Assembly: GCA_965199495.1 (NCBI GenBank)
Contig: CBDASK010000003.1
Coordinates: 1,024,001 to 1,088,000 of the forward strand
Reading direction: 5' to 3'
Origin: Abditibacterium sp.
GTDB taxonomy: Bacteria; Armatimonadota; Abditibacteriia; Abditibacteriales; Abditibacteriaceae
DNA: 64,000 nt
The first letter of the stretch is position 1; the number at the start of each line of letters is the position of its first letter. Position numbers and translations under genes: made by a program. The notes beneath the pieces are model-generated. The model saw only the letters and a list, made by a program, of their open reading frames with translations, ran no database searches and was not told the DNA's origin. Of the stretch, positions 1 through 64,000 are shown piece by piece.

Positions 1-1065
1 TTCGATTCGACCGTCGTCATCCGCGATTTGTCGCTCGCCATTCGCGAGGGCGAACTGTTCTTTTTGCTCGGCCCGTCGGGTTGCGGCAAGACGACTTGTT
101 TGCGCATGGTCGCCGGTTTTTATCAACCCGATGGTGGCGAGTTGCGCTTTGGCGAGCGCGTGATGAACGACGTGCCGCCGCACAAACGCAACACGGGCAT
201 GGTCTTCCAAAACTACGCGTTGTGGCCGCATTTAACGGCACATGGCAACATCGAATACGGCTTGAAAGTCCGCAAAATCCCACGGCCCGAACGCGATAAA
301 TTAGTCGAGAACGCCTTACAAATGGTGCGATTGGAAGGTCTCGGCAAACGCTATCCGTCGCAGATGTCGGGCGGGCAGCAGCAGCGCGTGGCTCTGGCGC
401 GCGCCTTGGTGATTCGGCCCGATATTTTGTTATTGGACGAGCCGCTTTCCAATCTTGATGCGCAGTTGCGATTGGAAATGCGCGCCGAAATCAAGCGCTT
501 GCACGCCGAAACCGGCACGACGGCGCTTTACGTCACGCACGATCAGGAAGAGGCTTTGTCAATCGCTGACCGCGTCGCGGTGTTGAAAGATGGCGATTTA
601 ATGCAAGTCGGCGCGCCGCGCGAATTGTATCGCCATCCGGTTTCGCGATTTGTCGCCGAATTTATCGGCGAAACCAACTTTTTGCCCGGCAAGATATTGT
701 CCATCGAGCCGCAAACCGTGCGCGTCGAAACGCCCGCAGGCATTTTGACGGCGGCGCGTTCCAATGGCAATTGGCAGTTGAATCAACAGGTTTGGTGTTC
801 GATTCGGCCCGAATCGTGGCATTTGCAGAGCAGCGAGCAAGCAGAGGCGCCGCCCAACCGCTTCGCCGCGCAACTCGAAGACGCGATGTATCTGGGTCAA
901 AACGAGCAATTGCGCGCGCGCTTGACTGGCGGCGTGGCTGCTTCGGGCGACAGTTGGCGTTTGCTCAAAATCGCGGTGCCTAACCCAACGGCGAAGTCGC
1001 CCCACGTCGGCGTGCCGATTACCCTGTTTTGCGCGCCCGAAGATGTCGTCGTGATGGCGGAATAA
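1..1065 (+). CDS. ABC transporter ATP-binding subunit (PotA/FbpC-like, TOBE C-terminus), 5' end truncated by the window
   Basis: Walker A GPSGCGKT, MVFQNYALWPHL, signature MSGGQQQR, Walker B LLLDEP, VTHD; the frame is open to base 1. Confidence 0.93.
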   Translation, partial: FDSTVVIRDLSLAIREGELFFLLGPSGCGKTTCLRMVAGFYQPDGGELRFGERVMNDVPPHKRNTGMVFQNYALWPHLTAHGNIEYGLKVRKIPRPERDKLVENALQMVRLEGLGKRYPSQMSGGQQQRVALARALVIRPDILLLDEPLSNLDAQLRLEMRAEIKRLHAETGTTALYVTHDQEEALSIADRVAVLKDGDLMQVGAPRELYRHPVSRFVAEFIGETNFLPGKILSIEPQTVRVETPAGILTAARSNGNWQLNQQVWCSIRPESWHLQSSEQAEAPPNRFAAQLEDAMYLGQNEQLRARLTGGVAASGDSWRLLKIAVPNPTAKSPHVGVPITLFCAPEDVVVMAE

Positions 1066-1212
1066 GCGAATAAATTCGCAGCCACAATTAACCGTCGGCC
1101 TGCGCCGACGCACCGCAATATCAATGCGATGCACTGTTCTTCGTCTTTATAAATTCTTCGCGTCGGCGCAGGCCGACGGTTAATTGTGGCTGCGAATTTA
1201 TTCGCTTATTCC
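1059..1212. repeat. Long inverted repeat (REP-like, ~53 bp arms)
   Basis: GGAATAAGCGAATAAATTCGCAGCCACAATTAACCGTCGGCCTGCGCCGACGC with its reverse complement at ~1160-1212. Confidence 0.9.
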
Positions 1213-1213
1213 G

Positions 1214-1702
1214 ATGATTTCCATCCGCGCGTTTCAACCCGACGACGAAAAACATTTGCCCCGTTTTCTCGCGCTCGCCGCGCACGAAGACGACACGCAA
1301 ATCGTGCTGGCAAATCCCGATTTGGCGCGTTACATCGAAGATTTCGGTCGCGACGGCGATTGCGCGATTGTCGCACACAGCGACGAAAAAATAGTCGGCG
1401 TCGCGTGGGCGCGTTTGTGGACGAGCGGTAATTGTGGTTTCGGGTGGATTGACGAGGCGACGCCGGAAATGGCGATTGCGGTCGAAGCTGATTTTCGAGG
1501 TCAAGGCATCGGCACACGTTTAATTGAAGCATTAAAATCTGAATTATGCGCGGCGGGTGCGCAGCAAATTGCGCTCAACGTACGCGCTGATTCGCGGGCG
1601 GTGCAGCTTTATGAAAAGTTGGGATTCGCGAAAGTTGATGGCAGCGAACGAACCAATCGCACGGGCGGAGTTTCATTCAATATGTTGGCGCCGTTGCGTT
1701 AA
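1214..1702 (+). CDS. GNAT family N-acetyltransferase
   Basis: AVEADFRGQGIGTRL acetyl-CoA motif and LYEKLGF; start placed at the ATG after the repeat. Confidence 0.88.
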   Translation: MISIRAFQPDDEKHLPRFLALAAHEDDTQIVLANPDLARYIEDFGRDGDCAIVAHSDEKIVGVAWARLWTSGNCGFGWIDEATPEMAIAVEADFRGQGIGTRLIEALKSELCAAGAQQIALNVRADSRAVQLYEKLGFAKVDGSERTNRTGGVSFNMLAPLR

Positions 1703-1714
1703 AATATCTTCGTT

Positions 1715-3034
1715 ATGAAATCGGCGCCACGCACTCCCACAATTCGCGATTATTTCGGCGTCAGCATTTATTGGCTGGGACTTTCGTTTTTCTGGGGCGC
1801 GATGCTCACGCTGGTTTTGCCCAATCGCATTGACGAACTGTTCCCCGCCGATAAAGATCGCATTTTGACGATCATCGCCAGTTCGGGCGCCGCCATCGCG
1901 ACAATCGCGCAGGTGTTTTTCGGCGCGTGGAGCGATACGTCGCGCAACCGAATTGGGCGCAGACGGCCATTTTTATTAGTCGGCACGCTGGGCGGCTGTT
2001 TCACATTATTGTTCTTTCCAAGCGCGCACACTTTGTTATCGTTACTGGCGGTTTTCCTGTTGCTTCAACTGTGGATTAACGTCGCGGGCGGGCCATACCA
2101 AGGTTTAATGCCCGACTTAATTCCCTCCAGCAAACACGGCACGGCGGCGGCTTGGATGGGCGCGGCTTCGATTGTTGGACGTATCGGCGGGCCGATTGCA
2201 GCGTCGGTTTTGTTGCGACCCGACACCCAAAGTTGGTTGGAGCCACGGGCGCCGTGGCTGCATGCGCTGGGCGCTAATCTCGGCCTGAGTTTGCTGGCTT
2301 TAATCTTCATCGCCGTGTTGCTCCTCGCGATGATTTTGACGCTCGTTTCGGCGCGCGAAACGCCGCTCGCTGCGGATTCGCCGCGCGTCGGCATTGGCGC
2401 GACGATCATGGGAATTTTGCGTGTGCCGCTCAAACCATATCCCAGTTTCGTGTGGCTGATGATTTCGCGATTGGGCATCATGTTGGGCGTTTACACGGTT
2501 TCGTTTTGTCTGCTTTATTATATTCGCGATACGCTGGGGTTTTCCGACCAGAGCCAATCGTTGAAAGTGCTGACCAATTTTTTGTTAATTTCGACTTTCA
2601 CTGGCATCATTGGGACGATTCCGGCGGGTATCATCAGCGACAAAATTGGCAAAAAGCCGATTTTATATTTCGCCAACACGGTTTGCATGGCGTCGGGTTT
2701 GGCGTTCGCGCTATCGCACGATTTGACGATGGCCTATATCGCGGCGGGCATTTTTGGCGCGGGTTATGGCGCGTTCGCGGCGGTGGATTGGGCGCTGGCG
2801 TGTAACTTGTTGCCGCCCGATTCGCCCGCCAAATATCTGGGATTGTGGGGCATTTCCGATACTTTATCGCAAGTCGTGGCGCCGCTTTTGGCGGGGCCAA
2901 TTGCGTTCTGGATTAACGGCAGCGTCGGCGCGGGCGTCGGCTATCGCGCGCTGATGATTTTGGCGTTGATTTATTTCGGATTGGGCACATTGACGATTCG
3001 ATTTATCCGCGAGAAAGTTTCGGATAGCAGATAA
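1715..3034 (+). CDS. MFS transporter (SLC45/sugar-like)
   Basis: GAWSDTSRNRIGRRRPF and SDKIGKK MFS loop motifs; about 12 hydrophobic segments. Confidence 0.88.
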   Translation: MKSAPRTPTIRDYFGVSIYWLGLSFFWGAMLTLVLPNRIDELFPADKDRILTIIASSGAAIATIAQVFFGAWSDTSRNRIGRRRPFLLVGTLGGCFTLLFFPSAHTLLSLLAVFLLLQLWINVAGGPYQGLMPDLIPSSKHGTAAAWMGAASIVGRIGGPIAASVLLRPDTQSWLEPRAPWLHALGANLGLSLLALIFIAVLLLAMILTLVSARETPLAADSPRVGIGATIMGILRVPLKPYPSFVWLMISRLGIMLGVYTVSFCLLYYIRDTLGFSDQSQSLKVLTNFLLISTFTGIIGTIPAGIISDKIGKKPILYFANTVCMASGLAFALSHDLTMAYIAAGIFGAGYGAFAAVDWALACNLLPPDSPAKYLGLWGISDTLSQVVAPLLAGPIAFWINGSVGAGVGYRALMILALIYFGLGTLTIRFIREKVSDSR

Positions 3035-3107
3035 TCTCCAACACTCTCTCAACCAATTTGGCCTTGCTCCACGCGCGCGCAGAGGGCTATCCTAAACGTT
3101 GATTCCC

Positions 3108-3479
3108 ATGCTTTCCGCGATTATCACTGGCGCCGCGCTCATCTCGCTTGGCCCGATTTTCTTCCTGCTCGGCGAACCCGGACAGCGCCATGCGACGGCG
3201 TTTATTCCGTCGTTTTTCGGCTTCATCATCTTGATTCTCGGCATCGTTGCGAGCAATCCGGCGCGCACCAAAATGGCGATGCACGCCGCCGTCGGTTTCG
3301 CGATGGTCAGCGCCTTGGGCGCTTTGTTCATGGGCGGCCCCAAATGGCCCGCGTTGCTGAGCGGCCAACTCACGTTTCGCCCACTGGCCGCGCTGGCGAT
3401 GTTAGTTATGTTCGTGATTTGCGCGATTTTCGTGGCGACATCGGTTGGTCGCTTCATCAAAATGCGCCAACCCAAGTAA
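3108..3479 (+). CDS. Small membrane protein (about 4 TM)
   Basis: Hydrophobic ORF between the MFS gene and holA, TAFIP motif. Confidence 0.7.
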   Translation: MLSAIITGAALISLGPIFFLLGEPGQRHATAFIPSFFGFIILILGIVASNPARTKMAMHAAVGFAMVSALGALFMGGPKWPALLSGQLTFRPLAALAMLVMFVICAIFVATSVGRFIKMRQPK

Positions 3480-3486
3480 GCGTGCC

Positions 3487-4662
3487 ATGACGATTAACTA
3501 CGCCAACTTCGACGCCAAACGCGCGCTGGGGCGCAAGGGTGAGCCACATCGCGTTTACGGCGTGTGGGGCGACGCCTATTTGCAAGGGCGCGTCATTCAA
3601 TCGTTGCTCGAATGGTCGCTTGCGAGCGACGCGCGCGATTTTAATCTCGACACGCTCGACGGCGAAAGCACGACGGTCAGCGATCTATTAGCCACGGCGA
3701 CCAGCTTGCCATTTTTGTCGGATCGGCGCGCCATCGTCGTCAAGCGCGCCGACAAACTCGAAGGCGTTGCCACGACAACTGCGGGCGGCGCGAAAAAGAA
3801 GAAGACGGATACTTCGCCCGCCGCGCGTTTGGCCGAAGGCATCGAAAAACTGCCGCCTTCCACGGTGCTGATTTTGGCGCGCTCGCCCGAAACGCCCGAA
3901 CCCGGCGACAAACCCGGCGAACGCTGTCTCAACGCCGCGCTCGACAAAATCATCGGCGATAACGGCGTATTAATTAATTGTCTGGTGCCACCCAAAGCGA
4001 TGCCCATCGCGATTTCTATCGTCGAAAACGAGGCGGCGGCGCACGAGATAATTTTAGCGCGTGGAGCCGCCGCGCATTTGGTCGAACGTTGCGGCACCGA
4101 CATCGCCGCGCTGTTATCGGAACTCGAAAAATGTGCGTTGCGCGCGGGCATCGGCCAACCGGTGACGGCGGCGGTCATTGACGAGATGACCAAGCGGGCT
4201 TTGCACGAAACCGTCTTCGACTTGACCGATGCCGTCGGCGCGCGTCAGGGCGTCAAAGCGTTGAGTTCGCTGCAAGAACTGCTGGGCGCGGGCGAACCCG
4301 CCGAATTGATTATGTCACTCATCGTGCGCCATCTGCGGCAACTGTTGCAGGCGCGCGCCCTGCTCGACGCCGGTTTGTCGCTCGACGGTAGCGCGGCACG
4401 AAACATTTCGCCGCAATTGATGGCGCAGTTGCCCGCCGGACGCGACAACCTGGCGACGGCGCTGCAATCGCAAAGTTGGATGGGCGGACGCTTGAACAAT
4501 CAGGCGCGTTATTTCTCGACGGCGCAATTATCGCGCGCACTGGAACTGGCGTTCGAGGCCGATTTGCAATCGAAAGGCATCGAAGGCAACGGCGGCTTCG
4601 ACACCAAAGACGAATCGCGCGCCTCGCTGGAAATTTTGGTGGCGAAGTTGTGCGCGCTTTAA
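3487..4662 (+). CDS. holA: DNA polymerase III delta subunit
   Basis: DFNLDTLDG, SLPFLSDRR, ELEK, VFDLTDA and ADLQSKG are typical of HolA. Confidence 0.88.
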   Translation: MTINYANFDAKRALGRKGEPHRVYGVWGDAYLQGRVIQSLLEWSLASDARDFNLDTLDGESTTVSDLLATATSLPFLSDRRAIVVKRADKLEGVATTTAGGAKKKKTDTSPAARLAEGIEKLPPSTVLILARSPETPEPGDKPGERCLNAALDKIIGDNGVLINCLVPPKAMPIAISIVENEAAAHEIILARGAAAHLVERCGTDIAALLSELEKCALRAGIGQPVTAAVIDEMTKRALHETVFDLTDAVGARQGVKALSSLQELLGAGEPAELIMSLIVRHLRQLLQARALLDAGLSLDGSAARNISPQLMAQLPAGRDNLATALQSQSWMGGRLNNQARYFSTAQLSRALELAFEADLQSKGIEGNGGFDTKDESRASLEILVAKLCAL

Positions 4663-4693
4663 AAGCAGATTGTTGTTCACGCTTCTCTTATTA

Positions 4694-4827
4694 CGCCCTC
4701 ATTGTCATTCTGAGCGTAGCGAGGAATCCATGACATACGGTTACCGGCAAAGGTCAAGTTTCATCGCAACCGATGGATTCTTCGACTGCGCTCGTTCCTC
4801 GCTACGCTCAGAATGACAATGAGGGCG
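4694..4827. repeat. REP-like palindrome, GTCATTCTGAGCG...CGCTCAGAATGAC family
   Basis: CGCCCTCATTGTCATTCTGAGCGTAGCGAGGAA pairs with TTCCTCGCTACGCTCAGAATGACAATGAGGGCG; related copy at 17793. Confidence 0.9.
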
Positions 4828-4850
4828 CAGTGTTCTTGGTTTGCCTTCAC

Positions 4851-5393
4851 TCAACGCAACGCCGCTTTGACAAAGCGTCCGCCGCGCCATTTTAAATCGA
4901 ACGTGTGCCAGCGCTTTTGTTTGCTTAAATCGAACTTATAGACGCGAATCGTCGTGCCGATGCGCGGCAGTTCGTAAAGATATTGATTTTGTCGAACCGG
5001 CACGGGCAATTCTCTTTCGGTGACATCGCGCAGTTTGCCCTTATTCAAACGATAAAGACTGAAACCGTTGTAATCGCTGTGGTAATCGGGAGCGCTCTGG
5101 GCGACGAGTTCGGCGCCGTGATAGCGAAAAACGGCGATTTGCTCGCGCGGCGACGAATCGGGGTTGACCGACATATAATCGTGACGCAGATCAACAACGG
5201 GTTCGTAGGGCGCTTTCAATAGTTCGCGGCGCTGAGTGCCTTCATAACCGCTGATTCCGATGGCGCGCAACAGAAAGAAATAATCGAGAACGTTGTGACG
5301 TTTCGCCCCATCTTTCGACAGCGCGCGCGGCGGCGTGGCTGCAAGCGCAACCAAGGCCAGCGATGCAGCCACGGCGAACGGCAAGAGTTTCAT
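4851..5393 (-). CDS. Secreted hypothetical protein (probable paralog of 38202-38981)
   Basis: N-terminal signal peptide; DYF..RRELL..VDLRHDY..QIAVF..LPRIG. Confidence 0.75.
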   Translation of the reverse strand: MKLLPFAVAASLALVALAATPPRALSKDGAKRHNVLDYFFLLRAIGISGYEGTQRRELLKAPYEPVVDLRHDYMSVNPDSSPREQIAVFRYHGAELVAQSAPDYHSDYNGFSLYRLNKGKLRDVTERELPVPVRQNQYLYELPRIGTTIRVYKFDLSKQKRWHTFDLKWRGGRFVKAALR

Positions 5394-5415
5394 GGTGAGA
5401 CGAAATTCAACGAGA

Positions 5416-6099
5416 TTAACCTTTATTTTCTTCGACCATCTTATAACCGACGTTGCGCACGGTTTGAATCAACTCGTCGAATTGCGGGCCGATTTTGGCG
5501 CGCAGACGGCGAATATGAACGTCAACGGTGCGCGTGCCGCCGAGATATTCTTCGCCCCAAACGTGACGCAAAAGCGCGTCGCGCGAGAAAACGCGGCCTC
5601 GGTGCGTAATGAGAAAACGCAAAAGCTCGAACTCTTTGTAGGTCAAATCGAGCGGCTCGCCTTTGAGATTGACCGAATACGAGGCCAGATTCATCACCAG
5701 ACTTCCAGCTTTGATGGTGTCTTTGGAATCGACTTTGGAGAGGCGCCACAGCACGAAACGGATGCGCGTGTTGAGTTCCTCGAAACTATCGGAGCGCACT
5801 AAAAAATCTTCCAGACCGATGGAAAAATCGAGCGTGACAGCGTCGCGCGGGTCAACCAAGGCGACGATGGGAATGTGCTTGAGTTCGCGGTCGCCCTTGA
5901 GCGTGCGCACGGTCGAAGTCGGGTCGGAAGTCGAAGCCGTGAAATCGAAGATGATGAGGTCGGCGCCGCGATCCTGAACCTGCTCGAAAAAAGATTCTTC
6001 GGGATCGGCCATCCACGGGCGATAGCCCCAACCCACGAGCTGCAAACGCAGTTCGCGGATAAATTTGCGGTCGGTCGAAGCCAAAGCGACGTTAATCAT
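5416..6099 (-). CDS. OmpR/PhoB-type response regulator with atypical receiver (GlnR-like)
   Basis: Winged helix LTYKEFELL...RTVDVHIRRLRAK...TVRNVGYK; start could be 6132. Confidence 0.9.
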   Translation of the reverse strand: MINVALASTDRKFIRELRLQLVGWGYRPWMADPEESFFEQVQDRGADLIIFDFTASTSDPTSTVRTLKGDRELKHIPIVALVDPRDAVTLDFSIGLEDFLVRSDSFEELNTRIRFVLWRLSKVDSKDTIKAGSLVMNLASYSVNLKGEPLDLTYKEFELLRFLITHRGRVFSRDALLRHVWGEEYLGGTRTVDVHIRRLRAKIGPQFDELIQTVRNVGYKMVEENKG

Positions 6100-6222
6100 A
6101 AGATATTCCCTACGCCTAAAATATCTTTTCATTACCCGTGTTCTAACTATTATAAAACAAAGATAATAAAAACATTTGAAGGAACTTGCGTTAGTATGAC
6201 TTAAACATCGCCCAATGACAAA

Positions 6223-6250
6223 ACCGCTCGTTCTCCAAAGAACGAGCGGT
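6223..6250. terminator. Hairpin, likely terminator of the upp-yjbQ-small ORF unit
   Basis: ACCGCTCGTTCT-CCAA-AGAACGAGCGGT followed by a T run on the minus strand. Confidence 0.65.
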
Positions 6251-6307
6251 CGAATCGAAACACCTCCTAATAAAAACCATTTTATTGGTATTACTCGGAC
6301 GAGTTAT

Positions 6308-6418
6308 TTATTTCTTTTTGTTGTCCGAAGCGGCGATTGCCTCTTTTTTCGCGGCGCGGTCGCGTTCTTTACGACGCTTGCGACGCTGATTGATTTCGCG
6401 TTGACGTTCCAATGCCAT
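6308..6418 (-). CDS. 36-aa basic protein (DUF6800-like)
   Basis: MALERQREINQRRKRRKERDRAAKKEAIAASDNKKK preceded by a strong SD, AGGAGGT. Confidence 0.75.
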   Translation of the reverse strand: MALERQREINQRRKRRKERDRAAKKEAIAASDNKKK

Positions 6419-6438
6419 AGTTTTTCCACCTCCTGTTT

Positions 6439-6840
6439 TTAACTTTCGTCTTTGATGATTTGCACCCACACGCTGCGCGAGCGCGGCCCATCGAATTCGC
6501 AAAAGAAGACGGCCTGCCAGCGACCGAGTTGCAATTTGCCGTATTCGATGGGAATCGTCTGGCTTGAACCGGTCATTAGAGCTTTGATGTGCGCATCCGA
6601 ATTGCCCTCGGCATGACGATAATCGCCCTCGCGCGGCACCAAAGCATCGAGCGAAGTCGTGATGTCGCGGCAAACATCGGGATCGTAACCTTCCTGAACC
6701 GCGATGCCCGCCGTCGTATGCGGCGCGTAAACGGTGCAGAGACCGCGCCTCACGCCGCTTTCTTCGACCAATCGCCGCACATCGGCGGTAATATTAACCA
6801 TTTCACTCGCGTTTTCCGTTGACAAATGCAAGGTGAGCAT
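6439..6840 (-). CDS. yjbQ: YjbQ/UPF0047 family protein
   Basis: HTTAG, DPDV, HAEGNSDAHIK, LGRWQ and EFDGPR. Confidence 0.93.
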   Translation of the reverse strand: MLTLHLSTENASEMVNITADVRRLVEESGVRRGLCTVYAPHTTAGIAVQEGYDPDVCRDITTSLDALVPREGDYRHAEGNSDAHIKALMTGSSQTIPIEYGKLQLGRWQAVFFCEFDGPRSRSVWVQIIKDES

Positions 6841-6876
6841 CGCGTAATAGCTTATCAGATTTCGGGCAATCCGCTC

Positions 6877-7524
6877 TTATTCCGTTCCAAAGGCTCTATC
6901 GCCCGCGTCGCCAAGTCCCGGCACGATGAAAAATCGTTCGTCAATTTTAGCATCAACGGCGGCGCAAAAAATCGTGACTTCGGGATATTTCTCGCCGATC
7001 CGTTCGATGGCAGGTTGCGACGCAATGATGGACAAAACGCGAACCAAATGAATATCGGCGCCGCGCTCGGTCAGCGCATCGAGCGCCTGAACCAGAGTGC
7101 CACCCGTCGCCAGCATCGGTTCCAAAATTAAAATGCGCGCGTCCGATGCAATGCGTTCGGGCAAACCGGTCAGATAACAAACGGCGCGCGCGGTTGCTTC
7201 GTCGCGGCGATAACCGACGTGCAGGATTTTCGCGTCGGGCAAAAGCGGCAAAACGCCTTCCACCAGAGCCAGCCCCGCGCGCAGAATCGGCACGATTTCG
7301 ACGCGCGTTGCGCGATTGAGAATCGTTGCGGGCGCCGAAACATCGAGCGGCGTTTCGATTTGCGTTGCAATCGTCGGCAACCAATCGCGGCAAATTTCGT
7401 AACCGAGCCAGCGCCCAAGGGCAGCCACGGCGCCGCGAAACTGCGGCGTGGCTGTCTGGCGGTCGCGGCATTGCGCGAGGGCATCGGCGATTAACGGATG
7501 ATTCGGGACGTGAACGTGAGGCAT
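6877..7524 (-). CDS. upp: Uracil phosphoribosyltransferase
   Basis: VPILRAG, PMLATGGT and IVPGLGDAGDRAFGT. Confidence 0.96.
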   Translation of the reverse strand: MPHVHVPNHPLIADALAQCRDRQTATPQFRGAVAALGRWLGYEICRDWLPTIATQIETPLDVSAPATILNRATRVEIVPILRAGLALVEGVLPLLPDAKILHVGYRRDEATARAVCYLTGLPERIASDARILILEPMLATGGTLVQALDALTERGADIHLVRVLSIIASQPAIERIGEKYPEVTIFCAAVDAKIDERFFIVPGLGDAGDRAFGTE

Positions 7525-7559
7525 CGAACAGAGTTTGCCCGATGCCTCGTCATTGTTCC

Positions 7560-9116
7560 TTATCGCAAAGTAATCTTTACCGAATGCGCACCCGTCAACG
7601 TGGCCGGAATGAACGCGCTTTTGCTCGCCTTGCCGTCAATCATCACATTTGAGATTCGGTTGCCCTGCCCTTGCAGCGCGATGTCGAGCGTGGCGCCGCG
7701 ATATTTCAGGCCGGAAAGTTCGACGTTGCCCCAACCGGCGGGCAGCGTCGGCGCGAGCATTACGCCGTCGGGCTGGAAGTTCATGCCGAACAGTCCCTGA
7801 TACATCATGCGCAGATAACCCGTCGCCGACCACGTTTGATCCAAGAGCGGCCCCCAGTGAAAACCCTGCCAACCGCCGTCGCCCTTGCCGGTGAGGGGAT
7901 TGTAAATTTCATTGAAATTGTCGCCGCTACTGATGCCTAAAAGCGCCACATTTTCGGTTTCGTTCTTGAAGGTCGCCACGTCGCCGGTTTGCGTGGCGGC
8001 GGTCGCCCACATCCCGTTGACCAGAGGCCACACCATCACGTTATGGCGGCCCGGCTTTTCGTCGGAAAAGCGCGCGAAATGCGGCCATTGCGTCGTGATA
8101 CCGTTGGGCGAAATATGCGCTTTTTTCAAAATGCTGGCGGCTTTGGCTTTGTCCGCGACGCCTGACAAAATCGCGAACGACAAACCGATGCCTTCTTGCG
8201 TTGCGTCGCGCTCGCCGGTTTTTGGCCCGGCGCCGTAAACGAAATAATCGTAAGTGCCTTTGTCGGCGTTCCAGAGTTTGCTGTTGATGGCGATTTTCAG
8301 CGCATCCGCCGCATTGTCAAAGGCCGTGGCTTGTGTGGCGGGACGGCCCAATTCGCGCGCCATATTCGCGGCGTTGCGATAGCCCGCGTAGTAAACGCAG
8401 TTGGTGCTGAGCGCCATCAAATCCTGGCTGTAATGATGATCTAAAACGAAGCCGCTGCCGTTGGTCGGATCATAAATCGGTTCGGGATAGGCGGCGATAC
8501 CGTCGGCAAAAACGGCTGGGCCGCGAAATAAACCGTAAGTCGGATTGAAATACTCGGCGCGCGTCAATTTGAGTTCGTCCTGCGCGACGCCGTAAGCCGT
8601 TTGCAAAAATTCACGGTCGCCAGTCACTTTATAATGGTTCCACGCCGCCGTAATCCAGATGACTTTGTCCCACCACTGATTATCGCGCTGCAAAACGATG
8701 CTGCCATCATCCTGTTTCTGGCAGACCGCCCACAACGTGTTGCGCGCCACGGCGGGTTCGAGCAGCGAAGCCGCGTTCCAACTGTTGATCGAAGCGTCGC
8801 GCGTCCACGGCTCGTTATAGCCGCCGCCCGCTTTAACGAAGAGTTTGGAATCGCCCATCAAACCGGCTTTGTCGTGTTTATTTTCGGCGTCGGCCACGGT
8901 GTTGATGCGCAGCAAGTTATCGAGCGCATCGTCGTAAGCGCGGCCCAAAGTGCGCTGCGTCAAACCGTTCTCGAATCGCAATTTGGGTGCATGACTCAAG
9001 CGCGTCGCCGTGGCTACTGCGTTGGCGGGCGCGGTTTGGGCCAATGCTGGCGCGTGGCTGACGAGGAGCGCCGCCGACAAAACGGCGAAAATAGAGACGA
9101 TTTTGGATCGAAGCAT
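7560..9116 (-). CDS. Secreted (alpha/alpha)6 glycoside hydrolase (amylo-alpha-1,6-glucosidase/GH65-like C-terminus)
   Basis: Signal peptide, PWTRDASINSW, RHNVMVWP, QTWSATGY and PTLPAGW..LSGLKYRG. Confidence 0.8.
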   Translation of the reverse strand: MLRSKIVSIFAVLSAALLVSHAPALAQTAPANAVATATRLSHAPKLRFENGLTQRTLGRAYDDALDNLLRINTVADAENKHDKAGLMGDSKLFVKAGGGYNEPWTRDASINSWNAASLLEPAVARNTLWAVCQKQDDGSIVLQRDNQWWDKVIWITAAWNHYKVTGDREFLQTAYGVAQDELKLTRAEYFNPTYGLFRGPAVFADGIAAYPEPIYDPTNGSGFVLDHHYSQDLMALSTNCVYYAGYRNAANMARELGRPATQATAFDNAADALKIAINSKLWNADKGTYDYFVYGAGPKTGERDATQEGIGLSFAILSGVADKAKAASILKKAHISPNGITTQWPHFARFSDEKPGRHNVMVWPLVNGMWATAATQTGDVATFKNETENVALLGISSGDNFNEIYNPLTGKGDGGWQGFHWGPLLDQTWSATGYLRMMYQGLFGMNFQPDGVMLAPTLPAGWGNVELSGLKYRGATLDIALQGQGNRISNVMIDGKASKSAFIPATLTGAHSVKITLR

Positions 9117-9141
9117 GAATTGAAATAGAAGAAACACAGTT

Positions 9142-9255
9142 GGTTTGTAGTGTCGCCCTAAGGCGAACGGGCGAGGCTAACCAAGACCAGCAGGGGATGC
9201 TTTGTTATCCGAATTCGCCTCACGGCGACACTACGAACCGGCGACACTACGAACC
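9142..9255. repeat. GTAG-type REP with tandem duplication of one arm
   Basis: GGTTTGTAGTGTCGCC opposite two tandem copies of GGCGACACTACGAACC. Confidence 0.8.
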
Positions 9256-9613
9256 TGACCACAAGCCAACTGCGTTTCTCCTTCACGTTTGAGCGGGGGG
9301 CAAGAGAAAGCGAAAACGGCTCGCATTATGGAAGTGCCAAAATTGGAGTGGTTGATTTTAAGACAACGCAGAAGTGTTCTTTCAAGTGACAGTTCTTACT
9401 TTCAAATACCAGCCAACCATGCTTGGACATTTCCTGTTTTCTGTCTCGTCAAAATCAACCGTTCCAAGTTTGGCACTCCCTTCAAGGAAAGAGCAAGCGG
9501 TAGCATTCCCACTCTGGTAAATTATTTTAACAAGTCGTTTCAAAAAGTAAATAGCCGAAATTTCTTTTGGTCGCTTTTCTTTTACAAGAGCCACGCACGA
9601 TTTGTATTACTTC

Positions 9614-11587
9614 ATGCCTCTCATTAACAATTTTCGTTATCGTCCCGAAATAGATGGGCTACGGGCTATCGCCGTTATGGCTGTTGTGCTGTTTCATGCC
9701 GAGTTCGGTTGTCCCGGTGGCTATGTGGGCGTTGACGTGTTCTTCGTGATTTCTGGTTTCCTCATCACGTCTTTGATTTGGAAAGATTTGGAAAGCGGGC
9801 GCTTTTCCATGCTGAATTTTTGGGAGAGACGGGCACGGCGTATTGTGCCCGCTCTGGTCGTGGTGACGTTGGCGACTTTAGTGGCGGGATGGTTTTTGTT
9901 GGCGCCTCCCGATTTTAAAAGTTTGGGCCAGGCCAGTGCCGCTCAGGCGGTTTTCATGGCGAACGTTCATTATTGGCGCGATACCGGTTATTTCGGTGGA
10001 GCCTCCGTTGAAAAACCATTGCTTCATACCTGGTCGTTGGCCGTCGAAGAACAGTTTTATCTCGTTGTACCCTTTCTGATGTGGCTGATGTTCTTTTTGC
10101 GCACTCTGCGAACGCGCAAAGGAGTAATTTTCCTCTTATCAATCGGTTGGATACTAAGTTTTGTTCTGAGCGTTTATGGAATGTCTCTCTCGCCAGGATT
10201 TACTTTTTATATGTTGCCTACGCGCGCCTGGGAGATTTTAACGGGTTCGTTGTTCGCTTTTATCGGGTTTCCATTGGTTCTGGCGAAACGCCAGTATTTA
10301 AGGGAAATTCTGGTATTTGTGGGCTTGGCGCTCATTGTGATTCCGATTTTCGTTTATACGCTAAGAACTTCTTTTCCTGGCACGCTGGCTCTGCCGCCCT
10401 GCTTGGGCGCGGCTTTGTTTATCTGGGCCAACAAACGCAGTGAAACCGCCGACAAGAACGCGATTCCACCGAGTTTCGCCGGAAGATGTTTGGCTGCAAA
10501 ACCGGTCGTTTTCATCGGTTTGATTTCCTACTCGTTCTATTTGTGGCATTGGCCGTTCCTTGCGTTCAGTCATTACCGGATTTTGTCGCCGTTAAGCGCG
10601 GGCTATCGCGTTTCGATGGTCGCGCTGGGATTTATCTGCGCAGTTCTTTCGTGGAAGTTTGTCGAAACGCCTTTTCGCGAGCGCCACATTGGGGACTCGC
10701 GCAAATCGGTCTTTGCTTTTGCCGGGAGTGGTCTGGCTTTGGTTTTTGCTCTGGGCTTGATTTGCATGGTGCGCCAGGGTTTTCCGGGACGATATTCGGA
10801 GCAGGCCCAAAAATTCGCTGATATTGCAACCGATACGTCCGATTCGGGCTTCAATAAATCACTTGATGCGAGCGACGTGCGGTCGGACAAACTGATCGAA
10901 ATAGGCGCCACCAATCCCAAGCTGCTGCGCACGGTTTTGGTATGGGGCGATAGCCATGTAATGTCGGCTTTGCCAGCGATTGACGCGGTTCTCAAGGAAA
11001 AGGGCATGGCTGGCGTTGCAGCGCCCCGCGCCGCCGTGGCTCCTGTGTTAGGCTGGAGCTTGGCACCTCAGTTGGTGGCAGATCCAGCCGTGAGCTTCAA
11101 CGACGCTGTTTTAGCGAATATCCAAAAACACCGTTACCACGAGGTGATTTTAATCGCGCACTGGCGGGGTTACTCCGATGAGGACAATTACAGTCCAAAT
11201 TTCACTGCGGCATTGCTAAAAGCAGTGCAAGATGTGGTTAAGGCTGGCTCCAAACCATTGGTCATGTTGGACGTGCCCGATGCCAAATTTAATGTCCCCA
11301 GAGCGTTGTGGCTTTCCGAGACTTCGCACGGTAACATCGAATCCTATTATAAAAAGACCTCCGCCGCTGGGATCATCGACTACTTCAAACCCGATACCCT
11401 CGCCGCTTTGCGCGCGGCAGGGGCGGAAATTTTGAATCCGAAGTCGGAATTTTTGGATTCCAGCAAACAACATTACATAGTAACCAAAGGGGACATTGTG
11501 CTCTACTACGATGAAAATCATCTAACGGCAGCGGGAGCCAAAACGATGTTAGTCCCCTTTTTCCGCGAAAAGGTTTTCTCAAAATAA
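9614..11587 (+). CDS. Acyltransferase-3 + SGNH O-acyltransferase (OafA/OatA-like)
   Basis: YRPEIDGLRAIAV, GYVGVDVFFVISGFLI, HTWSLAVEEQFY, GDSH and DENHL. Confidence 0.93.
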   Translation: MPLINNFRYRPEIDGLRAIAVMAVVLFHAEFGCPGGYVGVDVFFVISGFLITSLIWKDLESGRFSMLNFWERRARRIVPALVVVTLATLVAGWFLLAPPDFKSLGQASAAQAVFMANVHYWRDTGYFGGASVEKPLLHTWSLAVEEQFYLVVPFLMWLMFFLRTLRTRKGVIFLLSIGWILSFVLSVYGMSLSPGFTFYMLPTRAWEILTGSLFAFIGFPLVLAKRQYLREILVFVGLALIVIPIFVYTLRTSFPGTLALPPCLGAALFIWANKRSETADKNAIPPSFAGRCLAAKPVVFIGLISYSFYLWHWPFLAFSHYRILSPLSAGYRVSMVALGFICAVLSWKFVETPFRERHIGDSRKSVFAFAGSGLALVFALGLICMVRQGFPGRYSEQAQKFADIATDTSDSGFNKSLDASDVRSDKLIEIGATNPKLLRTVLVWGDSHVMSALPAIDAVLKEKGMAGVAAPRAAVAPVLGWSLAPQLVADPAVSFNDAVLANIQKHRYHEVILIAHWRGYSDEDNYSPNFTAALLKAVQDVVKAGSKPLVMLDVPDAKFNVPRALWLSETSHGNIESYYKKTSAAGIIDYFKPDTLAALRAAGAEILNPKSEFLDSSKQHYIVTKGDIVLYYDENHLTAAGAKTMLVPFFREKVFSK

Positions 11588-11626
11588 CATGATCAAAAGT
11601 AGGTGCCGAGCCACCGCCCTTTTTGT

Positions 11627-12826
11627 TTAGCGCACGCCCGCATCCACGAGCGGTGGCTTGCGTTTGCGCAGCGATAATTCCCAGCGGCCCAGCAAACCTG
11701 CCGGACGCACCAGCATCATGCCGATGAGAATCAGCGCATAAATCACGTAGCGCAGCGCGCCCTTGTTGGATTCGAGCCAATCTTGATTATGATTGGCGAA
11801 CCACAAAAATACGCCCAAAACGATGAGGGACGTGACCGCGCCAATCGCCCAACGCGCCAACGTGCGTGCTTTGAAGGCCTCCCAACCGGTTAAAGCCAAG
11901 CCTAAAATGAACAAGACCGGCACGACCCAGAAAACGCTGCTGGCGTTGCGCAGGGCTTCTTCCAAAAACTTGAGGCCCGTCGCCGAAACGACCGAACCCG
12001 TGATCGAACCCAAACCGCCCAAAACGACCATCACCACGATTTCGACCGATTTGACGAAGGTGAACGAATCGGGGTTGGCCAAGCCGAGATAATGCACTTG
12101 CAGCGCGCCCGCGATGCCCGCCCACATCGCCGAAATCACGAACGCCAAAACTTTGATGCCGGTCGTGTTAATGCCAACGGCTTCGGCGGCGACTTCGTCG
12201 TCGCGAATCGCTTTCATCGAGCGCCCCAGCTGCGAGTTGACCAAGTTGCGCACGCAGAAAATGCACCCAACAACAAACGCGAAAATCCACACCAGATTGG
12301 CGTATTGCGGAATCGAGTTGAAGCCCGTCGCGCCACCGATTTCTTTGGCGTTCTGGATAATCGAGATGATAATCTGGTTGAATCCCAGCGTCACAATCGC
12401 CAGATAATCACCGCGCAATCGCAAAGAAGGCAAGCCCACGAGCAAGCCCGCGATGCCAGCAGCCACGGCGCCCAGAAGAATGGCGATGACGAAAATAAGT
12501 TGCGGTGGCAGAGCTAAATACGGACTCGCGTAAAAGCTAAACGCCGCCGAAGCGTAGGCGCCGACCGCCATGAATCCAGCGTGTCCCAACGAAAACTGGC
12601 CGGTGATGCCGTTGATTAAATTCAGGCTGACCGCCAGAATAATATTGACGCCAACGAGCGCGATAACCGTGGTGACGTAAGGATTGAAACGGTCGCGCAG
12701 CAACGTTTGCAAGCCCGCTAAGATCGCCACAATAACGACCGCACCGAGGACGCGCAGCACCCAGTTGGGCGCCGCGTGCTGCGGGTGAAAGCGCACTTGG
12801 CTGCGCGAGGAAGAAGTATCAACCAT
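11627..12826 (-). CDS. livM: Branched-chain amino acid ABC permease
   Basis: GQFSLGHAGF, LRLRGDYLAIVTL, AIRDDE and VVLGGLGS. Confidence 0.93.
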   Translation of the reverse strand: MVDTSSSRSQVRFHPQHAAPNWVLRVLGAVVIVAILAGLQTLLRDRFNPYVTTVIALVGVNIILAVSLNLINGITGQFSLGHAGFMAVGAYASAAFSFYASPYLALPPQLIFVIAILLGAVAAGIAGLLVGLPSLRLRGDYLAIVTLGFNQIIISIIQNAKEIGGATGFNSIPQYANLVWIFAFVVGCIFCVRNLVNSQLGRSMKAIRDDEVAAEAVGINTTGIKVLAFVISAMWAGIAGALQVHYLGLANPDSFTFVKSVEIVVMVVLGGLGSITGSVVSATGLKFLEEALRNASSVFWVVPVLFILGLALTGWEAFKARTLARWAIGAVTSLIVLGVFLWFANHNQDWLESNKGALRYVIYALILIGMMLVRPAGLLGRWELSLRKRKPPLVDAGVR

Positions 12827-12834
12827 ATTTTGCA

Positions 12835-12905
12835 AAAGGATAAAGGCTAAAGAATGAAAGAGGCGGGAAGAATTTTATCCTTTAGCCTTTATCCTTCAGC
12901 CTTTC
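12835..12905. repeat. Inverted heptamer tandem repeats (AAGGATA/AAGGCTA type)
   Basis: AAAGGATAAAGGCTAAAG ... TTTATCCTTTAGCCTTTATCCTTCAGCCTTT. Confidence 0.75.
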
Positions 12906-13808
12906 CTACACTTTCTCGGCGACGTTGCGGCCCATGATGCCCGCCGGTTTGAACAGCAAAACCACGATCAAAATCGTGAAAGCAATCGCGTCCGAATAGG
13001 CCGAACCGTTGGGCACGAACGAGATCACTAAAACTTCGGCGAAGCCCATCAAAAGTCCGCCCAACATCGCGCCGGGAATCGAGCCGATGCCGCCCAAAAC
13101 CGCCGCCACAAACGCTTTTAAGCCGACCTGCAAACCGACCAAAGGCGTAATTGTCGGCTGGTAAACGCCCGTCAAAACGCCCGCCGCCGCCGCCAAAGCG
13201 CTGCCCAGCGCGAACGTAATCGCGATGACGATTTCGGTATTGACGCCCATTAAAGCCGCCGCCGCGCGGTCGAGCGACACCGCGCGCATCGCGCGTCCGG
13301 TTTTGGTTTTTTGCACGATCCATTGCAACCCGAACATCAGCAAGGCCGCCACCACGATAATCAGCAGTTGCACAACCGATAGGCTCCAGGTGCCCGCGTC
13401 GTAAATCGGTCTGTCTTGAATCAGCGCCGGAAACGGTTGCGGGTTGGGGCCAAACACCAACTGTCCGCCATATTCGAGCAACATGGACATGCCAATTGCC
13501 GTGATTAAAAGTGTCAGTTTGGGCGAGTTGCGCAAGGGCCGATAAGCGAAGCGTTCGATGAGAATGCCCGCGATGGCCGCGCCCAGCATTGCCACGGCGA
13601 GCGACGCCAGCGCGACAAGCGGCGAAAACGTGCCATCGGGCCGCGCGCCCAAACGCGCCGCCGCGAACACGCCGAAATAAGCGCCCAACATATAAACGTC
13701 GCCATGCGCGAAGTTAATCAGGCGCAGCACGCCATAGACCATCGTGTAGCCCAACGCAATCAGCGCGTAAATCGAACCCTGCGTCAAACCGTTGATGAAT
13801 TGTTGCAT
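12906..13808 (-). CDS. livH: Branched-chain amino acid ABC permease
   Basis: NGLTQGSIYALIALGYTMVYG, INFAHG and KAFVAAVLGGIGS. Confidence 0.95.
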   Translation of the reverse strand: MQQFINGLTQGSIYALIALGYTMVYGVLRLINFAHGDVYMLGAYFGVFAAARLGARPDGTFSPLVALASLAVAMLGAAIAGILIERFAYRPLRNSPKLTLLITAIGMSMLLEYGGQLVFGPNPQPFPALIQDRPIYDAGTWSLSVVQLLIIVVAALLMFGLQWIVQKTKTGRAMRAVSLDRAAAALMGVNTEIVIAITFALGSALAAAAGVLTGVYQPTITPLVGLQVGLKAFVAAVLGGIGSIPGAMLGGLLMGFAEVLVISFVPNGSAYSDAIAFTILIVVLLFKPAGIMGRNVAEKV

Positions 13809-13914
13809 TTTTCAGGTGTCAGGTGTCAGGTGTCAGGTGTCAGGTGTGGAAATCGCGCCGCGTTGTCCATGCGCTTTCCCTGACACCTGTTCCCTGATAC
13901 CTGACACCTGAAAA
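13809..13914. repeat. Inverted heptamer tandem repeats (TCAGGTG x5 / CACCTGA)
   Basis: TCAGGTG five times at 13812-13846, then degenerate reverse copies. Confidence 0.9.
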
Positions 13915-13915
13915 T

Positions 13916-15136
13916 TCAGCCGCCCGGCACGACGACGGTTTTGCCGTCCTGGATTTTGATAATCACCAATTTCTTATCGGCGTTACGATCTTTGTTCATC
14001 GAAATATTTCCGGTTACGCCCTGAAAATCTTTGGTGGCGGCCAGAGCATCGCGCAGTTTGGCGCGGTCGGTGTTGCCCGCGCGCGTGATGGCGTCGAACA
14101 TGATATAGGCGGCGTCATAAGCCACGGCGGCCAGAGCGTCGGGCACTTCGCCGTATTTCTGCTTGTAATCGGCCACGAATTTCACGACTTTGGGATTTTG
14201 GTCTTCGGGCGAATAGTGGTTGGAGAAATACGAATTGTTGACCGCGCTCTTACCGATCTCAAACAGTTTGGGCGAATCCCAGCCGTCGCTGCCCATCAAA
14301 GTTTGGTTCATGCCCAAGCTACGCGCCTGCACCGCGATGTTGCCGACTTCGGTGTAGTAGCCGGGAATGTAAATCACGTCGGGATTGGCGCCCTTGATGT
14401 TGGTCAGTTGCGCGCGGAAGTTGGTATCGCCCGCCTGATAACTTTCGGTTGCCACGATTTTGCCGCCGATTTTGGTGAACGAATCCTTGAAATACTGCGA
14501 CAAGCCTTTGGAATAATCGCTTTTCACGTCGGTGAAAAGCGCGGCGGTTTTGGCGCCCAGTTTGTTTTTGGAAAAATTGGCCAGACTTTCGCCCACATAC
14601 GGATCGATGAAACAGGCGCGAAAAATGTAATCGCCGACTTGGGTGACTTTGGGGTTAGTCGAAGTTGGCGACAGCATCGGTACGCCCGCCTTCTGGCAAA
14701 TCGGCGCCGCCGCGAGCGAACTCGACGACGCGACTTCGCCCATGACCGCCAAAACATTGTCTTCGTTGATGAGTTTCAAAACCGCCGAAGGAACTTGAGC
14801 GGCCTGCGAGTTATCGTCTTCGACGCGCACTTCGACGGGCTTGCCCAAAACGCCGCCTTTGGCGTTGATTTCGGCGATGGCCATTTTAATCGCGTTATCA
14901 GTCGAAGTGCCAAACGACGCCTGCGATCCGGTCAGAGCGCCGTATTCGCCCAGCACGATGGTTTTGGCATCGGCGGGATAGGGTTTGGCCGCCTGCGTGT
15001 TGGCGCCGGGCGCGCCCGACGTGGCTGCATTGTTGGCGGCGTCGGGCGTTTTGCAGCCGGCGAGCGCCAGAGATAGCGCGATGCCGGACAAAACTCCGGC
15101 CTGAAGCAAGGTTCGTCTGCGAAGAAGAGTATTCAT
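13916..15136 (-). CDS. livK: Branched-chain amino acid ABC substrate-binding lipoprotein
   Basis: Lipobox LAGC, INAKGGVLG, FRACFID and GSDGWD. Confidence 0.92.
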   Translation of the reverse strand: MNTLLRRRTLLQAGVLSGIALSLALAGCKTPDAANNAATSGAPGANTQAAKPYPADAKTIVLGEYGALTGSQASFGTSTDNAIKMAIAEINAKGGVLGKPVEVRVEDDNSQAAQVPSAVLKLINEDNVLAVMGEVASSSSLAAAPICQKAGVPMLSPTSTNPKVTQVGDYIFRACFIDPYVGESLANFSKNKLGAKTAALFTDVKSDYSKGLSQYFKDSFTKIGGKIVATESYQAGDTNFRAQLTNIKGANPDVIYIPGYYTEVGNIAVQARSLGMNQTLMGSDGWDSPKLFEIGKSAVNNSYFSNHYSPEDQNPKVVKFVADYKQKYGEVPDALAAVAYDAAYIMFDAITRAGNTDRAKLRDALAATKDFQGVTGNISMNKDRNADKKLVIIKIQDGKTVVVPGG

Positions 15137-15244
15137 AGTAGAAGGTGAAATGGGGGAAGTTAAAAACGCGCGAGGCGCGATAATTTTTCGACTTCCCTAT
15201 TTTAACAAACACGCGGTTTCAAGGATGTTACAGGCGAGATTTGA

Positions 15245-15523
15245 AATTATTTTAGCCACAAAAACACAGAACTTACAAAAGGCACAAAAAGGTAGGAGTT
15301 ACGCAGTTGGCCTGCGTTTGTCATTTCGAGCTTGCCGAGAAATCTTACGCCCGCGCGGCAGCGCAAGTAAAAGCCATTTTTACGTTCAACTCACGCGTCA
15401 TTTCCGCTGGCGCGGGGCCGTAAGATTTCTCGGCAAGCTCGAAATGACAAACGCAGGCCAACTGCGTAATTCCTGCCTTTTTGTGCCTTTTGTAAGTTCT
15501 GTGTTTTTGTAGCTAAAATAATT
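15245..15523. repeat. Composite inverted repeat, ~100 bp arms
   Basis: AATTATTTTAGCCACAAAAACACAG...GTCATTTCGAGCTTGCCGAGAAATCTTACG and a near-perfect reverse complement. Confidence 0.92.
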
Positions 15524-15538
15524 GACGCGATTCGCGCG

Positions 15539-16198
15539 TTACTTCCAAAACTGAAACAGTTGATAACCATCGCCCGCCAGATAGGGTGGCACGCCCAGCA
15601 AACCAGCGATGAGACGAACGACGCCGAAAAATAAAATATTCGCCTGTGGCACAAACCACAGCAATCCGAAGACGATATAAAATCCGAATTGTGCGGCGCC
15701 ATCAATGCGCGTTCGCAATTCGGTTGGCAGAAACGGGCGAATGATGCCGTAGCCGTCGAGCGGCGGAACCGGAACTAAATTTAGCACGACCGCCATAACT
15801 TGCAGCAAACACAAAAATGCCAAAGCGGGCCACAATCCGCCCTGTGCGTCGGGCACGAAGCGAAACGGCAACGCCAGCAAAATCGCCAACAGCAAATTGG
15901 AAAGTGGCCCGCCCGCCGAAACCAGACTGAGCCAGCGTTTGTCGGGAATGCGCGAACGGTCAATCCAAACCGCGCCGCCCGGCAGACCGATGCCGCCGAT
16001 AACTAAAAAGAAAATCGGCATCACGATGGAAAACATCGGGTCGATATATTTGAGCGGATTAAACGACAAATAGCCCTTTTCCCTGACCGAAGTGTCGCCG
16101 CCTTGAAAGGCTAAGCGCGCGTGCGAATATTCGTGCAAACAGAGCGAAAAAATCCAGCCCGCCAGCACGAACAAAAAAGTTTGAAGTCCCTGACTCAT
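15539..16198 (-). CDS. Site-2 protease family (M50) membrane metalloprotease
   Basis: HEYSH, AGGPLSN and NLVPVPPLDG. Confidence 0.92.
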   Translation of the reverse strand: MSQGLQTFLFVLAGWIFSLCLHEYSHARLAFQGGDTSVREKGYLSFNPLKYIDPMFSIVMPIFFLVIGGIGLPGGAVWIDRSRIPDKRWLSLVSAGGPLSNLLLAILLALPFRFVPDAQGGLWPALAFLCLLQVMAVVLNLVPVPPLDGYGIIRPFLPTELRTRIDGAAQFGFYIVFGLLWFVPQANILFFGVVRLIAGLLGVPPYLAGDGYQLFQFWK

Positions 16199-16251
16199 GT
16201 GTGTTGGAGTTAAGCAGATTGTGGGCGTGCGCACGCTTAATCTGCCGAATC

Positions 16252-17184
16252 CTATCCTTGCAACTCTTTACCGACCAAACTACCTTTTTTCTCCGGTTGT
16301 TTGCCCGGCTTGACCGCCGCTTTGCTCAAAATTTTCGCGCGTTTGTTCAACTCTTTCTCGCGCGTTTTATAAATCGCGCGCGTTCTGGGTCGCACCTTTT
16401 TCTCACCGGTTTTCGGGTCGCGCTTGCGCAGTGGCAACGGCTCGACGCGCGGCGGAGTTTCGATATTTTCGACCGGCGCGAGCGGGAGGGGCATCAGACT
16501 TTTCTTGGGTTGAGCGCGCTTCTTTTTGCCTTCATCGCGCGTGAGATGCTCGAAACTCAACTCGCCTTTTTTGTTGCGCGAACGCCGGTTCTTTTGCAAC
16601 TCCTGCGCGACGCGGCGTTGGCGCACTTTGTCGGGATCGATGCCCGCCGCGATAAGCGCACTGTCCCACTGCTTGAAGCGGCGCTTGGCCGCGTTATAAA
16701 GCGGCGGATGGTTTTGCTGCACCAACTTGGAACTGAGCGGCGCCTCTTTTTCGGCCAACGCCTGAATCTCTTCGATGACGCGTTGCGGCGTCCAATGGCG
16801 ATAGCGCGCGACTTTCTCGTAGTCAATGCCCGCCGCCGTCACCGCCGCGAACCATGTGTCAAACCCGATATTGACGCGCACCGCCGCCGCCGCGAGGGCA
16901 GGCGCGCCCTCGGCGCTGATCACGCGCCACGACAAATCGCCGCCCGCCGCGTGATATTCGCGGATACCAGCAACGACGCGCTCTTTCGTCCAACGCCGAT
17001 ATTTGGAAACGTCGTCGTAGGAAAGCCCCGACGTTTCGATGGCGCGCTTCCATGTGCCGTAGTGCCACGCCGCCGCGCGCACCAAGTTCAGATGGTTATC
17101 TTCCGCCGACGAATAGTTCAGTTCCTCGCCCGCCGCGTTCAATTGGCGGATTTCTTCGATAATCGCTTTTCGTGTCCAACGCAT
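16252..17184 (-). CDS. Protein with three homing-endonuclease-associated-type repeats and a Lys-rich tail
   Basis: Three ~70-aa units of the form WT..II..I...(F/Y)..W..A...AG. Confidence 0.7.
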   Translation of the reverse strand: MRWTRKAIIEEIRQLNAAGEELNYSSAEDNHLNLVRAAAWHYGTWKRAIETSGLSYDDVSKYRRWTKERVVAGIREYHAAGGDLSWRVISAEGAPALAAAAVRVNIGFDTWFAAVTAAGIDYEKVARYRHWTPQRVIEEIQALAEKEAPLSSKLVQQNHPPLYNAAKRRFKQWDSALIAAGIDPDKVRQRRVAQELQKNRRSRNKKGELSFEHLTRDEGKKKRAQPKKSLMPLPLAPVENIETPPRVEPLPLRKRDPKTGEKKVRPRTRAIYKTREKELNKRAKILSKAAVKPGKQPEKKGSLVGKELQG

Positions 17185-17275
17185 ATCACTCAATTATAGT
17201 GCAATGAACGCGCTCTGGGAACCTCTGACAATTGTGAATTTCAACACAAGAGCAATACCGGTATTCTTGATTAGT

Positions 17276-17734
17276 TTAAGCGGGCGTCAAAACAGCGTCG
17301 CCGCCTTGCAGTTTTACTTGGTAACGCGCCAGTGGCTTGGTGGCCGGGCCATGCTCGACTTTGCCATCAATGGTAAAAACCGAGCCGTGACAGGGACAAC
17401 CGAACGCCTTGGCTGGATTCTCTGCGCTCCAATTTACAGTGCAACCCGCGTGCGTGCAAACCGCATTGACCGCGCCCAATTCGCCGGATTTGGTGCGGAA
17501 CAGCAGACCAGCCACGCCGCCGGGAAACTCAAATGGCAGCGCTTGGCCGTTGTCCAAAGATTCGACCTGCGTTGCGTCTGTGATGACGAAGCCGTTGCCC
17601 TGCGCGACGGCCTGTGTTGCGCTCGATTGACCGGATTTAGAACCGCAACCGACCAAAGTTACACCCAAAGTGGCGGCGCAACCTTCGAGAAAAACGCGGC
17701 GCGAAAGCGAAATTTCGGTTTTTTCAGATTTCAT
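17276..17734 (-). CDS. Rieske 2Fe-2S protein (Tat-exported lipoprotein)
   Basis: SRRVFL Tat motif, CTHAGC and CPCHGS. Confidence 0.93.
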   Translation of the reverse strand: MKSEKTEISLSRRVFLEGCAATLGVTLVGCGSKSGQSSATQAVAQGNGFVITDATQVESLDNGQALPFEFPGGVAGLLFRTKSGELGAVNAVCTHAGCTVNWSAENPAKAFGCPCHGSVFTIDGKVEHGPATKPLARYQVKLQGGDAVLTPA

Positions 17735-17792
17735 AGCAATTCAATTTAACTGACTCACCTTACTTAACCGCGTATTTTTTTACGCCTTCGAT

Positions 17793-17925
17793 TTGTCATT
17801 CTGAGCGCAGTGAGGCACGAGCGAAGTCGAAGAATCCACAACTCTCGACAAGATGAAAGCAAAGTTAAGGCGCGACCTGTGGATTCTTCGACTTCGCTCG
17901 TGCCTCACTGCGCTCAGAATGACAA
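17793..17925. repeat. REP-like palindrome, GTCATTCTGAGCG family
   Basis: TTGTCATTCTGAGCGCAGTGAGGCACGAGCGAAGTCGAAGAATCCACA with a perfect reverse complement. Confidence 0.92.
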
Positions 17926-18077
17926 TGCGTGTGCTAACTCTAAATTTAACCGAATCAACCGACGACAAACGCGGCGCCGCGATAGCGAGTAAAATGATAA
18001 CCCACTAATCGCGCAGTTGTTTCCATTATTCTCAATTGCAGGCCCGAAGTCGCCCCAGAACGAAACGGCTTCTTTTC

Positions 18078-18359
18078 ATGTTCGTTGGTCTTTTGACCCT
18101 TCGCCTTCTCATTCACGACGCCCATTCCCTCAAAGAAAAGCGTCACGTCGTCAATTCCCTTTTGGACAGAACAAGGGCACGCTGGAATGTTTCGGCGGCG
18201 CAAATTGACAATCATGACCGATGGAACGACGCTCAAATCGCCGTCGTTCTGGTCTCCAACGACGGCGTGGCTGCACTGCGCGTAATGAATCATATTCGCG
18301 ATTTCGCCGAGAACGACCATCGTTTCGATGTCGCCGAAGTTTCGTGCGAATGGCGTTAA
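18078..18359 (+). CDS. DUF503 (YlxP-like) protein
   Basis: MFVG..L...HSLKEKRHVV.SL..R...WNVSAA; lies just upstream of rbfA. Confidence 0.88.
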   Translation: MFVGLLTLRLLIHDAHSLKEKRHVVNSLLDRTRARWNVSAAQIDNHDRWNDAQIAVVLVSNDGVAALRVMNHIRDFAENDHRFDVAEVSCEWR

Positions 18360-18362
18360 ATT

Positions 18363-18851
18363 ATGCCGAATACTTTGACCGAAAAAGCGATTAAGCAACC
18401 GTTTCGCGTTGGCTTGATGTTAGGCGCGTTGACTTTGCCGAGTTTGTGGGTGGCGAGTAAAGATGTCTGGCGCTGGCTACAAGAAATGCGTTGGCTCGAT
18501 TCCGAGGAAGTCACGCAGGTTTTCGCGATGGGATTTGTGCCCGGCATGATTTTGGGCGCGGGCGCCCTGCGCGCTTTAGTCGCGTGGAAAGCGGGCGAAG
18601 TTGGTCGGGCGCGTTGGCTACTCATCAGCCACGGCGGATTGGTCACTCTGTTTGCGGGCGCATTGCTCGCGCGCGACTTAAGGCGACAATACTTCTTATT
18701 CCAAATTGTTTCGCCCCGTCCACCACAAATTTTGGCGTATGAGATGCCATATTGGTTTTATTATCTGCTCGTTGTCATGGACGCCGTTCCGCTACAAATC
18801 GCTTTGGCAATGCTACTTCTCGGCTTGTTTATGCGCGGCAACCGAGCGTAA
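18363..18851 (+). CDS. Hypothetical membrane protein
   Basis: About 4 hydrophobic segments; closely packed in the operon. Confidence 0.6.
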   Translation: MPNTLTEKAIKQPFRVGLMLGALTLPSLWVASKDVWRWLQEMRWLDSEEVTQVFAMGFVPGMILGAGALRALVAWKAGEVGRARWLLISHGGLVTLFAGALLARDLRRQYFLFQIVSPRPPQILAYEMPYWFYYLLVVMDAVPLQIALAMLLLGLFMRGNRA

Positions 18852-18879
18852 CGGTTTAAACTCACTTTCCACAAATATT

Positions 18880-19266
18880 ATGGCCACAACATTTAGAGCT
18901 GACCGCGCCGCCGAGGCGATTCGCATGAGCGTTTCCAAAGCCTTGCGCGAAGACGTTGCCGATCCGGCGTTGCAAGCCGCGACCATCACGCGCGTCGAAG
19001 TGACACACGATCTCTCGTTCGCGCGCATCTATTACACCGTGCTGGGCGAAGTTAGCGAGCGCAAAGCCGTGCAGGCCGGTTTCGACCGCGCGTTGCCGTT
19101 TTTGCGCAGTCGCGTCGGCGAAGAGGTGCCGTTGCGTAGCGTGCCCGAAATCCGCTTCGATTTCGATAAAGGCGTCGAAAATCAGATGCGTCTGGAAGAA
19201 ATTTTCGAGACGTTGCCAGAGCTGAAAAAGGGGACAGGAGACGGGAGTCAGGAGACAGGGAATTAG
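18880..19266 (+). CDS. rbfA: Ribosome-binding factor A
   Basis: DP..TITRVEVTHDLSFARIY...LRSVPEIRFDFD. Confidence 0.93.
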   Translation: MATTFRADRAAEAIRMSVSKALREDVADPALQAATITRVEVTHDLSFARIYYTVLGEVSERKAVQAGFDRALPFLRSRVGEEVPLRSVPEIRFDFDKGVENQMRLEEIFETLPELKKGTGDGSQETGN

Positions 19267-19341
19267 GAACTGGAACTTGGAAGCAATCGCCGCTTTATCG
19301 CGTGCCTGTCTCCTGACTTCTGTCTCCTGTCTCCTTTTCCC
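19230..19341. repeat. Inverted heptamer repeats (CAGGAGA/TCTCCTG) overlapping the rbfA 3' end
   Basis: GACAGGAGACGGGAGTCAGGAGACAGG ... CCTGTCTCCTGACTTCTGTCTCCTGTCTCC. Confidence 0.8.
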
Positions 19342-20634
19342 ATGATCGTTATTATTGGCGCGGGCGCCGCAGGTTTGATGGCGGGCATCGCCGCTGGCCG
19401 TTTGGGCGCGCGCGCGTGCGTTTTGGACGGCGTCAAGAAAGTCGGCGCCAAAATTTTGGTTTCGGGCGGTTCGCGCTGCAACGTCACCAACGAACACGTC
19501 GTGCCAGCACGCTTCAACGGCGAAGGAAGCGCGCCGTTTCTCGCGCGCACCCTGCGCTCGTTTTCGCCCGCCGACACGCACCGGTTTTTCCGCGAAATCG
19601 GCGTCGAACTCAAACTCGAAGCGACCGGCAAATTCTTCCCGACCTCCGACACTTCGCGCACCGTTTTGGCGGCGTTGCTAAAAGCGTTGGATGACGCCAA
19701 AGTGCCGCTTCGCACTGAAACGCCGGTTCTCAAAATTGAACAAATCGGCGAGGGCGAAACCGCGAGTTGGCGCGTGCATACTGGCGGCGCGCATCCCGAA
19801 ATCATTGAAGCGAGTTGCGTGATTTTGGCGACGGGCGGCTTAGCGTTGCCCAAAAGCGGCTCGGATGGGCGCGGCTACCGCATGGCGCGCGCGTTGGGTC
19901 ATTCGGTCGTCGAAACCACGCCCGCGTTGACGCCATTGTTGGGCAACGACGAAGTGCATCAAGCGCTTTCGGGCCGCTCGCTCCCCGCGCGATTGACTTT
20001 GTATCGCGAGGACAAACCGGCGCAAAACGAAAAATTGGCGAGTTACGAAGGTTCGCTGCTCTTTACGCATCGCGGTTATAGCGGGCCAGTCGCGCTCAAC
20101 ATCAGTCGCCACGTCGCGCGCGAGCGTTGGCAATATCCGCACGCCAGCGTTTTTGCCTCATTTTTCCCCGAAGTCAAAGAAGCCGACGAAGGCCAATTTT
20201 GGACGGAATGGTCGCAGAAATCGCCCAAGAAAAACGTGGCGAATGCTTTATCGGCGCATATGCCCGACGACATCGCCGAAACGTTGGCAGCGCGCGCGGG
20301 CGTCGAGAATTCGCCGTTGGGCCGATTGAGCCGCGAGGGCGTGGCTGCTCTGCGCGAGCAGATGTTCGCGTGTCCTTTGTCGGTCGAAGCAGTCGCACCC
20401 TATGAGAAAGCCGAAACGACGGCGGGCGGCATCGCGCTCGCCGAAATCGCGCCCGCGACGATGATGAGTCGCATCGCGCCCGGCCTCTTTTTCTGCGGCG
20501 AAATCTGCGACGTTGACGGCTGGTTGGGCGGCTACAACTTTCAGTGGGCGTGGAGTTCGGGCGTCGTCGCCGGACGCGCGGCGGCGAAATGGGAGAATCG
20601 GATGTCGGACAAACAGATGTCAGATGTCGGATGA
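19342..20634 (+). CDS. HI0933/BaiN-family flavoprotein
   Basis: GAGAAGL, KILVSGGSRCNVTN, ATGG, LFTHRGYSGP and GGYNFQWAWSSG. Confidence 0.93.
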   Translation: MIVIIGAGAAGLMAGIAAGRLGARACVLDGVKKVGAKILVSGGSRCNVTNEHVVPARFNGEGSAPFLARTLRSFSPADTHRFFREIGVELKLEATGKFFPTSDTSRTVLAALLKALDDAKVPLRTETPVLKIEQIGEGETASWRVHTGGAHPEIIEASCVILATGGLALPKSGSDGRGYRMARALGHSVVETTPALTPLLGNDEVHQALSGRSLPARLTLYREDKPAQNEKLASYEGSLLFTHRGYSGPVALNISRHVARERWQYPHASVFASFFPEVKEADEGQFWTEWSQKSPKKNVANALSAHMPDDIAETLAARAGVENSPLGRLSREGVAALREQMFACPLSVEAVAPYEKAETTAGGIALAEIAPATMMSRIAPGLFFCGEICDVDGWLGGYNFQWAWSSGVVAGRAAAKWENRMSDKQMSDVG

Positions 20635-20693
20635 ACGAAATGAAAATCACTTCGACCTATCCGAAATCTGTTATCCGACATCCGAAATCCGGC
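20598..20693. repeat. Inverted heptamer repeats (GATGTCA/G) overlapping a gene end
   Basis: GATGTCGGA...GATGTCAGATGTCGGA ... CCGACATCCGAAATCCG. Confidence 0.7.
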
Positions 20694-20694
20694 C

Positions 20695-22434
20695 CTACAA
20701 TTTCGCTTTAAAAATCGCCCATTCGATGCCTTTGGTGATGTAAATCAACAGGAAAAATCCGACCATGACGCCCATGATCGCCTCAGCGATGCTCGAAACC
20801 TGCGCGGCGTTGGCGACGGATTGCTCGATGGCATCTTTGTTGGCTTGAACGGTATCGATGATTTTGGGAACGGGCGGGCTGAACGAGAACATACCCCAAA
20901 CAGATTGCATCGCTTTGTCGAAGAGTTGAAATAATTTGGTGTAAATCGGATAGCCAACGAAACAGAGGCCGATGGTCGCGGGCAAAGCCAACGGCGAGAG
21001 CATACGGAATTTGTAGGTTTGGTGTTCCAAATAAATATAGCAACGCCCGCACGGCGGTTTGCTCTGCGAAATGCGCGTGGGCGCGCTGATGACGGCCATC
21101 GGCTCGCCGCGCACGATGCGGCCAATCATCTCTTCGTCGCAATAGCAGCCACGCCCAAACTTCCAGCAGGTCGTTTTCGCGATGAACGCCGGGCACAACA
21201 CGCGAATCGCCTCGCGGCAAAACGGCAATTTCCAGCACGGCGACATCATGTTGGCCTGACTGGCGATGGCGCGTTGCTTGGCTTCGGTCGGTCGGCCCTG
21301 ACCGACATTAGCCATTTTGGCGCGCATACGGTCGGGCAACTTCCACAGAAAATCGAACAGGTCAATTGTCGCTTTGAGGGCGCCCAGATAAAACAAAACG
21401 CGCCCCACCGAACGCAACTCTGGAATAACGTGAGGCCCAACGAGCGCGCCCGCCAGAGTTTCGCCCGCTGCGGCTTTGACCAACAATGGCGAGCCAAACA
21501 TCAGCGCGGCGCCGATGAAGGCGAAAATCGCGCCCATGCGATTGTCTTCGTAGCCCAAAATGAGCGTGGCGATGGTGGTAGCCAACAGACAAACACTGAA
21601 ACCTTTGGCAGCATATTCGATGTTGCGTAACACAACGGCGGTTTTGGGATTGGTCGCGCCCAACGTGCCCACGCCACCGAAAAAGAGCGCCGCCAGCAGA
21701 AAGGCCAGACACAAAATGCCCACGATGCCAAACACGCGTAGCGCCCACGAAGCCGGGCCTTCCAGCATATTGAGCGCGCTGCGAATGGAAGTGCCCAGCC
21801 CGAAAAACCCCGCGTTTATGTCTTCTTTGGCTTCCTCGCTAAAGACCTCTTCCGCCGCCGGAGTCGTCGGCGTGGGTGTCAGCGCCGCAGCCGCAGCGGG
21901 ATTGGGCGCCGCCGAGGGGTTGGGCACGCCAACGGGATGCAGCGCATCGGCAGCCACCGCGCTCGGAGCCACTACGCTCGGAGCCACCGCACCGGGCGTA
22001 AAAGTGGCTTTGCCCGCCGCGTTTGGTCGCGGCGCACCCGAAGCGCCCGTCCCCGCATGAAGCGGTTGCGATTGCGCGGGTTGCGCTGAACGCGTCGGCT
22101 GCGCTGGTTGGGTTGGGCGCGCGGGCGGAACGGGACGAGCCACGCCCGGAACTTGAGCTTGAGCGGCGCCGGGTTGTGTTCGTTGCTGTGGACGCGGAGC
22201 GGTTGGGCGCGCGTTGGCGACGGGTTGCCCCGCGACGGGCGGCGCGACGGGTTGCGCGGGCGCCGGTTGCGCCGGAGTTTGCGCGGGCGTCTGCGAGAGA
22301 AAAGAGAAATCGTCCTCTTCTTCTGCGGGCGCGGGCGCGTTAGCGGGCGGCGTGGCTGCTGTTGGAGGCGACGGTTCAGGTTGTGGAAGCGCCGCTTCGG
22401 GCTTATCTTCGTCGGAAAAATGGAATGATGACAT
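20695..22434 (-). CDS. Membrane protein with Pro/Ala-rich N-terminus and a Cys cluster
   Basis: Low-complexity N-terminus, about 6 TM, PCWKLPFC...CPA...CWKFGRGCYC...CGRC. Confidence 0.75.
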   Translation of the reverse strand: MSSFHFSDEDKPEAALPQPEPSPPTAATPPANAPAPAEEEDDFSFLSQTPAQTPAQPAPAQPVAPPVAGQPVANARPTAPRPQQRTQPGAAQAQVPGVARPVPPARPTQPAQPTRSAQPAQSQPLHAGTGASGAPRPNAAGKATFTPGAVAPSVVAPSAVAADALHPVGVPNPSAAPNPAAAAALTPTPTTPAAEEVFSEEAKEDINAGFFGLGTSIRSALNMLEGPASWALRVFGIVGILCLAFLLAALFFGGVGTLGATNPKTAVVLRNIEYAAKGFSVCLLATTIATLILGYEDNRMGAIFAFIGAALMFGSPLLVKAAAGETLAGALVGPHVIPELRSVGRVLFYLGALKATIDLFDFLWKLPDRMRAKMANVGQGRPTEAKQRAIASQANMMSPCWKLPFCREAIRVLCPAFIAKTTCWKFGRGCYCDEEMIGRIVRGEPMAVISAPTRISQSKPPCGRCYIYLEHQTYKFRMLSPLALPATIGLCFVGYPIYTKLFQLFDKAMQSVWGMFSFSPPVPKIIDTVQANKDAIEQSVANAAQVSSIAEAIMGVMVGFFLLIYITKGIEWAIFKAKL

Positions 22435-22511
22435 AAAAGTGGCCTGAAAATCGTTTGATACCAGTCTCCCTCTTTCACGCGCTCTTTTCAAAAGAAAAGT
22501 TTAAGAATCCG

Positions 22512-22548
22512 CAAAGGCCGCGCAGAACCATTTTCCGCGCGGCCTTTA
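22512..22548 (-). terminator. Hairpin downstream of the chlorite dismutase-family gene
   Basis: AAAGGCCGCGC...GCGCGGCCTTT. Confidence 0.6.
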
Positions 22549-22567
22549 GTTCGAGAGAAGTTGTGTT

Positions 22568-23308
22568 TTACAACGTTTCCAAAACTTCTTCGATGGTGCC
22601 TTTGATGCCCGTCACAATTGGCGTATCGCGCACGGTGTATTTGCTGCCCTGCGTTTCGCGCAGTTCCATCACCAAGTCCACGAAATCTTCGGGATAATCG
22701 CCCTCAAAAGCGACGACGAAATCCTGATCGTCAATGCCGAACGAATAAGTCGTGTTGAGCTTCACCGTCGGATATTTGTTGCCAACCCAGATATGCTCGT
22801 CCATCACTTCCTGACGGACTTCGTGGGGCGCCAGATACCAATCGCGGCTTTTGACGAACGGATAAACAAACACGAATTTGCCTCGGCCCGGCTTAATCGT
22901 GGAACGCACATCGTCGTGTTCGGGGTTGAGTTTGTCCACGTAAACGCTGCGCTTGCTCATGGACAAAAACGCCAGCGACGGCACGCAATATTTGCCCAGT
23001 TCCGTGCGCGAAAGCTCGACTTGCATTTGCTGCAAGCGTTCGAGTTTGTAGTCAATGCGCCACAGAAAAAAGTCGCAATCGGCGCGCAGACCAACCGTGG
23101 AATAAGGCACTGTAATCGTGCCGCTCTCGCTATATTTTTTGACGACACCAGCATATTCGGCGCGCGCGGCGGCTTGCTCGTCGGCGGACAAGCGGCGAAA
23201 GGCCGGATCGAGTTTAAGAAAGAAAAACGAGATGAACTGGCGCGGCGTGCGGTCTGCGGGATTTTTAGGCGTGACGGGATCGGGCAAAGTGCGGGGTGTT
23301 GGTTTCAT
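22568..23308 (-). CDS. Chlorite dismutase family / coproheme decarboxylase (ChdC/HemQ-like)
   Basis: YSTVGLRADCD, VYPFVKSRDWY, MDEH and YSFGIDDQDFVVAFE. Confidence 0.87.
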   Translation of the reverse strand: MKPTPRTLPDPVTPKNPADRTPRQFISFFFLKLDPAFRRLSADEQAAARAEYAGVVKKYSESGTITVPYSTVGLRADCDFFLWRIDYKLERLQQMQVELSRTELGKYCVPSLAFLSMSKRSVYVDKLNPEHDDVRSTIKPGRGKFVFVYPFVKSRDWYLAPHEVRQEVMDEHIWVGNKYPTVKLNTTYSFGIDDQDFVVAFEGDYPEDFVDLVMELRETQGSKYTVRDTPIVTGIKGTIEEVLETL

Positions 23309-23403
23309 GGAATCACCCAAGACGAGATAGAGGCGAATAGGAAACCGAAAAATTCGCGTACTCACTTATTTTGATGTCAGTCATGCTCACCTCAAAATAA
23401 GTT

Positions 23404-25482
23404 TTACCCGTAAACTTTGCTCCACCCCTGTTGAATCGTGCCCAGCGCGCCGACGTTAAAGCGTTCGTCGCGCGGCAATCCCCCAAGTTGCACGCCTTTG
23501 GATTTGGCCGTGGCTGCTGTGAACGGATTTTTTTCGATGGCAGACGAGGGCGAGATTTCGGTCGGGCGAAAACCGCTTTGCAACAACGCTTTTTGCGCGC
23601 CCTCGCTTTTGAGATAAGTCAAGAAAGCTGCGCGGCCTCCGGCGACTTCGAGTGGCGCGCCCACGCGTTCGACGGCGCAAAACGGATGGTCGGCGAGCGC
23701 GGTGCGCGGCAGATAATAAATCTCCAACGCCTTGCCCTGCCCAATCCAACTGAGCGCGTCGCTTTCGTAAGCCACCGCCCAACCATAGCGGCCCGTCGTG
23801 CCCAAAACCATATCTTTGATCATCGCGTCGGGCGCGGCCACGCTCGACGGCACGTTGTCTTCAAATCCGGCCATCCACTTCCAAAACGCCGGGTTTTGCG
23901 CGGCTTCGAGCGCGGATTTGCCCTTGGTGGGGGAAATGTTCTGGCCCCACTCGCGCGCCATCGAATAGCGCGCGAAAGCGCCGATCAGGGATTGGCGCGG
24001 ATCACTCAAACCGAAACGACCTTCCGCGTTTTTCATCACCAAGTTGCGCAGCGCGGCCCAGCTACTAATTTTGTGATTGGGAAACGCGGCGCGCAACGCG
24101 GCGGCTTGGTCGGAGCGCGCCACTAAAACCATCGGCGTTTGGGCCAGCGACTCGCCGATTTGCAAAATCGGGCGTTTGGCGGCGGGCGCCAACTGATTGT
24201 AATATTGCGCGTAACTGGCGCTGGACGGAATCCAACCGTCAATTTGGTCGCCACTTTTGCCCAGCGCGCGCTGAATCGCGACCTTCGACTCGACGCTCTG
24301 CACCACGATATCGTAGGGCGCTCCGGCAGGTGTGCTTTCCCAGGCGAAGCTGGCGCGCTCGACGGCGTCCTTCATTTCGGGCGCGACCGCCAGCACAATC
24401 GGCGTGCGGCCCGAACTGGTCGCCACGGCGGGCGTATTGGCAAAACGTTGAATAGTGATGGTCAGCAAAACGCCGGTGATGGCGATCATCAAATTGAGCG
24501 AAGTCGGCGACAATTTGCGCCGCGAAGTCGCGTCATCGGTTTCGACCACAACGCGAGATCGCGATTTTTTGCGAGCGCCCGCCGAGCGCGTAGTCGGCCC
24601 GGTGAACGGCTGCGCATTGGGATTGGACGCGCGCCGACGACGAATATCGGCGGCCTCTTGCGCCGTGATAACCGTCGCGCGCGCGGCCTCGAAAGGTTGC
24701 TGGTGAGCGCTATCTTCAACGGGCGTGGCTGCTTGCGAAGTGCCGCCATTTTTCACCTCCGGCGCGCGATGCTCCGAAACTGCTGCGCTCACCGCAACCA
24801 CGCCGTCGCTATGCTGCGTTGGTTCTTTGCGCGTTGGCTCGCTTTGCGCGGCGTGGCTCACAACAGGCGCATCGAGATTGCGCCGCCGCTTGCCGCGCGA
24901 AAAATCGAGCTGAAGTTCGTCATTGGCGGCTGGCTCGCCCGCGTTCATGTGCGGAAGGGCGGACAAATCTAAATCGGGCGCGTCAAAGGTTTCTGTCGCA
25001 TTCGCCTCGTTTTTTGGTGGGCGCTGCGAAATGGTTTGCGAGGGCAACAATTCCAATTCAGCGCCGGTGAGCGCCGCTTCAACAACGCGGCGGGCCTCGC
25101 CAATTTCTTCGCGCGCGCGCTGGGGCAATAAGGCTTCGTCGAAACTCAGACTTTTATTGCCGCGCAGAGACGCGATAAATTCCACGTAATTCTGCGCTGC
25201 GCCATTGTTTTCGAGGTGCAACCGGCACTGCTCATCGTAACGCGCGCGCCAATCGGAATCGAGCATCACGCGGCGACACTGCGGCAAAACGCGCTCGACG
25301 AGCGCGCGATAATAGTCGCGCCGCGCCGGATTGCGGTGCTCGCTATTGGACGCCGCATCGGAATACGCCCGGCCAATGCGCCGACGAATCGCATCCTCAT
25401 CGGCGTCGGGCGCGATGTCCAACAAAGCGTAATAATTAATCCACTGACCATCAATTTGTGGCGCGGAATCAGTTGTCGTCAT
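23404..25482 (-). CDS. J-domain-like N-terminus + TM + extracellular substrate-binding-like domain
   Basis: NYYALLDI...DWRARYD; C-terminal WIPSS, SLAQTPMVL, SDPRQS, AYES, ADHP and SGFRP. Confidence 0.75.
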   Translation of the reverse strand: MTTTDSAPQIDGQWINYYALLDIAPDADEDAIRRRIGRAYSDAASNSEHRNPARRDYYRALVERVLPQCRRVMLDSDWRARYDEQCRLHLENNGAAQNYVEFIASLRGNKSLSFDEALLPQRAREEIGEARRVVEAALTGAELELLPSQTISQRPPKNEANATETFDAPDLDLSALPHMNAGEPAANDELQLDFSRGKRRRNLDAPVVSHAAQSEPTRKEPTQHSDGVVAVSAAVSEHRAPEVKNGGTSQAATPVEDSAHQQPFEAARATVITAQEAADIRRRRASNPNAQPFTGPTTRSAGARKKSRSRVVVETDDATSRRKLSPTSLNLMIAITGVLLTITIQRFANTPAVATSSGRTPIVLAVAPEMKDAVERASFAWESTPAGAPYDIVVQSVESKVAIQRALGKSGDQIDGWIPSSASYAQYYNQLAPAAKRPILQIGESLAQTPMVLVARSDQAAALRAAFPNHKISSWAALRNLVMKNAEGRFGLSDPRQSLIGAFARYSMAREWGQNISPTKGKSALEAAQNPAFWKWMAGFEDNVPSSVAAPDAMIKDMVLGTTGRYGWAVAYESDALSWIGQGKALEIYYLPRTALADHPFCAVERVGAPLEVAGGRAAFLTYLKSEGAQKALLQSGFRPTEISPSSAIEKNPFTAATAKSKGVQLGGLPRDERFNVGALGTIQQGWSKVYG

Positions 25483-25615
25483 CGTGTGTAATCCTCGAAT
25501 AATCGCGGCAATCTCGCCTCACAAAAAGAAGAAGTGAAACTATTAACACTCTTTTTGCCATATAATTCGACTGATTTGATACTTTGGGACAACAATCATT
25601 TTTTCGCTCCCGTAT

Positions 25616-26092
25616 TCAGCGCATAAAGCTCAACTTTTGCAGTTGCCATTTTCCCGCGCGCGGCACCAAGCGAATATAAACCACGGTCGCCTCGCCGATG
25701 GATTTATGCTGCACGCCGATGAGCCGGTGCGTATAATCCACGAACGGCGGGAACAGACAAACGCGACCGCCAAACGTAAGGCTGCCGCCCGCAGCAGGCG
25801 CCCAGCGCTCGATGGTGCCGTTAGTTTTCTCAAACTGCGCGAACCGATTCGCCATATCGGTTTGCGTCATCGAATCGCGCAGTTCGGGCGCTAACATTTC
25901 ATAAGCGCGCTTATAATCGTGGTTCTGGCAATCTTTATAAAACGTGTTGAGCGCGGCTTCCGAATCGCGCGACATACGCGGCGCGGTGCGCAAAGCGTAT
26001 CCCAGCAGACCGGCGAAACAAAACGCGACGACCACGCCGAGTTGCAAACCGACACGAATGTGGCGGGGTAATTTCGCGAAGTAGTGGAACAT
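25616..26092 (-). CDS. Hypothetical single-TM protein (NTF2-like fold possible)
   Basis: N-terminal TM, DYKRAYEMLAPELR and GKWQL. Confidence 0.65.
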   Translation of the reverse strand: MFHYFAKLPRHIRVGLQLGVVVAFCFAGLLGYALRTAPRMSRDSEAALNTFYKDCQNHDYKRAYEMLAPELRDSMTQTDMANRFAQFEKTNGTIERWAPAAGGSLTFGGRVCLFPPFVDYTHRLIGVQHKSIGEATVVYIRLVPRAGKWQLQKLSFMR

Positions 26093-26095
26093 GGT

Positions 26096-26482
26096 TTAAG
26101 ATTTCGGGCGCGACGCCGATGGGCGCAGCGTCGCCGACCAAACCCAGAACATCAGAACGAATTGCAGCGGCAAACGCGCCCACAAAAGCGCATCGGGAAT
26201 TTGATACCCGCCCGGCACGACTTTATCGGTCGCCATATAAATGTTGGCCGGAAATATCGCCAACAACAGCGCAAGCAAACCCCAACCCGCCGCGCGCCGT
26301 GTTTTGGGAATCGCCACGCCAACGCCTCCAGCGATTTCGGCCAAACCGCTCAGATAAACGAGCGCGAGCGGAAACGGCAAATAGGGCGGCATGATTTCGG
26401 CGTAGAGCGCGGGCGAACGAAAATGATTGGCGCCGCCCGCGATGAACAGCAGCGAAATTAACGCGCGGGAAAGGAGAAGCAT
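26096..26482 (-). CDS. DoxX family membrane protein
   Basis: AGGANHF, MPPYLP, SGLAEIAGG, IFPANIYMA and RLPLQ. Confidence 0.9.
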   Translation of the reverse strand: MLLLSRALISLLFIAGGANHFRSPALYAEIMPPYLPFPLALVYLSGLAEIAGGVGVAIPKTRRAAGWGLLALLLAIFPANIYMATDKVVPGGYQIPDALLWARLPLQFVLMFWVWSATLRPSASRPKS

Positions 26483-26554
26483 GGGGATTTAAAGCAGGAC
26501 GCGGGCGCCGTGGCTTGTCTTGAGCGTTGGAGCGAGGCGCTCGTTGGAAACTAA

Positions 26555-26717
26555 TAGACCTTTTGGTGCCAGCGAATGAATTCGCGGCTGGGAAGCCTTC
26601 GGCTGGCAGTCCGCCTGCGCGGACACGAAGAACCGTTGAATGCTCTTGTCCGCGCAGGCGGACTGCCAGCCGAAGGCTTCCCAGCCGCGAATTCATTCGC
26701 TGGCACCAAAAGGTCTA
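26555..26717. repeat. Perfect ~70 bp-arm palindrome with TAGACCT...AGGTCTA ends (REP/MITE-like)
   Basis: TAGACCTTTTGGTGCCAGCGAATGAATTCGCGGCTGGG...GCGGACA with its exact reverse complement. Confidence 0.92.
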
Positions 26718-26727
26718 ATAAACCGCA

Positions 26728-27690
26728 TTACGCCAAATCGAGCGCGTCCACGATGCGTTGCATCGCGTCGGGCAACGGCGCCTCGAACTCCATCGTTTCG
26801 CCCGTAATTGGATGCGCGAATTTGATGTATCGGGCGTGCAGGGCTTGCGTGCCCAACGCTTCGAGCGCCGCCGTGGCTGCTGCGTTGGGCGCGCAATCGA
26901 GCGCGCGATGATAGCCGCCATAAAGCGGGTCGCCCGCGACGGCGTGGCCGATGTAGGCCAGATGCACGCGAATCTGGTGCGTGCGCCCGGTTAACAAATC
27001 AACCGACAATTGCGCGAATTTCTCCCACTTTTTCTCAACGATATATTCAGTGAACGACGGGCGACCTTCGGGGCGCACGCTCATCTTTTTGCGGTTGGAC
27101 GCCGAGCGCGCAATCGGTGCCTCGATGCGGCCCCGCGTGGGCGGAATGCCGCAGCAGATCGCCCAGTACTTCTTTTCGATTTCGCGCGCCGAAAACGCCG
27201 CCGACAGTTTTTCGTGCGCCGCGTTGGTTTTGGCGATCAGCATCACGCCCGACGTGTCTTTGTCCAAACGGTGAACGATGCCGCTACGATGAAGCGGCCC
27301 CAAATCGGACAACGGAATCTGGCGCGCTTTGAGCAAATCTACCAGCGTAACTTGCACTTCGCCCGCGCCGGGATGCACGCTCAAATCGCGCGGTTTGTTC
27401 AAAACCAAAATATCGTCGTCCTGATACAAAAATTCGAGCGGGCGCGCCAACTGACTGGCGCTAAACTTGGCCTGCGTTTTGGCGACTTTGTCCAAACCCA
27501 CATTCGGGTCGAACGACAATTCGTCGCCTTCCTTTAAGTTGTGCGACGCTTTGACGGCGCCACCGTTGAGCGTGGCGCTTTTGATGATTTCGCGCGCCCT
27601 TGCGCGAGAAATTTCCAACCGACTGCTCAAAAAGGCGTCCGCCCGCATGCGGGCGTCGTCTGGCCCGGCCTGTAACACTTGATTATCCAT
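26728..27690 (-). CDS. RluA/RluD family pseudouridine synthase (with S4 domain)
   Basis: NKP, GIVHRLDKDTSG, TGRTHQIRVH and QALHA. Confidence 0.94.
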   Translation of the reverse strand: MDNQVLQAGPDDARMRADAFLSSRLEISRARAREIIKSATLNGGAVKASHNLKEGDELSFDPNVGLDKVAKTQAKFSASQLARPLEFLYQDDDILVLNKPRDLSVHPGAGEVQVTLVDLLKARQIPLSDLGPLHRSGIVHRLDKDTSGVMLIAKTNAAHEKLSAAFSAREIEKKYWAICCGIPPTRGRIEAPIARSASNRKKMSVRPEGRPSFTEYIVEKKWEKFAQLSVDLLTGRTHQIRVHLAYIGHAVAGDPLYGGYHRALDCAPNAAATAALEALGTQALHARYIKFAHPITGETMEFEAPLPDAMQRIVDALDLA

Positions 27691-28384
27691 GAAATTGAAA
27701 CCACTTCTGCTGAGCGCCCTGCTCGCTTTTTCCGCGTGTATCGGCGTTTCTCACGCTCAAACCGCCAAACCCTTCGTCGTCGTGATCGATCCGGGGCACC
27801 CGTCCGAAACGGCGGCGGGCGCCGAGGCCAACGGACTCAGCGAAAACCGCATCAACTGGCAAGTCGCCAACCGTTTGGCGACGCATTTGTCGAAGTTGGG
27901 TATTACAACTTACCTCACCAAGCGCAGTGTCAACGAGAAAGTCACCAATCGGGCGCGCGCCGAAATGGCGAATAATGTCAACGCCTCGCTCTTAATTCGG
28001 CTGCACTGCGACGCGGGCGGCGGCAACGGTTATTCGTGGTATTATCCCGACCGCGCGGGCACCAAGTATGGCGTAACCGGCCCGCCGAAATCGGTGCAAC
28101 TTCAAAGCAAGCGCGCTGCTTATGTTTTGAATGAGGCGATGAAACCGGTTTTGAAGGGTTACTTGCAAGCCAATTCCATTAAGACCGATGCAGCCACCGG
28201 CGTTGGCGGCAAGCAGGGCGGCGTTTTGACCGGCTCGATTTTCGCGCGCGTGCCGACCGCGCTTATTGAAATGGCGTTCATCACCAACCGACGCGACGCC
28301 CAGTTTATCGGCAGCGCCGCCGGACAGGAAAAGATGGCGCAGGCGTTGACGGCGGGCATTCTGGCGTGGAAAGCGAAAATGTAA
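27689..28384 (+). CDS. N-acetylmuramoyl-L-alanine amidase (Amidase_3)
   Basis: Signal peptide, VIDPGH, RAEMAN, LHCD and LIEMAFITN. Confidence 0.9.
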   Translation: MKLKPLLLSALLAFSACIGVSHAQTAKPFVVVIDPGHPSETAAGAEANGLSENRINWQVANRLATHLSKLGITTYLTKRSVNEKVTNRARAEMANNVNASLLIRLHCDAGGGNGYSWYYPDRAGTKYGVTGPPKSVQLQSKRAAYVLNEAMKPVLKGYLQANSIKTDAATGVGGKQGGVLTGSIFARVPTALIEMAFITNRRDAQFIGSAAGQEKMAQALTAGILAWKAKM

Positions 28385-28410
28385 TGTCGAGTTCATTCGC
28401 CTCTAAATAA

Positions 28411-28980
28411 ATGCAAATCACTCCGACATCTCTGCCCGAAGTCTCGATTCTCGAACCGCGCGTTTTCGGCGATACGCGCGGTTTTTTCATGGAAACCTAT
28501 TCGGCGCGCGCTTTCGCTGCCGCAGGAATCGAGCGCGCGTTTGTGCAGGACAACCATTCGCTTTCGGTGCGCGGCACGTTGCGCGGTCTGCATTATCAAT
28601 TGCAACATCCGCAGGGCAAATTATGTCGCGTGGTGCGCGGCGCGGTCTGGGACGTGGCCGTAGACATCCGGCGTGGCTCGGCAACGTTCGGCCAACACGT
28701 CAGCACGCTTCTCAGCGATCACAACAAACGCCAGCTTTACGTGCCGCGCGGTTTTGCCCACGGTTTTTTGGTCTTGTCTGACGAAGCCGAATTTCTATAT
28801 AAATGCGATGATTATTACGCGCCCGGCGACGAATACAGTCTGCGGTGGGACGACGAGAAACTTGGCATCGAATGGCCGTTGGGCGAATATGACATCGGCG
28901 CGCCATTGCTTTCGGACAAAGACGGTCGCGCGCCACAACTGGGCGAAATAAGCGACGCGAATTTACCGCAATTTATTTAA
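28411..28980 (+). CDS. rfbC: dTDP-4-dehydrorhamnose 3,5-epimerase
   Basis: FGDTRGFFME, VQDNHS, LRGLHYQ and GFAHGF. Confidence 0.96.
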   Translation: MQITPTSLPEVSILEPRVFGDTRGFFMETYSARAFAAAGIERAFVQDNHSLSVRGTLRGLHYQLQHPQGKLCRVVRGAVWDVAVDIRRGSATFGQHVSTLLSDHNKRQLYVPRGFAHGFLVLSDEAEFLYKCDDYYAPGDEYSLRWDDEKLGIEWPLGEYDIGAPLLSDKDGRAPQLGEISDANLPQFI

Positions 28981-29136
28981 TAACTCCGTGCGAACTTCGC
29001 GCGGCGGTTTGAGTGCCATTAGCAGATTCTGCGCTCTTTGTGCGGTTTTAAGTGTCTTTAACACCCTCAAGATTTGTAAGATTTAACCGGGCTTGTTTCA
29101 AATTCATTTCGCATTATCGCACAAGCCTTCGTTCCC

Positions 29137-29970
29137 ATGATTGGCAAACTCAAATTTCGCTTCAATACAACCATCGCCAAAAAACTTCTGATGGCCGTCA
29201 CCGGTCTGGCGATGACTCTGTTTCTTATCGGCCATCTGGTCGGTAACCTCCAATTATTGTGGAGCAGCGACCAGTTCAACGCCTATGCGCGCTTTCTGAC
29301 CGCGCAACCGGTTGTCATCTTGGTCGAGCTGGGCCTGATGGCGATTTTGGCGCTTCACGTCGTAGATGCTTTCGTTTTGCTGCGCCAAAACTATAACGCG
29401 CGCCCCGTTCCTTACCAGTCGAAAACGTGGGGCCGCACCAAAAGCCCACGCTCGAAGAAGACGTGGTCTTCGACTTTAATGATGTGGTCGGGCATCTTTA
29501 TTTTAGTCTTTATCATCGGTCACATCTGGCATTTCAAATATCATCATCCGGTCGCTTCGCCCGCTTATGGGCACGATTCCTCGATTGCTGTTGGCGTCAT
29601 TGGCGGCGGCGTGGCTTCTGCCGACGGCTCGTCGGGCGAAAGCGCCACGCGTTTGGCGCAGATGGTCGTCGCTGAGTTCCGCAACCCGTTCGTTTCGGGC
29701 ATTTACATTCTGTCGATGCTGATTCTGGGCGCGCATTTGTATCACGCGATTTCGAGCGCCATGACCTCGCTGGGCGGCAACCATCCGCGTTATCAAAAGT
29801 TGATTATGTGGGCGGGCAACATTTTCACCGCGATTATTACCTTCGGATTTTTGTCGATTCCGTTATGGTTTTTGATTGGCTTGCCCGCCAACGGCGATTC
29901 AACAGCCAAACCGGCCTCGACCAATCAAGTCGCACAAGCGGCGCCCGTTGCACCCGCGACAACGCAATAA
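29137..29970 (+). CDS. sdhC: Succinate dehydrogenase/fumarate reductase cytochrome b subunit
   Basis: KKLLMAVTG, HLVGNL, conserved histidines; first gene of the sdh operon. Confidence 0.9.
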   Translation: MIGKLKFRFNTTIAKKLLMAVTGLAMTLFLIGHLVGNLQLLWSSDQFNAYARFLTAQPVVILVELGLMAILALHVVDAFVLLRQNYNARPVPYQSKTWGRTKSPRSKKTWSSTLMMWSGIFILVFIIGHIWHFKYHHPVASPAYGHDSSIAVGVIGGGVASADGSSGESATRLAQMVVAEFRNPFVSGIYILSMLILGAHLYHAISSAMTSLGGNHPRYQKLIMWAGNIFTAIITFGFLSIPLWFLIGLPANGDSTAKPASTNQVAQAAPVAPATTQ

Positions 29971-30002
29971 TTTTCCGACATCAAATATCTTAGAGGAGAA
30001 AC

Positions 30003-32009
<2,007 letters not shown>

Positions 32010-32014
32010 TCGTA

Positions 32015-32103
32015 GAGACGCCGATTTATCGCGTCTTAAACGTTAAAGCACTCGCGCGTTTTGCGAAAGATTCGACGTTTAAGACGCGATAAATCGGCGT
32101 CTC
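32015..32103. repeat. GTAG-type REP palindrome inside the sdh operon
   Basis: GAGACGCCGATTTATCGCGTCTTAAACG / CGTTTAAGACGCGATAAATCGGCGTCTC. Confidence 0.88.
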
Positions 32104-32195
32104 ACCGATAGAAAGCGATAAGCAACCTCGGTGCAGCCACGGAGCGCCGATAAGAACGTCAGGCGCAGTCAAACGTCTTTTAAAGCATCAAAATT

Positions 32196-33068
32196 ATGCA
32201 AACCATTCAGCCCACGCAGCACTCCGGCAACAACGGCCACGCCACGCCGACCAACGATAAGTTAGTCAATGCCGATGCTTCCAAACATTCGACGGTGACC
32301 AACAAACCGACCAAAAACATGAATTTGAAATTGCTCGTCTGGCGCCAGAGCGGCGCCAAAGACAAAGGCAAAATGGTCGAATATCGCGCCAACGACATTT
32401 CGCCCGACATGAGCTTTTTGGAAATGCTCGATGTCGTCAACGAGCAGATGATTCACAAGGGCGAAGAACCCATCGCCTTTGAACACGATTGCCGCGAAGG
32501 CATTTGCGGTTCGTGCGGCCTGATGATCAACGGTCTGGCTCACGGCCCCGACGCGGGAACCACGGTTTGTCAGTTGCACATGCGCAGTTTCAAAGATGGC
32601 GATGAAATCGTTATTGAGCCGTGGCGCGCGCGCGCGTTTCCCGTGATTCGCGATCTGGTCGTTGACCGCAGCGCGTTCGACCGCATCATCGCGGCGGGCG
32701 GTTATATTTCGGAAAACACCGGCAACGCGCCCGACGGCAACGCGATTCCCATCGGCAAAGATGTCGCCAACGACGCGATGGATGCGGCAGCGTGCATCGG
32801 TTGCGCAGCGTGCGTCGCGCAGTGCAAAAACGCGTCGGCGGCTTTGTTTACGTCGGCCAAAGTCGCGCACTTGGCGCTCTTGCCGCAGGGCGAACCCGAA
32901 CGCATCGAGCGCGTTTTACGCATGGTCTCGCAAATGGACGCCGAAATGTTCGGCTCCTGCTCCAACGAGGGCGAATGCGAAGCGGTCTGCCCGAAAGAGA
33001 TTAAAATGGTCAACATTTCGCTGATGAACCGCGAATATGAACGCGCGATTCTGTCGAACAAAAAGTAA
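32196..33068 (+). CDS. sdhB: Succinate dehydrogenase/fumarate reductase iron-sulfur subunit
   Basis: [20 protein letters not shown] and [12 protein letters not shown]; true start may be internal (MNLKLLVW). Confidence 0.96.
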
Positions 33069-33080
33069 GTTGGGAAAAAG

Positions 33081-33124
33081 AAAAAGCGCAAGTTCGGTCA
33101 CCTGAACTTGCGCTTTTTCGTTTA
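33081..33124 (+). terminator. Rho-independent terminator after sdhB
   Basis: AAAAAGCGCAAGTTC-loop-GAACTTGCGCTTTTT. Confidence 0.85.
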
Positions 33125-33148
33125 CAAAAACGATTGGTGTTCTTGTAT

Positions 33149-33332
33149 TAGACCTCTGGCATCCGTCTTTATAAGCGTGGTTTGACTCTGAGTCCGCTTC
33201 CATAGCGGGGTGGTCGCCTGGCGGAGCCAACGCAGTTCCTCTTCCAATCGGGTTTTCTCTTCGCACCAAGATTGCAAGAGGGCGCAAGCCCCGCTCACGT
33301 CAAATTTGCCGCGGACGGATGCAAGAGGTCTA
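33149..33332. mobile_element. MITE-like element with 19-bp terminal inverted repeats and an internal degenerate REP
   Basis: TAGACCTCTGGCATCCGTC ... GACGGATGCAAGAGGTCTA (18/19 match); internal CCTCTTCCAATC/GATTGCAAGAGG...GCCCCGC. Confidence 0.65.
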
Positions 33333-33334
33333 TT

Positions 33335-34204
33335 CTATCCGTTACCACCGCCCCGTCCGCGACCCTGACCGCCGTTCCGACCACCTTGCCCTTGAGCTTG
33401 GCCGCCGTTCCAACCGCCTTGGCCATTTTGCGATTGCGCGGGCGAGAAAACTGCGGTGGGGCCGCCAATCGCCAGCACGTCGTTATTCAAGATACCGACG
33501 AGGGTCAAAAACGCTTTGATGCGAGGCGTTGTCGAATAATGGATTTTGGAATCCAAGTCTTTAAGCGCTTTGGTTTGGCGGTCGTTTTCGGCTTGCACGG
33601 CGTTTTCGTAAGCCGCGAAAGTTGTGGCGACTTTGGAATCGGCGGCGGCTTCGATGCCGGTATCGGCGACGTTGGCGGGAGCCACGACGGGCGCTTGCAG
33701 CGCCGTGGCTGCTGTTTGGGCCAGTTGCAACAACGTCACGCGCGCCTTGTTTTGCTCGGCGACATAAGCGACGATGGCATCTTGCACATCGAAATCGGCG
33801 ATGCCCGCCGCGTTCATCATTTGCTTCATCGCATCGGCGGTATTACGGCTGTTACGCCCGCCGCGTCCGCCGCCGCCGCCTTGGCCAGTCTGCCCGGCTT
33901 GGCCCATCAAACCCGCATCTTGCGCTTTTTGCAACGCATTCGGGTCGTTCGGATCAATGCCAGCCTGTTGTAATCTTTGGTTGATAACCTGCTGGACGGC
34001 GGCGCGTTGTTCGGGCGTCATGGACTGCATACGTTCTTGCAAGCGCGCCTGAAAATTTTGCGCGCGCTGTTCGGGCGTGAGATTTTCGTTGCCCTGCTGA
34101 CGCTGGTCTTGACGAGCGTCACGATTGGGACGCGCATTTTGCGCCTGAGCGGTTAAGCCCGTCATCAAGAGTGCGCCCAATGCGCAGTAAAGAATTTTAT
34201 TCAT
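33335..34204 (-). CDS. Secreted Gln/Gly-rich hypothetical protein
   Basis: Signal peptide AQAQ, TPEQRA repeated, Gly-rich segments. Confidence 0.75.
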   Translation of the reverse strand: MNKILYCALGALLMTGLTAQAQNARPNRDARQDQRQQGNENLTPEQRAQNFQARLQERMQSMTPEQRAAVQQVINQRLQQAGIDPNDPNALQKAQDAGLMGQAGQTGQGGGGGRGGRNSRNTADAMKQMMNAAGIADFDVQDAIVAYVAEQNKARVTLLQLAQTAATALQAPVVAPANVADTGIEAAADSKVATTFAAYENAVQAENDRQTKALKDLDSKIHYSTTPRIKAFLTLVGILNNDVLAIGGPTAVFSPAQSQNGQGGWNGGQAQGQGGRNGGQGRGRGGGNG

Positions 34205-34219
34205 ATTTTGGTTTCCTTT

Positions 34220-34930
34220 TTAATTGACACAAAAAGTCGCGTTCGATCCCGTAGGCGTATTAGCCCCCGCCGGGCCACAGTCCGTGGCATTGCCAGCGCC
34301 CAAGGCGCGTTCGGGACGCATCCATTTGACGTGACCATCTACAAATGAGTAATTGGCTCCTTCCAAATGGCGTGCCCTACCCGCGCCTGGAGGGGACAAC
34401 TGGTAAGAGTTTGCCGTCGCGTCACCGCTAATTCCGGTGCCTTCGCCATTTAGGATAGTGTTGGACGAATAATCTATCGCGGCCTCGCTGCGCCCGGTCC
34501 CAACGACCGGATTGGCGCTGGAATCCACGACACTCACCGTGTTGTAATTGACGTAGTAATCGGAAAATCCGTTAGTGGCAGCGCGCGTTAAAAGATCGGC
34601 GCCGGGCGGCGGCGGTGCGGTTTCGCTGGGGCATTGGAAAATCTGTTCGCTCTTTATATAGGGCTGAACCGCGTAACCCCAGCCCGGCGAACCCGCCGGA
34701 GCAGGAACCGTGATATTGGGAAAACGCTCGTCGTAATCCTGCGTGTATTGCTTAATTCCCAACGCGATCTGTTTCAGGTTGCTCTGACAACTGCTGCGCC
34801 GCGCGTTTTCGCGGGCACGCGCAAAAACTGGGAACAAAATCGCCGCCAGAATCGCGATAATGGCGATAACGACAAGCAATTCTATCAAAGTAAATGCCGA
34901 ACGCGGTTTTTGATGCTGGAAGTGAGACAT
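34220..34930 (-). CDS. Prepilin-type N-methylation DUF1559 protein with H-X9-DG C-terminus
   Basis: [38 protein letters not shown] and [16 protein letters not shown]. Confidence 0.93.
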
Positions 34931-34942
34931 GATTGAACGATA

Positions 34943-34979
34943 AATTAGGGACTTTTCCCCGATTTAAAAGTCCCTAATT
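34943..34979 (-). terminator. Hairpin downstream of pnkp
   Basis: AATTAGGGACTTTT...AAAAGTCCCTAATT. Confidence 0.55.
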
Positions 34980-35050
34980 CCGACATTCTGTCCGTTTGCC
35001 AAGTTCGTGAACAAATCTGGCGATTCGCGCAGGGTTAGTTAAGGCTGTCT

Positions 35051-37579
35051 TTACAAGCGCGGATCAACCGGTTCGCTTTCCAGGGCCAGCACGCCAAAGA
35101 CGCATTCGTGAACGCGCCGCAACGCCTCGCCCGCGACAAACCGTTCGAGCGCCTCAATGCCCAAAGCGAATTCGCGCGACGCCAACGAACGTTTGGCGCC
35201 CAATCCACGCGCGCGCAGCCGATCCAAATTGCGCGGTAACAGATAATCCGGCCCATAAATAATGCGCAGATACTCGCGCCCGCGCACCTTCACGGCGGGC
35301 TGAACCAACCCTTTTTCGCGCGCATTAATCCAATCGAGCGGTTTCACGACCATGCCTTCGCCGCCTTTGCTCGTCAGTTCTTCCCACCACGTCGTCGCGT
35401 TTTCAACAGCCACGGCGTCGGACAAATCCACTTTGACGAACGGCGTCGCGACAAAAATCGCATCCTCGCCCGTCAGCTCTGCCAACGTTTCCATGTGCCA
35501 GACGTGATTTTTATCAACGTGAACTTTGCCCTTCGACGCCAGCAGATGAAATGGCGCCAGACGATAATCATCCAACGAATTCACGTCCCAACAATAGCGC
35601 GAGTAAGCGGCGCGATAGTCTTCTATCGCGTCCAGACGCGCCGCCGTATTATTTTGGAGTTCGCCGATTTCCAAACCGCGCGTTGCCGCCATTTCCAAAA
35701 CCGCACTCGCCGCCGACAACGCCAGTTCGCCCGCCGCACCGACGGGCGCGTATTGATGGCGAATCAGTTCGCGCGCCTTGGCCGACCAGGGCATCAGTTC
35801 GCAATCCAAAACGAACCAATCGCTCTCGAACTTGTCCCACCAATCCGCGCGCCCAATCGCGGCGCGCAACCGTTCCAAGAGCGCGCTTTCGACCGACAAA
35901 TCGTCGAAAAAGCGCCGCCCCGTCCGCGTTAGGATCGCGCCTTCGCCCGCGACGCCAAACGACGCGCGCGCCGCATCGGCATCGCGCGCCACGACCACAA
36001 CGGCGCGCGAACCCATGTGCTTCTCTTCGCACACGACGTGGCTGATGCCTTCGCCGCGAAAATAGCTCCATGCCTCGTCGGGATGCTCCAAATAATCCGG
36101 GCGCTTCGATGTGGCGACCGGCGCCATCGTCGGCGGCAAGTAAACCAGCCATTTCGGGTCGGCGGCGAAACGGCTCATCACTTCCAAAGCCGCCGCGCTG
36201 TTTTCGGCGCGAATCGTGATGTTGCGGCCCAGTTTTGTCTCGATCAAACGTTTGCCCAGATAATCGCCGATGTCCAACACTTCGTCCTGCCGTTGCTGCG
36301 GCGTGAGTTCGGTGTTTTGCGTCCAAATCGGACGCACCGATTCGGCGTATTCGCGCCGCGCCGCAACGCTGACGATTTCACGCTGCGGCCAACGCATCGC
36401 CGTGAGCGAGCCGCCGAAAACGCAGCCGGTATCGAGATTGAGCGTATTATTGAGCCACGTCGCGCGCGGCACAGGTGTGTGCCCGTAAACCACGGCGCTT
36501 TTGCCTTTATATTCGCGCGCCCAGTCCAACCGTTCGGGCAAACCCCATTCGTCGGTTTCGCCGGTCGTCTCGCCATACAAACAAAACGAACGCACCGTGC
36601 CCGATGCGCGCCCTTGCATCGCCTCTTTGAGTCCGGCGTGCGCCACGACCAAATCCCCGTCATCGAAAACGTAATGCGAAATCAAACCGTCCAGCCACTC
36701 GCGCAATTCGTTCTTAAATTCTGGCGATTGGTTTTCCAGATCGTCCAGCGTCTCCTGCAAACCGTGCGTGACCGCCGTCTTTTTGCCGCTCAAAAACCGT
36801 TTCAATTTATCGTCGTGATTGCCGCAAACGCACCAAGCCGTGCCCGCTTTCGTCATATTCATCGCGATGCGCAACACGTCGGCACTACGCGGGCCACGGT
36901 CGGCCAAATCGCCGACGAACGCGACTTGCCGATTTTCGGGATGGCGGTAAACGTCAGCCACGTCGCGCGCATAACCTAATTTAGCGAGCAATTCTTCCAA
37001 TTCGTCGGCGCAACCGTGGATATCGCCGATAATGTCGAACGGGCCATGTTCGGTTTTCTTATTGTTCCACAGCGGCACGCGCTCGATTTCGGCGTTGTCA
37101 ATGGCGTCGCCGCGCAAAACGCTGACATAGCGAAAGCCATCTTTCTCCAGGTGCCGCAACGATTGGCGCAACTGCCGCGCGTGATTGCGCGTGACGTGCG
37201 GCCCAAAATCGCGGTCGGGCCGCGATTGGTTGCGCTCGTGGCAAATTTCTTCCGGCACATCCAAAACGATGGCGACGCTCTGCACAAAAAACCGTTTGGC
37301 CAAAGCCAACAACGGCGCGCGCGCTTCTTTTTGCACATTGGTCGCATCAATCACGGTTAATTTGCCGTTTTTCAGGCGCAAAGCCGCGATTTCGTGAACC
37401 AACCGAAATGCGTCGGCGCTGGCTTCGAGCGAAGATTCGTCGTCGCAAACCAGACCGCGACAAAAATCTGACGAGATGATTTCGGTGGGCAAAAAGTGGC
37501 GCCGCGCGAACGAAGACTTACCGGCGCCCGACGCGCCGATGAGAACAACCAGACAGAGTTCGGGGATTTCGATTTTCAC
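35051..37579 (-). CDS. pnkp: Bacterial Pnkp: polynucleotide kinase, 2',3'-phosphatase and ligase (adenylyltransferase) domains
   Basis: GASGAGKS; GDIHG/GDLADRG/GNHD; EEKHMGSR, DCELMPW, EGMVVKP, KVRG and ESEPVDPRL. Confidence 0.96.
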   Translation of the reverse strand: MKIEIPELCLVVLIGASGAGKSSFARRHFLPTEIISSDFCRGLVCDDESSLEASADAFRLVHEIAALRLKNGKLTVIDATNVQKEARAPLLALAKRFFVQSVAIVLDVPEEICHERNQSRPDRDFGPHVTRNHARQLRQSLRHLEKDGFRYVSVLRGDAIDNAEIERVPLWNNKKTEHGPFDIIGDIHGCADELEELLAKLGYARDVADVYRHPENRQVAFVGDLADRGPRSADVLRIAMNMTKAGTAWCVCGNHDDKLKRFLSGKKTAVTHGLQETLDDLENQSPEFKNELREWLDGLISHYVFDDGDLVVAHAGLKEAMQGRASGTVRSFCLYGETTGETDEWGLPERLDWAREYKGKSAVVYGHTPVPRATWLNNTLNLDTGCVFGGSLTAMRWPQREIVSVAARREYAESVRPIWTQNTELTPQQRQDEVLDIGDYLGKRLIETKLGRNITIRAENSAAALEVMSRFAADPKWLVYLPPTMAPVATSKRPDYLEHPDEAWSYFRGEGISHVVCEEKHMGSRAVVVVARDADAARASFGVAGEGAILTRTGRRFFDDLSVESALLERLRAAIGRADWWDKFESDWFVLDCELMPWSAKARELIRHQYAPVGAAGELALSAASAVLEMAATRGLEIGELQNNTAARLDAIEDYRAAYSRYCWDVNSLDDYRLAPFHLLASKGKVHVDKNHVWHMETLAELTGEDAIFVATPFVKVDLSDAVAVENATTWWEELTSKGGEGMVVKPLDWINAREKGLVQPAVKVRGREYLRIIYGPDYLLPRNLDRLRARGLGAKRSLASREFALGIEALERFVAGEALRRVHECVFGVLALESEPVDPRL

Positions 37580-38118
37580 GCGTTATAGTCTGACGCCGTG
37601 GCTGCATCGAGCGCGCGATTGACAGCGCGCCACAAATTGAGACCAAATAGGGCAACGCTTGACAGGAACCATATCAAGAATACCCACATGAACGGAACGA
37701 GATGAATAATCATAAACAAAAAATTCGAGGTGAAAGCACAGAGTAGAGATGTTGACGCCGTGAACCAGAAAGTCTGGCGCCCAACCGAACGAAAGAAACG
37801 CGATTTGAACGGATTTTTCGCATCATTAACCGGAGCGTAAATTCCTGTGACGATGCCTACCAGTCCACCCATAATAGCGAGAATAAAGCTACTTCCACCG
37901 CCCAGCCAGAGCAAAATGCCAAGGAGAGCGCTATCGTCGAGTTCGAGAAGACCACGTTCAGCTTCGGGAACAGGAGGCGTTGGATGTTGAACAATAAATA
38001 GGATAAGACTGGCCATTGGGATTGCCACGGGCAACGCCCACAACAACGCGCCCGCCGCGCCCCAACCCAATACGCGACGCGCGAGCGGAAACCACCAAAC
38101 GTTGGAGTTGCGATTCAT
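37576..38118 (-). CDS. Hypothetical membrane protein, translationally coupled to pnkp
   Basis: About 4 TM; its TGA overlaps the pnkp GTG start (GTGA). Confidence 0.6.
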   Translation of the reverse strand: MNRNSNVWWFPLARRVLGWGAAGALLWALPVAIPMASLILFIVQHPTPPVPEAERGLLELDDSALLGILLWLGGGSSFILAIMGGLVGIVTGIYAPVNDAKNPFKSRFFRSVGRQTFWFTASTSLLCAFTSNFLFMIIHLVPFMWVFLIWFLSSVALFGLNLWRAVNRALDAATASDYNA

Positions 38119-38201
38119 CGAAACGATTATCGCCAATCGCTTGGGCAGACGCAAGCACTTGAGTGCGAAAGAGCAATGCTCTTACTTATGGGCTGTTTCG
38201 T

Positions 38202-38981
38202 TTAACCTTCGTCCGGCATAGGAATCTTTTTGAACGCCGGTTCGCCGACGCGAAAATTGCGATTGTAGTGGTAAAGATCGCCATTGGCTTCGGAATCCAC
38301 GTTTGAACTGGTAAAAATGTCCAAACCTTCGCGCGGCAAATAAGCGCTCATGTAACCGCCGTCGAATCGGCCCAGTTCGTAAGGAAAGAAATCTTCGCTC
38401 ACTTTGCGCGGATGGCGGTCGGGATCGTCGGATTCGCCATAATAAAAGTCGAGCGCGCCCGGCGTTTGACCATTGGGCCACACGATGCGGCTGACGGCAC
38501 ACCACGGCTCATCGCCATTGGGAAAAAGCGTGATTTGTAACCTGCGCAAATCGCCGTCACGCTCGTCAGCAGAGCCGGGAATCTCGATGAAGTTGTGCTT
38601 ATAATCCACAATCGCGCCTTTGCGATTCAGCAGCGAACGCCGATTGACGCCGCCAAACGCGGCGAAATGTTTGGCGGGCAAACGATCATAAAAATCCATC
38701 AATTGGCTTTTCGGCTTGCGTGACGACGATTTCTTCGCGGGTTGGTCGTCGGTTTTGGCGGCAGTTTTTTTCGCGTCAACATCGTCGGAAGTGCGCAAAT
38801 CGGCGATTTCGGTCTCGTCGCCCGCGCCCTTGTCCGCCGCCGTGGCTACATCGGGCGCGGGGACTTGAACGTTTATCGTCATGTTCGACGCCGGTTGGCG
38901 CGACGCGCATGAAGGGACGAGCAGCGAACCGACAAGGGTGATGGCGGCGACGCCTGAGCCAACTAAAAATTTCTTTTGCAT
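38202..38981 (-). CDS. Hypothetical lipoprotein (probable paralog of 4851-5393)
   Basis: Lipobox-like VPSC; DFYDRLP..RRSLL..VDYKHNF..QITLF..LPREG. Confidence 0.7.
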   Translation of the reverse strand: MQKKFLVGSGVAAITLVGSLLVPSCASRQPASNMTINVQVPAPDVATAADKGAGDETEIADLRTSDDVDAKKTAAKTDDQPAKKSSSRKPKSQLMDFYDRLPAKHFAAFGGVNRRSLLNRKGAIVDYKHNFIEIPGSADERDGDLRRLQITLFPNGDEPWCAVSRIVWPNGQTPGALDFYYGESDDPDRHPRKVSEDFFPYELGRFDGGYMSAYLPREGLDIFTSSNVDSEANGDLYHYNRNFRVGEPAFKKIPMPDEG

Positions 38982-39058
38982 GAGATTCAATCCTTGGATT
39001 TCTGCACTCGTCTGAGAGAAATCAAATTTGCCAATGTGGTGCCACGCGCGACTTCATT

Positions 39059-39877
39059 TTATTTCGGCTGATATTGACGCGTAATTTCATATAACATCAC
39101 GCCCGCAGCCACACCGACGCCCAGCGAATCTACGCTCGCGTCAACCGGAATGTAGGCCAATTGCTGGCAGGCGTGAAGCGCGCGCGGCGAAAGTCCGCTG
39201 CGTTCGTCGCCCAGCCAGAGCCACAAATCGCGTGGATAATCCAAAACGCGATAATCATGGGCGCCACGCAGTGATGTGCCCAGCCAAAACGGACGATAGC
39301 GCGCGCGAAATCGAAAAACTTCGTCCCAACTGGCGCGCACCAGAGTTTGTTGCCAGAACGCGCCCATGCTGGAACGCACCGTCGCTGGGTGGAAAAAGTC
39401 CACATCATCGCCGACCGCGATGCAGCCACGGGCACCGGCAGCTTGTGCGGTGCGCAGCATCGAACCCAAATTGCCGGGTTTGCGAACCGATTCGAGCGCC
39501 AACCAAACGCCGCTATGCGCGCCCAATTCGGATAAATTCATCGTTTGGCTCGACGCAATACCGATTAAACCCTGCGGGTCTTCGCCCTGCGCCAATGTTT
39601 GCAAAGTGACGGCATCGGTGACGAAATGGGGAATGCCACGAATGCGTGTTTTTGCCACAAGACGCCCGGAAATTGCCGTCATTGGCGAGGCGTAAAGCAG
39701 CGTTTGCAGCGCGTCGTTTTGTAGCGCCAACTCGATGTTGCGGGCGCCTTCGATGAGAAATTGGCCGCGCGAGTCGCGGTGGCTGCGTTGGCGCAAAAGT
39801 GCGGTCTGAGCGATTAATTCGTGTGGAGCGGGCATCGCTTTAGCGCGCGGAACCTCCTTGTTGAGATGGCGTTTCAT
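39059..39877 (-). CDS. TrmH/SpoU family RNA 2'-O-methyltransferase
   Basis: FLIEG, PQG, PGNLGSMLRTA, RSSMG, GDERSGL and DSLGVGVAAGV. Confidence 0.92.
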   Translation of the reverse strand: MKRHLNKEVPRAKAMPAPHELIAQTALLRQRSHRDSRGQFLIEGARNIELALQNDALQTLLYASPMTAISGRLVAKTRIRGIPHFVTDAVTLQTLAQGEDPQGLIGIASSQTMNLSELGAHSGVWLALESVRKPGNLGSMLRTAQAAGARGCIAVGDDVDFFHPATVRSSMGAFWQQTLVRASWDEVFRFRARYRPFWLGTSLRGAHDYRVLDYPRDLWLWLGDERSGLSPRALHACQQLAYIPVDASVDSLGVGVAAGVMLYEITRQYQPK

Positions 39878-39951
39878 GGTTTAAAAAATTCATAATTGGG
39901 AAGTTTGCCATACGGCAAACGACAACGGAACCGGCGCGAGAATCGCGCGGT

Positions 39952-40035
39952 TTAGAAGGGAAAAACGGGTTGATGCGGAGAGTTGAGATCAATGAAATCT
40001 GCGGCGACAGTTGCAAGCGCAGCAGCAACGAACAT
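39952..40035 (-). CDS. Putative 27-aa leader peptide (uORF) upstream of the TrmH gene
   Basis: MFVAAALATVAADFIDLNSPHQPVFPF followed by two hairpins. Confidence 0.35.
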   Translation of the reverse strand: MFVAAALATVAADFIDLNSPHQPVFPF

Positions 40036-40115
40036 AAAAGTTCCATTCGATTTTAACTTTTAGAGCGCCCGGCGGCAAGCGCTGGCATCGCGCATACTGC
40101 AAACGAGAAAACATC

Positions 40116-40481
40116 ATGGCACAACACAAAGACGAGGCTCGCGAACAACGCATCATCAACGAAATCGTAGTGGACGCTTACGACGCGGAAGAGCGAGCGC
40201 TGGGCTGGTATTATTATCTCGAAGAGCAGTTGCAGTTTCCGTTTCGCGCGCGCTGCAACCGCACCAATCCGATTTCGCCGCTCCGGCGCGGTGAAGAAGT
40301 CGAAGTGCTAAAAATGCCCGCCGAAGAAGTTTGCCAGCACGAGATGTTCGTGGTTATCGAGTGGGAAAACCGCCGCTTTGGTGTGCCGCTTTCGCAGTTA
40401 GAACCGCTCGATGTGGACGCCGAAACGCTGCAAGGCATCGAAGATTGGCACTATTGGAAAAAACAAAATTACGAGTTTTAA
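40116..40481 (+). CDS. CcbP-like 'calcium-binding' family protein
   Basis: RIINEIVVDAYDAEERALGWYYYLEEQLQFPF...VPLSQL...IEDWHYW. Confidence 0.85.
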   Translation: MAQHKDEAREQRIINEIVVDAYDAEERALGWYYYLEEQLQFPFRARCNRTNPISPLRRGEEVEVLKMPAEEVCQHEMFVVIEWENRRFGVPLSQLEPLDVDAETLQGIEDWHYWKKQNYEF

Positions 40482-41233
40482 TTGCCTCCCAACCGCAACC
40501 GAAGGAGCCAATCGTGGAGCGCCGGTTTAATATCAATTTTGGGTGGCAACGGCGAATTTTGTTCCGCGTTTTGCAACCGCTCGCGCAGACGCGCATATTG
40601 CGCTTCGTAGAACGGCAAATCAGCGTTTTCCAGCGTTTGACGTTCGGCGCCGTTGAGCTTTAAATCAATCAAATCGTTGATCGTCGCGCTGCCAAACTCT
40701 TCGTTTAAACGCGGTAAATTCGCTTCGAGTTTTCCGGTTTGCAGCAGATGCGCGCCGGTTAAAAGCACGCGATAAATATAAAGCAGTGGCTTGACGCGCG
40801 GCGGTGAATCTTTGAGGAAAAGTCGCCATTGATTATCGGCAAATCCCAGATAATGTTTGGCAAATTTGCGATTCAAACTATCGAGCGCAATCGCTTTCAA
40901 TTCCTCGTGCGCGGGCGAAGTGACGACGACCAAAGGCGAACACAATTGTTCCAAAGCGTAGCCGGAATCTTTGGCGATTAAAGCGCAAAATTTGCGCGCT
41001 TCGTGGCTGACGATGTCCCATTCCAAGCCATCGCGGATTTCGGCGACTTCGATGGTTTCGCGCGGCGGAAACAGCCCGACCAAATCGCGAAGCGGCGCGA
41101 CGTGGCTGCCGCGCAGGTCGTAATCGGAATCGGGCGACGAAAATCCGTAAAGATGCGCGCCCGAAACCGTGACAAAGAGCGCATCGGGAATATGAAGTTT
41201 GGCGGCGGCAGATAATCGCGGATCGAGTTGCAT
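40478..41233 (-). CDS. Pol-beta superfamily nucleotidyltransferase (YcgL/RlaP-type)
   Basis: SGAHLYGFSSPDSDYDLRG, HEARKF, GYALEQL, HYLGFA and KPLLYIYRVLLTG. Confidence 0.9.
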   Translation of the reverse strand: MQLDPRLSAAAKLHIPDALFVTVSGAHLYGFSSPDSDYDLRGSHVAPLRDLVGLFPPRETIEVAEIRDGLEWDIVSHEARKFCALIAKDSGYALEQLCSPLVVVTSPAHEELKAIALDSLNRKFAKHYLGFADNQWRLFLKDSPPRVKPLLYIYRVLLTGAHLLQTGKLEANLPRLNEEFGSATINDLIDLKLNGAERQTLENADLPFYEAQYARLRERLQNAEQNSPLPPKIDIKPALHDWLLRLRLGGN

Positions 41234-41247
41234 ATTTATGTTGAGAG

Positions 41248-41341
41248 GCGAGAGGAGCGGGGCTGACGCACCCTTCCAATCTTGCATCTGTTCGAGGGAA
41301 GTTTGCCGATTGGAAGGGTGCGTCAGCCCCGCTCCTCTCGC
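41248..41341. repeat. REP-like palindrome, GGGGCTGACGC family
   Basis: GCGAGAGGAGCGGGGCTGACGCACCCTTCCAATC with its reverse complement; related copy at 45973. Confidence 0.9.
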
Positions 41342-41346
41342 TTTAT

Positions 41347-41814
41347 CTATTTTTGCCACGCCAAAACTTGCGCGGTGAGTTCTGGTAGCGAACCGACGAC
41401 TTGAACATCGGGCCGCTCTAATTCGAGTTGGATAATTACGTCTTCATAGCGCGCATAATCGGGTTGCGCGGCGACAAATAGCGGTTTGGGCTGGCCATTT
41501 TCGTCGCGCCAGTGCGCCCACGAACCCAGTTCGTAAAGCGAAATTAGGCACAACGCGCCCGCAGGAAACCAGAACGAAATCGCGCTCGAATTGCGCAAAC
41601 CGTCGTGTTCCCAGCGAATCTGTTCGCGCAAAGCCTGCGGGTCGAGCGCGTTATACGTTTCGCGGCGCGGGTTGAGCAACGTTAAATCGGTTTCGCGCAA
41701 ATCGTTGGCGAATTCGGTTTGCCAATCGGGCGCGCCAGTGATGGCGCCGGCGACGAACAGACTATTGTCGAATGCAGCCACGGGCACGAGTTCAGGTGGA
41801 CGATAGAGTTTCAT
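41347..41814 (-). CDS. Nucleoside 2-deoxyribosyltransferase-like protein
   Basis: LFVAGAI...DWQ...LNPRR...EQIRWE...FWFP...ISLYELG. Confidence 0.88.
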   Translation of the reverse strand: MKLYRPPELVPVAAFDNSLFVAGAITGAPDWQTEFANDLRETDLTLLNPRRETYNALDPQALREQIRWEHDGLRNSSAISFWFPAGALCLISLYELGSWAHWRDENGQPKPLFVAAQPDYARYEDVIIQLELERPDVQVVGSLPELTAQVLAWQK

Positions 41815-41823
41815 GGTTTTTAT

Positions 41824-41948
41824 TTCACACAAAGAACACCAAGTTCTCACAAAAGACACAAAGAGGTTGAAGAGAATTTACTTCGATGTTTTATGCGTGC
41901 TTCCTTCTCTTTGTGTTCTTGGTGAGAACTTGGTGTTCTTTGTGTGAA
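41824..41948. repeat. Inverted repeat (CACACAAAG type)
   Basis: TTCACACAAAGAACACCAAGTTCTCAC / GTGAGAACTTGGTGTTCTTTGTGTGAA. Confidence 0.85.
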
Positions 41949-41954
41949 CCCCTT

Positions 41955-43346
41955 TTACAATCTCTTAAAAACCGCCATTTGCGACGGCGCGCCCCAATTC
42001 TCATCTTCCGGCCCCAACGGACGAACTTCGACTTGGTAACCGTAATCCACAGCCACGCGCCCGGCCCAATCCGCGAATTCGGCGCGATCCCACTCGAAGC
42101 GATGATCGCCGTGACGCATTTTTCCGGCGGGCAAAGATTCCCAGTGCGCGTTATATTCGCGATTGGGCGTGGTCAAAACTATGGTTTGCGGGCGCGCCCA
42201 TTCCCACACCGCGCGCTCGAACGCGGGCAAACGCGCCGCATCGAGATGTTCGACGACTTCGACCAGAGCCGCCGCATCGAAATTTTTCAGGCGGTCGTCA
42301 CGATACGTTAAAGCGCCGTGCAGTAAAGTCAAGCGTTCGCGTTTGAGCGGCGCCATGCGTTCGAGGTGCAGCTTATCCGCAGCCACGTCGAGCGCGCGGT
42401 GGCTGGCGTCCACGCCAATAATGCGCTCGAACTGCTTTTCGTCTAACAATCCGCGCAGCAATCGGCCTTCGCCGCAACCCAAATCCAGCACGCTTTTCGC
42501 GCCCGATTTTTTCAGTTCGTCCAACACGGCGTCCAGCCGAATTTGGTGTAGCGACACGGCTTTTTCGGTCGGCGCGTCGGCTTCATCGGGCGCATCGGTT
42601 TCGTCGGCGGTTTCGGGCGCCAAACGCGCCAATCGTTCCAGCGCCGAATTAATCAATTTGCGCTGGCGCTTGAGATAACGCGCCGCGATAACTTCGCGCA
42701 TCGGATGATTTTCCAGCCAACCGGCGCCGCGCTTGAGCAATTTTTCGACCTCGTCTTCGCCGATAAAATAATGTTTGGAGTCGTCCAAAACCGGCAGCAA
42801 AACATACAAATGAGCCAGCAAATCGCTGAGCTTTACGTTGCCGCGCAAAGCCAACGACGCGCACGGCGCCGCGCCCCAATCGAATTTCGGATCGAGAACG
42901 GGAATCTCCAATTCGACGGTATAGCCCAACGGCTCGAACAAATTGCGCACGAAAGAGCCGTCGCCCGAACAGGGAATCGCGTCCACGCACGCAACTAAAT
43001 CGAGAACGGTTTGAGCGAGTTCGGGCTTTTCTTTCGATTGGCCGCCCAGCGCCGAACGCAAAACCTGCGCGATGGCGACGCTGGCGAACGAACCAGCCAC
43101 GTAGGGCCGGTCGTTGACGTATTGCGCCAAGGGGCCGCTATCATTTTTGTTTTTGCCGCGCACCAGCGCAATCGGATCAACTTCCAACAATAGGGCGAAA
43201 TCGCACTGATTTTCGGTCGCGACCGGATAAAACGCGTGCGCGCGCCCAAACGATAAATCGAACGATTGAGCTTTATCGGGATTTTTGGCGAGCAGATAAC
43301 CGATGTCGGTCGCGGGCGAGTGCGTCGTCGAAATTTGCAGCAACAT
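41955..43346 (-). CDS. hen1: Bacterial Hen1 3'-terminal RNA ribose 2'-O-methyltransferase
   Basis: MLLQISTT..PATDIGYLL, QYVNDRPY, LPVLDDSKHY, LDLGCGEG, EVVEH, TTPN and RHGDHRFEW. Confidence 0.96.
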   Translation of the reverse strand: MLLQISTTHSPATDIGYLLAKNPDKAQSFDLSFGRAHAFYPVATENQCDFALLLEVDPIALVRGKNKNDSGPLAQYVNDRPYVAGSFASVAIAQVLRSALGGQSKEKPELAQTVLDLVACVDAIPCSGDGSFVRNLFEPLGYTVELEIPVLDPKFDWGAAPCASLALRGNVKLSDLLAHLYVLLPVLDDSKHYFIGEDEVEKLLKRGAGWLENHPMREVIAARYLKRQRKLINSALERLARLAPETADETDAPDEADAPTEKAVSLHQIRLDAVLDELKKSGAKSVLDLGCGEGRLLRGLLDEKQFERIIGVDASHRALDVAADKLHLERMAPLKRERLTLLHGALTYRDDRLKNFDAAALVEVVEHLDAARLPAFERAVWEWARPQTIVLTTPNREYNAHWESLPAGKMRHGDHRFEWDRAEFADWAGRVAVDYGYQVEVRPLGPEDENWGAPSQMAVFKRL

Positions 43347-43382
43347 TGGAAGCACAGTTTGAACGATAACGCGAACCAACGC

Positions 43383-43508
43383 TTTTAATTTCACGCAGAG
43401 AGGGAGAGAGAATGAAGAACACTTAAAACTAAAGAAATTGTTACTCTCTTTATTTTTTGGTTTTTCTTCATTCTCTCTGCCTCTCTGCGTCTCTGCGTGA
43501 AATTAAAA
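43383..43508. repeat. Inverted repeat (CACGCAGAG type)
   Basis: TTTTAATTTCACGCAGAG...CTCTGCGTGAAATTAAAA. Confidence 0.8.
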
Positions 43509-43574
43509 AGTAAGCAACTCTCGAAACTAAGCAACGCCCGTCTACCGAATTCTGTCTCCTGTATTCACTTCAAA

Positions 43575-45074
43575 ATGGCTCACGACATTCCTTCGTTTCT
43601 GCGCGAAATCGAGAAAATTAATCAACTCCAAAAAATAGACGCGCCGGTTTCGCTCGACCTCGAAATCAGCGAAATCGCCGACCGCGTGATCAAAAAAGCT
43701 GGCCCCGCGCTTTTATTTCGTAACGTGAAAGAAAACCCCGACGTGCCGGTGGCTATTGGTTTGTTCGGCTCGCACGAACGATTGGCGCTGGCGCTGCACG
43801 ATTCGCCGCAAAATATCGCCGGGCGCATCACGGATTTAATTTCGACGCGTCCGCCCAATTCGCTGGTCGGCATGGCGAAAATGGGTTTACAAATGTTGCC
43901 GACGATTTCGAGTCTGGGCGTCAAGCGCGGCAAATCTGGCCCGGTGAAAGAAGTGATAATGAAGGGCGACGACGTGGATTTATCGAAAATTCCGGTTTTG
44001 AAATGTTGGCCCGACGATGGCGGGCCGTTCATCACTTTGCCGATGGTTTTCACGCATAATCCTAATAATGGGCGGCGCAACGTCGGGATGTATCGCGTGC
44101 AGATTTACGATAAAAATACGACGGGAATGCACTGGCAAACCCACAAAGTCGCCGCACAGCACGCGCGCGATGCCGCCGCCAAAGGTCAAAATATCGAGGC
44201 GGCGGTTTGTCTGGGCGGCGATCCATGTTTGCCGTTTTGCGCTCTGGCGCCTTTGCCCGAAGAGATTGACGAAATGCTCTTCGCCGGATTTTTGCGCGGC
44301 AAACCGGTCGAATTGGTTCAATGCGAAACCATTGATGTGCAAGTGCCCGCCGATTGCGAATACGTCATTGAGGGATTTTTAACGCCCGGCGAATTGCGGC
44401 CCGAAGGCCCGTTTGGCGATCATACCGGCTATTACACGCCCATCGAGCCATATCCGGTTTTTCATGTGACCTGCGTGACGCAACGGAAAAAGCCGATTTA
44501 TCCGGCGACAATCGTCGGAATTCCGCCGATGGAAGACGGTTATCTCGGCAAAGCTGTCGGCACGATCTTTCTGCCTTTAATCAAAACGCAGGTGCCCGAA
44601 ATCGTGGATATGCACTTGCCCGTCGAAGCGACGTTTCATAATTTGGCTTTGGTCTCGATTAACAAACGCTATCCAAATCACTCTTATAAAGTGATGCACG
44701 CCTTATGGGGTCTGGGCCAATTGATGTTCTCGAAGATGATTATCGTGTTCGACGACGATGTGAACGTGCATAATCTAAGCGAAGTCATCTGGCGATTGAG
44801 CAATAATATTGATCCGGCGCGCGATGTTCAAATCGTGAAAGGCCCGGTGGATTCGCTCAATCACGCGGCGCCCCTCGTCGGGTTCGGCAGCAAAATCGGC
44901 ATTGACGCGACCAAGAAATGGTCGAGCGAAGGCCACGCGCGCGAATGGCCCGATGTCGTCAAGATGAATGCAGCCACGGCGGCGCGCGTGGACGAAATGT
45001 GGAGCAAACTGGGGCTGGGCGAGAATCCCGGCAGCCCGTCCAAAGACGGGCATATCGTGGGGCCGATGCCGTGA
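43575..45074 (+). CDS. UbiD-family decarboxylase (futalosine menaquinone-pathway type)
   Basis: CWPDDGGPFITLP, RNVGMYR, EGPFGDHTGYY and GSKIGIDAT; adjacent to menG. Confidence 0.92.
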   Translation: MAHDIPSFLREIEKINQLQKIDAPVSLDLEISEIADRVIKKAGPALLFRNVKENPDVPVAIGLFGSHERLALALHDSPQNIAGRITDLISTRPPNSLVGMAKMGLQMLPTISSLGVKRGKSGPVKEVIMKGDDVDLSKIPVLKCWPDDGGPFITLPMVFTHNPNNGRRNVGMYRVQIYDKNTTGMHWQTHKVAAQHARDAAAKGQNIEAAVCLGGDPCLPFCALAPLPEEIDEMLFAGFLRGKPVELVQCETIDVQVPADCEYVIEGFLTPGELRPEGPFGDHTGYYTPIEPYPVFHVTCVTQRKKPIYPATIVGIPPMEDGYLGKAVGTIFLPLIKTQVPEIVDMHLPVEATFHNLALVSINKRYPNHSYKVMHALWGLGQLMFSKMIIVFDDDVNVHNLSEVIWRLSNNIDPARDVQIVKGPVDSLNHAAPLVGFGSKIGIDATKKWSSEGHAREWPDVVKMNAATAARVDEMWSKLGLGENPGSPSKDGHIVGPMP

Positions 45075-45267
45075 GTAGCTAACGCGCACGTTTATCCCTC
45101 ACCCGGACTCGCAAAGCTCGCCCACCCTCTCCCAGAGGGAGAAGGTTAATCGGACAAAACTTCCAAGAAAGCTCTTTATAGCGATAGTGCAAATAACCTT
45201 CTCCCTCTGGGAGAGGGTGGGCGAGCTTTGCGAGTCCGGGTGAGGGATAAACGTGCGCGTTAGCTAC
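45075..45267. repeat. Perfect ~75 bp-arm palindrome (CCCTCACCC...CCCTCTCCC family)
   Basis: GTAGCTAACGCGCACGTTTATCCCTCACCCGG...CCCTCTCCCAGAGGGAGAAGGTTA with its reverse complement. Confidence 0.92.
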
Positions 45268-45282
45268 GAAAATTTCAATCTC

Positions 45283-45963
45283 ATGCTCGATAAATCCACC
45301 GCCGCCGTTTCGCAGATGTTTTCCGACATCGCGCCGACTTACGACTTTTTGAATCACCTGTTATGCGCCAATCAAGACCGACGTTGGCGCCGCCGTGCCG
45401 CATCGCGTTTGTGTCCGCGCGCCGATGAAATCGTTCTGGATTTATGTTGCGGCAGCGGCGATTTGACGCGCGAAATTCAATCGCAGCAGCCGCGTTGTCG
45501 CGTTGTGGGCGCCGACTTCGCCCTGCCGATGTTGCAAATCGCGCAGACCAAAAATTTGCCCGCGCTCACCTGTGCCGACGCGCTCCATATGCCGTTTCGC
45601 GACGCGCATTTCGACGCGGTATCGGTGGCGTTTGGCGTGCGCAACTTCACCGATACGCGCGCTGGACTGGAAGAAATGTTTCGCGTGACCAAACCGGGCG
45701 GGCGCGTTTTGATTTTAGAATTCATGCGCCCAACATCGAACATCCTCGCGCGCGGCGCGGGCGCATCCAACTTCGTGTTGGCGCCAATTGGTCGCGCGAT
45801 TTCGGGGCACGAATCGGCCTATAGTTACCTGCCGCAATCCATTGACGGCTTTTACTCGCGGCGCGAGTTCGAGACGCGACTGCGCGAAATCGGCTGGACG
45901 AACGTGCGCTCATTCGATCACGCGCTGGGCGTGGCGACTTCGTTTGTCGGGGTGAAAGGTTGA
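45283..45963 (+). CDS. menG: Demethylmenaquinone methyltransferase (UbiE/MenG)
   Basis: MFSDIAPTYDFLNH, LDLCCGSGD, AFGVRN and RVTKPGG. Confidence 0.88.
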   Translation: MLDKSTAAVSQMFSDIAPTYDFLNHLLCANQDRRWRRRAASRLCPRADEIVLDLCCGSGDLTREIQSQQPRCRVVGADFALPMLQIAQTKNLPALTCADALHMPFRDAHFDAVSVAFGVRNFTDTRAGLEEMFRVTKPGGRVLILEFMRPTSNILARGAGASNFVLAPIGRAISGHESAYSYLPQSIDGFYSRREFETRLREIGWTNVRSFDHALGVATSFVGVKG

Positions 45964-45972
45964 AATTCTTTC

Positions 45973-46051
45973 GCGGCGGGGCTGACGCCCTCTTCCAATC
46001 GGCGAACTTTGGATGAATACCCGCCGATTGGAAGGGTGCGTCAGCCCCGCC
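45973..46051. repeat. REP-like palindrome, GGGGCTGACGC family
   Basis: GCGGGGCTGACGCCCTCTTCCAATCGG ... CCGATTGGAAGGGTGCGTCAGCCCCGC. Confidence 0.85.
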
Positions 46052-46154
46052 AACTTCAGAGTTCGTTCGCCGTATCTCGTTTGGTCAAGAACATCGCGCT
46101 AACGCGCGATGTTCCCGAAAAGCGGGCAAACTGTGGGGCGAGTGCGTTTCGCTT

Positions 46155-48095
46155 ATGCCCACCGTTTTACCCACATCGAGTTCCGTTAAGGCCGCTGGCC
46201 CCGGCTGGGAAGTCGCCGATTCGTCGCTGATTCGGCGGCGCGCGTTTTATTCGCTTTTGGTGCTGGCCCTCGCGTTTTCCGCGCTTTTGATGCGGCTCTA
46301 TTATCTGCAAGTCGTCAGCGGCAATAATTTCGTCGCCCGCGCCCAGACCAACCGCTTGCGCGCGGTCAGCATATCCGCGCCGCGCGGTCTTATCACCGAC
46401 CGCACTGGCGTGATTTTGGCGACTTCGCGACCGGTTCACGACATCTCCATCGTGCCGGGGCTTTTGCCGAGCGGACGCAGCCAGCGCGAAGAGCGCGCGC
46501 GCGTCATTGGCAATTTGGCGACGTTGCTCAATATCGATCCGAACTCTATCGAGCCGCAAATCACCGAGGCGCTCAAGCGACAGGGGCGGCTCGACGCCGT
46601 GCCGATTGCGACCGATGTTTCGCTGGCGACCATCGAGCGCATCGAAGAAAATCGCGCCGAACTGGGCGCGGGCGTTTTGGTGACTAACGATCTGCGCCGC
46701 TTCTATCCGCAGGGCGCACTCGCCGGGCACATTCTGGGTTATAGCGGCATCGTCAACGAGCGCGATATGGAGCGCGCCAAAGCCGCCAAAGAAACGCTGG
46801 GTGCAACCGATCGCGTCGGCAAAAGCGGCATCGAGCGCGAATATAATACGTTGCTCAAAGGCGAACCGGGCGCGCAAGTTTTCGAGGTAGACGCCGCCAA
46901 TCACCCGCTTGGCGAGCGAGCGCCCGTCCCATTTCATCCGGGCGAAACGCTGCAACTGACGCTCGATATGAAGTTGCAGCGCGCCGCCGAAGACGCCCTC
47001 GCTAAAGCCAAAAACAATGGCGCTTTGGTCGCGGTTGACCCGCGCAACGGCGAAGTTTTGGCGATGGCTTCGCGGCCCAATTTCGATCCCAACATCTTCG
47101 AGTTGCCGCGCGCGCAGTTCAGCGCGGCCTATCGCAAACTCATAGCCACGCCGGGGCACCCGCTCCTCAATCGCGCGGCGACTTCGCGCTTTCCGCCCGG
47201 CTCAACCTTCAAAATGATCAGCGCCGCCGCCGGTTTGCAAAAGGGCGTGATTGACCCGAACTGGACGGTGACCTGCAACGGCGGCATCAACATCGGACGG
47301 CACTTCGGTTGCTGGAAAGTTCACGGGCGCGGCGTCAATCTCGCGCGCGCCATCGCCGAATCGTGCGACGTTTATTTTTACGAGATGAGCCTGCGTCTGG
47401 GCGATTCGCAGAGCAGCGGCCCGACCTATTTGGCGCAAACGGCACGCAAATTTGGGTTGGGCAGCGATACCGGCATTGATCTGCCCTCGGACGAAGCGGG
47501 CCTGATTCCCGACCCGGCGTGGCTGGCTCGCGTCAACGCCAAACATCCGCAATACGCGCAGTGGATGCCGGGCAATACGCTTAACATGAGCATCGGTCAG
47601 GGCGACGTTTTGGCGACGCCCCTGCAAATGGCCCTCGCGACCGCCGCCGTGGCGAATGGCGGCACATTATGGAAACCGCATCTGCTGCGCAAATCGCAGA
47701 AAGACGCGCAAAGCGGCCCAGTTTTGACAACACCCGAAGGCCATGACATCGGCATCGCGCCGCGCAACTTGGCGATTATCCGCGCGGGACTGCGCCGCAC
47801 CGTGACGATGGGCACCGGCAAACCGGCGGCGATGACCAACGTCGAAGTCGCGGGCAAAACCGGCAGCGCCGAAGACGCCAACAACGCCCTACCACATTCG
47901 TGGTGGATCTGTTTCGCGCCCTACGACAAGCCGACAATCGCCATCGCGGTGATGATCGAGAATTCGGGCCACGGATCGGAAAACGCCCTGCCCGTTGCGC
48001 GCGCCGTTTTGGAAGCGCGCTTTCCGTTGCCCGCGCCTCAACCGCAGAAAACTCCGGTGATCCTCAAATCGCGCCGCCAACAATCGCGCAATTGA
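46155..48095 (+). CDS. mrdA: Penicillin-binding protein 2
   Basis: APRGLITDR, RFYPQG, PGSTFK (SxxK), SCD (SxN-equivalent) and KTGS. Confidence 0.92.
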   Translation: MPTVLPTSSSVKAAGPGWEVADSSLIRRRAFYSLLVLALAFSALLMRLYYLQVVSGNNFVARAQTNRLRAVSISAPRGLITDRTGVILATSRPVHDISIVPGLLPSGRSQREERARVIGNLATLLNIDPNSIEPQITEALKRQGRLDAVPIATDVSLATIERIEENRAELGAGVLVTNDLRRFYPQGALAGHILGYSGIVNERDMERAKAAKETLGATDRVGKSGIEREYNTLLKGEPGAQVFEVDAANHPLGERAPVPFHPGETLQLTLDMKLQRAAEDALAKAKNNGALVAVDPRNGEVLAMASRPNFDPNIFELPRAQFSAAYRKLIATPGHPLLNRAATSRFPPGSTFKMISAAAGLQKGVIDPNWTVTCNGGINIGRHFGCWKVHGRGVNLARAIAESCDVYFYEMSLRLGDSQSSGPTYLAQTARKFGLGSDTGIDLPSDEAGLIPDPAWLARVNAKHPQYAQWMPGNTLNMSIGQGDVLATPLQMALATAAVANGGTLWKPHLLRKSQKDAQSGPVLTTPEGHDIGIAPRNLAIIRAGLRRTVTMGTGKPAAMTNVEVAGKTGSAEDANNALPHSWWICFAPYDKPTIAIAVMIENSGHGSENALPVARAVLEARFPLPAPQPQKTPVILKSRRQQSRN

Positions 48096-48114
48096 CGTTC
48101 TGTGAACCCGAAAT

Positions 48115-50274
48115 TTATTTCTCCTGCGCCACGCGCGTGATGGGCGCGAATTTGAGAGTTTCGACGCGTCCCGTTGGGCGCGTTTCCGCCGCCGAAAGCC
48201 ACACTTCCAATTGTTTGGCGTTCTCGGTGGGCGCATTGAACAAAAAAGTGATGAATCCCGGCGCGCCGTTCGTGTTTTGCGTGGCATCGCCCGCGATCCA
48301 ACGCTCATCGTGGGGCGGTTCTATGCTGAGAATCGCGCCGCTATTGTCGGCGGCTGTCGCGCGAAACTCGCCGGTTGTGGCGCCCGGTGTACCATCCGGT
48401 GCGGCGTTTAAAATGGGCGCGAACCGCACCACCATCGCCAGTCCCGGCCCCGGCACGGCCTCACGCCACGAAGCGGGCGCGCCGGACAATTCGGCAGCGT
48501 CAGTAAACCTCATTAACCGCACGATTTGGAAAAAATCGCGTTGTCCAAGCGCGCCCGTTTCGCCCTGCAACTCGCCCTTATCGCCGAGTTTTGGCAAGGC
48601 CAATTCGCCGTTCCAGCGATGCTCCACGCGCCGCAATTCTTCGACGGTGGCCTCGACTTGCACGCTCGACGGCGGCGGTTCGGGCAGTCGCACTTCGGCG
48701 CGGTCGCTCCGTTCGCCGCGATCAGCCACGTCGCCGTTGGCCTTGAGATAATGTGGCTCGTCGGGCCAATAATCCAAGCGCACCGGCAAGGCTTTGGCGC
48801 CGTCGCTGACTTTGAGTTCGCGCAATTTCCAAACGCGCTCGCGCGCCTCGTCCAGAGGTGCCATCCAAAAACGCCATTCCTGCTGGCCGCTCCATTCGGA
48901 GAACGTCGTTTCGATTTGAGCGGCGACGCTTGCGCCGCGCGCGCTGGCAACAATTGCGCCTCCAAAATCTACCGGCGAACCGCTCCAACTCAGGCGCGTC
49001 AAATCACCTTTGCCAAAAGCGCGCTCGTATAACTGGCGCGGCGAAAGGGTGAAGCGAAAGTGGTGCATCCATTTTGGATCGGCCAAGTCGGGCGCGCGCT
49101 CCACGCACACAAATGTCAGCGCGATGCGTTTGGCGCCAGCAGGCGGGCGCCCGGAATTGGTCTGCTCGATTGTCATGGTGGGCGCGCCATCGTTGTTTGC
49201 GCCGCCAGCCCTTAGAAAACTAACGTGGCCCGTTTCGTCTTCGATTTGGCGCGGCAACAACTCGAATTTGTCGCGCGTCGAATCCGCCGCAGGTTGCACG
49301 CGGAACTTGCAGCGCGTGAGTTCGCCCTCGACTTGAAGCGAATCAAGCGTGATGCGCGTGCCCAACTGCGTTTTTAAAGTTTGGCCAACCGGGAGGATTT
49401 GGCCTTTCTCATCGAACGCGATGTCCTTCCATTGCAACACCGAACGCACCGTCCCATCGGCGCCTTCGGGCGCCAAAGGGTCGAGCGCGTCCACGGCAAT
49501 CGTCATTTTTTCCCAATCGGGACTCACGTTTTCGCTGGTGGCGCGCATCAGATGATTGTCGCCAGTCACGTAGAATTGAGCGATATCTCGATCCAAGACC
49601 TGCGCGCGCGCGTTCAATTCGGCCAGCGATGAACGCAGTCCGTAAGTGGCGGCGCGGCGCGGCGGCGGCCCCGAAAACTCCCACCACACGCCAAAAATTG
49701 GCGCTTTGTTGGTCGCCTCCTCGCCCGCGATTTGCGGGCGAGGGAACCATCCGGCCTGAATCACGCGCAGCGAGAGCGCGCCTTGTTGTTCTTGCCACAA
49801 AGCCGGGGTTTCGGGCGCGGACGCGAACGCATTCGCGTCGGGCACATCGGGAGAATCATCGGGCAAAACCACCGCACGCGCCGCCCCATCCGAGCCTTTG
49901 GGCCGCAGAATTTCCACCGTTTGCCCGACCCGAATCGAACCGAAACCGCGCCATTGCCCGTCGCGCGTCACCACAATCGTGCGCTCATTCAACGGATAAG
50001 GCACGCCAGTTTCGTCCGCGTCAACGGGCGCCAACATCAATTTCCAAACTTCCGACGCGCCATTGGAAACATTATTGGTAGCGTCTTGCCGGGCGAACTG
50101 GGTGACACGGCCTCGCACAACTTCGTCACCCGGTTCGGGCAAAGCTGTGAAGCCTGTGAACGCAAGAGGTGGCGGCGGATCGGCAGCGATTGCGCGAACG
50201 GTTGGGCCAAGCGCGGGTGCGCTCGCGCTCAGCAGAATGAAACACGCGCGCACAAGGGAGGAAATCGAGGGCAT
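48115..50274 (-). CDS. Large secreted hypothetical protein
   Basis: Long ORF with a signal-like N-terminus, co-oriented with the FecR/CHASE2 genes. Confidence 0.6.
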   Translation of the reverse strand: MPSISSLVRACFILLSASAPALGPTVRAIAADPPPPLAFTGFTALPEPGDEVVRGRVTQFARQDATNNVSNGASEVWKLMLAPVDADETGVPYPLNERTIVVTRDGQWRGFGSIRVGQTVEILRPKGSDGAARAVVLPDDSPDVPDANAFASAPETPALWQEQQGALSLRVIQAGWFPRPQIAGEEATNKAPIFGVWWEFSGPPPRRAATYGLRSSLAELNARAQVLDRDIAQFYVTGDNHLMRATSENVSPDWEKMTIAVDALDPLAPEGADGTVRSVLQWKDIAFDEKGQILPVGQTLKTQLGTRITLDSLQVEGELTRCKFRVQPAADSTRDKFELLPRQIEDETGHVSFLRAGGANNDGAPTMTIEQTNSGRPPAGAKRIALTFVCVERAPDLADPKWMHHFRFTLSPRQLYERAFGKGDLTRLSWSGSPVDFGGAIVASARGASVAAQIETTFSEWSGQQEWRFWMAPLDEARERVWKLRELKVSDGAKALPVRLDYWPDEPHYLKANGDVADRGERSDRAEVRLPEPPPSSVQVEATVEELRRVEHRWNGELALPKLGDKGELQGETGALGQRDFFQIVRLMRFTDAAELSGAPASWREAVPGPGLAMVVRFAPILNAAPDGTPGATTGEFRATAADNSGAILSIEPPHDERWIAGDATQNTNGAPGFITFLFNAPTENAKQLEVWLSAAETRPTGRVETLKFAPITRVAQEK

Positions 50275-50383
50275 GAACGCAGTTTGCGTGTTCGTCCGAG
50301 CGCGCGCTACTTGGTGATAAGTCAAGCGGCACGCGCTTCACGAAAGAGGCATCAGTTCCATTTCCCTTGAATTAAGCGCCCAA

Positions 50384-52843
50384 TTACCGGCTGTGTTTGG
50401 TGCCGACCGACAAACCGATGAGCGCGCTGGTATTGCCGTTGGAAAAGCGTGACAGCGAGCCGACTAAATCCACGTTATCGCTGACGCGGCGATAGGCGCG
50501 AAGCGCAAATTCGGCGGGCGGACGGGCCGCGTTATCGGACGAACCGACGTAGGCCGCTTCGAGATAAACATCGAGGCCAGTGCGCGCATAAAAACCGGGA
50601 AACGATAGGCCCGCGCTCGACAGATTGCGCCCGTAGGTATCGCGCCCGACTTCGCCATAAAAATCCACGCCGCTTTTGCCCAACGGCACGGCGCCATCGA
50701 GCGATAAGCCCAGTTGGTTGGAACGATCCAAATCGAAATACTTGATCGCGTTCAAGCCGATATTGGCTTTTTTCTGTATCGAGTAGCGCGCCAAAAATCC
50801 CTGCTGCAAACCGCCCACGCGAAACGGCAAATTGCGCGGATAAGCATCCACCAAGTAAGCCAAATCCAAACGTTGCGCGCGCGAGGCGCCCAGCGTTTTC
50901 GAGACGCGCACGGCGTCCATCGTTTCGCGCCCGCCCTGACGCACGAGCGAACCGTAAAGCGTGGCTTGCGTCGGGCCGCTCAAAAAGCGTTGGCGCCCGG
51001 CCTGCACTTCGATTGCGGGCGTGCGATAGGTCAGCGACAAATCCGAAATCGCCGACAAATCGAAGTTTTGTCCGCCCGCCCGTGCCTTGAGCGGTTGAAC
51101 GGCACCATCGAGCAGAAAGTTGCCGCGCGCCACGTAGCCACGGATGCGCGCCCCGTAGGCATAGTTGCCGCCGTCGCCCAGAACGCCGATGGCACGCGCA
51201 TCAAAGCCCGACGATTTTCCGCCCGCACCGGAAAGTTCGTCCAAACGTTCCTGCGCGCGCGTCGAATCGAAACCGAGTTCGTTGGTCGCTTTGTTCACGT
51301 CAAGCGCATCTTCGCCGCCCTTCGCGGAGGGAACCGGCGGTAACTGCACCAGAAGTGCACGATTGGAAAGGCTTTCGGTCTGAGTGCGCTTGCCCAACGG
51401 CGCCGAAAACGTGAAACGTCCGCCGAGTTGCCCCGCGATAGATGAAGTCAGAGTTGATGAACCGGCGACGGAAGAGGCAACGCTGGCCGATGGCGAATTG
51501 TGAGCGAGAACGCGATCATTCTTGCCGTCATCTTTGCCTTTGTCGTCTTTGGGCGGCTTGGGGTCTTTGCCATCATCTTTAGGTGGCTTGGGGTCTTTGC
51601 CATCGTCCTTTGGTGGCTTTTCAGGTGTTGGCGGCTGGGTCGGCGGTGTGGGATCCGGCGGCGGGGTTGGGTTCGTGGGCGGAGTCGGTTCTGTTGGGCC
51701 ACCCGAAGTTGGCGGCACCGGTTGAGGCGTTGGATTTGTCGGCGTTACCGGATCAGGAGTTGGAGGGTTCGTTGGCTGTGTCGGCGTAATTGGCGGAGTT
51801 GTCGGAACAACCGGCGGTGGATTTGGTTGTTCTGGCGAAGTTGGCGTTGGCGGTTGTTCGGGAGTTGGCGATGGCAGAGTCGTCGGTGGCTCCGGCGTGG
51901 CTGGTGTTGTCGGCGTCGGTTCCGGCGTCGGTTGTTCCGGTGTCGGTTCTGGCGCCGGTGTCGGTTCTGGCGTCGGTTGCGGTTCCGGCGTCGGTTCTGG
52001 CGCCGGTTGCGGTTCTGGCGTCGGCGAAGTTGTTGGCGTCGGTTGCGGTTCTGGCGTCGGCGAAGTTGTTGGCGCGGGCACAGTTGGCGGGCTGATGGGA
52101 GGCGCGGCATTCGGTTGAGCCGGATTGAAGCCGCGCGTTTGCGTGATGCTTTTCGATTGCGCGACGGTTTCGCGTTGCACCACGCGCGCGGGCGAGTTTT
52201 TTACTTCGACATCGGCGAGGGAACCGGCGAAGGCGCCGGTTTTCGGTTCGCTCAACAATTCGATGGGCGAACCGGCCTGCGCGAAGAAAATCGGCGCGGC
52301 GGTGCGAAGTCCCGACAGCGTGCCGTCGGGACGCGCGAAAACTTCCGTTCCCGGCTTCAATTCCTGACGGTTGCCCGTTGTCGTCACGATTTCGGTGGCG
52401 CCTTCGTAAAGCGTGAAAGTTGTGCCTTCGTCGGTCACAGCGATGTTGACGATGGTGCCTTTAATTTCGGCGGCAGCGTAGCTCGTACCGATTTTGCCCG
52501 GACTGAGCCACGAAATCAGCGCTTGACCGCTCCCGACCTGCACGTTGCGCGGGCCGCGCACTTCGATACTCGACAGTTGCCCCAGACGCACCAGAGAACC
52601 GTCGCTAAATTTCACGTCGGCTTTGGAGCGGCGACCAGTGCGCACGACGGAGCCACGCCCAACCGATGCGCCCTGCGCAATCGCGCGAAACGCGCCGCCA
52701 GCGCCCAGGCTGACCTCGACTTTCTGCTGGACTTTGGTCAACTTCGCCAACGGCGCCTGCGCTTGAACCGGGCGCATCAATACAGGGCACGCGGGCAAAG
52801 CGAGCGACAGCAAACTGCTGGCAACAACAAAACGAAATTTCAT
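50384..52843 (-). CDS. FecR-domain protein with Pro-rich linker and probable C-terminal beta-barrel
   Basis: Signal peptide; VRTGRRSKADVKFSDGSLVRLG...IKGT...LYEG; (PEPT)n; C-terminal amphipathic beta strands. Confidence 0.82.
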   Translation of the reverse strand: MKFRFVVASSLLSLALPACPVLMRPVQAQAPLAKLTKVQQKVEVSLGAGGAFRAIAQGASVGRGSVVRTGRRSKADVKFSDGSLVRLGQLSSIEVRGPRNVQVGSGQALISWLSPGKIGTSYAAAEIKGTIVNIAVTDEGTTFTLYEGATEIVTTTGNRQELKPGTEVFARPDGTLSGLRTAAPIFFAQAGSPIELLSEPKTGAFAGSLADVEVKNSPARVVQRETVAQSKSITQTRGFNPAQPNAAPPISPPTVPAPTTSPTPEPQPTPTTSPTPEPQPAPEPTPEPQPTPEPTPAPEPTPEQPTPEPTPTTPATPEPPTTLPSPTPEQPPTPTSPEQPNPPPVVPTTPPITPTQPTNPPTPDPVTPTNPTPQPVPPTSGGPTEPTPPTNPTPPPDPTPPTQPPTPEKPPKDDGKDPKPPKDDGKDPKPPKDDKGKDDGKNDRVLAHNSPSASVASSVAGSSTLTSSIAGQLGGRFTFSAPLGKRTQTESLSNRALLVQLPPVPSAKGGEDALDVNKATNELGFDSTRAQERLDELSGAGGKSSGFDARAIGVLGDGGNYAYGARIRGYVARGNFLLDGAVQPLKARAGGQNFDLSAISDLSLTYRTPAIEVQAGRQRFLSGPTQATLYGSLVRQGGRETMDAVRVSKTLGASRAQRLDLAYLVDAYPRNLPFRVGGLQQGFLARYSIQKKANIGLNAIKYFDLDRSNQLGLSLDGAVPLGKSGVDFYGEVGRDTYGRNLSSAGLSFPGFYARTGLDVYLEAAYVGSSDNAARPPAEFALRAYRRVSDNVDLVGSLSRFSNGNTSALIGLSVGTKHSR
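51536..52075 (-). repeat. Coding tandem repeats (PEPTP/PEPQP; 30-bp KPPKDDGKDP x3)
   Basis: Repeated GGTTCTGGCGTCGG and TCTTTGCCATC units. Confidence 0.88.
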
Positions 52844-52929
52844 AAGGCAACTCGATAAATCGCCTACGGGCGACTTGACATAGAGTTTGATTGTGAAAGA
52901 TTTTGGCCAAATTTCATCTGTAAAAATCG

Positions 52930-55371
52930 TTATTCGGCATCGAAAATCCGGCCTTTGCCGTGACTTCCATTGAGAGCGAACGGCGATTGAGGTGCGGGCA
53001 ACGAAAGCGGCACCGCGTTGCCGAGCGCGGGCGATTCGTCGGGCACACCGCTCGCGATTTCGACTTCGGCGCATTCGATTTGCGCGCGCGTTTGCGCGGC
53101 CCAGACGCGCGCGCGCGGCGCGCGGTGCGCGGCGCCGATGGCGATGAGAACTTCGACTTCTTCGCTCAAGCCTTTGATCGGCGTGCGCGCCGTCACGAAA
53201 CTGGCCACATCCGGCGCCGCCTCGCCCAGCGCGCGCGAACACATGACCCACGAACCGAACTCTTTGTTTTTGGCTTCCAATCGCGACGCCAAATTCACCG
53301 TGTCGCCGATAACGGTGTAGTTCATGTGCGCGGCGTTGCCATTGCTCGCCTCGCTGCCGACGCTGCCCACGATGAGCGCGCCAGTGTGAAGTCCGATGCG
53401 CATCCGAAACGGAATGCCGGTGTCGTAGCGGAATCGGGCGCACTCTTCCTGCAAGGCCAGCGCGCACTGCAAAGCGCGGCGCGCATGATCGGCGCGCGGT
53501 AAAGGCACGCCGAAAAAGCACATCATCGCGTCGCCGATGAACTTGTCAATCGAACCGCCGTGCGCTACCACAATCGGCTTCAGGCGACTGAAAAACGCGT
53601 TGAGCGCCGCCACGACTTCTTCGGCCTCGTGCGCCTCGGAATAGGACGTGAAACCTTCGATGTCGGTGAACAAAACCGTGGCATCGGTGCGGCGCGGGCG
53701 CGGATACTGCGCTTCGGGATGCGCCAGAATTTCGTCTACCACGCGCGTATCCATATACAAACCCAACTGCGAAACGACCTTGCGCCGCTCGGCGCTTTCG
53801 AGCGTGAACAGCAGCATTAACATCAGCGCGCTCGCGGTTAAACCGGCACCGAGCGGGTAAGTCGCGGCCATCCACAAGCCTTCGACGCGAAATGCGAACG
53901 TGCAAATCCACCAGAACAACAGCAACGGAAGCGCCGCAAACGCGCTGTAAAGCCCGATCCAGACCGCGTCGTAGATGCGATTGCGCCGCCCGCCGCGTTG
54001 CCATCGGTTTTGAATCGCGCGCGCCCACAGCGAAACTTTGCCGCGCATTTTCTCGGCCCACAGCGCGCAACCCAGCGCCAAGCCAAACAACGAAACCCAA
54101 CTCAGCCACGCTTTTGGTGGCGTCAAAAACCTGTGGTCGAGCAGCATCGAAATCGCGTTGGCGTGAATTTCGACGCCCGGAATATCTGCTTTCATTTCGC
54201 GCGCGCGGCTGTAAAACGGCGGACACGGAAACACATCTTTGAGTAAAGGCGCCGTCGCCCCAACCAGCACGATGCGCCCGCCGAATTTGCGCTTTAATGT
54301 TTGTTCGTCGTAACTTTGCAACACATCGGCGAACGAAGAAGTCGCGAAAGTGCCGCCCGGCCCGGCCCAGTCAATCAACATATTATGCAAAAGCGGCGCA
54401 TTGGCGCCCGCGAACTGCATCGAACGCAACGGAATTTGTGTCGCGCCCGTCGCCGATCCGGTCGCCGTGGCTGCATTGGGCGCGGGCCAGACGCCGCGTT
54501 TTAGCGCGCTTTGATAACGCTCGTTGTTTTGCGTGCTGAGCAAACCTTGATAAATCGCGGCGCCGAGCGGAGCCACGCCGCCCAGAGTTTCGCCGTTGAC
54601 GTTGAGGGCAAACGGATAACGCCGAGAATGGCCGTCGGAATCGGCGGGCAAATAGGCCAATCCCAGATCGAGCGTTTGTTCATCCAAGCCATCGTTGCCG
54701 TTTGGGTCGGCGCCAAAGGGCGTCACCATTTGGTAAGTCAGCGCGCCGTTGGCGCCGGTTTCGGGCGTTAGCAGCGACGACAAAACCACGTTGCCCGCGT
54801 TTTTGGTCGCCGCGATGAGCGCGCGGTCGCCCGCAGAAAGCGCGCCGTTTTTGCCGGGGTTCTGGCGGTCGGAAAAATCGAAATCCAAGACGATGACGCG
54901 CGCGCCCGCTTTTTTCAGTTTGTTGACCATTTGCGCGTGCAGGTCGCGCGGCCACGGCCACTGGCCGATGCGCGTCAGCGAATTTTGATCAATGCCGACG
55001 ATGGCGATTTTGTCTGCCGACGCGGGCGCACGAATGCCGCGCGCGGTGAAACGCGCGTCGAGCAGATGCAGTTCGACGTTTTCCAGACCGTTGCGCCCGA
55101 CGAGCCAGCGCGTGGCCGCCCGCTCGCTGTTTTCGCGTTGTGCGCTGGCGCCTTGCAAGAAAAACCATAGATAAGGCGCCCACAAAAGCGCCGCCAAAAT
55201 CCCGATGAGTAACGCCGCGCGCCCGGTCGAATCGGTCGAAAACCGGCGCAATTTCCCGGCAACGCCCCACAATTGTCGGGAACGCGGCTCCGTTGCGCGC
55301 GCATCTAAAGCGGCGGGTTGAGGCGATTTGAGACGGGTGAAGGCGGACGGCATAACAAACGCGGCACTCAT
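52930..55371 (-). CDS. CHASE2-domain class III adenylate cyclase
   Basis: IGQWPWPR, DSDGHSRR, PGVEIHAN; LFTDIEGFT, DKFIGDA, RIGLHTG and YTVIGDTVNLASRLE. Confidence 0.95.
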   Translation of the reverse strand: MSAAFVMPSAFTRLKSPQPAALDARATEPRSRQLWGVAGKLRRFSTDSTGRAALLIGILAALLWAPYLWFFLQGASAQRENSERAATRWLVGRNGLENVELHLLDARFTARGIRAPASADKIAIVGIDQNSLTRIGQWPWPRDLHAQMVNKLKKAGARVIVLDFDFSDRQNPGKNGALSAGDRALIAATKNAGNVVLSSLLTPETGANGALTYQMVTPFGADPNGNDGLDEQTLDLGLAYLPADSDGHSRRYPFALNVNGETLGGVAPLGAAIYQGLLSTQNNERYQSALKRGVWPAPNAATATGSATGATQIPLRSMQFAGANAPLLHNMLIDWAGPGGTFATSSFADVLQSYDEQTLKRKFGGRIVLVGATAPLLKDVFPCPPFYSRAREMKADIPGVEIHANAISMLLDHRFLTPPKAWLSWVSLFGLALGCALWAEKMRGKVSLWARAIQNRWQRGGRRNRIYDAVWIGLYSAFAALPLLLFWWICTFAFRVEGLWMAATYPLGAGLTASALMLMLLFTLESAERRKVVSQLGLYMDTRVVDEILAHPEAQYPRPRRTDATVLFTDIEGFTSYSEAHEAEEVVAALNAFFSRLKPIVVAHGGSIDKFIGDAMMCFFGVPLPRADHARRALQCALALQEECARFRYDTGIPFRMRIGLHTGALIVGSVGSEASNGNAAHMNYTVIGDTVNLASRLEAKNKEFGSWVMCSRALGEAAPDVASFVTARTPIKGLSEEVEVLIAIGAAHRAPRARVWAAQTRAQIECAEVEIASGVPDESPALGNAVPLSLPAPQSPFALNGSHGKGRIFDAE

Positions 55372-55564
55372 TTGCGCCGCATAACTGGAACTTCAAGGTG
55401 CAATGAAACTGCTTTTCAAAAGCGGTGTAGCGCGCTTTGGCTGCGGAAGAATCTCATTCGATAGTCGGGTTTTGCCCCGTTAAGAATTGGTTTAGCGGCG
55501 TGCCCTGCGGCGAGCGAGAGCGCAAACTACACTCAGCCAACGAAAATTGGCGCCGTTAATTTCC

Positions 55565-56941
55565 ATGAAAAACCCGCTTTTGCTCAACGCGCGCGCCTCT
55601 CACGTCCCATCTTTGCGGCGTTTCATCGTGATTTGGTCGGGCGCCATTGGGTTCGCGTTTTTGCTGTTGGGAATGGATGCGGTTTTGACGTTGCGCCATC
55701 TCGACACCACCGCGCGCGACGCAATGAATCACGCCGCGCGCCTGCAACTGCTGCAAAATTTCGAGGTCTCGTCGCTCGAAGCCAATCGTCGTCCCGCCGC
55801 CAACTGGAGCCACGCCGACGACGAACTGCGCCAACTGCAAACGCAGGTCGCGCCCGCCGATTTCGCGCCCATAGAAACGGCTTATCGCGATTTAAAAACC
55901 GAATTTGCCGTGGCGGCGCCGTGGAGCGACGAGCGCCCGTTTCTCGATGCGCTGCGCTCTTATCGTCACGACGAGTTCACGCGCGCCGCCGCCGATAACG
56001 TTCGCAGCGCGCAATTGGAAAGTTTATCGCGCGGCGCGATTTTAGTGCTACTGGCGGTGGCGTTAGCCGGATTGATTGCGGGCAATATCGAGTTGTGGTC
56101 GCGTGTTTTTGGGCCGCTTTTGCGTATTTCGCGCGAGGCCAAACGCTTTGGTGAGGGCGAATTGGGCGCGCGCATCGAAATTGAGCGTGCCGACGAGATC
56201 GGCGAATTATGCGCGACATGGAACGACATGGCGGGCGCCATCGAAGCGCGCGAAGCCGAGCGTCTGCGTTTTGTCGCGGCCCTCGCGCACGACCTGAAAA
56301 ACCCGCTCATGGTCGTGGGCATGGCCGCCACGATGATGCGCGAAAAGCCGAACAAATTCACGCCCGACCAGCGCGACGATTGGTTGGAGAAAATCGCGCG
56401 CAACGCCCGCCGCATGGAAGCGATGATCGCCGATTTGACCAACGCCGTCCAATCGCAAACCGGCGCGCTGCAACTCCAACTCGCGCCGCTCGATTTGGCG
56501 CTCGTCGCCCGCGAATGCGCCGACGAAATTCGGTTGGCCTACCCCAATCATCCCATCGCCGTCTCTGGTGCGCAGTCACTCGAAATCAACGGCGACCGCG
56601 CCCGATTAGAACGCGTCATCGCCAATTTATTGTCCAACGCGGCCAAGTATTCGGCGCCGCAAACCGAGATTATCGCGGATTTAAAATCCGATAAAAACCG
56701 CGCGATTCTGTCGGTGCGCGATCAAGGCGCGGGCATTTCGCCCGAAGATTTGAAGCGATTATTTACGCCGTTCGTGCGATTGGAACGGACGGAAAAGATG
56801 GCGAGCGGCACCGGTTTGGGTTTGGCGACAACGAAAAAATTAATCGAAGCGCACGGCGGCGAATTAGAAGTCGAAAGCGCACTCGGCGTCGGCTCAACGT
56901 TTCGCGTAATTTTGCCGGTTGATAGCGCGAATAAAAATTAG
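55565..56941 (+). CDS. HAMP-domain sensor histidine kinase
   Basis: DEIGEL, AHDLKNPL, NLLSNAAKYS, DQGAGI and GTGLGL. Confidence 0.94.
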   Translation: MKNPLLLNARASHVPSLRRFIVIWSGAIGFAFLLLGMDAVLTLRHLDTTARDAMNHAARLQLLQNFEVSSLEANRRPAANWSHADDELRQLQTQVAPADFAPIETAYRDLKTEFAVAAPWSDERPFLDALRSYRHDEFTRAAADNVRSAQLESLSRGAILVLLAVALAGLIAGNIELWSRVFGPLLRISREAKRFGEGELGARIEIERADEIGELCATWNDMAGAIEAREAERLRFVAALAHDLKNPLMVVGMAATMMREKPNKFTPDQRDDWLEKIARNARRMEAMIADLTNAVQSQTGALQLQLAPLDLALVARECADEIRLAYPNHPIAVSGAQSLEINGDRARLERVIANLLSNAAKYSAPQTEIIADLKSDKNRAILSVRDQGAGISPEDLKRLFTPFVRLERTEKMASGTGLGLATTKKLIEAHGGELEVESALGVGSTFRVILPVDSANKN

Positions 56942-56980
56942 CAATTTGGCCAATTGCGGCGCGGCATTTATACTTTGGGC

Positions 56981-57547
56981 ATGAGAAACAATGAGCCGCG
57001 CGCCGAAATTTCCGAAGGCCGCCAACTGCTTTATTACGCGGGCATGGGCCTGACGGCAATTGGACTATTACTTTTCTTTTCGACGTTCCTGACCGTTTTT
57101 CGCAGCGGCCCATCGCTTGGCGATTCGCCTTTTGGCGGCTCGCCTGAATCAACCATCATCACCACATCGCCCGGTAGCGAAGCGTTCTTCCCAGAAGCGC
57201 ATCGTCCAGTTCGAGGCCCACAAACAACTTTTGGTCGCGCGTTTCTCGGTTTTGGCATGGTTTTCGTCGGCGGCATCCTGATGAATCTGGGCCGCGCCGG
57301 TTTGCGCGGTTCGGGCGTCATTCTCGACCCACACGGCGCGCGTGACGATCTCAAGCCGTGGAGTCAAGCGGCGGGCGGAATGCTCGACGATGCGCTGTGC
57401 AGTAGCCACGTCGTGAGCCGCGCCGTCGAACGCATCGGCGATGATGACGACAAACCGCGCGAAATTGTGCGCGTGCGTTGTCCCGATTGCCGCACGCTCA
57501 ACGACGAAGACGCCAAGTTTTGCGACAACTGCGGCGCGGCACTTTAA
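56981..57547 (+). CDS. Membrane protein with C-terminal zinc ribbon
   Basis: Two TM; CPDCRTLNDEDAKFCDNCG. Confidence 0.85.
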   Translation: MRNNEPRAEISEGRQLLYYAGMGLTAIGLLLFFSTFLTVFRSGPSLGDSPFGGSPESTIITTSPGSEAFFPEAHRPVRGPQTTFGRAFLGFGMVFVGGILMNLGRAGLRGSGVILDPHGARDDLKPWSQAAGGMLDDALCSSHVVSRAVERIGDDDDKPREIVRVRCPDCRTLNDEDAKFCDNCGAAL

Positions 57548-57550
57548 TCA

Positions 57551-58086
57551 ATGCTTAGCCGCGATTTAATCGAGCGCCACGCCCGCCAAACCAACGAACA
57601 GATGGCGCGCATTAACGCGACTGTCGCGCGCCGCGATAAAAGCCAACAAGATTGGCAGAACTGGAAGGATGCCTGTCACGTTTGGCACACTTCGGAGAAC
57701 GCATCTTTTGCTTTGTGGCCGCTCGAAGCGCGCGACAAAATGCGCGCGGGCGACCGCGAAACTATCGAAGACGCTTTGCTGTTTCTGGAAGTTGATCCGT
57801 GGTTTTTCGTTCGGGTTATCTCAAAGAACGCGTGATTCGCCATCTGAAAAGTGCGCCCCTCTCCGAAGCCGACAAAGGCCGTTTGCGCAACGTCATTTTT
57901 GCTGTCGCAATGAGGCGTAACCGTCGCGAATGGAGCGATTTTTGTCGCTTGGCCCTCGCCGTTTGGACGCCCGAATGGGAAAGTTATCTGCGCGAACAAA
58001 AACGGGTGCGCGGCGTGGGTCACGGCAACAAACTTTTCAATTTGCTCCAATTCCTTGAGGCTCACCGTGATAAATTGCGCGTTTAA
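57551..58086 (+). pseudogene. Hypothetical gene split by a 1-nt frameshift in a T run
   Basis: ...LEVDPWF in one frame continues as FRSGYLKE... in another across T5 at 57803-57807. Confidence 0.7.
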
Positions 58087-60524
58087 CCCAACTTCACCAC
58101 GGTCGCGCCGTCGCCGCCTTCGGCGGCATCAGCCACGGCGTAGCCTTTGACACCGCGCGCGGTTTTCAACCATTGATGAATGGCGTTGCGTAGTGCGCCC
58201 GTTCCGCGTCCGTGAACGATGCGCACCGACTTTTTGCCCGCCAGAATCGCGTCGTCCAAATACGGTTCCAATTCCTCGAACGCCTCGTCCACGCGTTTGC
58301 CGATGACGTTGATTTCCTCTTCGACAACATAACCTTTGCGCGCCTGAATCGAACCGATGCCGCCGACGCCGACCATTTTCTTGGCGGCGTCCAAATCGTT
58401 GGCGGCGACGGCGATTTTCATGGCGCCGACGCGGACTTCGATTTTCTCGCCGTTTAAGCCGACGATTTCGCCTTCTTTGCCCACGCTTTTCACGTTGACC
58501 AAATCGCCGATTTTGTATTGATGCGCCGGTTTCGGTCGGGCGCGCAATCTTCCGCGCACAATCGAAGGATGCGGCGCGGGCGCTTCGATGGCCGGACGTG
58601 GCTGCGTCTCGGCGCCCTCGAATTTGACGACGGTTTCGCGTAGGCCGCGCAATTTGCCGCGCGCGGCTTCGGTGCCTTTGTTTTCGCCGCCCGCGCTTCC
58701 GGCTTTGCGCAGTTCGCGCAACGCTTCGTCGGCTTCGCGCGCGGCGCGCTCGACCAATTCGCGCGCTTCCTGTTTAGCGGCGGCGATAGATTTTTCTTTC
58801 TCGCGCTCGACGATTGCAATGCGCCGCTCGTAATCGCGCTCCAAATCTTCGACGCGCGCGCGGGCTTCGCGCATTTCGGCGGCTTGCTGGGTCAAATCGC
58901 GCTGGGTTTCTTCCAGGCGCTGCGCCGCTGCTTCGTTTTCGACGCGCTCGCGGCCCATGTATTTGCGCGAACGCTGAATAATATCGGCGGGCATTCCTAA
59001 ACGCGCCGCGATGTCCAGAGCGTTGGAAGCGCCCGGCACGCCGATGCGCAAATGATAAGTCGGCCCCAGCGAAATCGGATCGAATTCGACCGACGCGTTC
59101 TCAAAGCGCAACGCCGACAACGCGAATTGTTTCAGTTCGCCATAATGCGTCGTCGCCACGACGCGCGCGCCTTTGCGCGAGAGCGCCCGCAATGTCGCTT
59201 TGGCGAGCGCGGCGCCTTCGTCGGGATCGGTTCCGGCGCCGATTTCGTCGAACAAAACCAAATCGCCCATTTTCACCGTTTCCAAAATCGCGATGATATT
59301 TTTCAAATGCCCCGAAAACGTCGAAAGCGATTGTTCGATGGATTGTTCGTCGCCGATGTCAACATGAATTTGCGGCGGCAGATGCAGCCACGAATCGTCG
59401 TCAACCGGCAAATGCAAACCGCAACCGGCCATCGCGGTGAGAAGTCCCAGCGTTTTCAAAACGATGGTTTTGCCGCCGGTGTTTGGCCCGGTCAGCATCA
59501 TCACGTCGAAATCGCCGCGCTCGGTGATGGCACTCTCATCGCCAATTTGAATATCATTAGGCACGCAATCACCAACGAGCGGATGCCGCGCTCGATGCAA
59601 TTTCCAACCAGTCACCTCGTCGCGCAAAAGCGGCGCGCGCCCGTTCATTTGCGCCGACAATCGCGCTTTGGCAAACGCGAAGTCCAAATCACCAGCCACG
59701 TCGAGAGCCTCGCGCAAATCGGGCGCGGCGCCACCGACGTAATCCGACAAACTGCGCAAAACCTGTTGCACCGCTTCTTTTTCGTCGGCGGCCAACTCGC
59801 GCAGACGATTATTGAGTTCGACGACCGCTTGCGGCTCGATGAAAACCGCGTTGCCCGAACCGCTACGGTCGTGAACGATGCCCGGCACCGACGCGCGACT
59901 TTCGGCTTTGACCGGCAAACAATAACGCCCGTCGCGCACCGTCACGAACTGATCTTGCAAATGTCCCGACAAACGCGAATCGCCCAGCATCGCGCGCAAT
60001 TTGGTCTGGATTTGCGATTGCGCCGCGCGCATCCCGCGCCGCGCTTTGAGTAAGTCGAGCGAAGCGTCATCGCGGATTCCGGCGTTGTCGTCAATCGCGT
60101 CGTAAATCGTTTTTTCGACATCGCTACGCGGAACGATCCGTTCGGCCAAATCCAATAATCGCGGAAAACGCGCGTCGAGTTCCGGTTCAATATCCAAAAT
60201 CGCCACGCGCAAACGGCGCGCGCCTTCGCTGGCGCGGCCAATCGCCAACAGCGCCGATTCGTCCAACAGCGCGCCTTTGCCCGCCGCTTGAACCGCAGCA
60301 GCCACGTCGGTCAGCCCGCCAAACGGCGGATGGCGCACGATCTGGGTAAATTCGCGCGCCTCGCTCGTCAAAGCCATACGCGCGCGCGCGATTCCGTTAT
60401 CGTTGGTCGGCGCGAGTTCGCGCACGCGCGCGCGACCCAATTCGCAGGCGCAGGCATTTTCGAGTTGCGATAAAACGGTGGGTAATTCGAGACGGTCGAG
60501 CGAACGTTTTTGATAAGACGACAT
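58083..60524 (-). CDS. mutS2: MutS2 endonuclease (Smr domain)
   Basis: TGPNTGGKT, DIGDEQSIEQSLSTFSGH, DEIGAGTDP, TTHY and IVHGRGTGALR. Confidence 0.96.
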   Translation of the reverse strand: MSSYQKRSLDRLELPTVLSQLENACACELGRARVRELAPTNDNGIARARMALTSEAREFTQIVRHPPFGGLTDVAAAVQAAGKGALLDESALLAIGRASEGARRLRVAILDIEPELDARFPRLLDLAERIVPRSDVEKTIYDAIDDNAGIRDDASLDLLKARRGMRAAQSQIQTKLRAMLGDSRLSGHLQDQFVTVRDGRYCLPVKAESRASVPGIVHDRSGSGNAVFIEPQAVVELNNRLRELAADEKEAVQQVLRSLSDYVGGAAPDLREALDVAGDLDFAFAKARLSAQMNGRAPLLRDEVTGWKLHRARHPLVGDCVPNDIQIGDESAITERGDFDVMMLTGPNTGGKTIVLKTLGLLTAMAGCGLHLPVDDDSWLHLPPQIHVDIGDEQSIEQSLSTFSGHLKNIIAILETVKMGDLVLFDEIGAGTDPDEGAALAKATLRALSRKGARVVATTHYGELKQFALSALRFENASVEFDPISLGPTYHLRIGVPGASNALDIAARLGMPADIIQRSRKYMGRERVENEAAAQRLEETQRDLTQQAAEMREARARVEDLERDYERRIAIVEREKEKSIAAAKQEARELVERAAREADEALRELRKAGSAGGENKGTEAARGKLRGLRETVVKFEGAETQPRPAIEAPAPHPSIVRGRLRARPKPAHQYKIGDLVNVKSVGKEGEIVGLNGEKIEVRVGAMKIAVAANDLDAAKKMVGVGGIGSIQARKGYVVEEEINVIGKRVDEAFEELEPYLDDAILAGKKSVRIVHGRGTGALRNAIHQWLKTARGVKGYAVADAAEGGDGATVVKLG

Positions 60525-60582
60525 AAAAAATCTGTTTACAGACGGAACAAAAGGAAATGCGTTGCGGTCAAAGGCGGCACCA

Positions 60583-61422
60583 ATGTTCATTCGCAAATCT
60601 TCCTCTTTGTCGTTGTGCGCCGTGGCTGCTATGGCAGCCACGGCGCATGCGCAAACCGTAAATTATCCGGTCGCAAATGGCGTCACCTTAAAAGCTCGCG
60701 CTTACACCGACTATTCTGGGCCGCTCAAATACGCCTCGCGCTACGATTTGGCGATTGCCGGCACGCCCAAAGACGGCACAAAATGGGATTTCACGCTGCC
60801 TGTTGAGCCAGAGTATCATTACACCGGCGGCATTTTCAATGAGGCTTCCCCGACGACTTACAACAACAAACCGACCGCGATTCTGCGCGCGACGCTTCAT
60901 CAATACCAAATTTATGACGAGCGAGTCACTTTCAAAAATTTGGATTTAGCGCCAGTCGCCGCCAAAGGTTCGATGTTCGATTTCGGTTCGCAAGTTACGC
61001 CGCGCGCTTTGTCGCTGAAGGAGCCAGTCACTTTGACGACACCGAGCGGCATCTCGGTCACTTTGCCCGCGCAAGATGCGACAACGTTATTTGAAGTTTT
61101 CAGCAACTTTAACGGCAACGCCAACGCGCTATTCATGAAAATAAACGTTTCGCCCGACGAGCGCGCAGTGACGTTGCCCGCTTCGCCGCTCTACAAAAAA
61201 TACGGTAAACCCGTTACCATCCAATTGAAAACGCCAGCACCAAATTCGATGATATGGGACAGTGCCGATAACACGTTCAAAACATTTGCCATCTATTTAC
61301 CGAACTTGAAAACGTTAAAACATCTCGATTCGCTAACGCTCGTTTTGCGCCAACGTGTCGAATTGCAAACGATTCCCGTTGCCATCGAAGTTCCCGTCGA
61401 GCGTCTGGTCAAAAATAAGTAG
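60583..61422 (+). CDS. Secreted hypothetical protein
   Basis: Signal peptide AHAQ followed by a long ORF. Confidence 0.7.
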   Translation: MFIRKSSSLSLCAVAAMAATAHAQTVNYPVANGVTLKARAYTDYSGPLKYASRYDLAIAGTPKDGTKWDFTLPVEPEYHYTGGIFNEASPTTYNNKPTAILRATLHQYQIYDERVTFKNLDLAPVAAKGSMFDFGSQVTPRALSLKEPVTLTTPSGISVTLPAQDATTLFEVFSNFNGNANALFMKINVSPDERAVTLPASPLYKKYGKPVTIQLKTPAPNSMIWDSADNTFKTFAIYLPNLKTLKHLDSLTLVLRQRVELQTIPVAIEVPVERLVKNK

Positions 61423-61465
61423 CATTTGTTACACTGGGCGCGTTTAATTTCAACAAACATTCATT

Positions 61466-61816
61466 ATGGCTATGACTTTAGAATACGGGAAATGCGCTTC
61501 GTGCGGGCGCGAAAATCCCAAAGCTATCGAACAGTGTCGCGGTTGTAACGCGGTTTTGCCGTGGGTCAAAGGCGCCGCGCCCAAGGCAGCCACGGCGGGC
61601 AACCATTCCTCTGGCAATGCTAAACCCAAAGTCGGTTTGGGCGACATCGCGTGGGGCGGCATGGCCGTGGCTTTGGGCGGCGGCGCGATTTTCGTGTTGG
61701 GAATCGTGCTGTGGTGCGGCAACGTCTTCGGATTTCTGCCGACCGTGCCGGGCGCGGGTTACATCACGATGGCAATCGGTGGCGCGATTTGGCGTTTCGG
61801 CAGTTCGATGGAATAA
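61466..61816 (+). CDS. Zinc-ribbon membrane protein
   Basis: CASCGREN...CRGC plus two TM; GNVFGFLPTVP. Confidence 0.75.
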   Translation: MAMTLEYGKCASCGRENPKAIEQCRGCNAVLPWVKGAAPKAATAGNHSSGNAKPKVGLGDIAWGGMAVALGGGAIFVLGIVLWCGNVFGFLPTVPGAGYITMAIGGAIWRFGSSME

Positions 61817-61828
61817 TTCTTCGCCGCG

Positions 61829-61867
61829 AAAAAAGCGCGCAACCCAACGGTTGCGCGCTTTTGTTTT
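61829..61867. terminator. Bidirectional terminator
   Basis: AAAAAAGCGCGCAACC-CAAC-GGTTGCGCGCTTTT between convergent genes. Confidence 0.85.
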
Positions 61868-61996
61868 TGTCCAAATGCGGGCGCCGTGGCTACCGTTGAG
61901 GCCAGACAAATCGCCAGTAAAGCGGCGCGTTAAAAATGAAATTTTATGCAAGCTGAATTTGCCACGTTAAACCCGCCCGCTTTGGCCAAATGTCGC

Positions 61997-62986
61997 TTAC
62001 AACTTCCATTTCAATAATTTCGCTTGCTGTTCATTGACCAACTGCACATGACCATTAACTAAACAGACAATCGCATAACCATGATGCCGAAAGTCTAAAT
62101 TTTGGTTGCTGCCTTCATAAAACAACACTAACTTGTCGGTTTCGACGTTCCATGCCGCGCGATTTGTTTTGTCGCTAAATTCCAATATAATGGGATCGGA
62201 ATGCGCTATGCCGTCCGAGTCAATGTAATTCGTCGGTTCGCGCTCAAGTTTCGACCAGGCGACGCCGGTTACATTATCGTTGAGCGCGAAACTCACATCT
62301 TTATCTGACGCACAATGAAAAACCGCTTCAGCTTTGATGTAAGGCATCAATTTATCTTTAAATGTTGCAACCGTCAACTCCACTTTGCCCTGCTCCTCAT
62401 CTTCATAATCCTGCTGATATAGGAGCCAACCCAAACCGATGGCTTTGGCATTAGTCAGGCAAATGTCAGTCGCTTTGCGGCTCAAAACCGCATCGGGATG
62501 GGCGACGGCAGTCGCCAGATTGAGCAGAAACCCGACTTTTTTGTTGCTGAAAAATAGCGCGGCTTCATCCGGCACAATTTTCCAGCGGTTGCCCTCGCGC
62601 CGCAATTGCAACGTCTCTGGTTGAGTCAAAGTGCCGAATAAGCCGTCTCGGAGTTCAAGTTGCGCGGTAACGGTGGCTTCATCGCCCTTGATTTCGGTGT
62701 GCAAATCGTGGAGCGTGAGCAAGACGTTTGGGTTGGCGGCTTTAAATTCCTGATTCAATTGCGCCAACGGCTCCCCGTTTTGCGCGCCAACAACCCACTG
62801 CGCCATCCCGATGAGATTGCCCGCGCTATAATCATAAGCCAACGATTTTACGGCGATTTCCGGTGGCAGTTTGATAATTGGTGGCGCGCCTGCCACGGGG
62901 AATTTCACGACGGGCGCCGGTGCGTCCGCAGCAGCCACGCGCGCGCCTAACGCCAACGGGATCAGAAATAACCAATGATTTTTCAT
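61997..62986 (-). CDS. Secreted protein with a DUF1559-like C-terminal domain but no prepilin leader
   Basis: CLTNAKAIGLGWLLYQQDY, LMPYIKAEAVFHC and RHHGYAIVCLVNGHV. Confidence 0.72.
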   Translation of the reverse strand: MKNHWLFLIPLALGARVAAADAPAPVVKFPVAGAPPIIKLPPEIAVKSLAYDYSAGNLIGMAQWVVGAQNGEPLAQLNQEFKAANPNVLLTLHDLHTEIKGDEATVTAQLELRDGLFGTLTQPETLQLRREGNRWKIVPDEAALFFSNKKVGFLLNLATAVAHPDAVLSRKATDICLTNAKAIGLGWLLYQQDYEDEEQGKVELTVATFKDKLMPYIKAEAVFHCASDKDVSFALNDNVTGVAWSKLEREPTNYIDSDGIAHSDPIILEFSDKTNRAAWNVETDKLVLFYEGSNQNLDFRHHGYAIVCLVNGHVQLVNEQQAKLLKWKL

Positions 62987-63010
62987 GTTTGTTCGCTTTC
63001 ATTGACGCTT

Positions 63011-63964
63011 TCATTCCACGTTAAATCTGCCCGCTTTAGCTAAATCTTCTTTGAGTTTAAAGACCGCCAAATCTTTCGATTTCGCTTCGACCATCACGTC
63101 GAATTCGCGGCAATTATCTAAAACTTCGCGCGCGAATGGAATGAAAACTTCTTCATCAATGTAATCGGCGTGTTGCGTCGGCAACGCCGCGCACTCGAAC
63201 GCTTTTTTCTTGCCGGTTTCTTTGTCCACGCGCATCACAGTGCGGTTTTCCTGGCGCGGCGACGAAAAATGAATTTTGGGCCGACAATCGGTGGGCCAGG
63301 TTTGCAAACTCGCGCAACACGCCGCTTCGGGCGTGGTGCCGTCGGGATTGCAGCAGTTGTGATGTTGATGATCGAAAATCAAGCGGATGCCGCAACCCTC
63401 GTGAATTTTCAGGGTGTCGCGCACGCCATACGATTTGTCATCGTTTTCCAACACCAATCGGCGCCGCGCCGGTTCGCCCAACTTTTTGTGATTTTCGATG
63501 AAACGCGCAATCGAAGCGTCGGGATCGCCGTAAACGCCGCCGACGTGGGTCACGATAACGGCCTCGTCGTTCATGCCCATAATATCCAAAATTTCGGCTT
63601 GCGCGGCGAAATCGCGTATCGAAGTTTCGACCAACTTTTCACTCGGCGCATTCAGAATAATATATTGCGACGGATGAAAACTCAAGCGCAAATTCATCGC
63701 GCGCGCCCGCGCGCCCAATTCTTCCAATTCGCTGCGACATTTCACCAGTTGATTGTGAAATTGCGGCATATCGGGATGCGTCAGATAGGGCGCGAAATCG
63801 CTGGAAAAGCGATACATCGAGATGCCGACTTCGCCCAAATAATCGAAAACGCCGTGCGCATATTTGATGCTTTCGCGCAAATGCGGGTTGGACGCGTGAC
63901 GGCGGGCATCGTGACTTTTCACGTCGTCTTTGCCCAGAACTTTAACTGCAAAACCTATACGCAT
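63011..63964 (-). CDS. uvsE: UV DNA damage repair endonuclease
   Basis: YRFSSD, RLSFHPSQY, HVGGVYG, LVLENDD, DHQHH, PKIHFSS and MVEAKSKD. Confidence 0.95.
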   Translation of the reverse strand: MRIGFAVKVLGKDDVKSHDARRHASNPHLRESIKYAHGVFDYLGEVGISMYRFSSDFAPYLTHPDMPQFHNQLVKCRSELEELGARARAMNLRLSFHPSQYIILNAPSEKLVETSIRDFAAQAEILDIMGMNDEAVIVTHVGGVYGDPDASIARFIENHKKLGEPARRRLVLENDDKSYGVRDTLKIHEGCGIRLIFDHQHHNCCNPDGTTPEAACCASLQTWPTDCRPKIHFSSPRQENRTVMRVDKETGKKKAFECAALPTQHADYIDEEVFIPFAREVLDNCREFDVMVEAKSKDLAVFKLKEDLAKAGRFNVE

Positions 63965-64000
63965 GATGAAACTAAATCCATTCCAATTCGCCCGCGACAA

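Follow-up and report, generated by a model that had tools for sequence, protein, structure and literature searches.

A highly iterated, orientation-spaced word resembling DNA uptake sequences in the genome of an uncultured Abditibacterium

The closest described systems are the uptake sequences DUS of the Neisseriaceae and USS of the Pasteurellaceae, for which the pilin receptors are ComP and, as a prediction, PpdA, respectively. Tripeptide enrichment has been reported for USS and DUS (PMC2817400), and DUS form dialects within the Neisseriaceae with overlapping dyads in Simonsiella (PMC3630211). Uptake by H. influenzae reportedly does not depend on how the USS is oriented (PMC1939737), nor is it increased when two USS lie within 100 bp of each other (PMC7811141). 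A 2025 review names sequence-based self-DNA preference only in Pasteurellaceae and Neisseriaceae, and methylation in Campylobacter jejuni (PMC12378983). The cyanobacterial palindrome HIP1 is methylated and raises transformation (PMC13756078; bioRxiv 2024.09.10.611283), and what drives it is given there as a still open question (PMC13756078).

The window, a stretch of 64,000 nt from the genome of the host Abditibacterium (G000; uncultured, 95% complete), contains 32 exact copies of a 9-mer, 16 on each strand, versus 0.86 expected. A sequence-only reading had listed these copies, with about one expected by chance, and all of its coordinates and strands match (Table 1); its strand balance was exact, and its estimate of A/T following about 26 of the 32 copies was confirmed by counting (26/32). 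The motif unit had to be corrected from the 9-mer to CG(S/A)CGTGGCTG(C)(W). The firm core is the 8-mer CGTGGCTG, with 48 copies in the window and 3,091 genome-wide; the C of position 9 is shared by only 58% of them, in contrast to the strong C(-3) (75%) and G(-2) (82%). As that reading had supposed, no such motif was found described for the lineage in the literature searched (mostly outside subscription journals, supplements excluded).

Table 1. Location of the word and its 9-mer copies within the 64,000-nt window.
Feature	Positions	Strand	Remark
Dispersed motif CG(S/A)CGTGGCTG(C)(W)	1..64000	both	32 9-mers, 48 8-mer cores; ~3,090 cores genome-wide
Copy in ABC-transporter ATPase ORF 28-1065	933..941	+	
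Copy in MFS transporter gene	2253..2261	+	
Convergent inverted pair (5334 +, 5365 -) in called ORF 4851-5393(-)	5334..5373	both	
Copy in upp (uracil phosphoribosyltransferase)	7421..7429	-	
Copy in LivM-like permease gene	12459..12467	-	
Copy in branched-chain amino-acid binding-protein gene, antisense	15020..15028	+	
Copy outside gene calls, between 17734 and 18363	18266..18274	+	
Copy in aminoacetone-oxidase-family flavoprotein gene	20340..20348	+	
Copy in unannotated gene 20695-22434(-)	21145..21153	-	
Copy in unannotated gene 20695-22434(-), opposite to copy at 21145	22351..22359	+	
Copy in gene 23404-25482(-)	23509..23517	+	
Second copy in gene 23404-25482(-)	24724..24732	+	
Copy in RluA-family pseudouridine synthase gene	26872..26880	+	
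Copy in sdhA	30052..30060	-	
Second copy in sdhA	30243..30251	-	
Copy between sdhA and sdhB	32133..32141	-	
Copy in gene 33335-34165(-)	33704..33712	+	
Copy just upstream of pnkp, within ORF 37576-38154(-)	37597..37605	+	
Copy in TrmH/RlmB-family methyltransferase gene	39422..39430	-	
Copy in gene 40478-41233(-)	41101..41109	+	
Copy in gene 41347-41814(-)	41774..41782	-	
Copy in hen1	42379..42387	-	
Copy in UbiD-family decarboxylase gene	44970..44978	-	
Copy in gene 52930-55353(-)	54466..54474	+	
Copy in mutS2	58597..58605	+	
Copy in mutS2	59384..59392	-	
Copy in mutS2	60298..60306	-	
Tight inverted pair (60621 +, 60634 -) near start of called gene 60583-61422(+)	60621..60642	both	
Copy in gene 61472-61816(+)	61586..61594	-	
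Copy in gene 61997-62986(-)	62931..62939	-	

The excess survived both the Markov and the codon-shuffled nulls that had been proposed as a check. Dinucleotide shuffles of the window (n=100) gave at most 4 copies of the 9-mer. Genome-wide it was 14-23x above the order 2-4 Markov expectation and the top-ranked word at k=7-11, and three codon-preserving nulls (6 shuffles each) yielded 78, 90, and 339 9-mers versus 1,617 real ones in coding DNA. Neither enrichment confined to the window nor replichore polarity, named beforehand as refuting along with counts explained by codon-preserving shuffles, was observed: the 4.72-Mb contig carries 1,780 9-mers (863 + and 917 -), and 51-53% of the cores lie on the leading strand under three choices of ori and ter. 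The motif had been described as lying in unrelated genes and different frames; in G000, 92% of the 8-mer cores are coding and all six frames are used, with a density of 0.72 per kb in coding versus 0.31 per kb in intergenic DNA. The encoded tripeptides VAA (1,823 versus 852 reversed) and AAT (1,430 versus 781 reversed) are overrepresented. The unusual GCT and GCA codons noticed within the motif were likewise borne out, since alanine codon use in the genome is GCG 0.51, GCC 0.33, GCT 0.10, and GCA 0.06, yet 561 of the 1,430 AAT tripeptides are spelled GCA GCC ACG. Depletion on acquired DNA, another proposed check, was about 7-fold on two small mobile-element-like contigs (C1, 2 cores versus 16 expected; C2, 6 versus 42), and codon-atypical genes (top 5%) contained 0.44 cores per kb versus 0.74-0.82 in the middle classes. 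Most of the longest motif-free gaps fall in low-GC stretches. These data support the word as a DNA-level signal.

The alternating orientation of neighboring copies is a feature absent from the sequence-only reading. Orientation switches at 29 of the 47 neighbor steps between the 48 8-mers of the window and at 1,940 of 3,082 steps genome-wide. Among pairs 50-500 bp apart in G000, 135 had the same orientation and 433 the opposite one; same-orientation avoidance extends to about 1.5 kb, and opposite-orientation copies show none. Spacing along each strand is even, with a CV of about 0.74 (top 1% of gaps removed) versus about 1.0 for controls. Weak variants sharing 7-8 bp also avoid strong sites of the same orientation (0.27-0.58 under 500 bp). 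One-sided action was rejected, as the depletion of weak variants is equal on the 5' and 3' sides of strong copies and GC3 shows no trend around oriented ones. Close inverted pairs numbered 88 versus 49 expected, only 16 of the 88 being intergenic. In the Pasteurellaceae control, 41 USS pairs at 50-500 bp had the same and 70 the opposite orientation (p 0.008; 24 versus 52 with dyads removed), and the effect is stronger and longer-ranged in G000 (Fisher p 0.0001, 50-1000 bp). Orientation-specific spacing of such words is new here, with a weaker form in USS; it suggests that the step reading the word is strand-specific, which plain binding at the pilus tip does not predict.

Conservation in relatives held for one three-genome clade, which the word marks, and failed for the other 10 of the 13 Abditibacterium genomes. 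The lineage itself was read from the names given to Upp homologues; SdhA matched distant phyla only. Such words are carried by 11 of the 27 family genomes, and none was seen in samples of the other 16. They include asymmetric words (GGACGTGGCTGGTGTC and CCACAAAAAATG) and HIP1-like palindromes (TCGAGTACTCGA and GCAAGTACTTGC); in the sister genera, palindromes occur ~1 per kb and evenly (CV 0.58 in G020 and 0.55 in G022). The dialect GGACGTGGCTG, which shares its core with the G000 word, has 1,764 copies in G004 versus 64 in G000 and 44 in G011; many of those in G004 pair up as intergenic inverted repeats, reminiscent of the Neisseriaceae dialects and the Simonsiella dyads (PMC3630211). Dialects follow phylogeny with a shared core inside the three-genome clade; across the family they are divergent and patchy on the tree. 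Counts beyond the family covered CGTGGCTGC in 16 genomes and RAGTACTY in 251 genomes only, the latter having 2,695-4,371 sites in 5 of the 251 phylum genomes. When phages were searched for the G004 word, the 25 matches were all single and scattered, and no enriched locus could be attributed to the clade. Orthologous coding sites of the G000 word were identical in G011 in 53 of 82 cases (control 8-mers, 37.8%) and in four motif-free relatives in 0 of 75; in the reverse direction, 54 of 63 G011 sites were common to G000, G011 having somewhat fewer sites. The word is kept at the DNA level, made by base substitution in unrelated genes, and rare on mobile DNA, and it saturates the chromosome, each strand having a copy about every 3 kb.

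The competence genes that had been suggested for inspection were found in part. ComEC is encoded in 13/13 genus genomes, ComEA and DprA each in 25/27 family genomes, and pilus ATPases and secretins in 5/5 genomes; the ComP family (PF16732) was detected in 0/5 in a search without a positive-control match. Competence genes are equally common in the 16 genomes without a seen word, so their presence does not discriminate, and no extra genes specific to word-bearing genomes were found within 1.5 kb of comEC or comEA. Minor pilins were rejected as a discriminator, being present in word-bearing and word-free genomes alike. Their identity to G000 in three relatives is 26-52% versus 70-82% for PilC, and it is by analogy only that the four minor pilins of the pilB-pilT-pilC-pilD operon, which diverge fast, are candidates for the reader. 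Of the earlier interpretation, the DNA-level signal stood, and its uptake reading would fit all genomic criteria tested; the receptor was not found.

We lean towards the word being a tag of self-DNA for transformation, one step of which is strand-specific, with an origin independent of DUS and USS. In pattern it resembles the tags by which Neisseria and Haemophilus select their own DNA for uptake. Some competence protein (from among the type IV pilus, ComEA, ComEC, and DprA, all encoded) would prefer word-bearing DNA, and word-bearing alleles would displace others by recombination, a molecular drive continuing until every incoming fragment of roughly 1-1.5 kb has one word. The decisive step would select a strand for import, for protection, or for loading in recombination. 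Because another copy on that strand would then add nothing, unlike one on the opposite strand, same-orientation copies would become spaced, and the economical form would be a palindrome like those of the sister genera. Among the observations against this reading, opposite-orientation copies in G000 are not redundant, unlike nearby USS; the G000 word is coding-enriched with few intergenic inverted pairs, unlike DUS and USS; and the G004 dialect showed no orientation effect in the 180 kb examined (10 same versus 11 opposite).

The spacing is also exactly what a directional reader predicts, and a Chi-like signal for double-strand-break repair, read one way only by a translocating helicase-nuclease, is an unlikely alternative. 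Where desiccation or radiation breaks DNA at random, either side of a break requires a site, and the two orientations would accordingly be equally dense and independently spaced; in addition, 7/8 letters of E. coli Chi lie within the G004 dialect. No known Chi reader was detected, however: G000 has no AddA/RecB-type helicase, only a UvrD match, and the RecC family was found in 0/5 genomes (E. coli control positive). The AddAB pair is lacking in the three-genome clade and present in the other 10 genus genomes, but this perfect contrast is one event, and loss of AddAB as the cause was rejected because in G001 AddAB coexists with a separate 12-mer word (2,162 copies); the AddA type of the genus is absent from 14 other family genomes, word-bearing or not. 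The clade also has a 1,421-aa PD-(D/E)XK nuclease with an SF1 helicase, missing from the other 10, whose best PADLOC matches are partial, to Mokosh-type helicases. It was rejected as a universal reader, as it occurs in 5/27 family genomes including motif-free G016, gave no match in 7 further genomes that carry words, and is broken by a frameshift in motif-positive G011, where residues 1-679 have no match; it may still act in the three-genome clade alone, in which G011 has somewhat fewer sites. Nor do exact 11-16-mers, terminator-like dyads, or palindromic dialects resemble Chi. We give less credence still to a HIP1-like mark by which an orphan methyltransferase labels one strand for repair or recombination, an asymmetric word requiring separate copies per strand and a palindrome serving both. 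The sister-genus palindromes resemble HIP1, and several C5, N4/N6, and Dam-like methylases are encoded in G000, but none of these families was found to track the words, which disfavors a methylase as the reader. C5 methylases occur in 13/27 genomes and were not found in word-bearing G001, G014, G018, G022, G024, and G042; the one common to G004 and G011 has no match in the G000 proteome. The N4/N6 family is present in 5/5 word-positives and 5/5 negatives (counted by family), and Dam-like enzymes in 2/5 positives. A specificity of 11-16 bp is long for a methylase. If such a mark acts in transformation, this explanation overlaps with the self-tag.

A site for a chromosome-organizing or recombination protein is improbable. 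Close direct repeats would be purged as deletion-prone and even spacing would reflect nucleoid architecture, in agreement with the per-strand CV; HIP1 was proposed to be structural and linked to a deletion between two copies (PMC13756078). Four control words of 7-8 bp nevertheless showed no same-orientation deficit, weak variants avoid strong same-orientation sites on both sides equally, and an essential architectural role is hard to reconcile with rapid word replacement between close relatives and with the many genomes of the genus, a majority, that lack the word. Largely refuted already, and hardly tenable, is a selfish repeat (REP/MITE remnant) or a functionless mutational by-product. Many copies in G004 and G017 form intergenic inverted pairs, as a repeat would, but the G000 cores lie mostly in genes, have varied flanks (the most frequent 16-mer has 31 copies), and are spaced non-randomly, and the separate GTAG-type REP family of G000 lacks the word in its units. 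Orthologous positions differ mostly by substitutions, with gaps nearby in 6/82 alignments to G011 and 15/94 to G004, and third codon positions between G000 and G011 are more conserved inside the word (202/244) than in its flanks (353/488).

Beyond the self-tag, it is conceivable, though we hold it doubtful, that the family runs one fast-evolving DNA-recognition system that rewrites genomes with new asymmetric or palindromic words, with a per-strand reader for which palindromes would be the two-strand solution. A single kind of mechanism would then produce both uptake sequences and highly iterated palindromes, and it could be read from comparisons of close relatives with and without a word. This family, in a phylum far removed, includes sister species with and without words, and its words are asymmetric or palindromic; it offers a natural experiment for finding the reader by comparative genomics, and suits the question of how words of this kind spread through a proteome. 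The per-strand spacing rule provides an inexpensive, quantitative test for every known uptake sequence. The lineage has few cultured members, and the word may be a key to transforming it.

Compared with known systems, the G000 word is a dispersed short motif like KOPS (FtsK), but without ori-ter polarity; inverted pairs in two relatives recall REP elements, whereas the word is not extragenic and has no long conserved unit. As with Chi (RecBCD/AddAB), it is asymmetric and coding and its orientation matters, here for spacing, but it has no leading-strand skew, is longer and more exact, and neither RecBCD nor AddAB was detected. It shares with HIP1 its hyper-abundance, evenness, coding location, and origin by substitution, and the sister genera have true palindromes; the word itself is not palindromic, and no methylase was found tracking it. 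From DUS and USS it differs in unrelated sequence and phylum, the lack of a ComP match in the uncontrolled search, coding enrichment with few terminator-like pairs, and a stronger orientation effect reaching about 1.5 kb. The family dialects are far more divergent than those of Neisseriaceae, some palindromic, and patchy, and may therefore not share one mechanism. In common with DUS and USS, it is a short asymmetric word in thousands of copies, equal on both strands and in all six frames, with tripeptide enrichment, scarcity in foreign DNA, even spacing, and, in part, dialects and inverted and overlapping pairs, and it shares with USS a same-orientation deficit that is weaker in USS loci.

The host genome assembly (G000; 4.81 Mb, 95% complete, with a single 4.72-Mb contig) contains the window, in which all 32 copies of the 9-mer CGTGGCTGC listed by the sequence-only reading, 16 per strand, were recovered against 0.86 expected. 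Named homologues of the Upp protein encoded there, 'Abditibacterium sp.' (72%) and 'Abditibacteriota bacterium' (64%), make the host a probable Abditibacterium. The enrichment extends beyond the window: 1,783 copies of the 9-mer and 3,091 copies of its 8-mer core CGTGGCTG were counted genome-wide, with Markov expectations (orders 2-4) of 78-130 and 237-436, respectively. Words derived from the motif ranked first among Markov-scored words at every k from 7 to 11. The 9-mer proposed by that reading is over-represented, but the firm part is the 8-mer, position 9 being far more tolerant of change: single-base variants were 7- to 250-fold less frequent at positions 1-8 and just 3- to 7-fold at position 9. 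The 8-mer is preceded by C at -3 (75%), G at -2 (82%), and C, G, or A at -1, and followed by C at +1 (58%) and A/T at +2 (70%); the consensus is CG(S/A)CGTGGCTG(C)(W). The motif is not a longer repeat, since its flanks are diverse. A separate GTAG-type REP-like repeat, starting GTAGAGAC, was found in the same genome (8-mer, up to about 290 copies).

Gene calling in this study yielded 3,777 genes (83% coding), within which 92% of the 8-mer cores are located, occupying all six frames. Synonymous shuffling (six runs each) gave 90 9-mers within genes and 78 across the genome, and shuffling conditioned on neighbouring residues (six runs) gave 339, compared with 1,617 observed in coding DNA. Codon-preserving shuffles thus fail to account for the count; the word is real, genome-wide, and maintained and functional at the DNA level. 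It has also bent the proteome, as seen in the excess of the tripeptides VAA (1,823 vs. 852 for reversed AAV) and AAT (1,430 vs. 781 for TAA). The chromosome is saturated with the word, and the longest word-free gaps lie mostly in low-GC stretches. Depletion on acquired DNA, a check named beforehand, was observed on two small contigs, C1 (2 cores vs. 16 expected) and C2 (6 vs. 42). Judged from ORF starts, the 24.7-kb C1 resembles a plasmid and the 64.6-kb C2 a phage or plasmid. Chi and KOPS are motifs with polarity; no strong replichore polarity was found for the word, with 51-53% of cores on the leading strand (p 0.01 to 0.6) whichever of three ori/ter pairs, placed by dnaA and GC skew, was assumed.

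The sequence-only reading missed the orientation-specific spacing of the copies. Of the 3,082 steps between successive copies in G000, 1,940 switch orientation (z 14), and at gaps of at least 200 bp switching persists at 61%, compared with 48-53% for four control words. The pair correlation for the same orientation stays at 0.0-0.35 for distances under 500 bp and recovers to 1 by about 1.5 kb, while that for opposite orientations is ~1 at distances over 60 bp and raised under 30 bp. Pairs 50-500 bp apart comprised 135 in the same and 433 in opposite orientation, and same-orientation pairs averaged 284 (minimum 255) over 200 permutations of orientation. Exactly two copies occur in 516 genes, 412 of which hold one per orientation. 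Weak variants are depleted near same-orientation strong sites, on both sides alike. A small sample from the relative G011 agreed (2 same- vs. 13 opposite-orientation pairs), and the effect was absent in the relative G004 (10 vs. 11). As a control, 508 USS in 662 kb were pooled from 49 of 110 Pasteurellaceae-type metagenome loci (L266-L341), centred on a strong site, the other 61 being short, USS-poor, or redundant. In this set, same-orientation pairs were outnumbered 41 to 70 by opposite ones at 50-500 bp (p 0.008), and the two kinds were nearly equal at 500-1,000 bp (86 same, 87 opposite). This proven uptake sequence therefore shares the same-orientation deficit, but in a weaker and shorter-ranged form; the literature search located no report of such a deficit for USS.

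Genomes G000, G011, and G004 form a clade with 100/100 support in the midpoint-rooted ComEC tree of 13 genus genomes. The counts of CGNCGTGGCTG are 2,180, 1,838, and 739, respectively, against 17-59 copies in the other 10; CGTGGCTGC is near the control level in 28/28 sampled genomes outside the genus. The G004 dialect is shifted to (TA)GGACGTGGCTGGTGTC, with GGACGTGGCTG present in 1,764 copies (64 and 44 in the other two), many of them as intergenic inverted pairs. The copies originated by substitution. In aligned coding DNA, G000 sites were identical at 53/82 positions in G011 (control 8-mers 37.8%), 20/94 in G004 (control 29.4%), and 0/75 in four word-free relatives (controls 13-17%). The value for G004, being under the control, indicates turnover of sites rather than conservation.

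De novo scans (samples of 9-200 kb each) revealed other dispersed words, bringing the word-bearing genomes to 11 of 27 in the family; none was seen in the other 16, with small samples for G021 (9 kb), G019 (18 kb), and G008 (29 kb). Genome G001 (3.2 Mb; L161, L085, L382) has its own asymmetric word CCACAAAAAATG, also written (ATT)CCACAAAAAATGA, with 2,162 exact 12-mers genome-wide (1,120/1,042). Its word-free sister G008 contains 25 copies of the 12-mer grouped on few contigs, and words have therefore been gained or lost repeatedly. Six genomes (G020, G022, G024, G042, G014, and G018) carry GTAC-centred palindromes (TCGAGTACTCGA, CGAGTACTCG, GCAAGTACTTGC, CAAAGTACTTTG) at about 0.7-1.2 per kb, similar in kind to cyanobacterial HIP1; counts made for five of the six ran from 2,695 to 4,371. 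RAGTACTY is hyper-abundant in just 5 of 251 phylum genomes, all from this family (G018 was outside the sample). This core of the sister genera's words is scarce in G000 (5 sites, against 117 when the control is its reversed form) and in most genus genomes. An evenly spaced, terminator-like 23-bp hairpin, AGTACGGTCGA-W-TCGACCGTACT, occurs in G017 (L176-L185); it is flanked by A/T-rich DNA, and 200 kb contained 214 half-sites.

The expected competence and pilus genes are present, but equally so in word-free genomes, and do not discriminate between the two groups: ComEC in 13/13 genus genomes, ComEA and DprA in 25/27 family genomes, and pilus ATPases and secretins in 5/5 genomes searched. In G000, the pilB-pilT-pilC-pilD operon also encodes four minor pilins, and 48 prepilin motifs occur genome-wide, 40 of them bearing an H-X9-DG tail. 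A search for ComP, run without a positive control, gave no hit. In word-free G012 (L094, L400) and G005 (L093), the N-terminal 240-300 residues are missing from the ComEC matches, and the G012 ComEA is confined to a 62-aa frame; by these sequences, competence may be decaying there. RNA-repair genes lie 4 kb apart in the window.

Coordinates of the genes considered in G000
Feature	Location	Strand	Description
Type IV pilus operon	G000:C3:861-881 kb (L406)		minor pilins unusually long, 290-610 aa, n=4; two 1,300-aa proteins
1,421-aa nuclease-helicase	G000:C3:4111365-4115630 (L155:6365-10630)	-	N-terminal PD-(D/E)XK nuclease + C-terminal SF1 helicase
Pnkp	window 35051-37579		RNA repair
Hen1	window 41955-43394		RNA repair

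A Chi-like repair signal serving random breaks is unlikely. Neither AddAB nor RecBCD, including RecC, was detected in the three genomes of the clade, which carries a 1,421-aa nuclease-helicase. An AddAB-like pair is present in the other 10 genus genomes, and its loss is not the key to the word, as G001 combines AddAB with a word. The domain layout of the 1,421-aa protein is Dna2-like; it has 169 relatives (E<1e-30) among 50% cluster representatives, and the searches reached no curated family. It was rejected as a universal reader: its copy in G011 is broken, word-free G016 also carries it, and searches of seven further genomes with words gave no match. A methylation-linked strand mark is less probable still, since no methylase family searched tracks the words across genomes. 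Chromosome architecture or purging of direct repeats is very unlikely, the latter disfavoured by the near-even switching of the control words, and a selfish repeat is hardly credible given the diverse flanks of the copies.

We lean, with moderate confidence, towards a transformation-driven tag with a strand-specific step. Its spread would be a drive through transformation, as modelled for USS and DUS (PMC1939737; PMC2817400), and would favour a site only if it raised the success of its carrier fragment. Each site would help its own strand only, across about 1-1.5 kb, and the data fit this per-strand rule. The reading step would come at strand selection or later and not during plain dsDNA capture, since in H. 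influenzae uptake is reportedly orientation-independent (PMC1939737) and not raised by close USS pairs (PMC7811141). The strand effect has precedent in N. gonorrhoeae, where one strand of single-stranded DUS reportedly transforms better than the other (cited in PMC12061091). Overlapping DUS dyads described in Simonsiella (PMC3630211) illustrate a route from an asymmetric word to a palindrome, and HIP1 is reported to raise cyanobacterial transformation (bioRxiv 2024.09.10.611283; PMC13756078).

The literature search returned no description of such a word in this lineage. The new elements are the family-level pattern of words and the per-strand spacing rule. In the genomic tests run, the word behaves like an uptake sequence and is a candidate for one, but it belongs neither to the DUS system of Neisseriaceae nor to the USS system of Pasteurellaceae.
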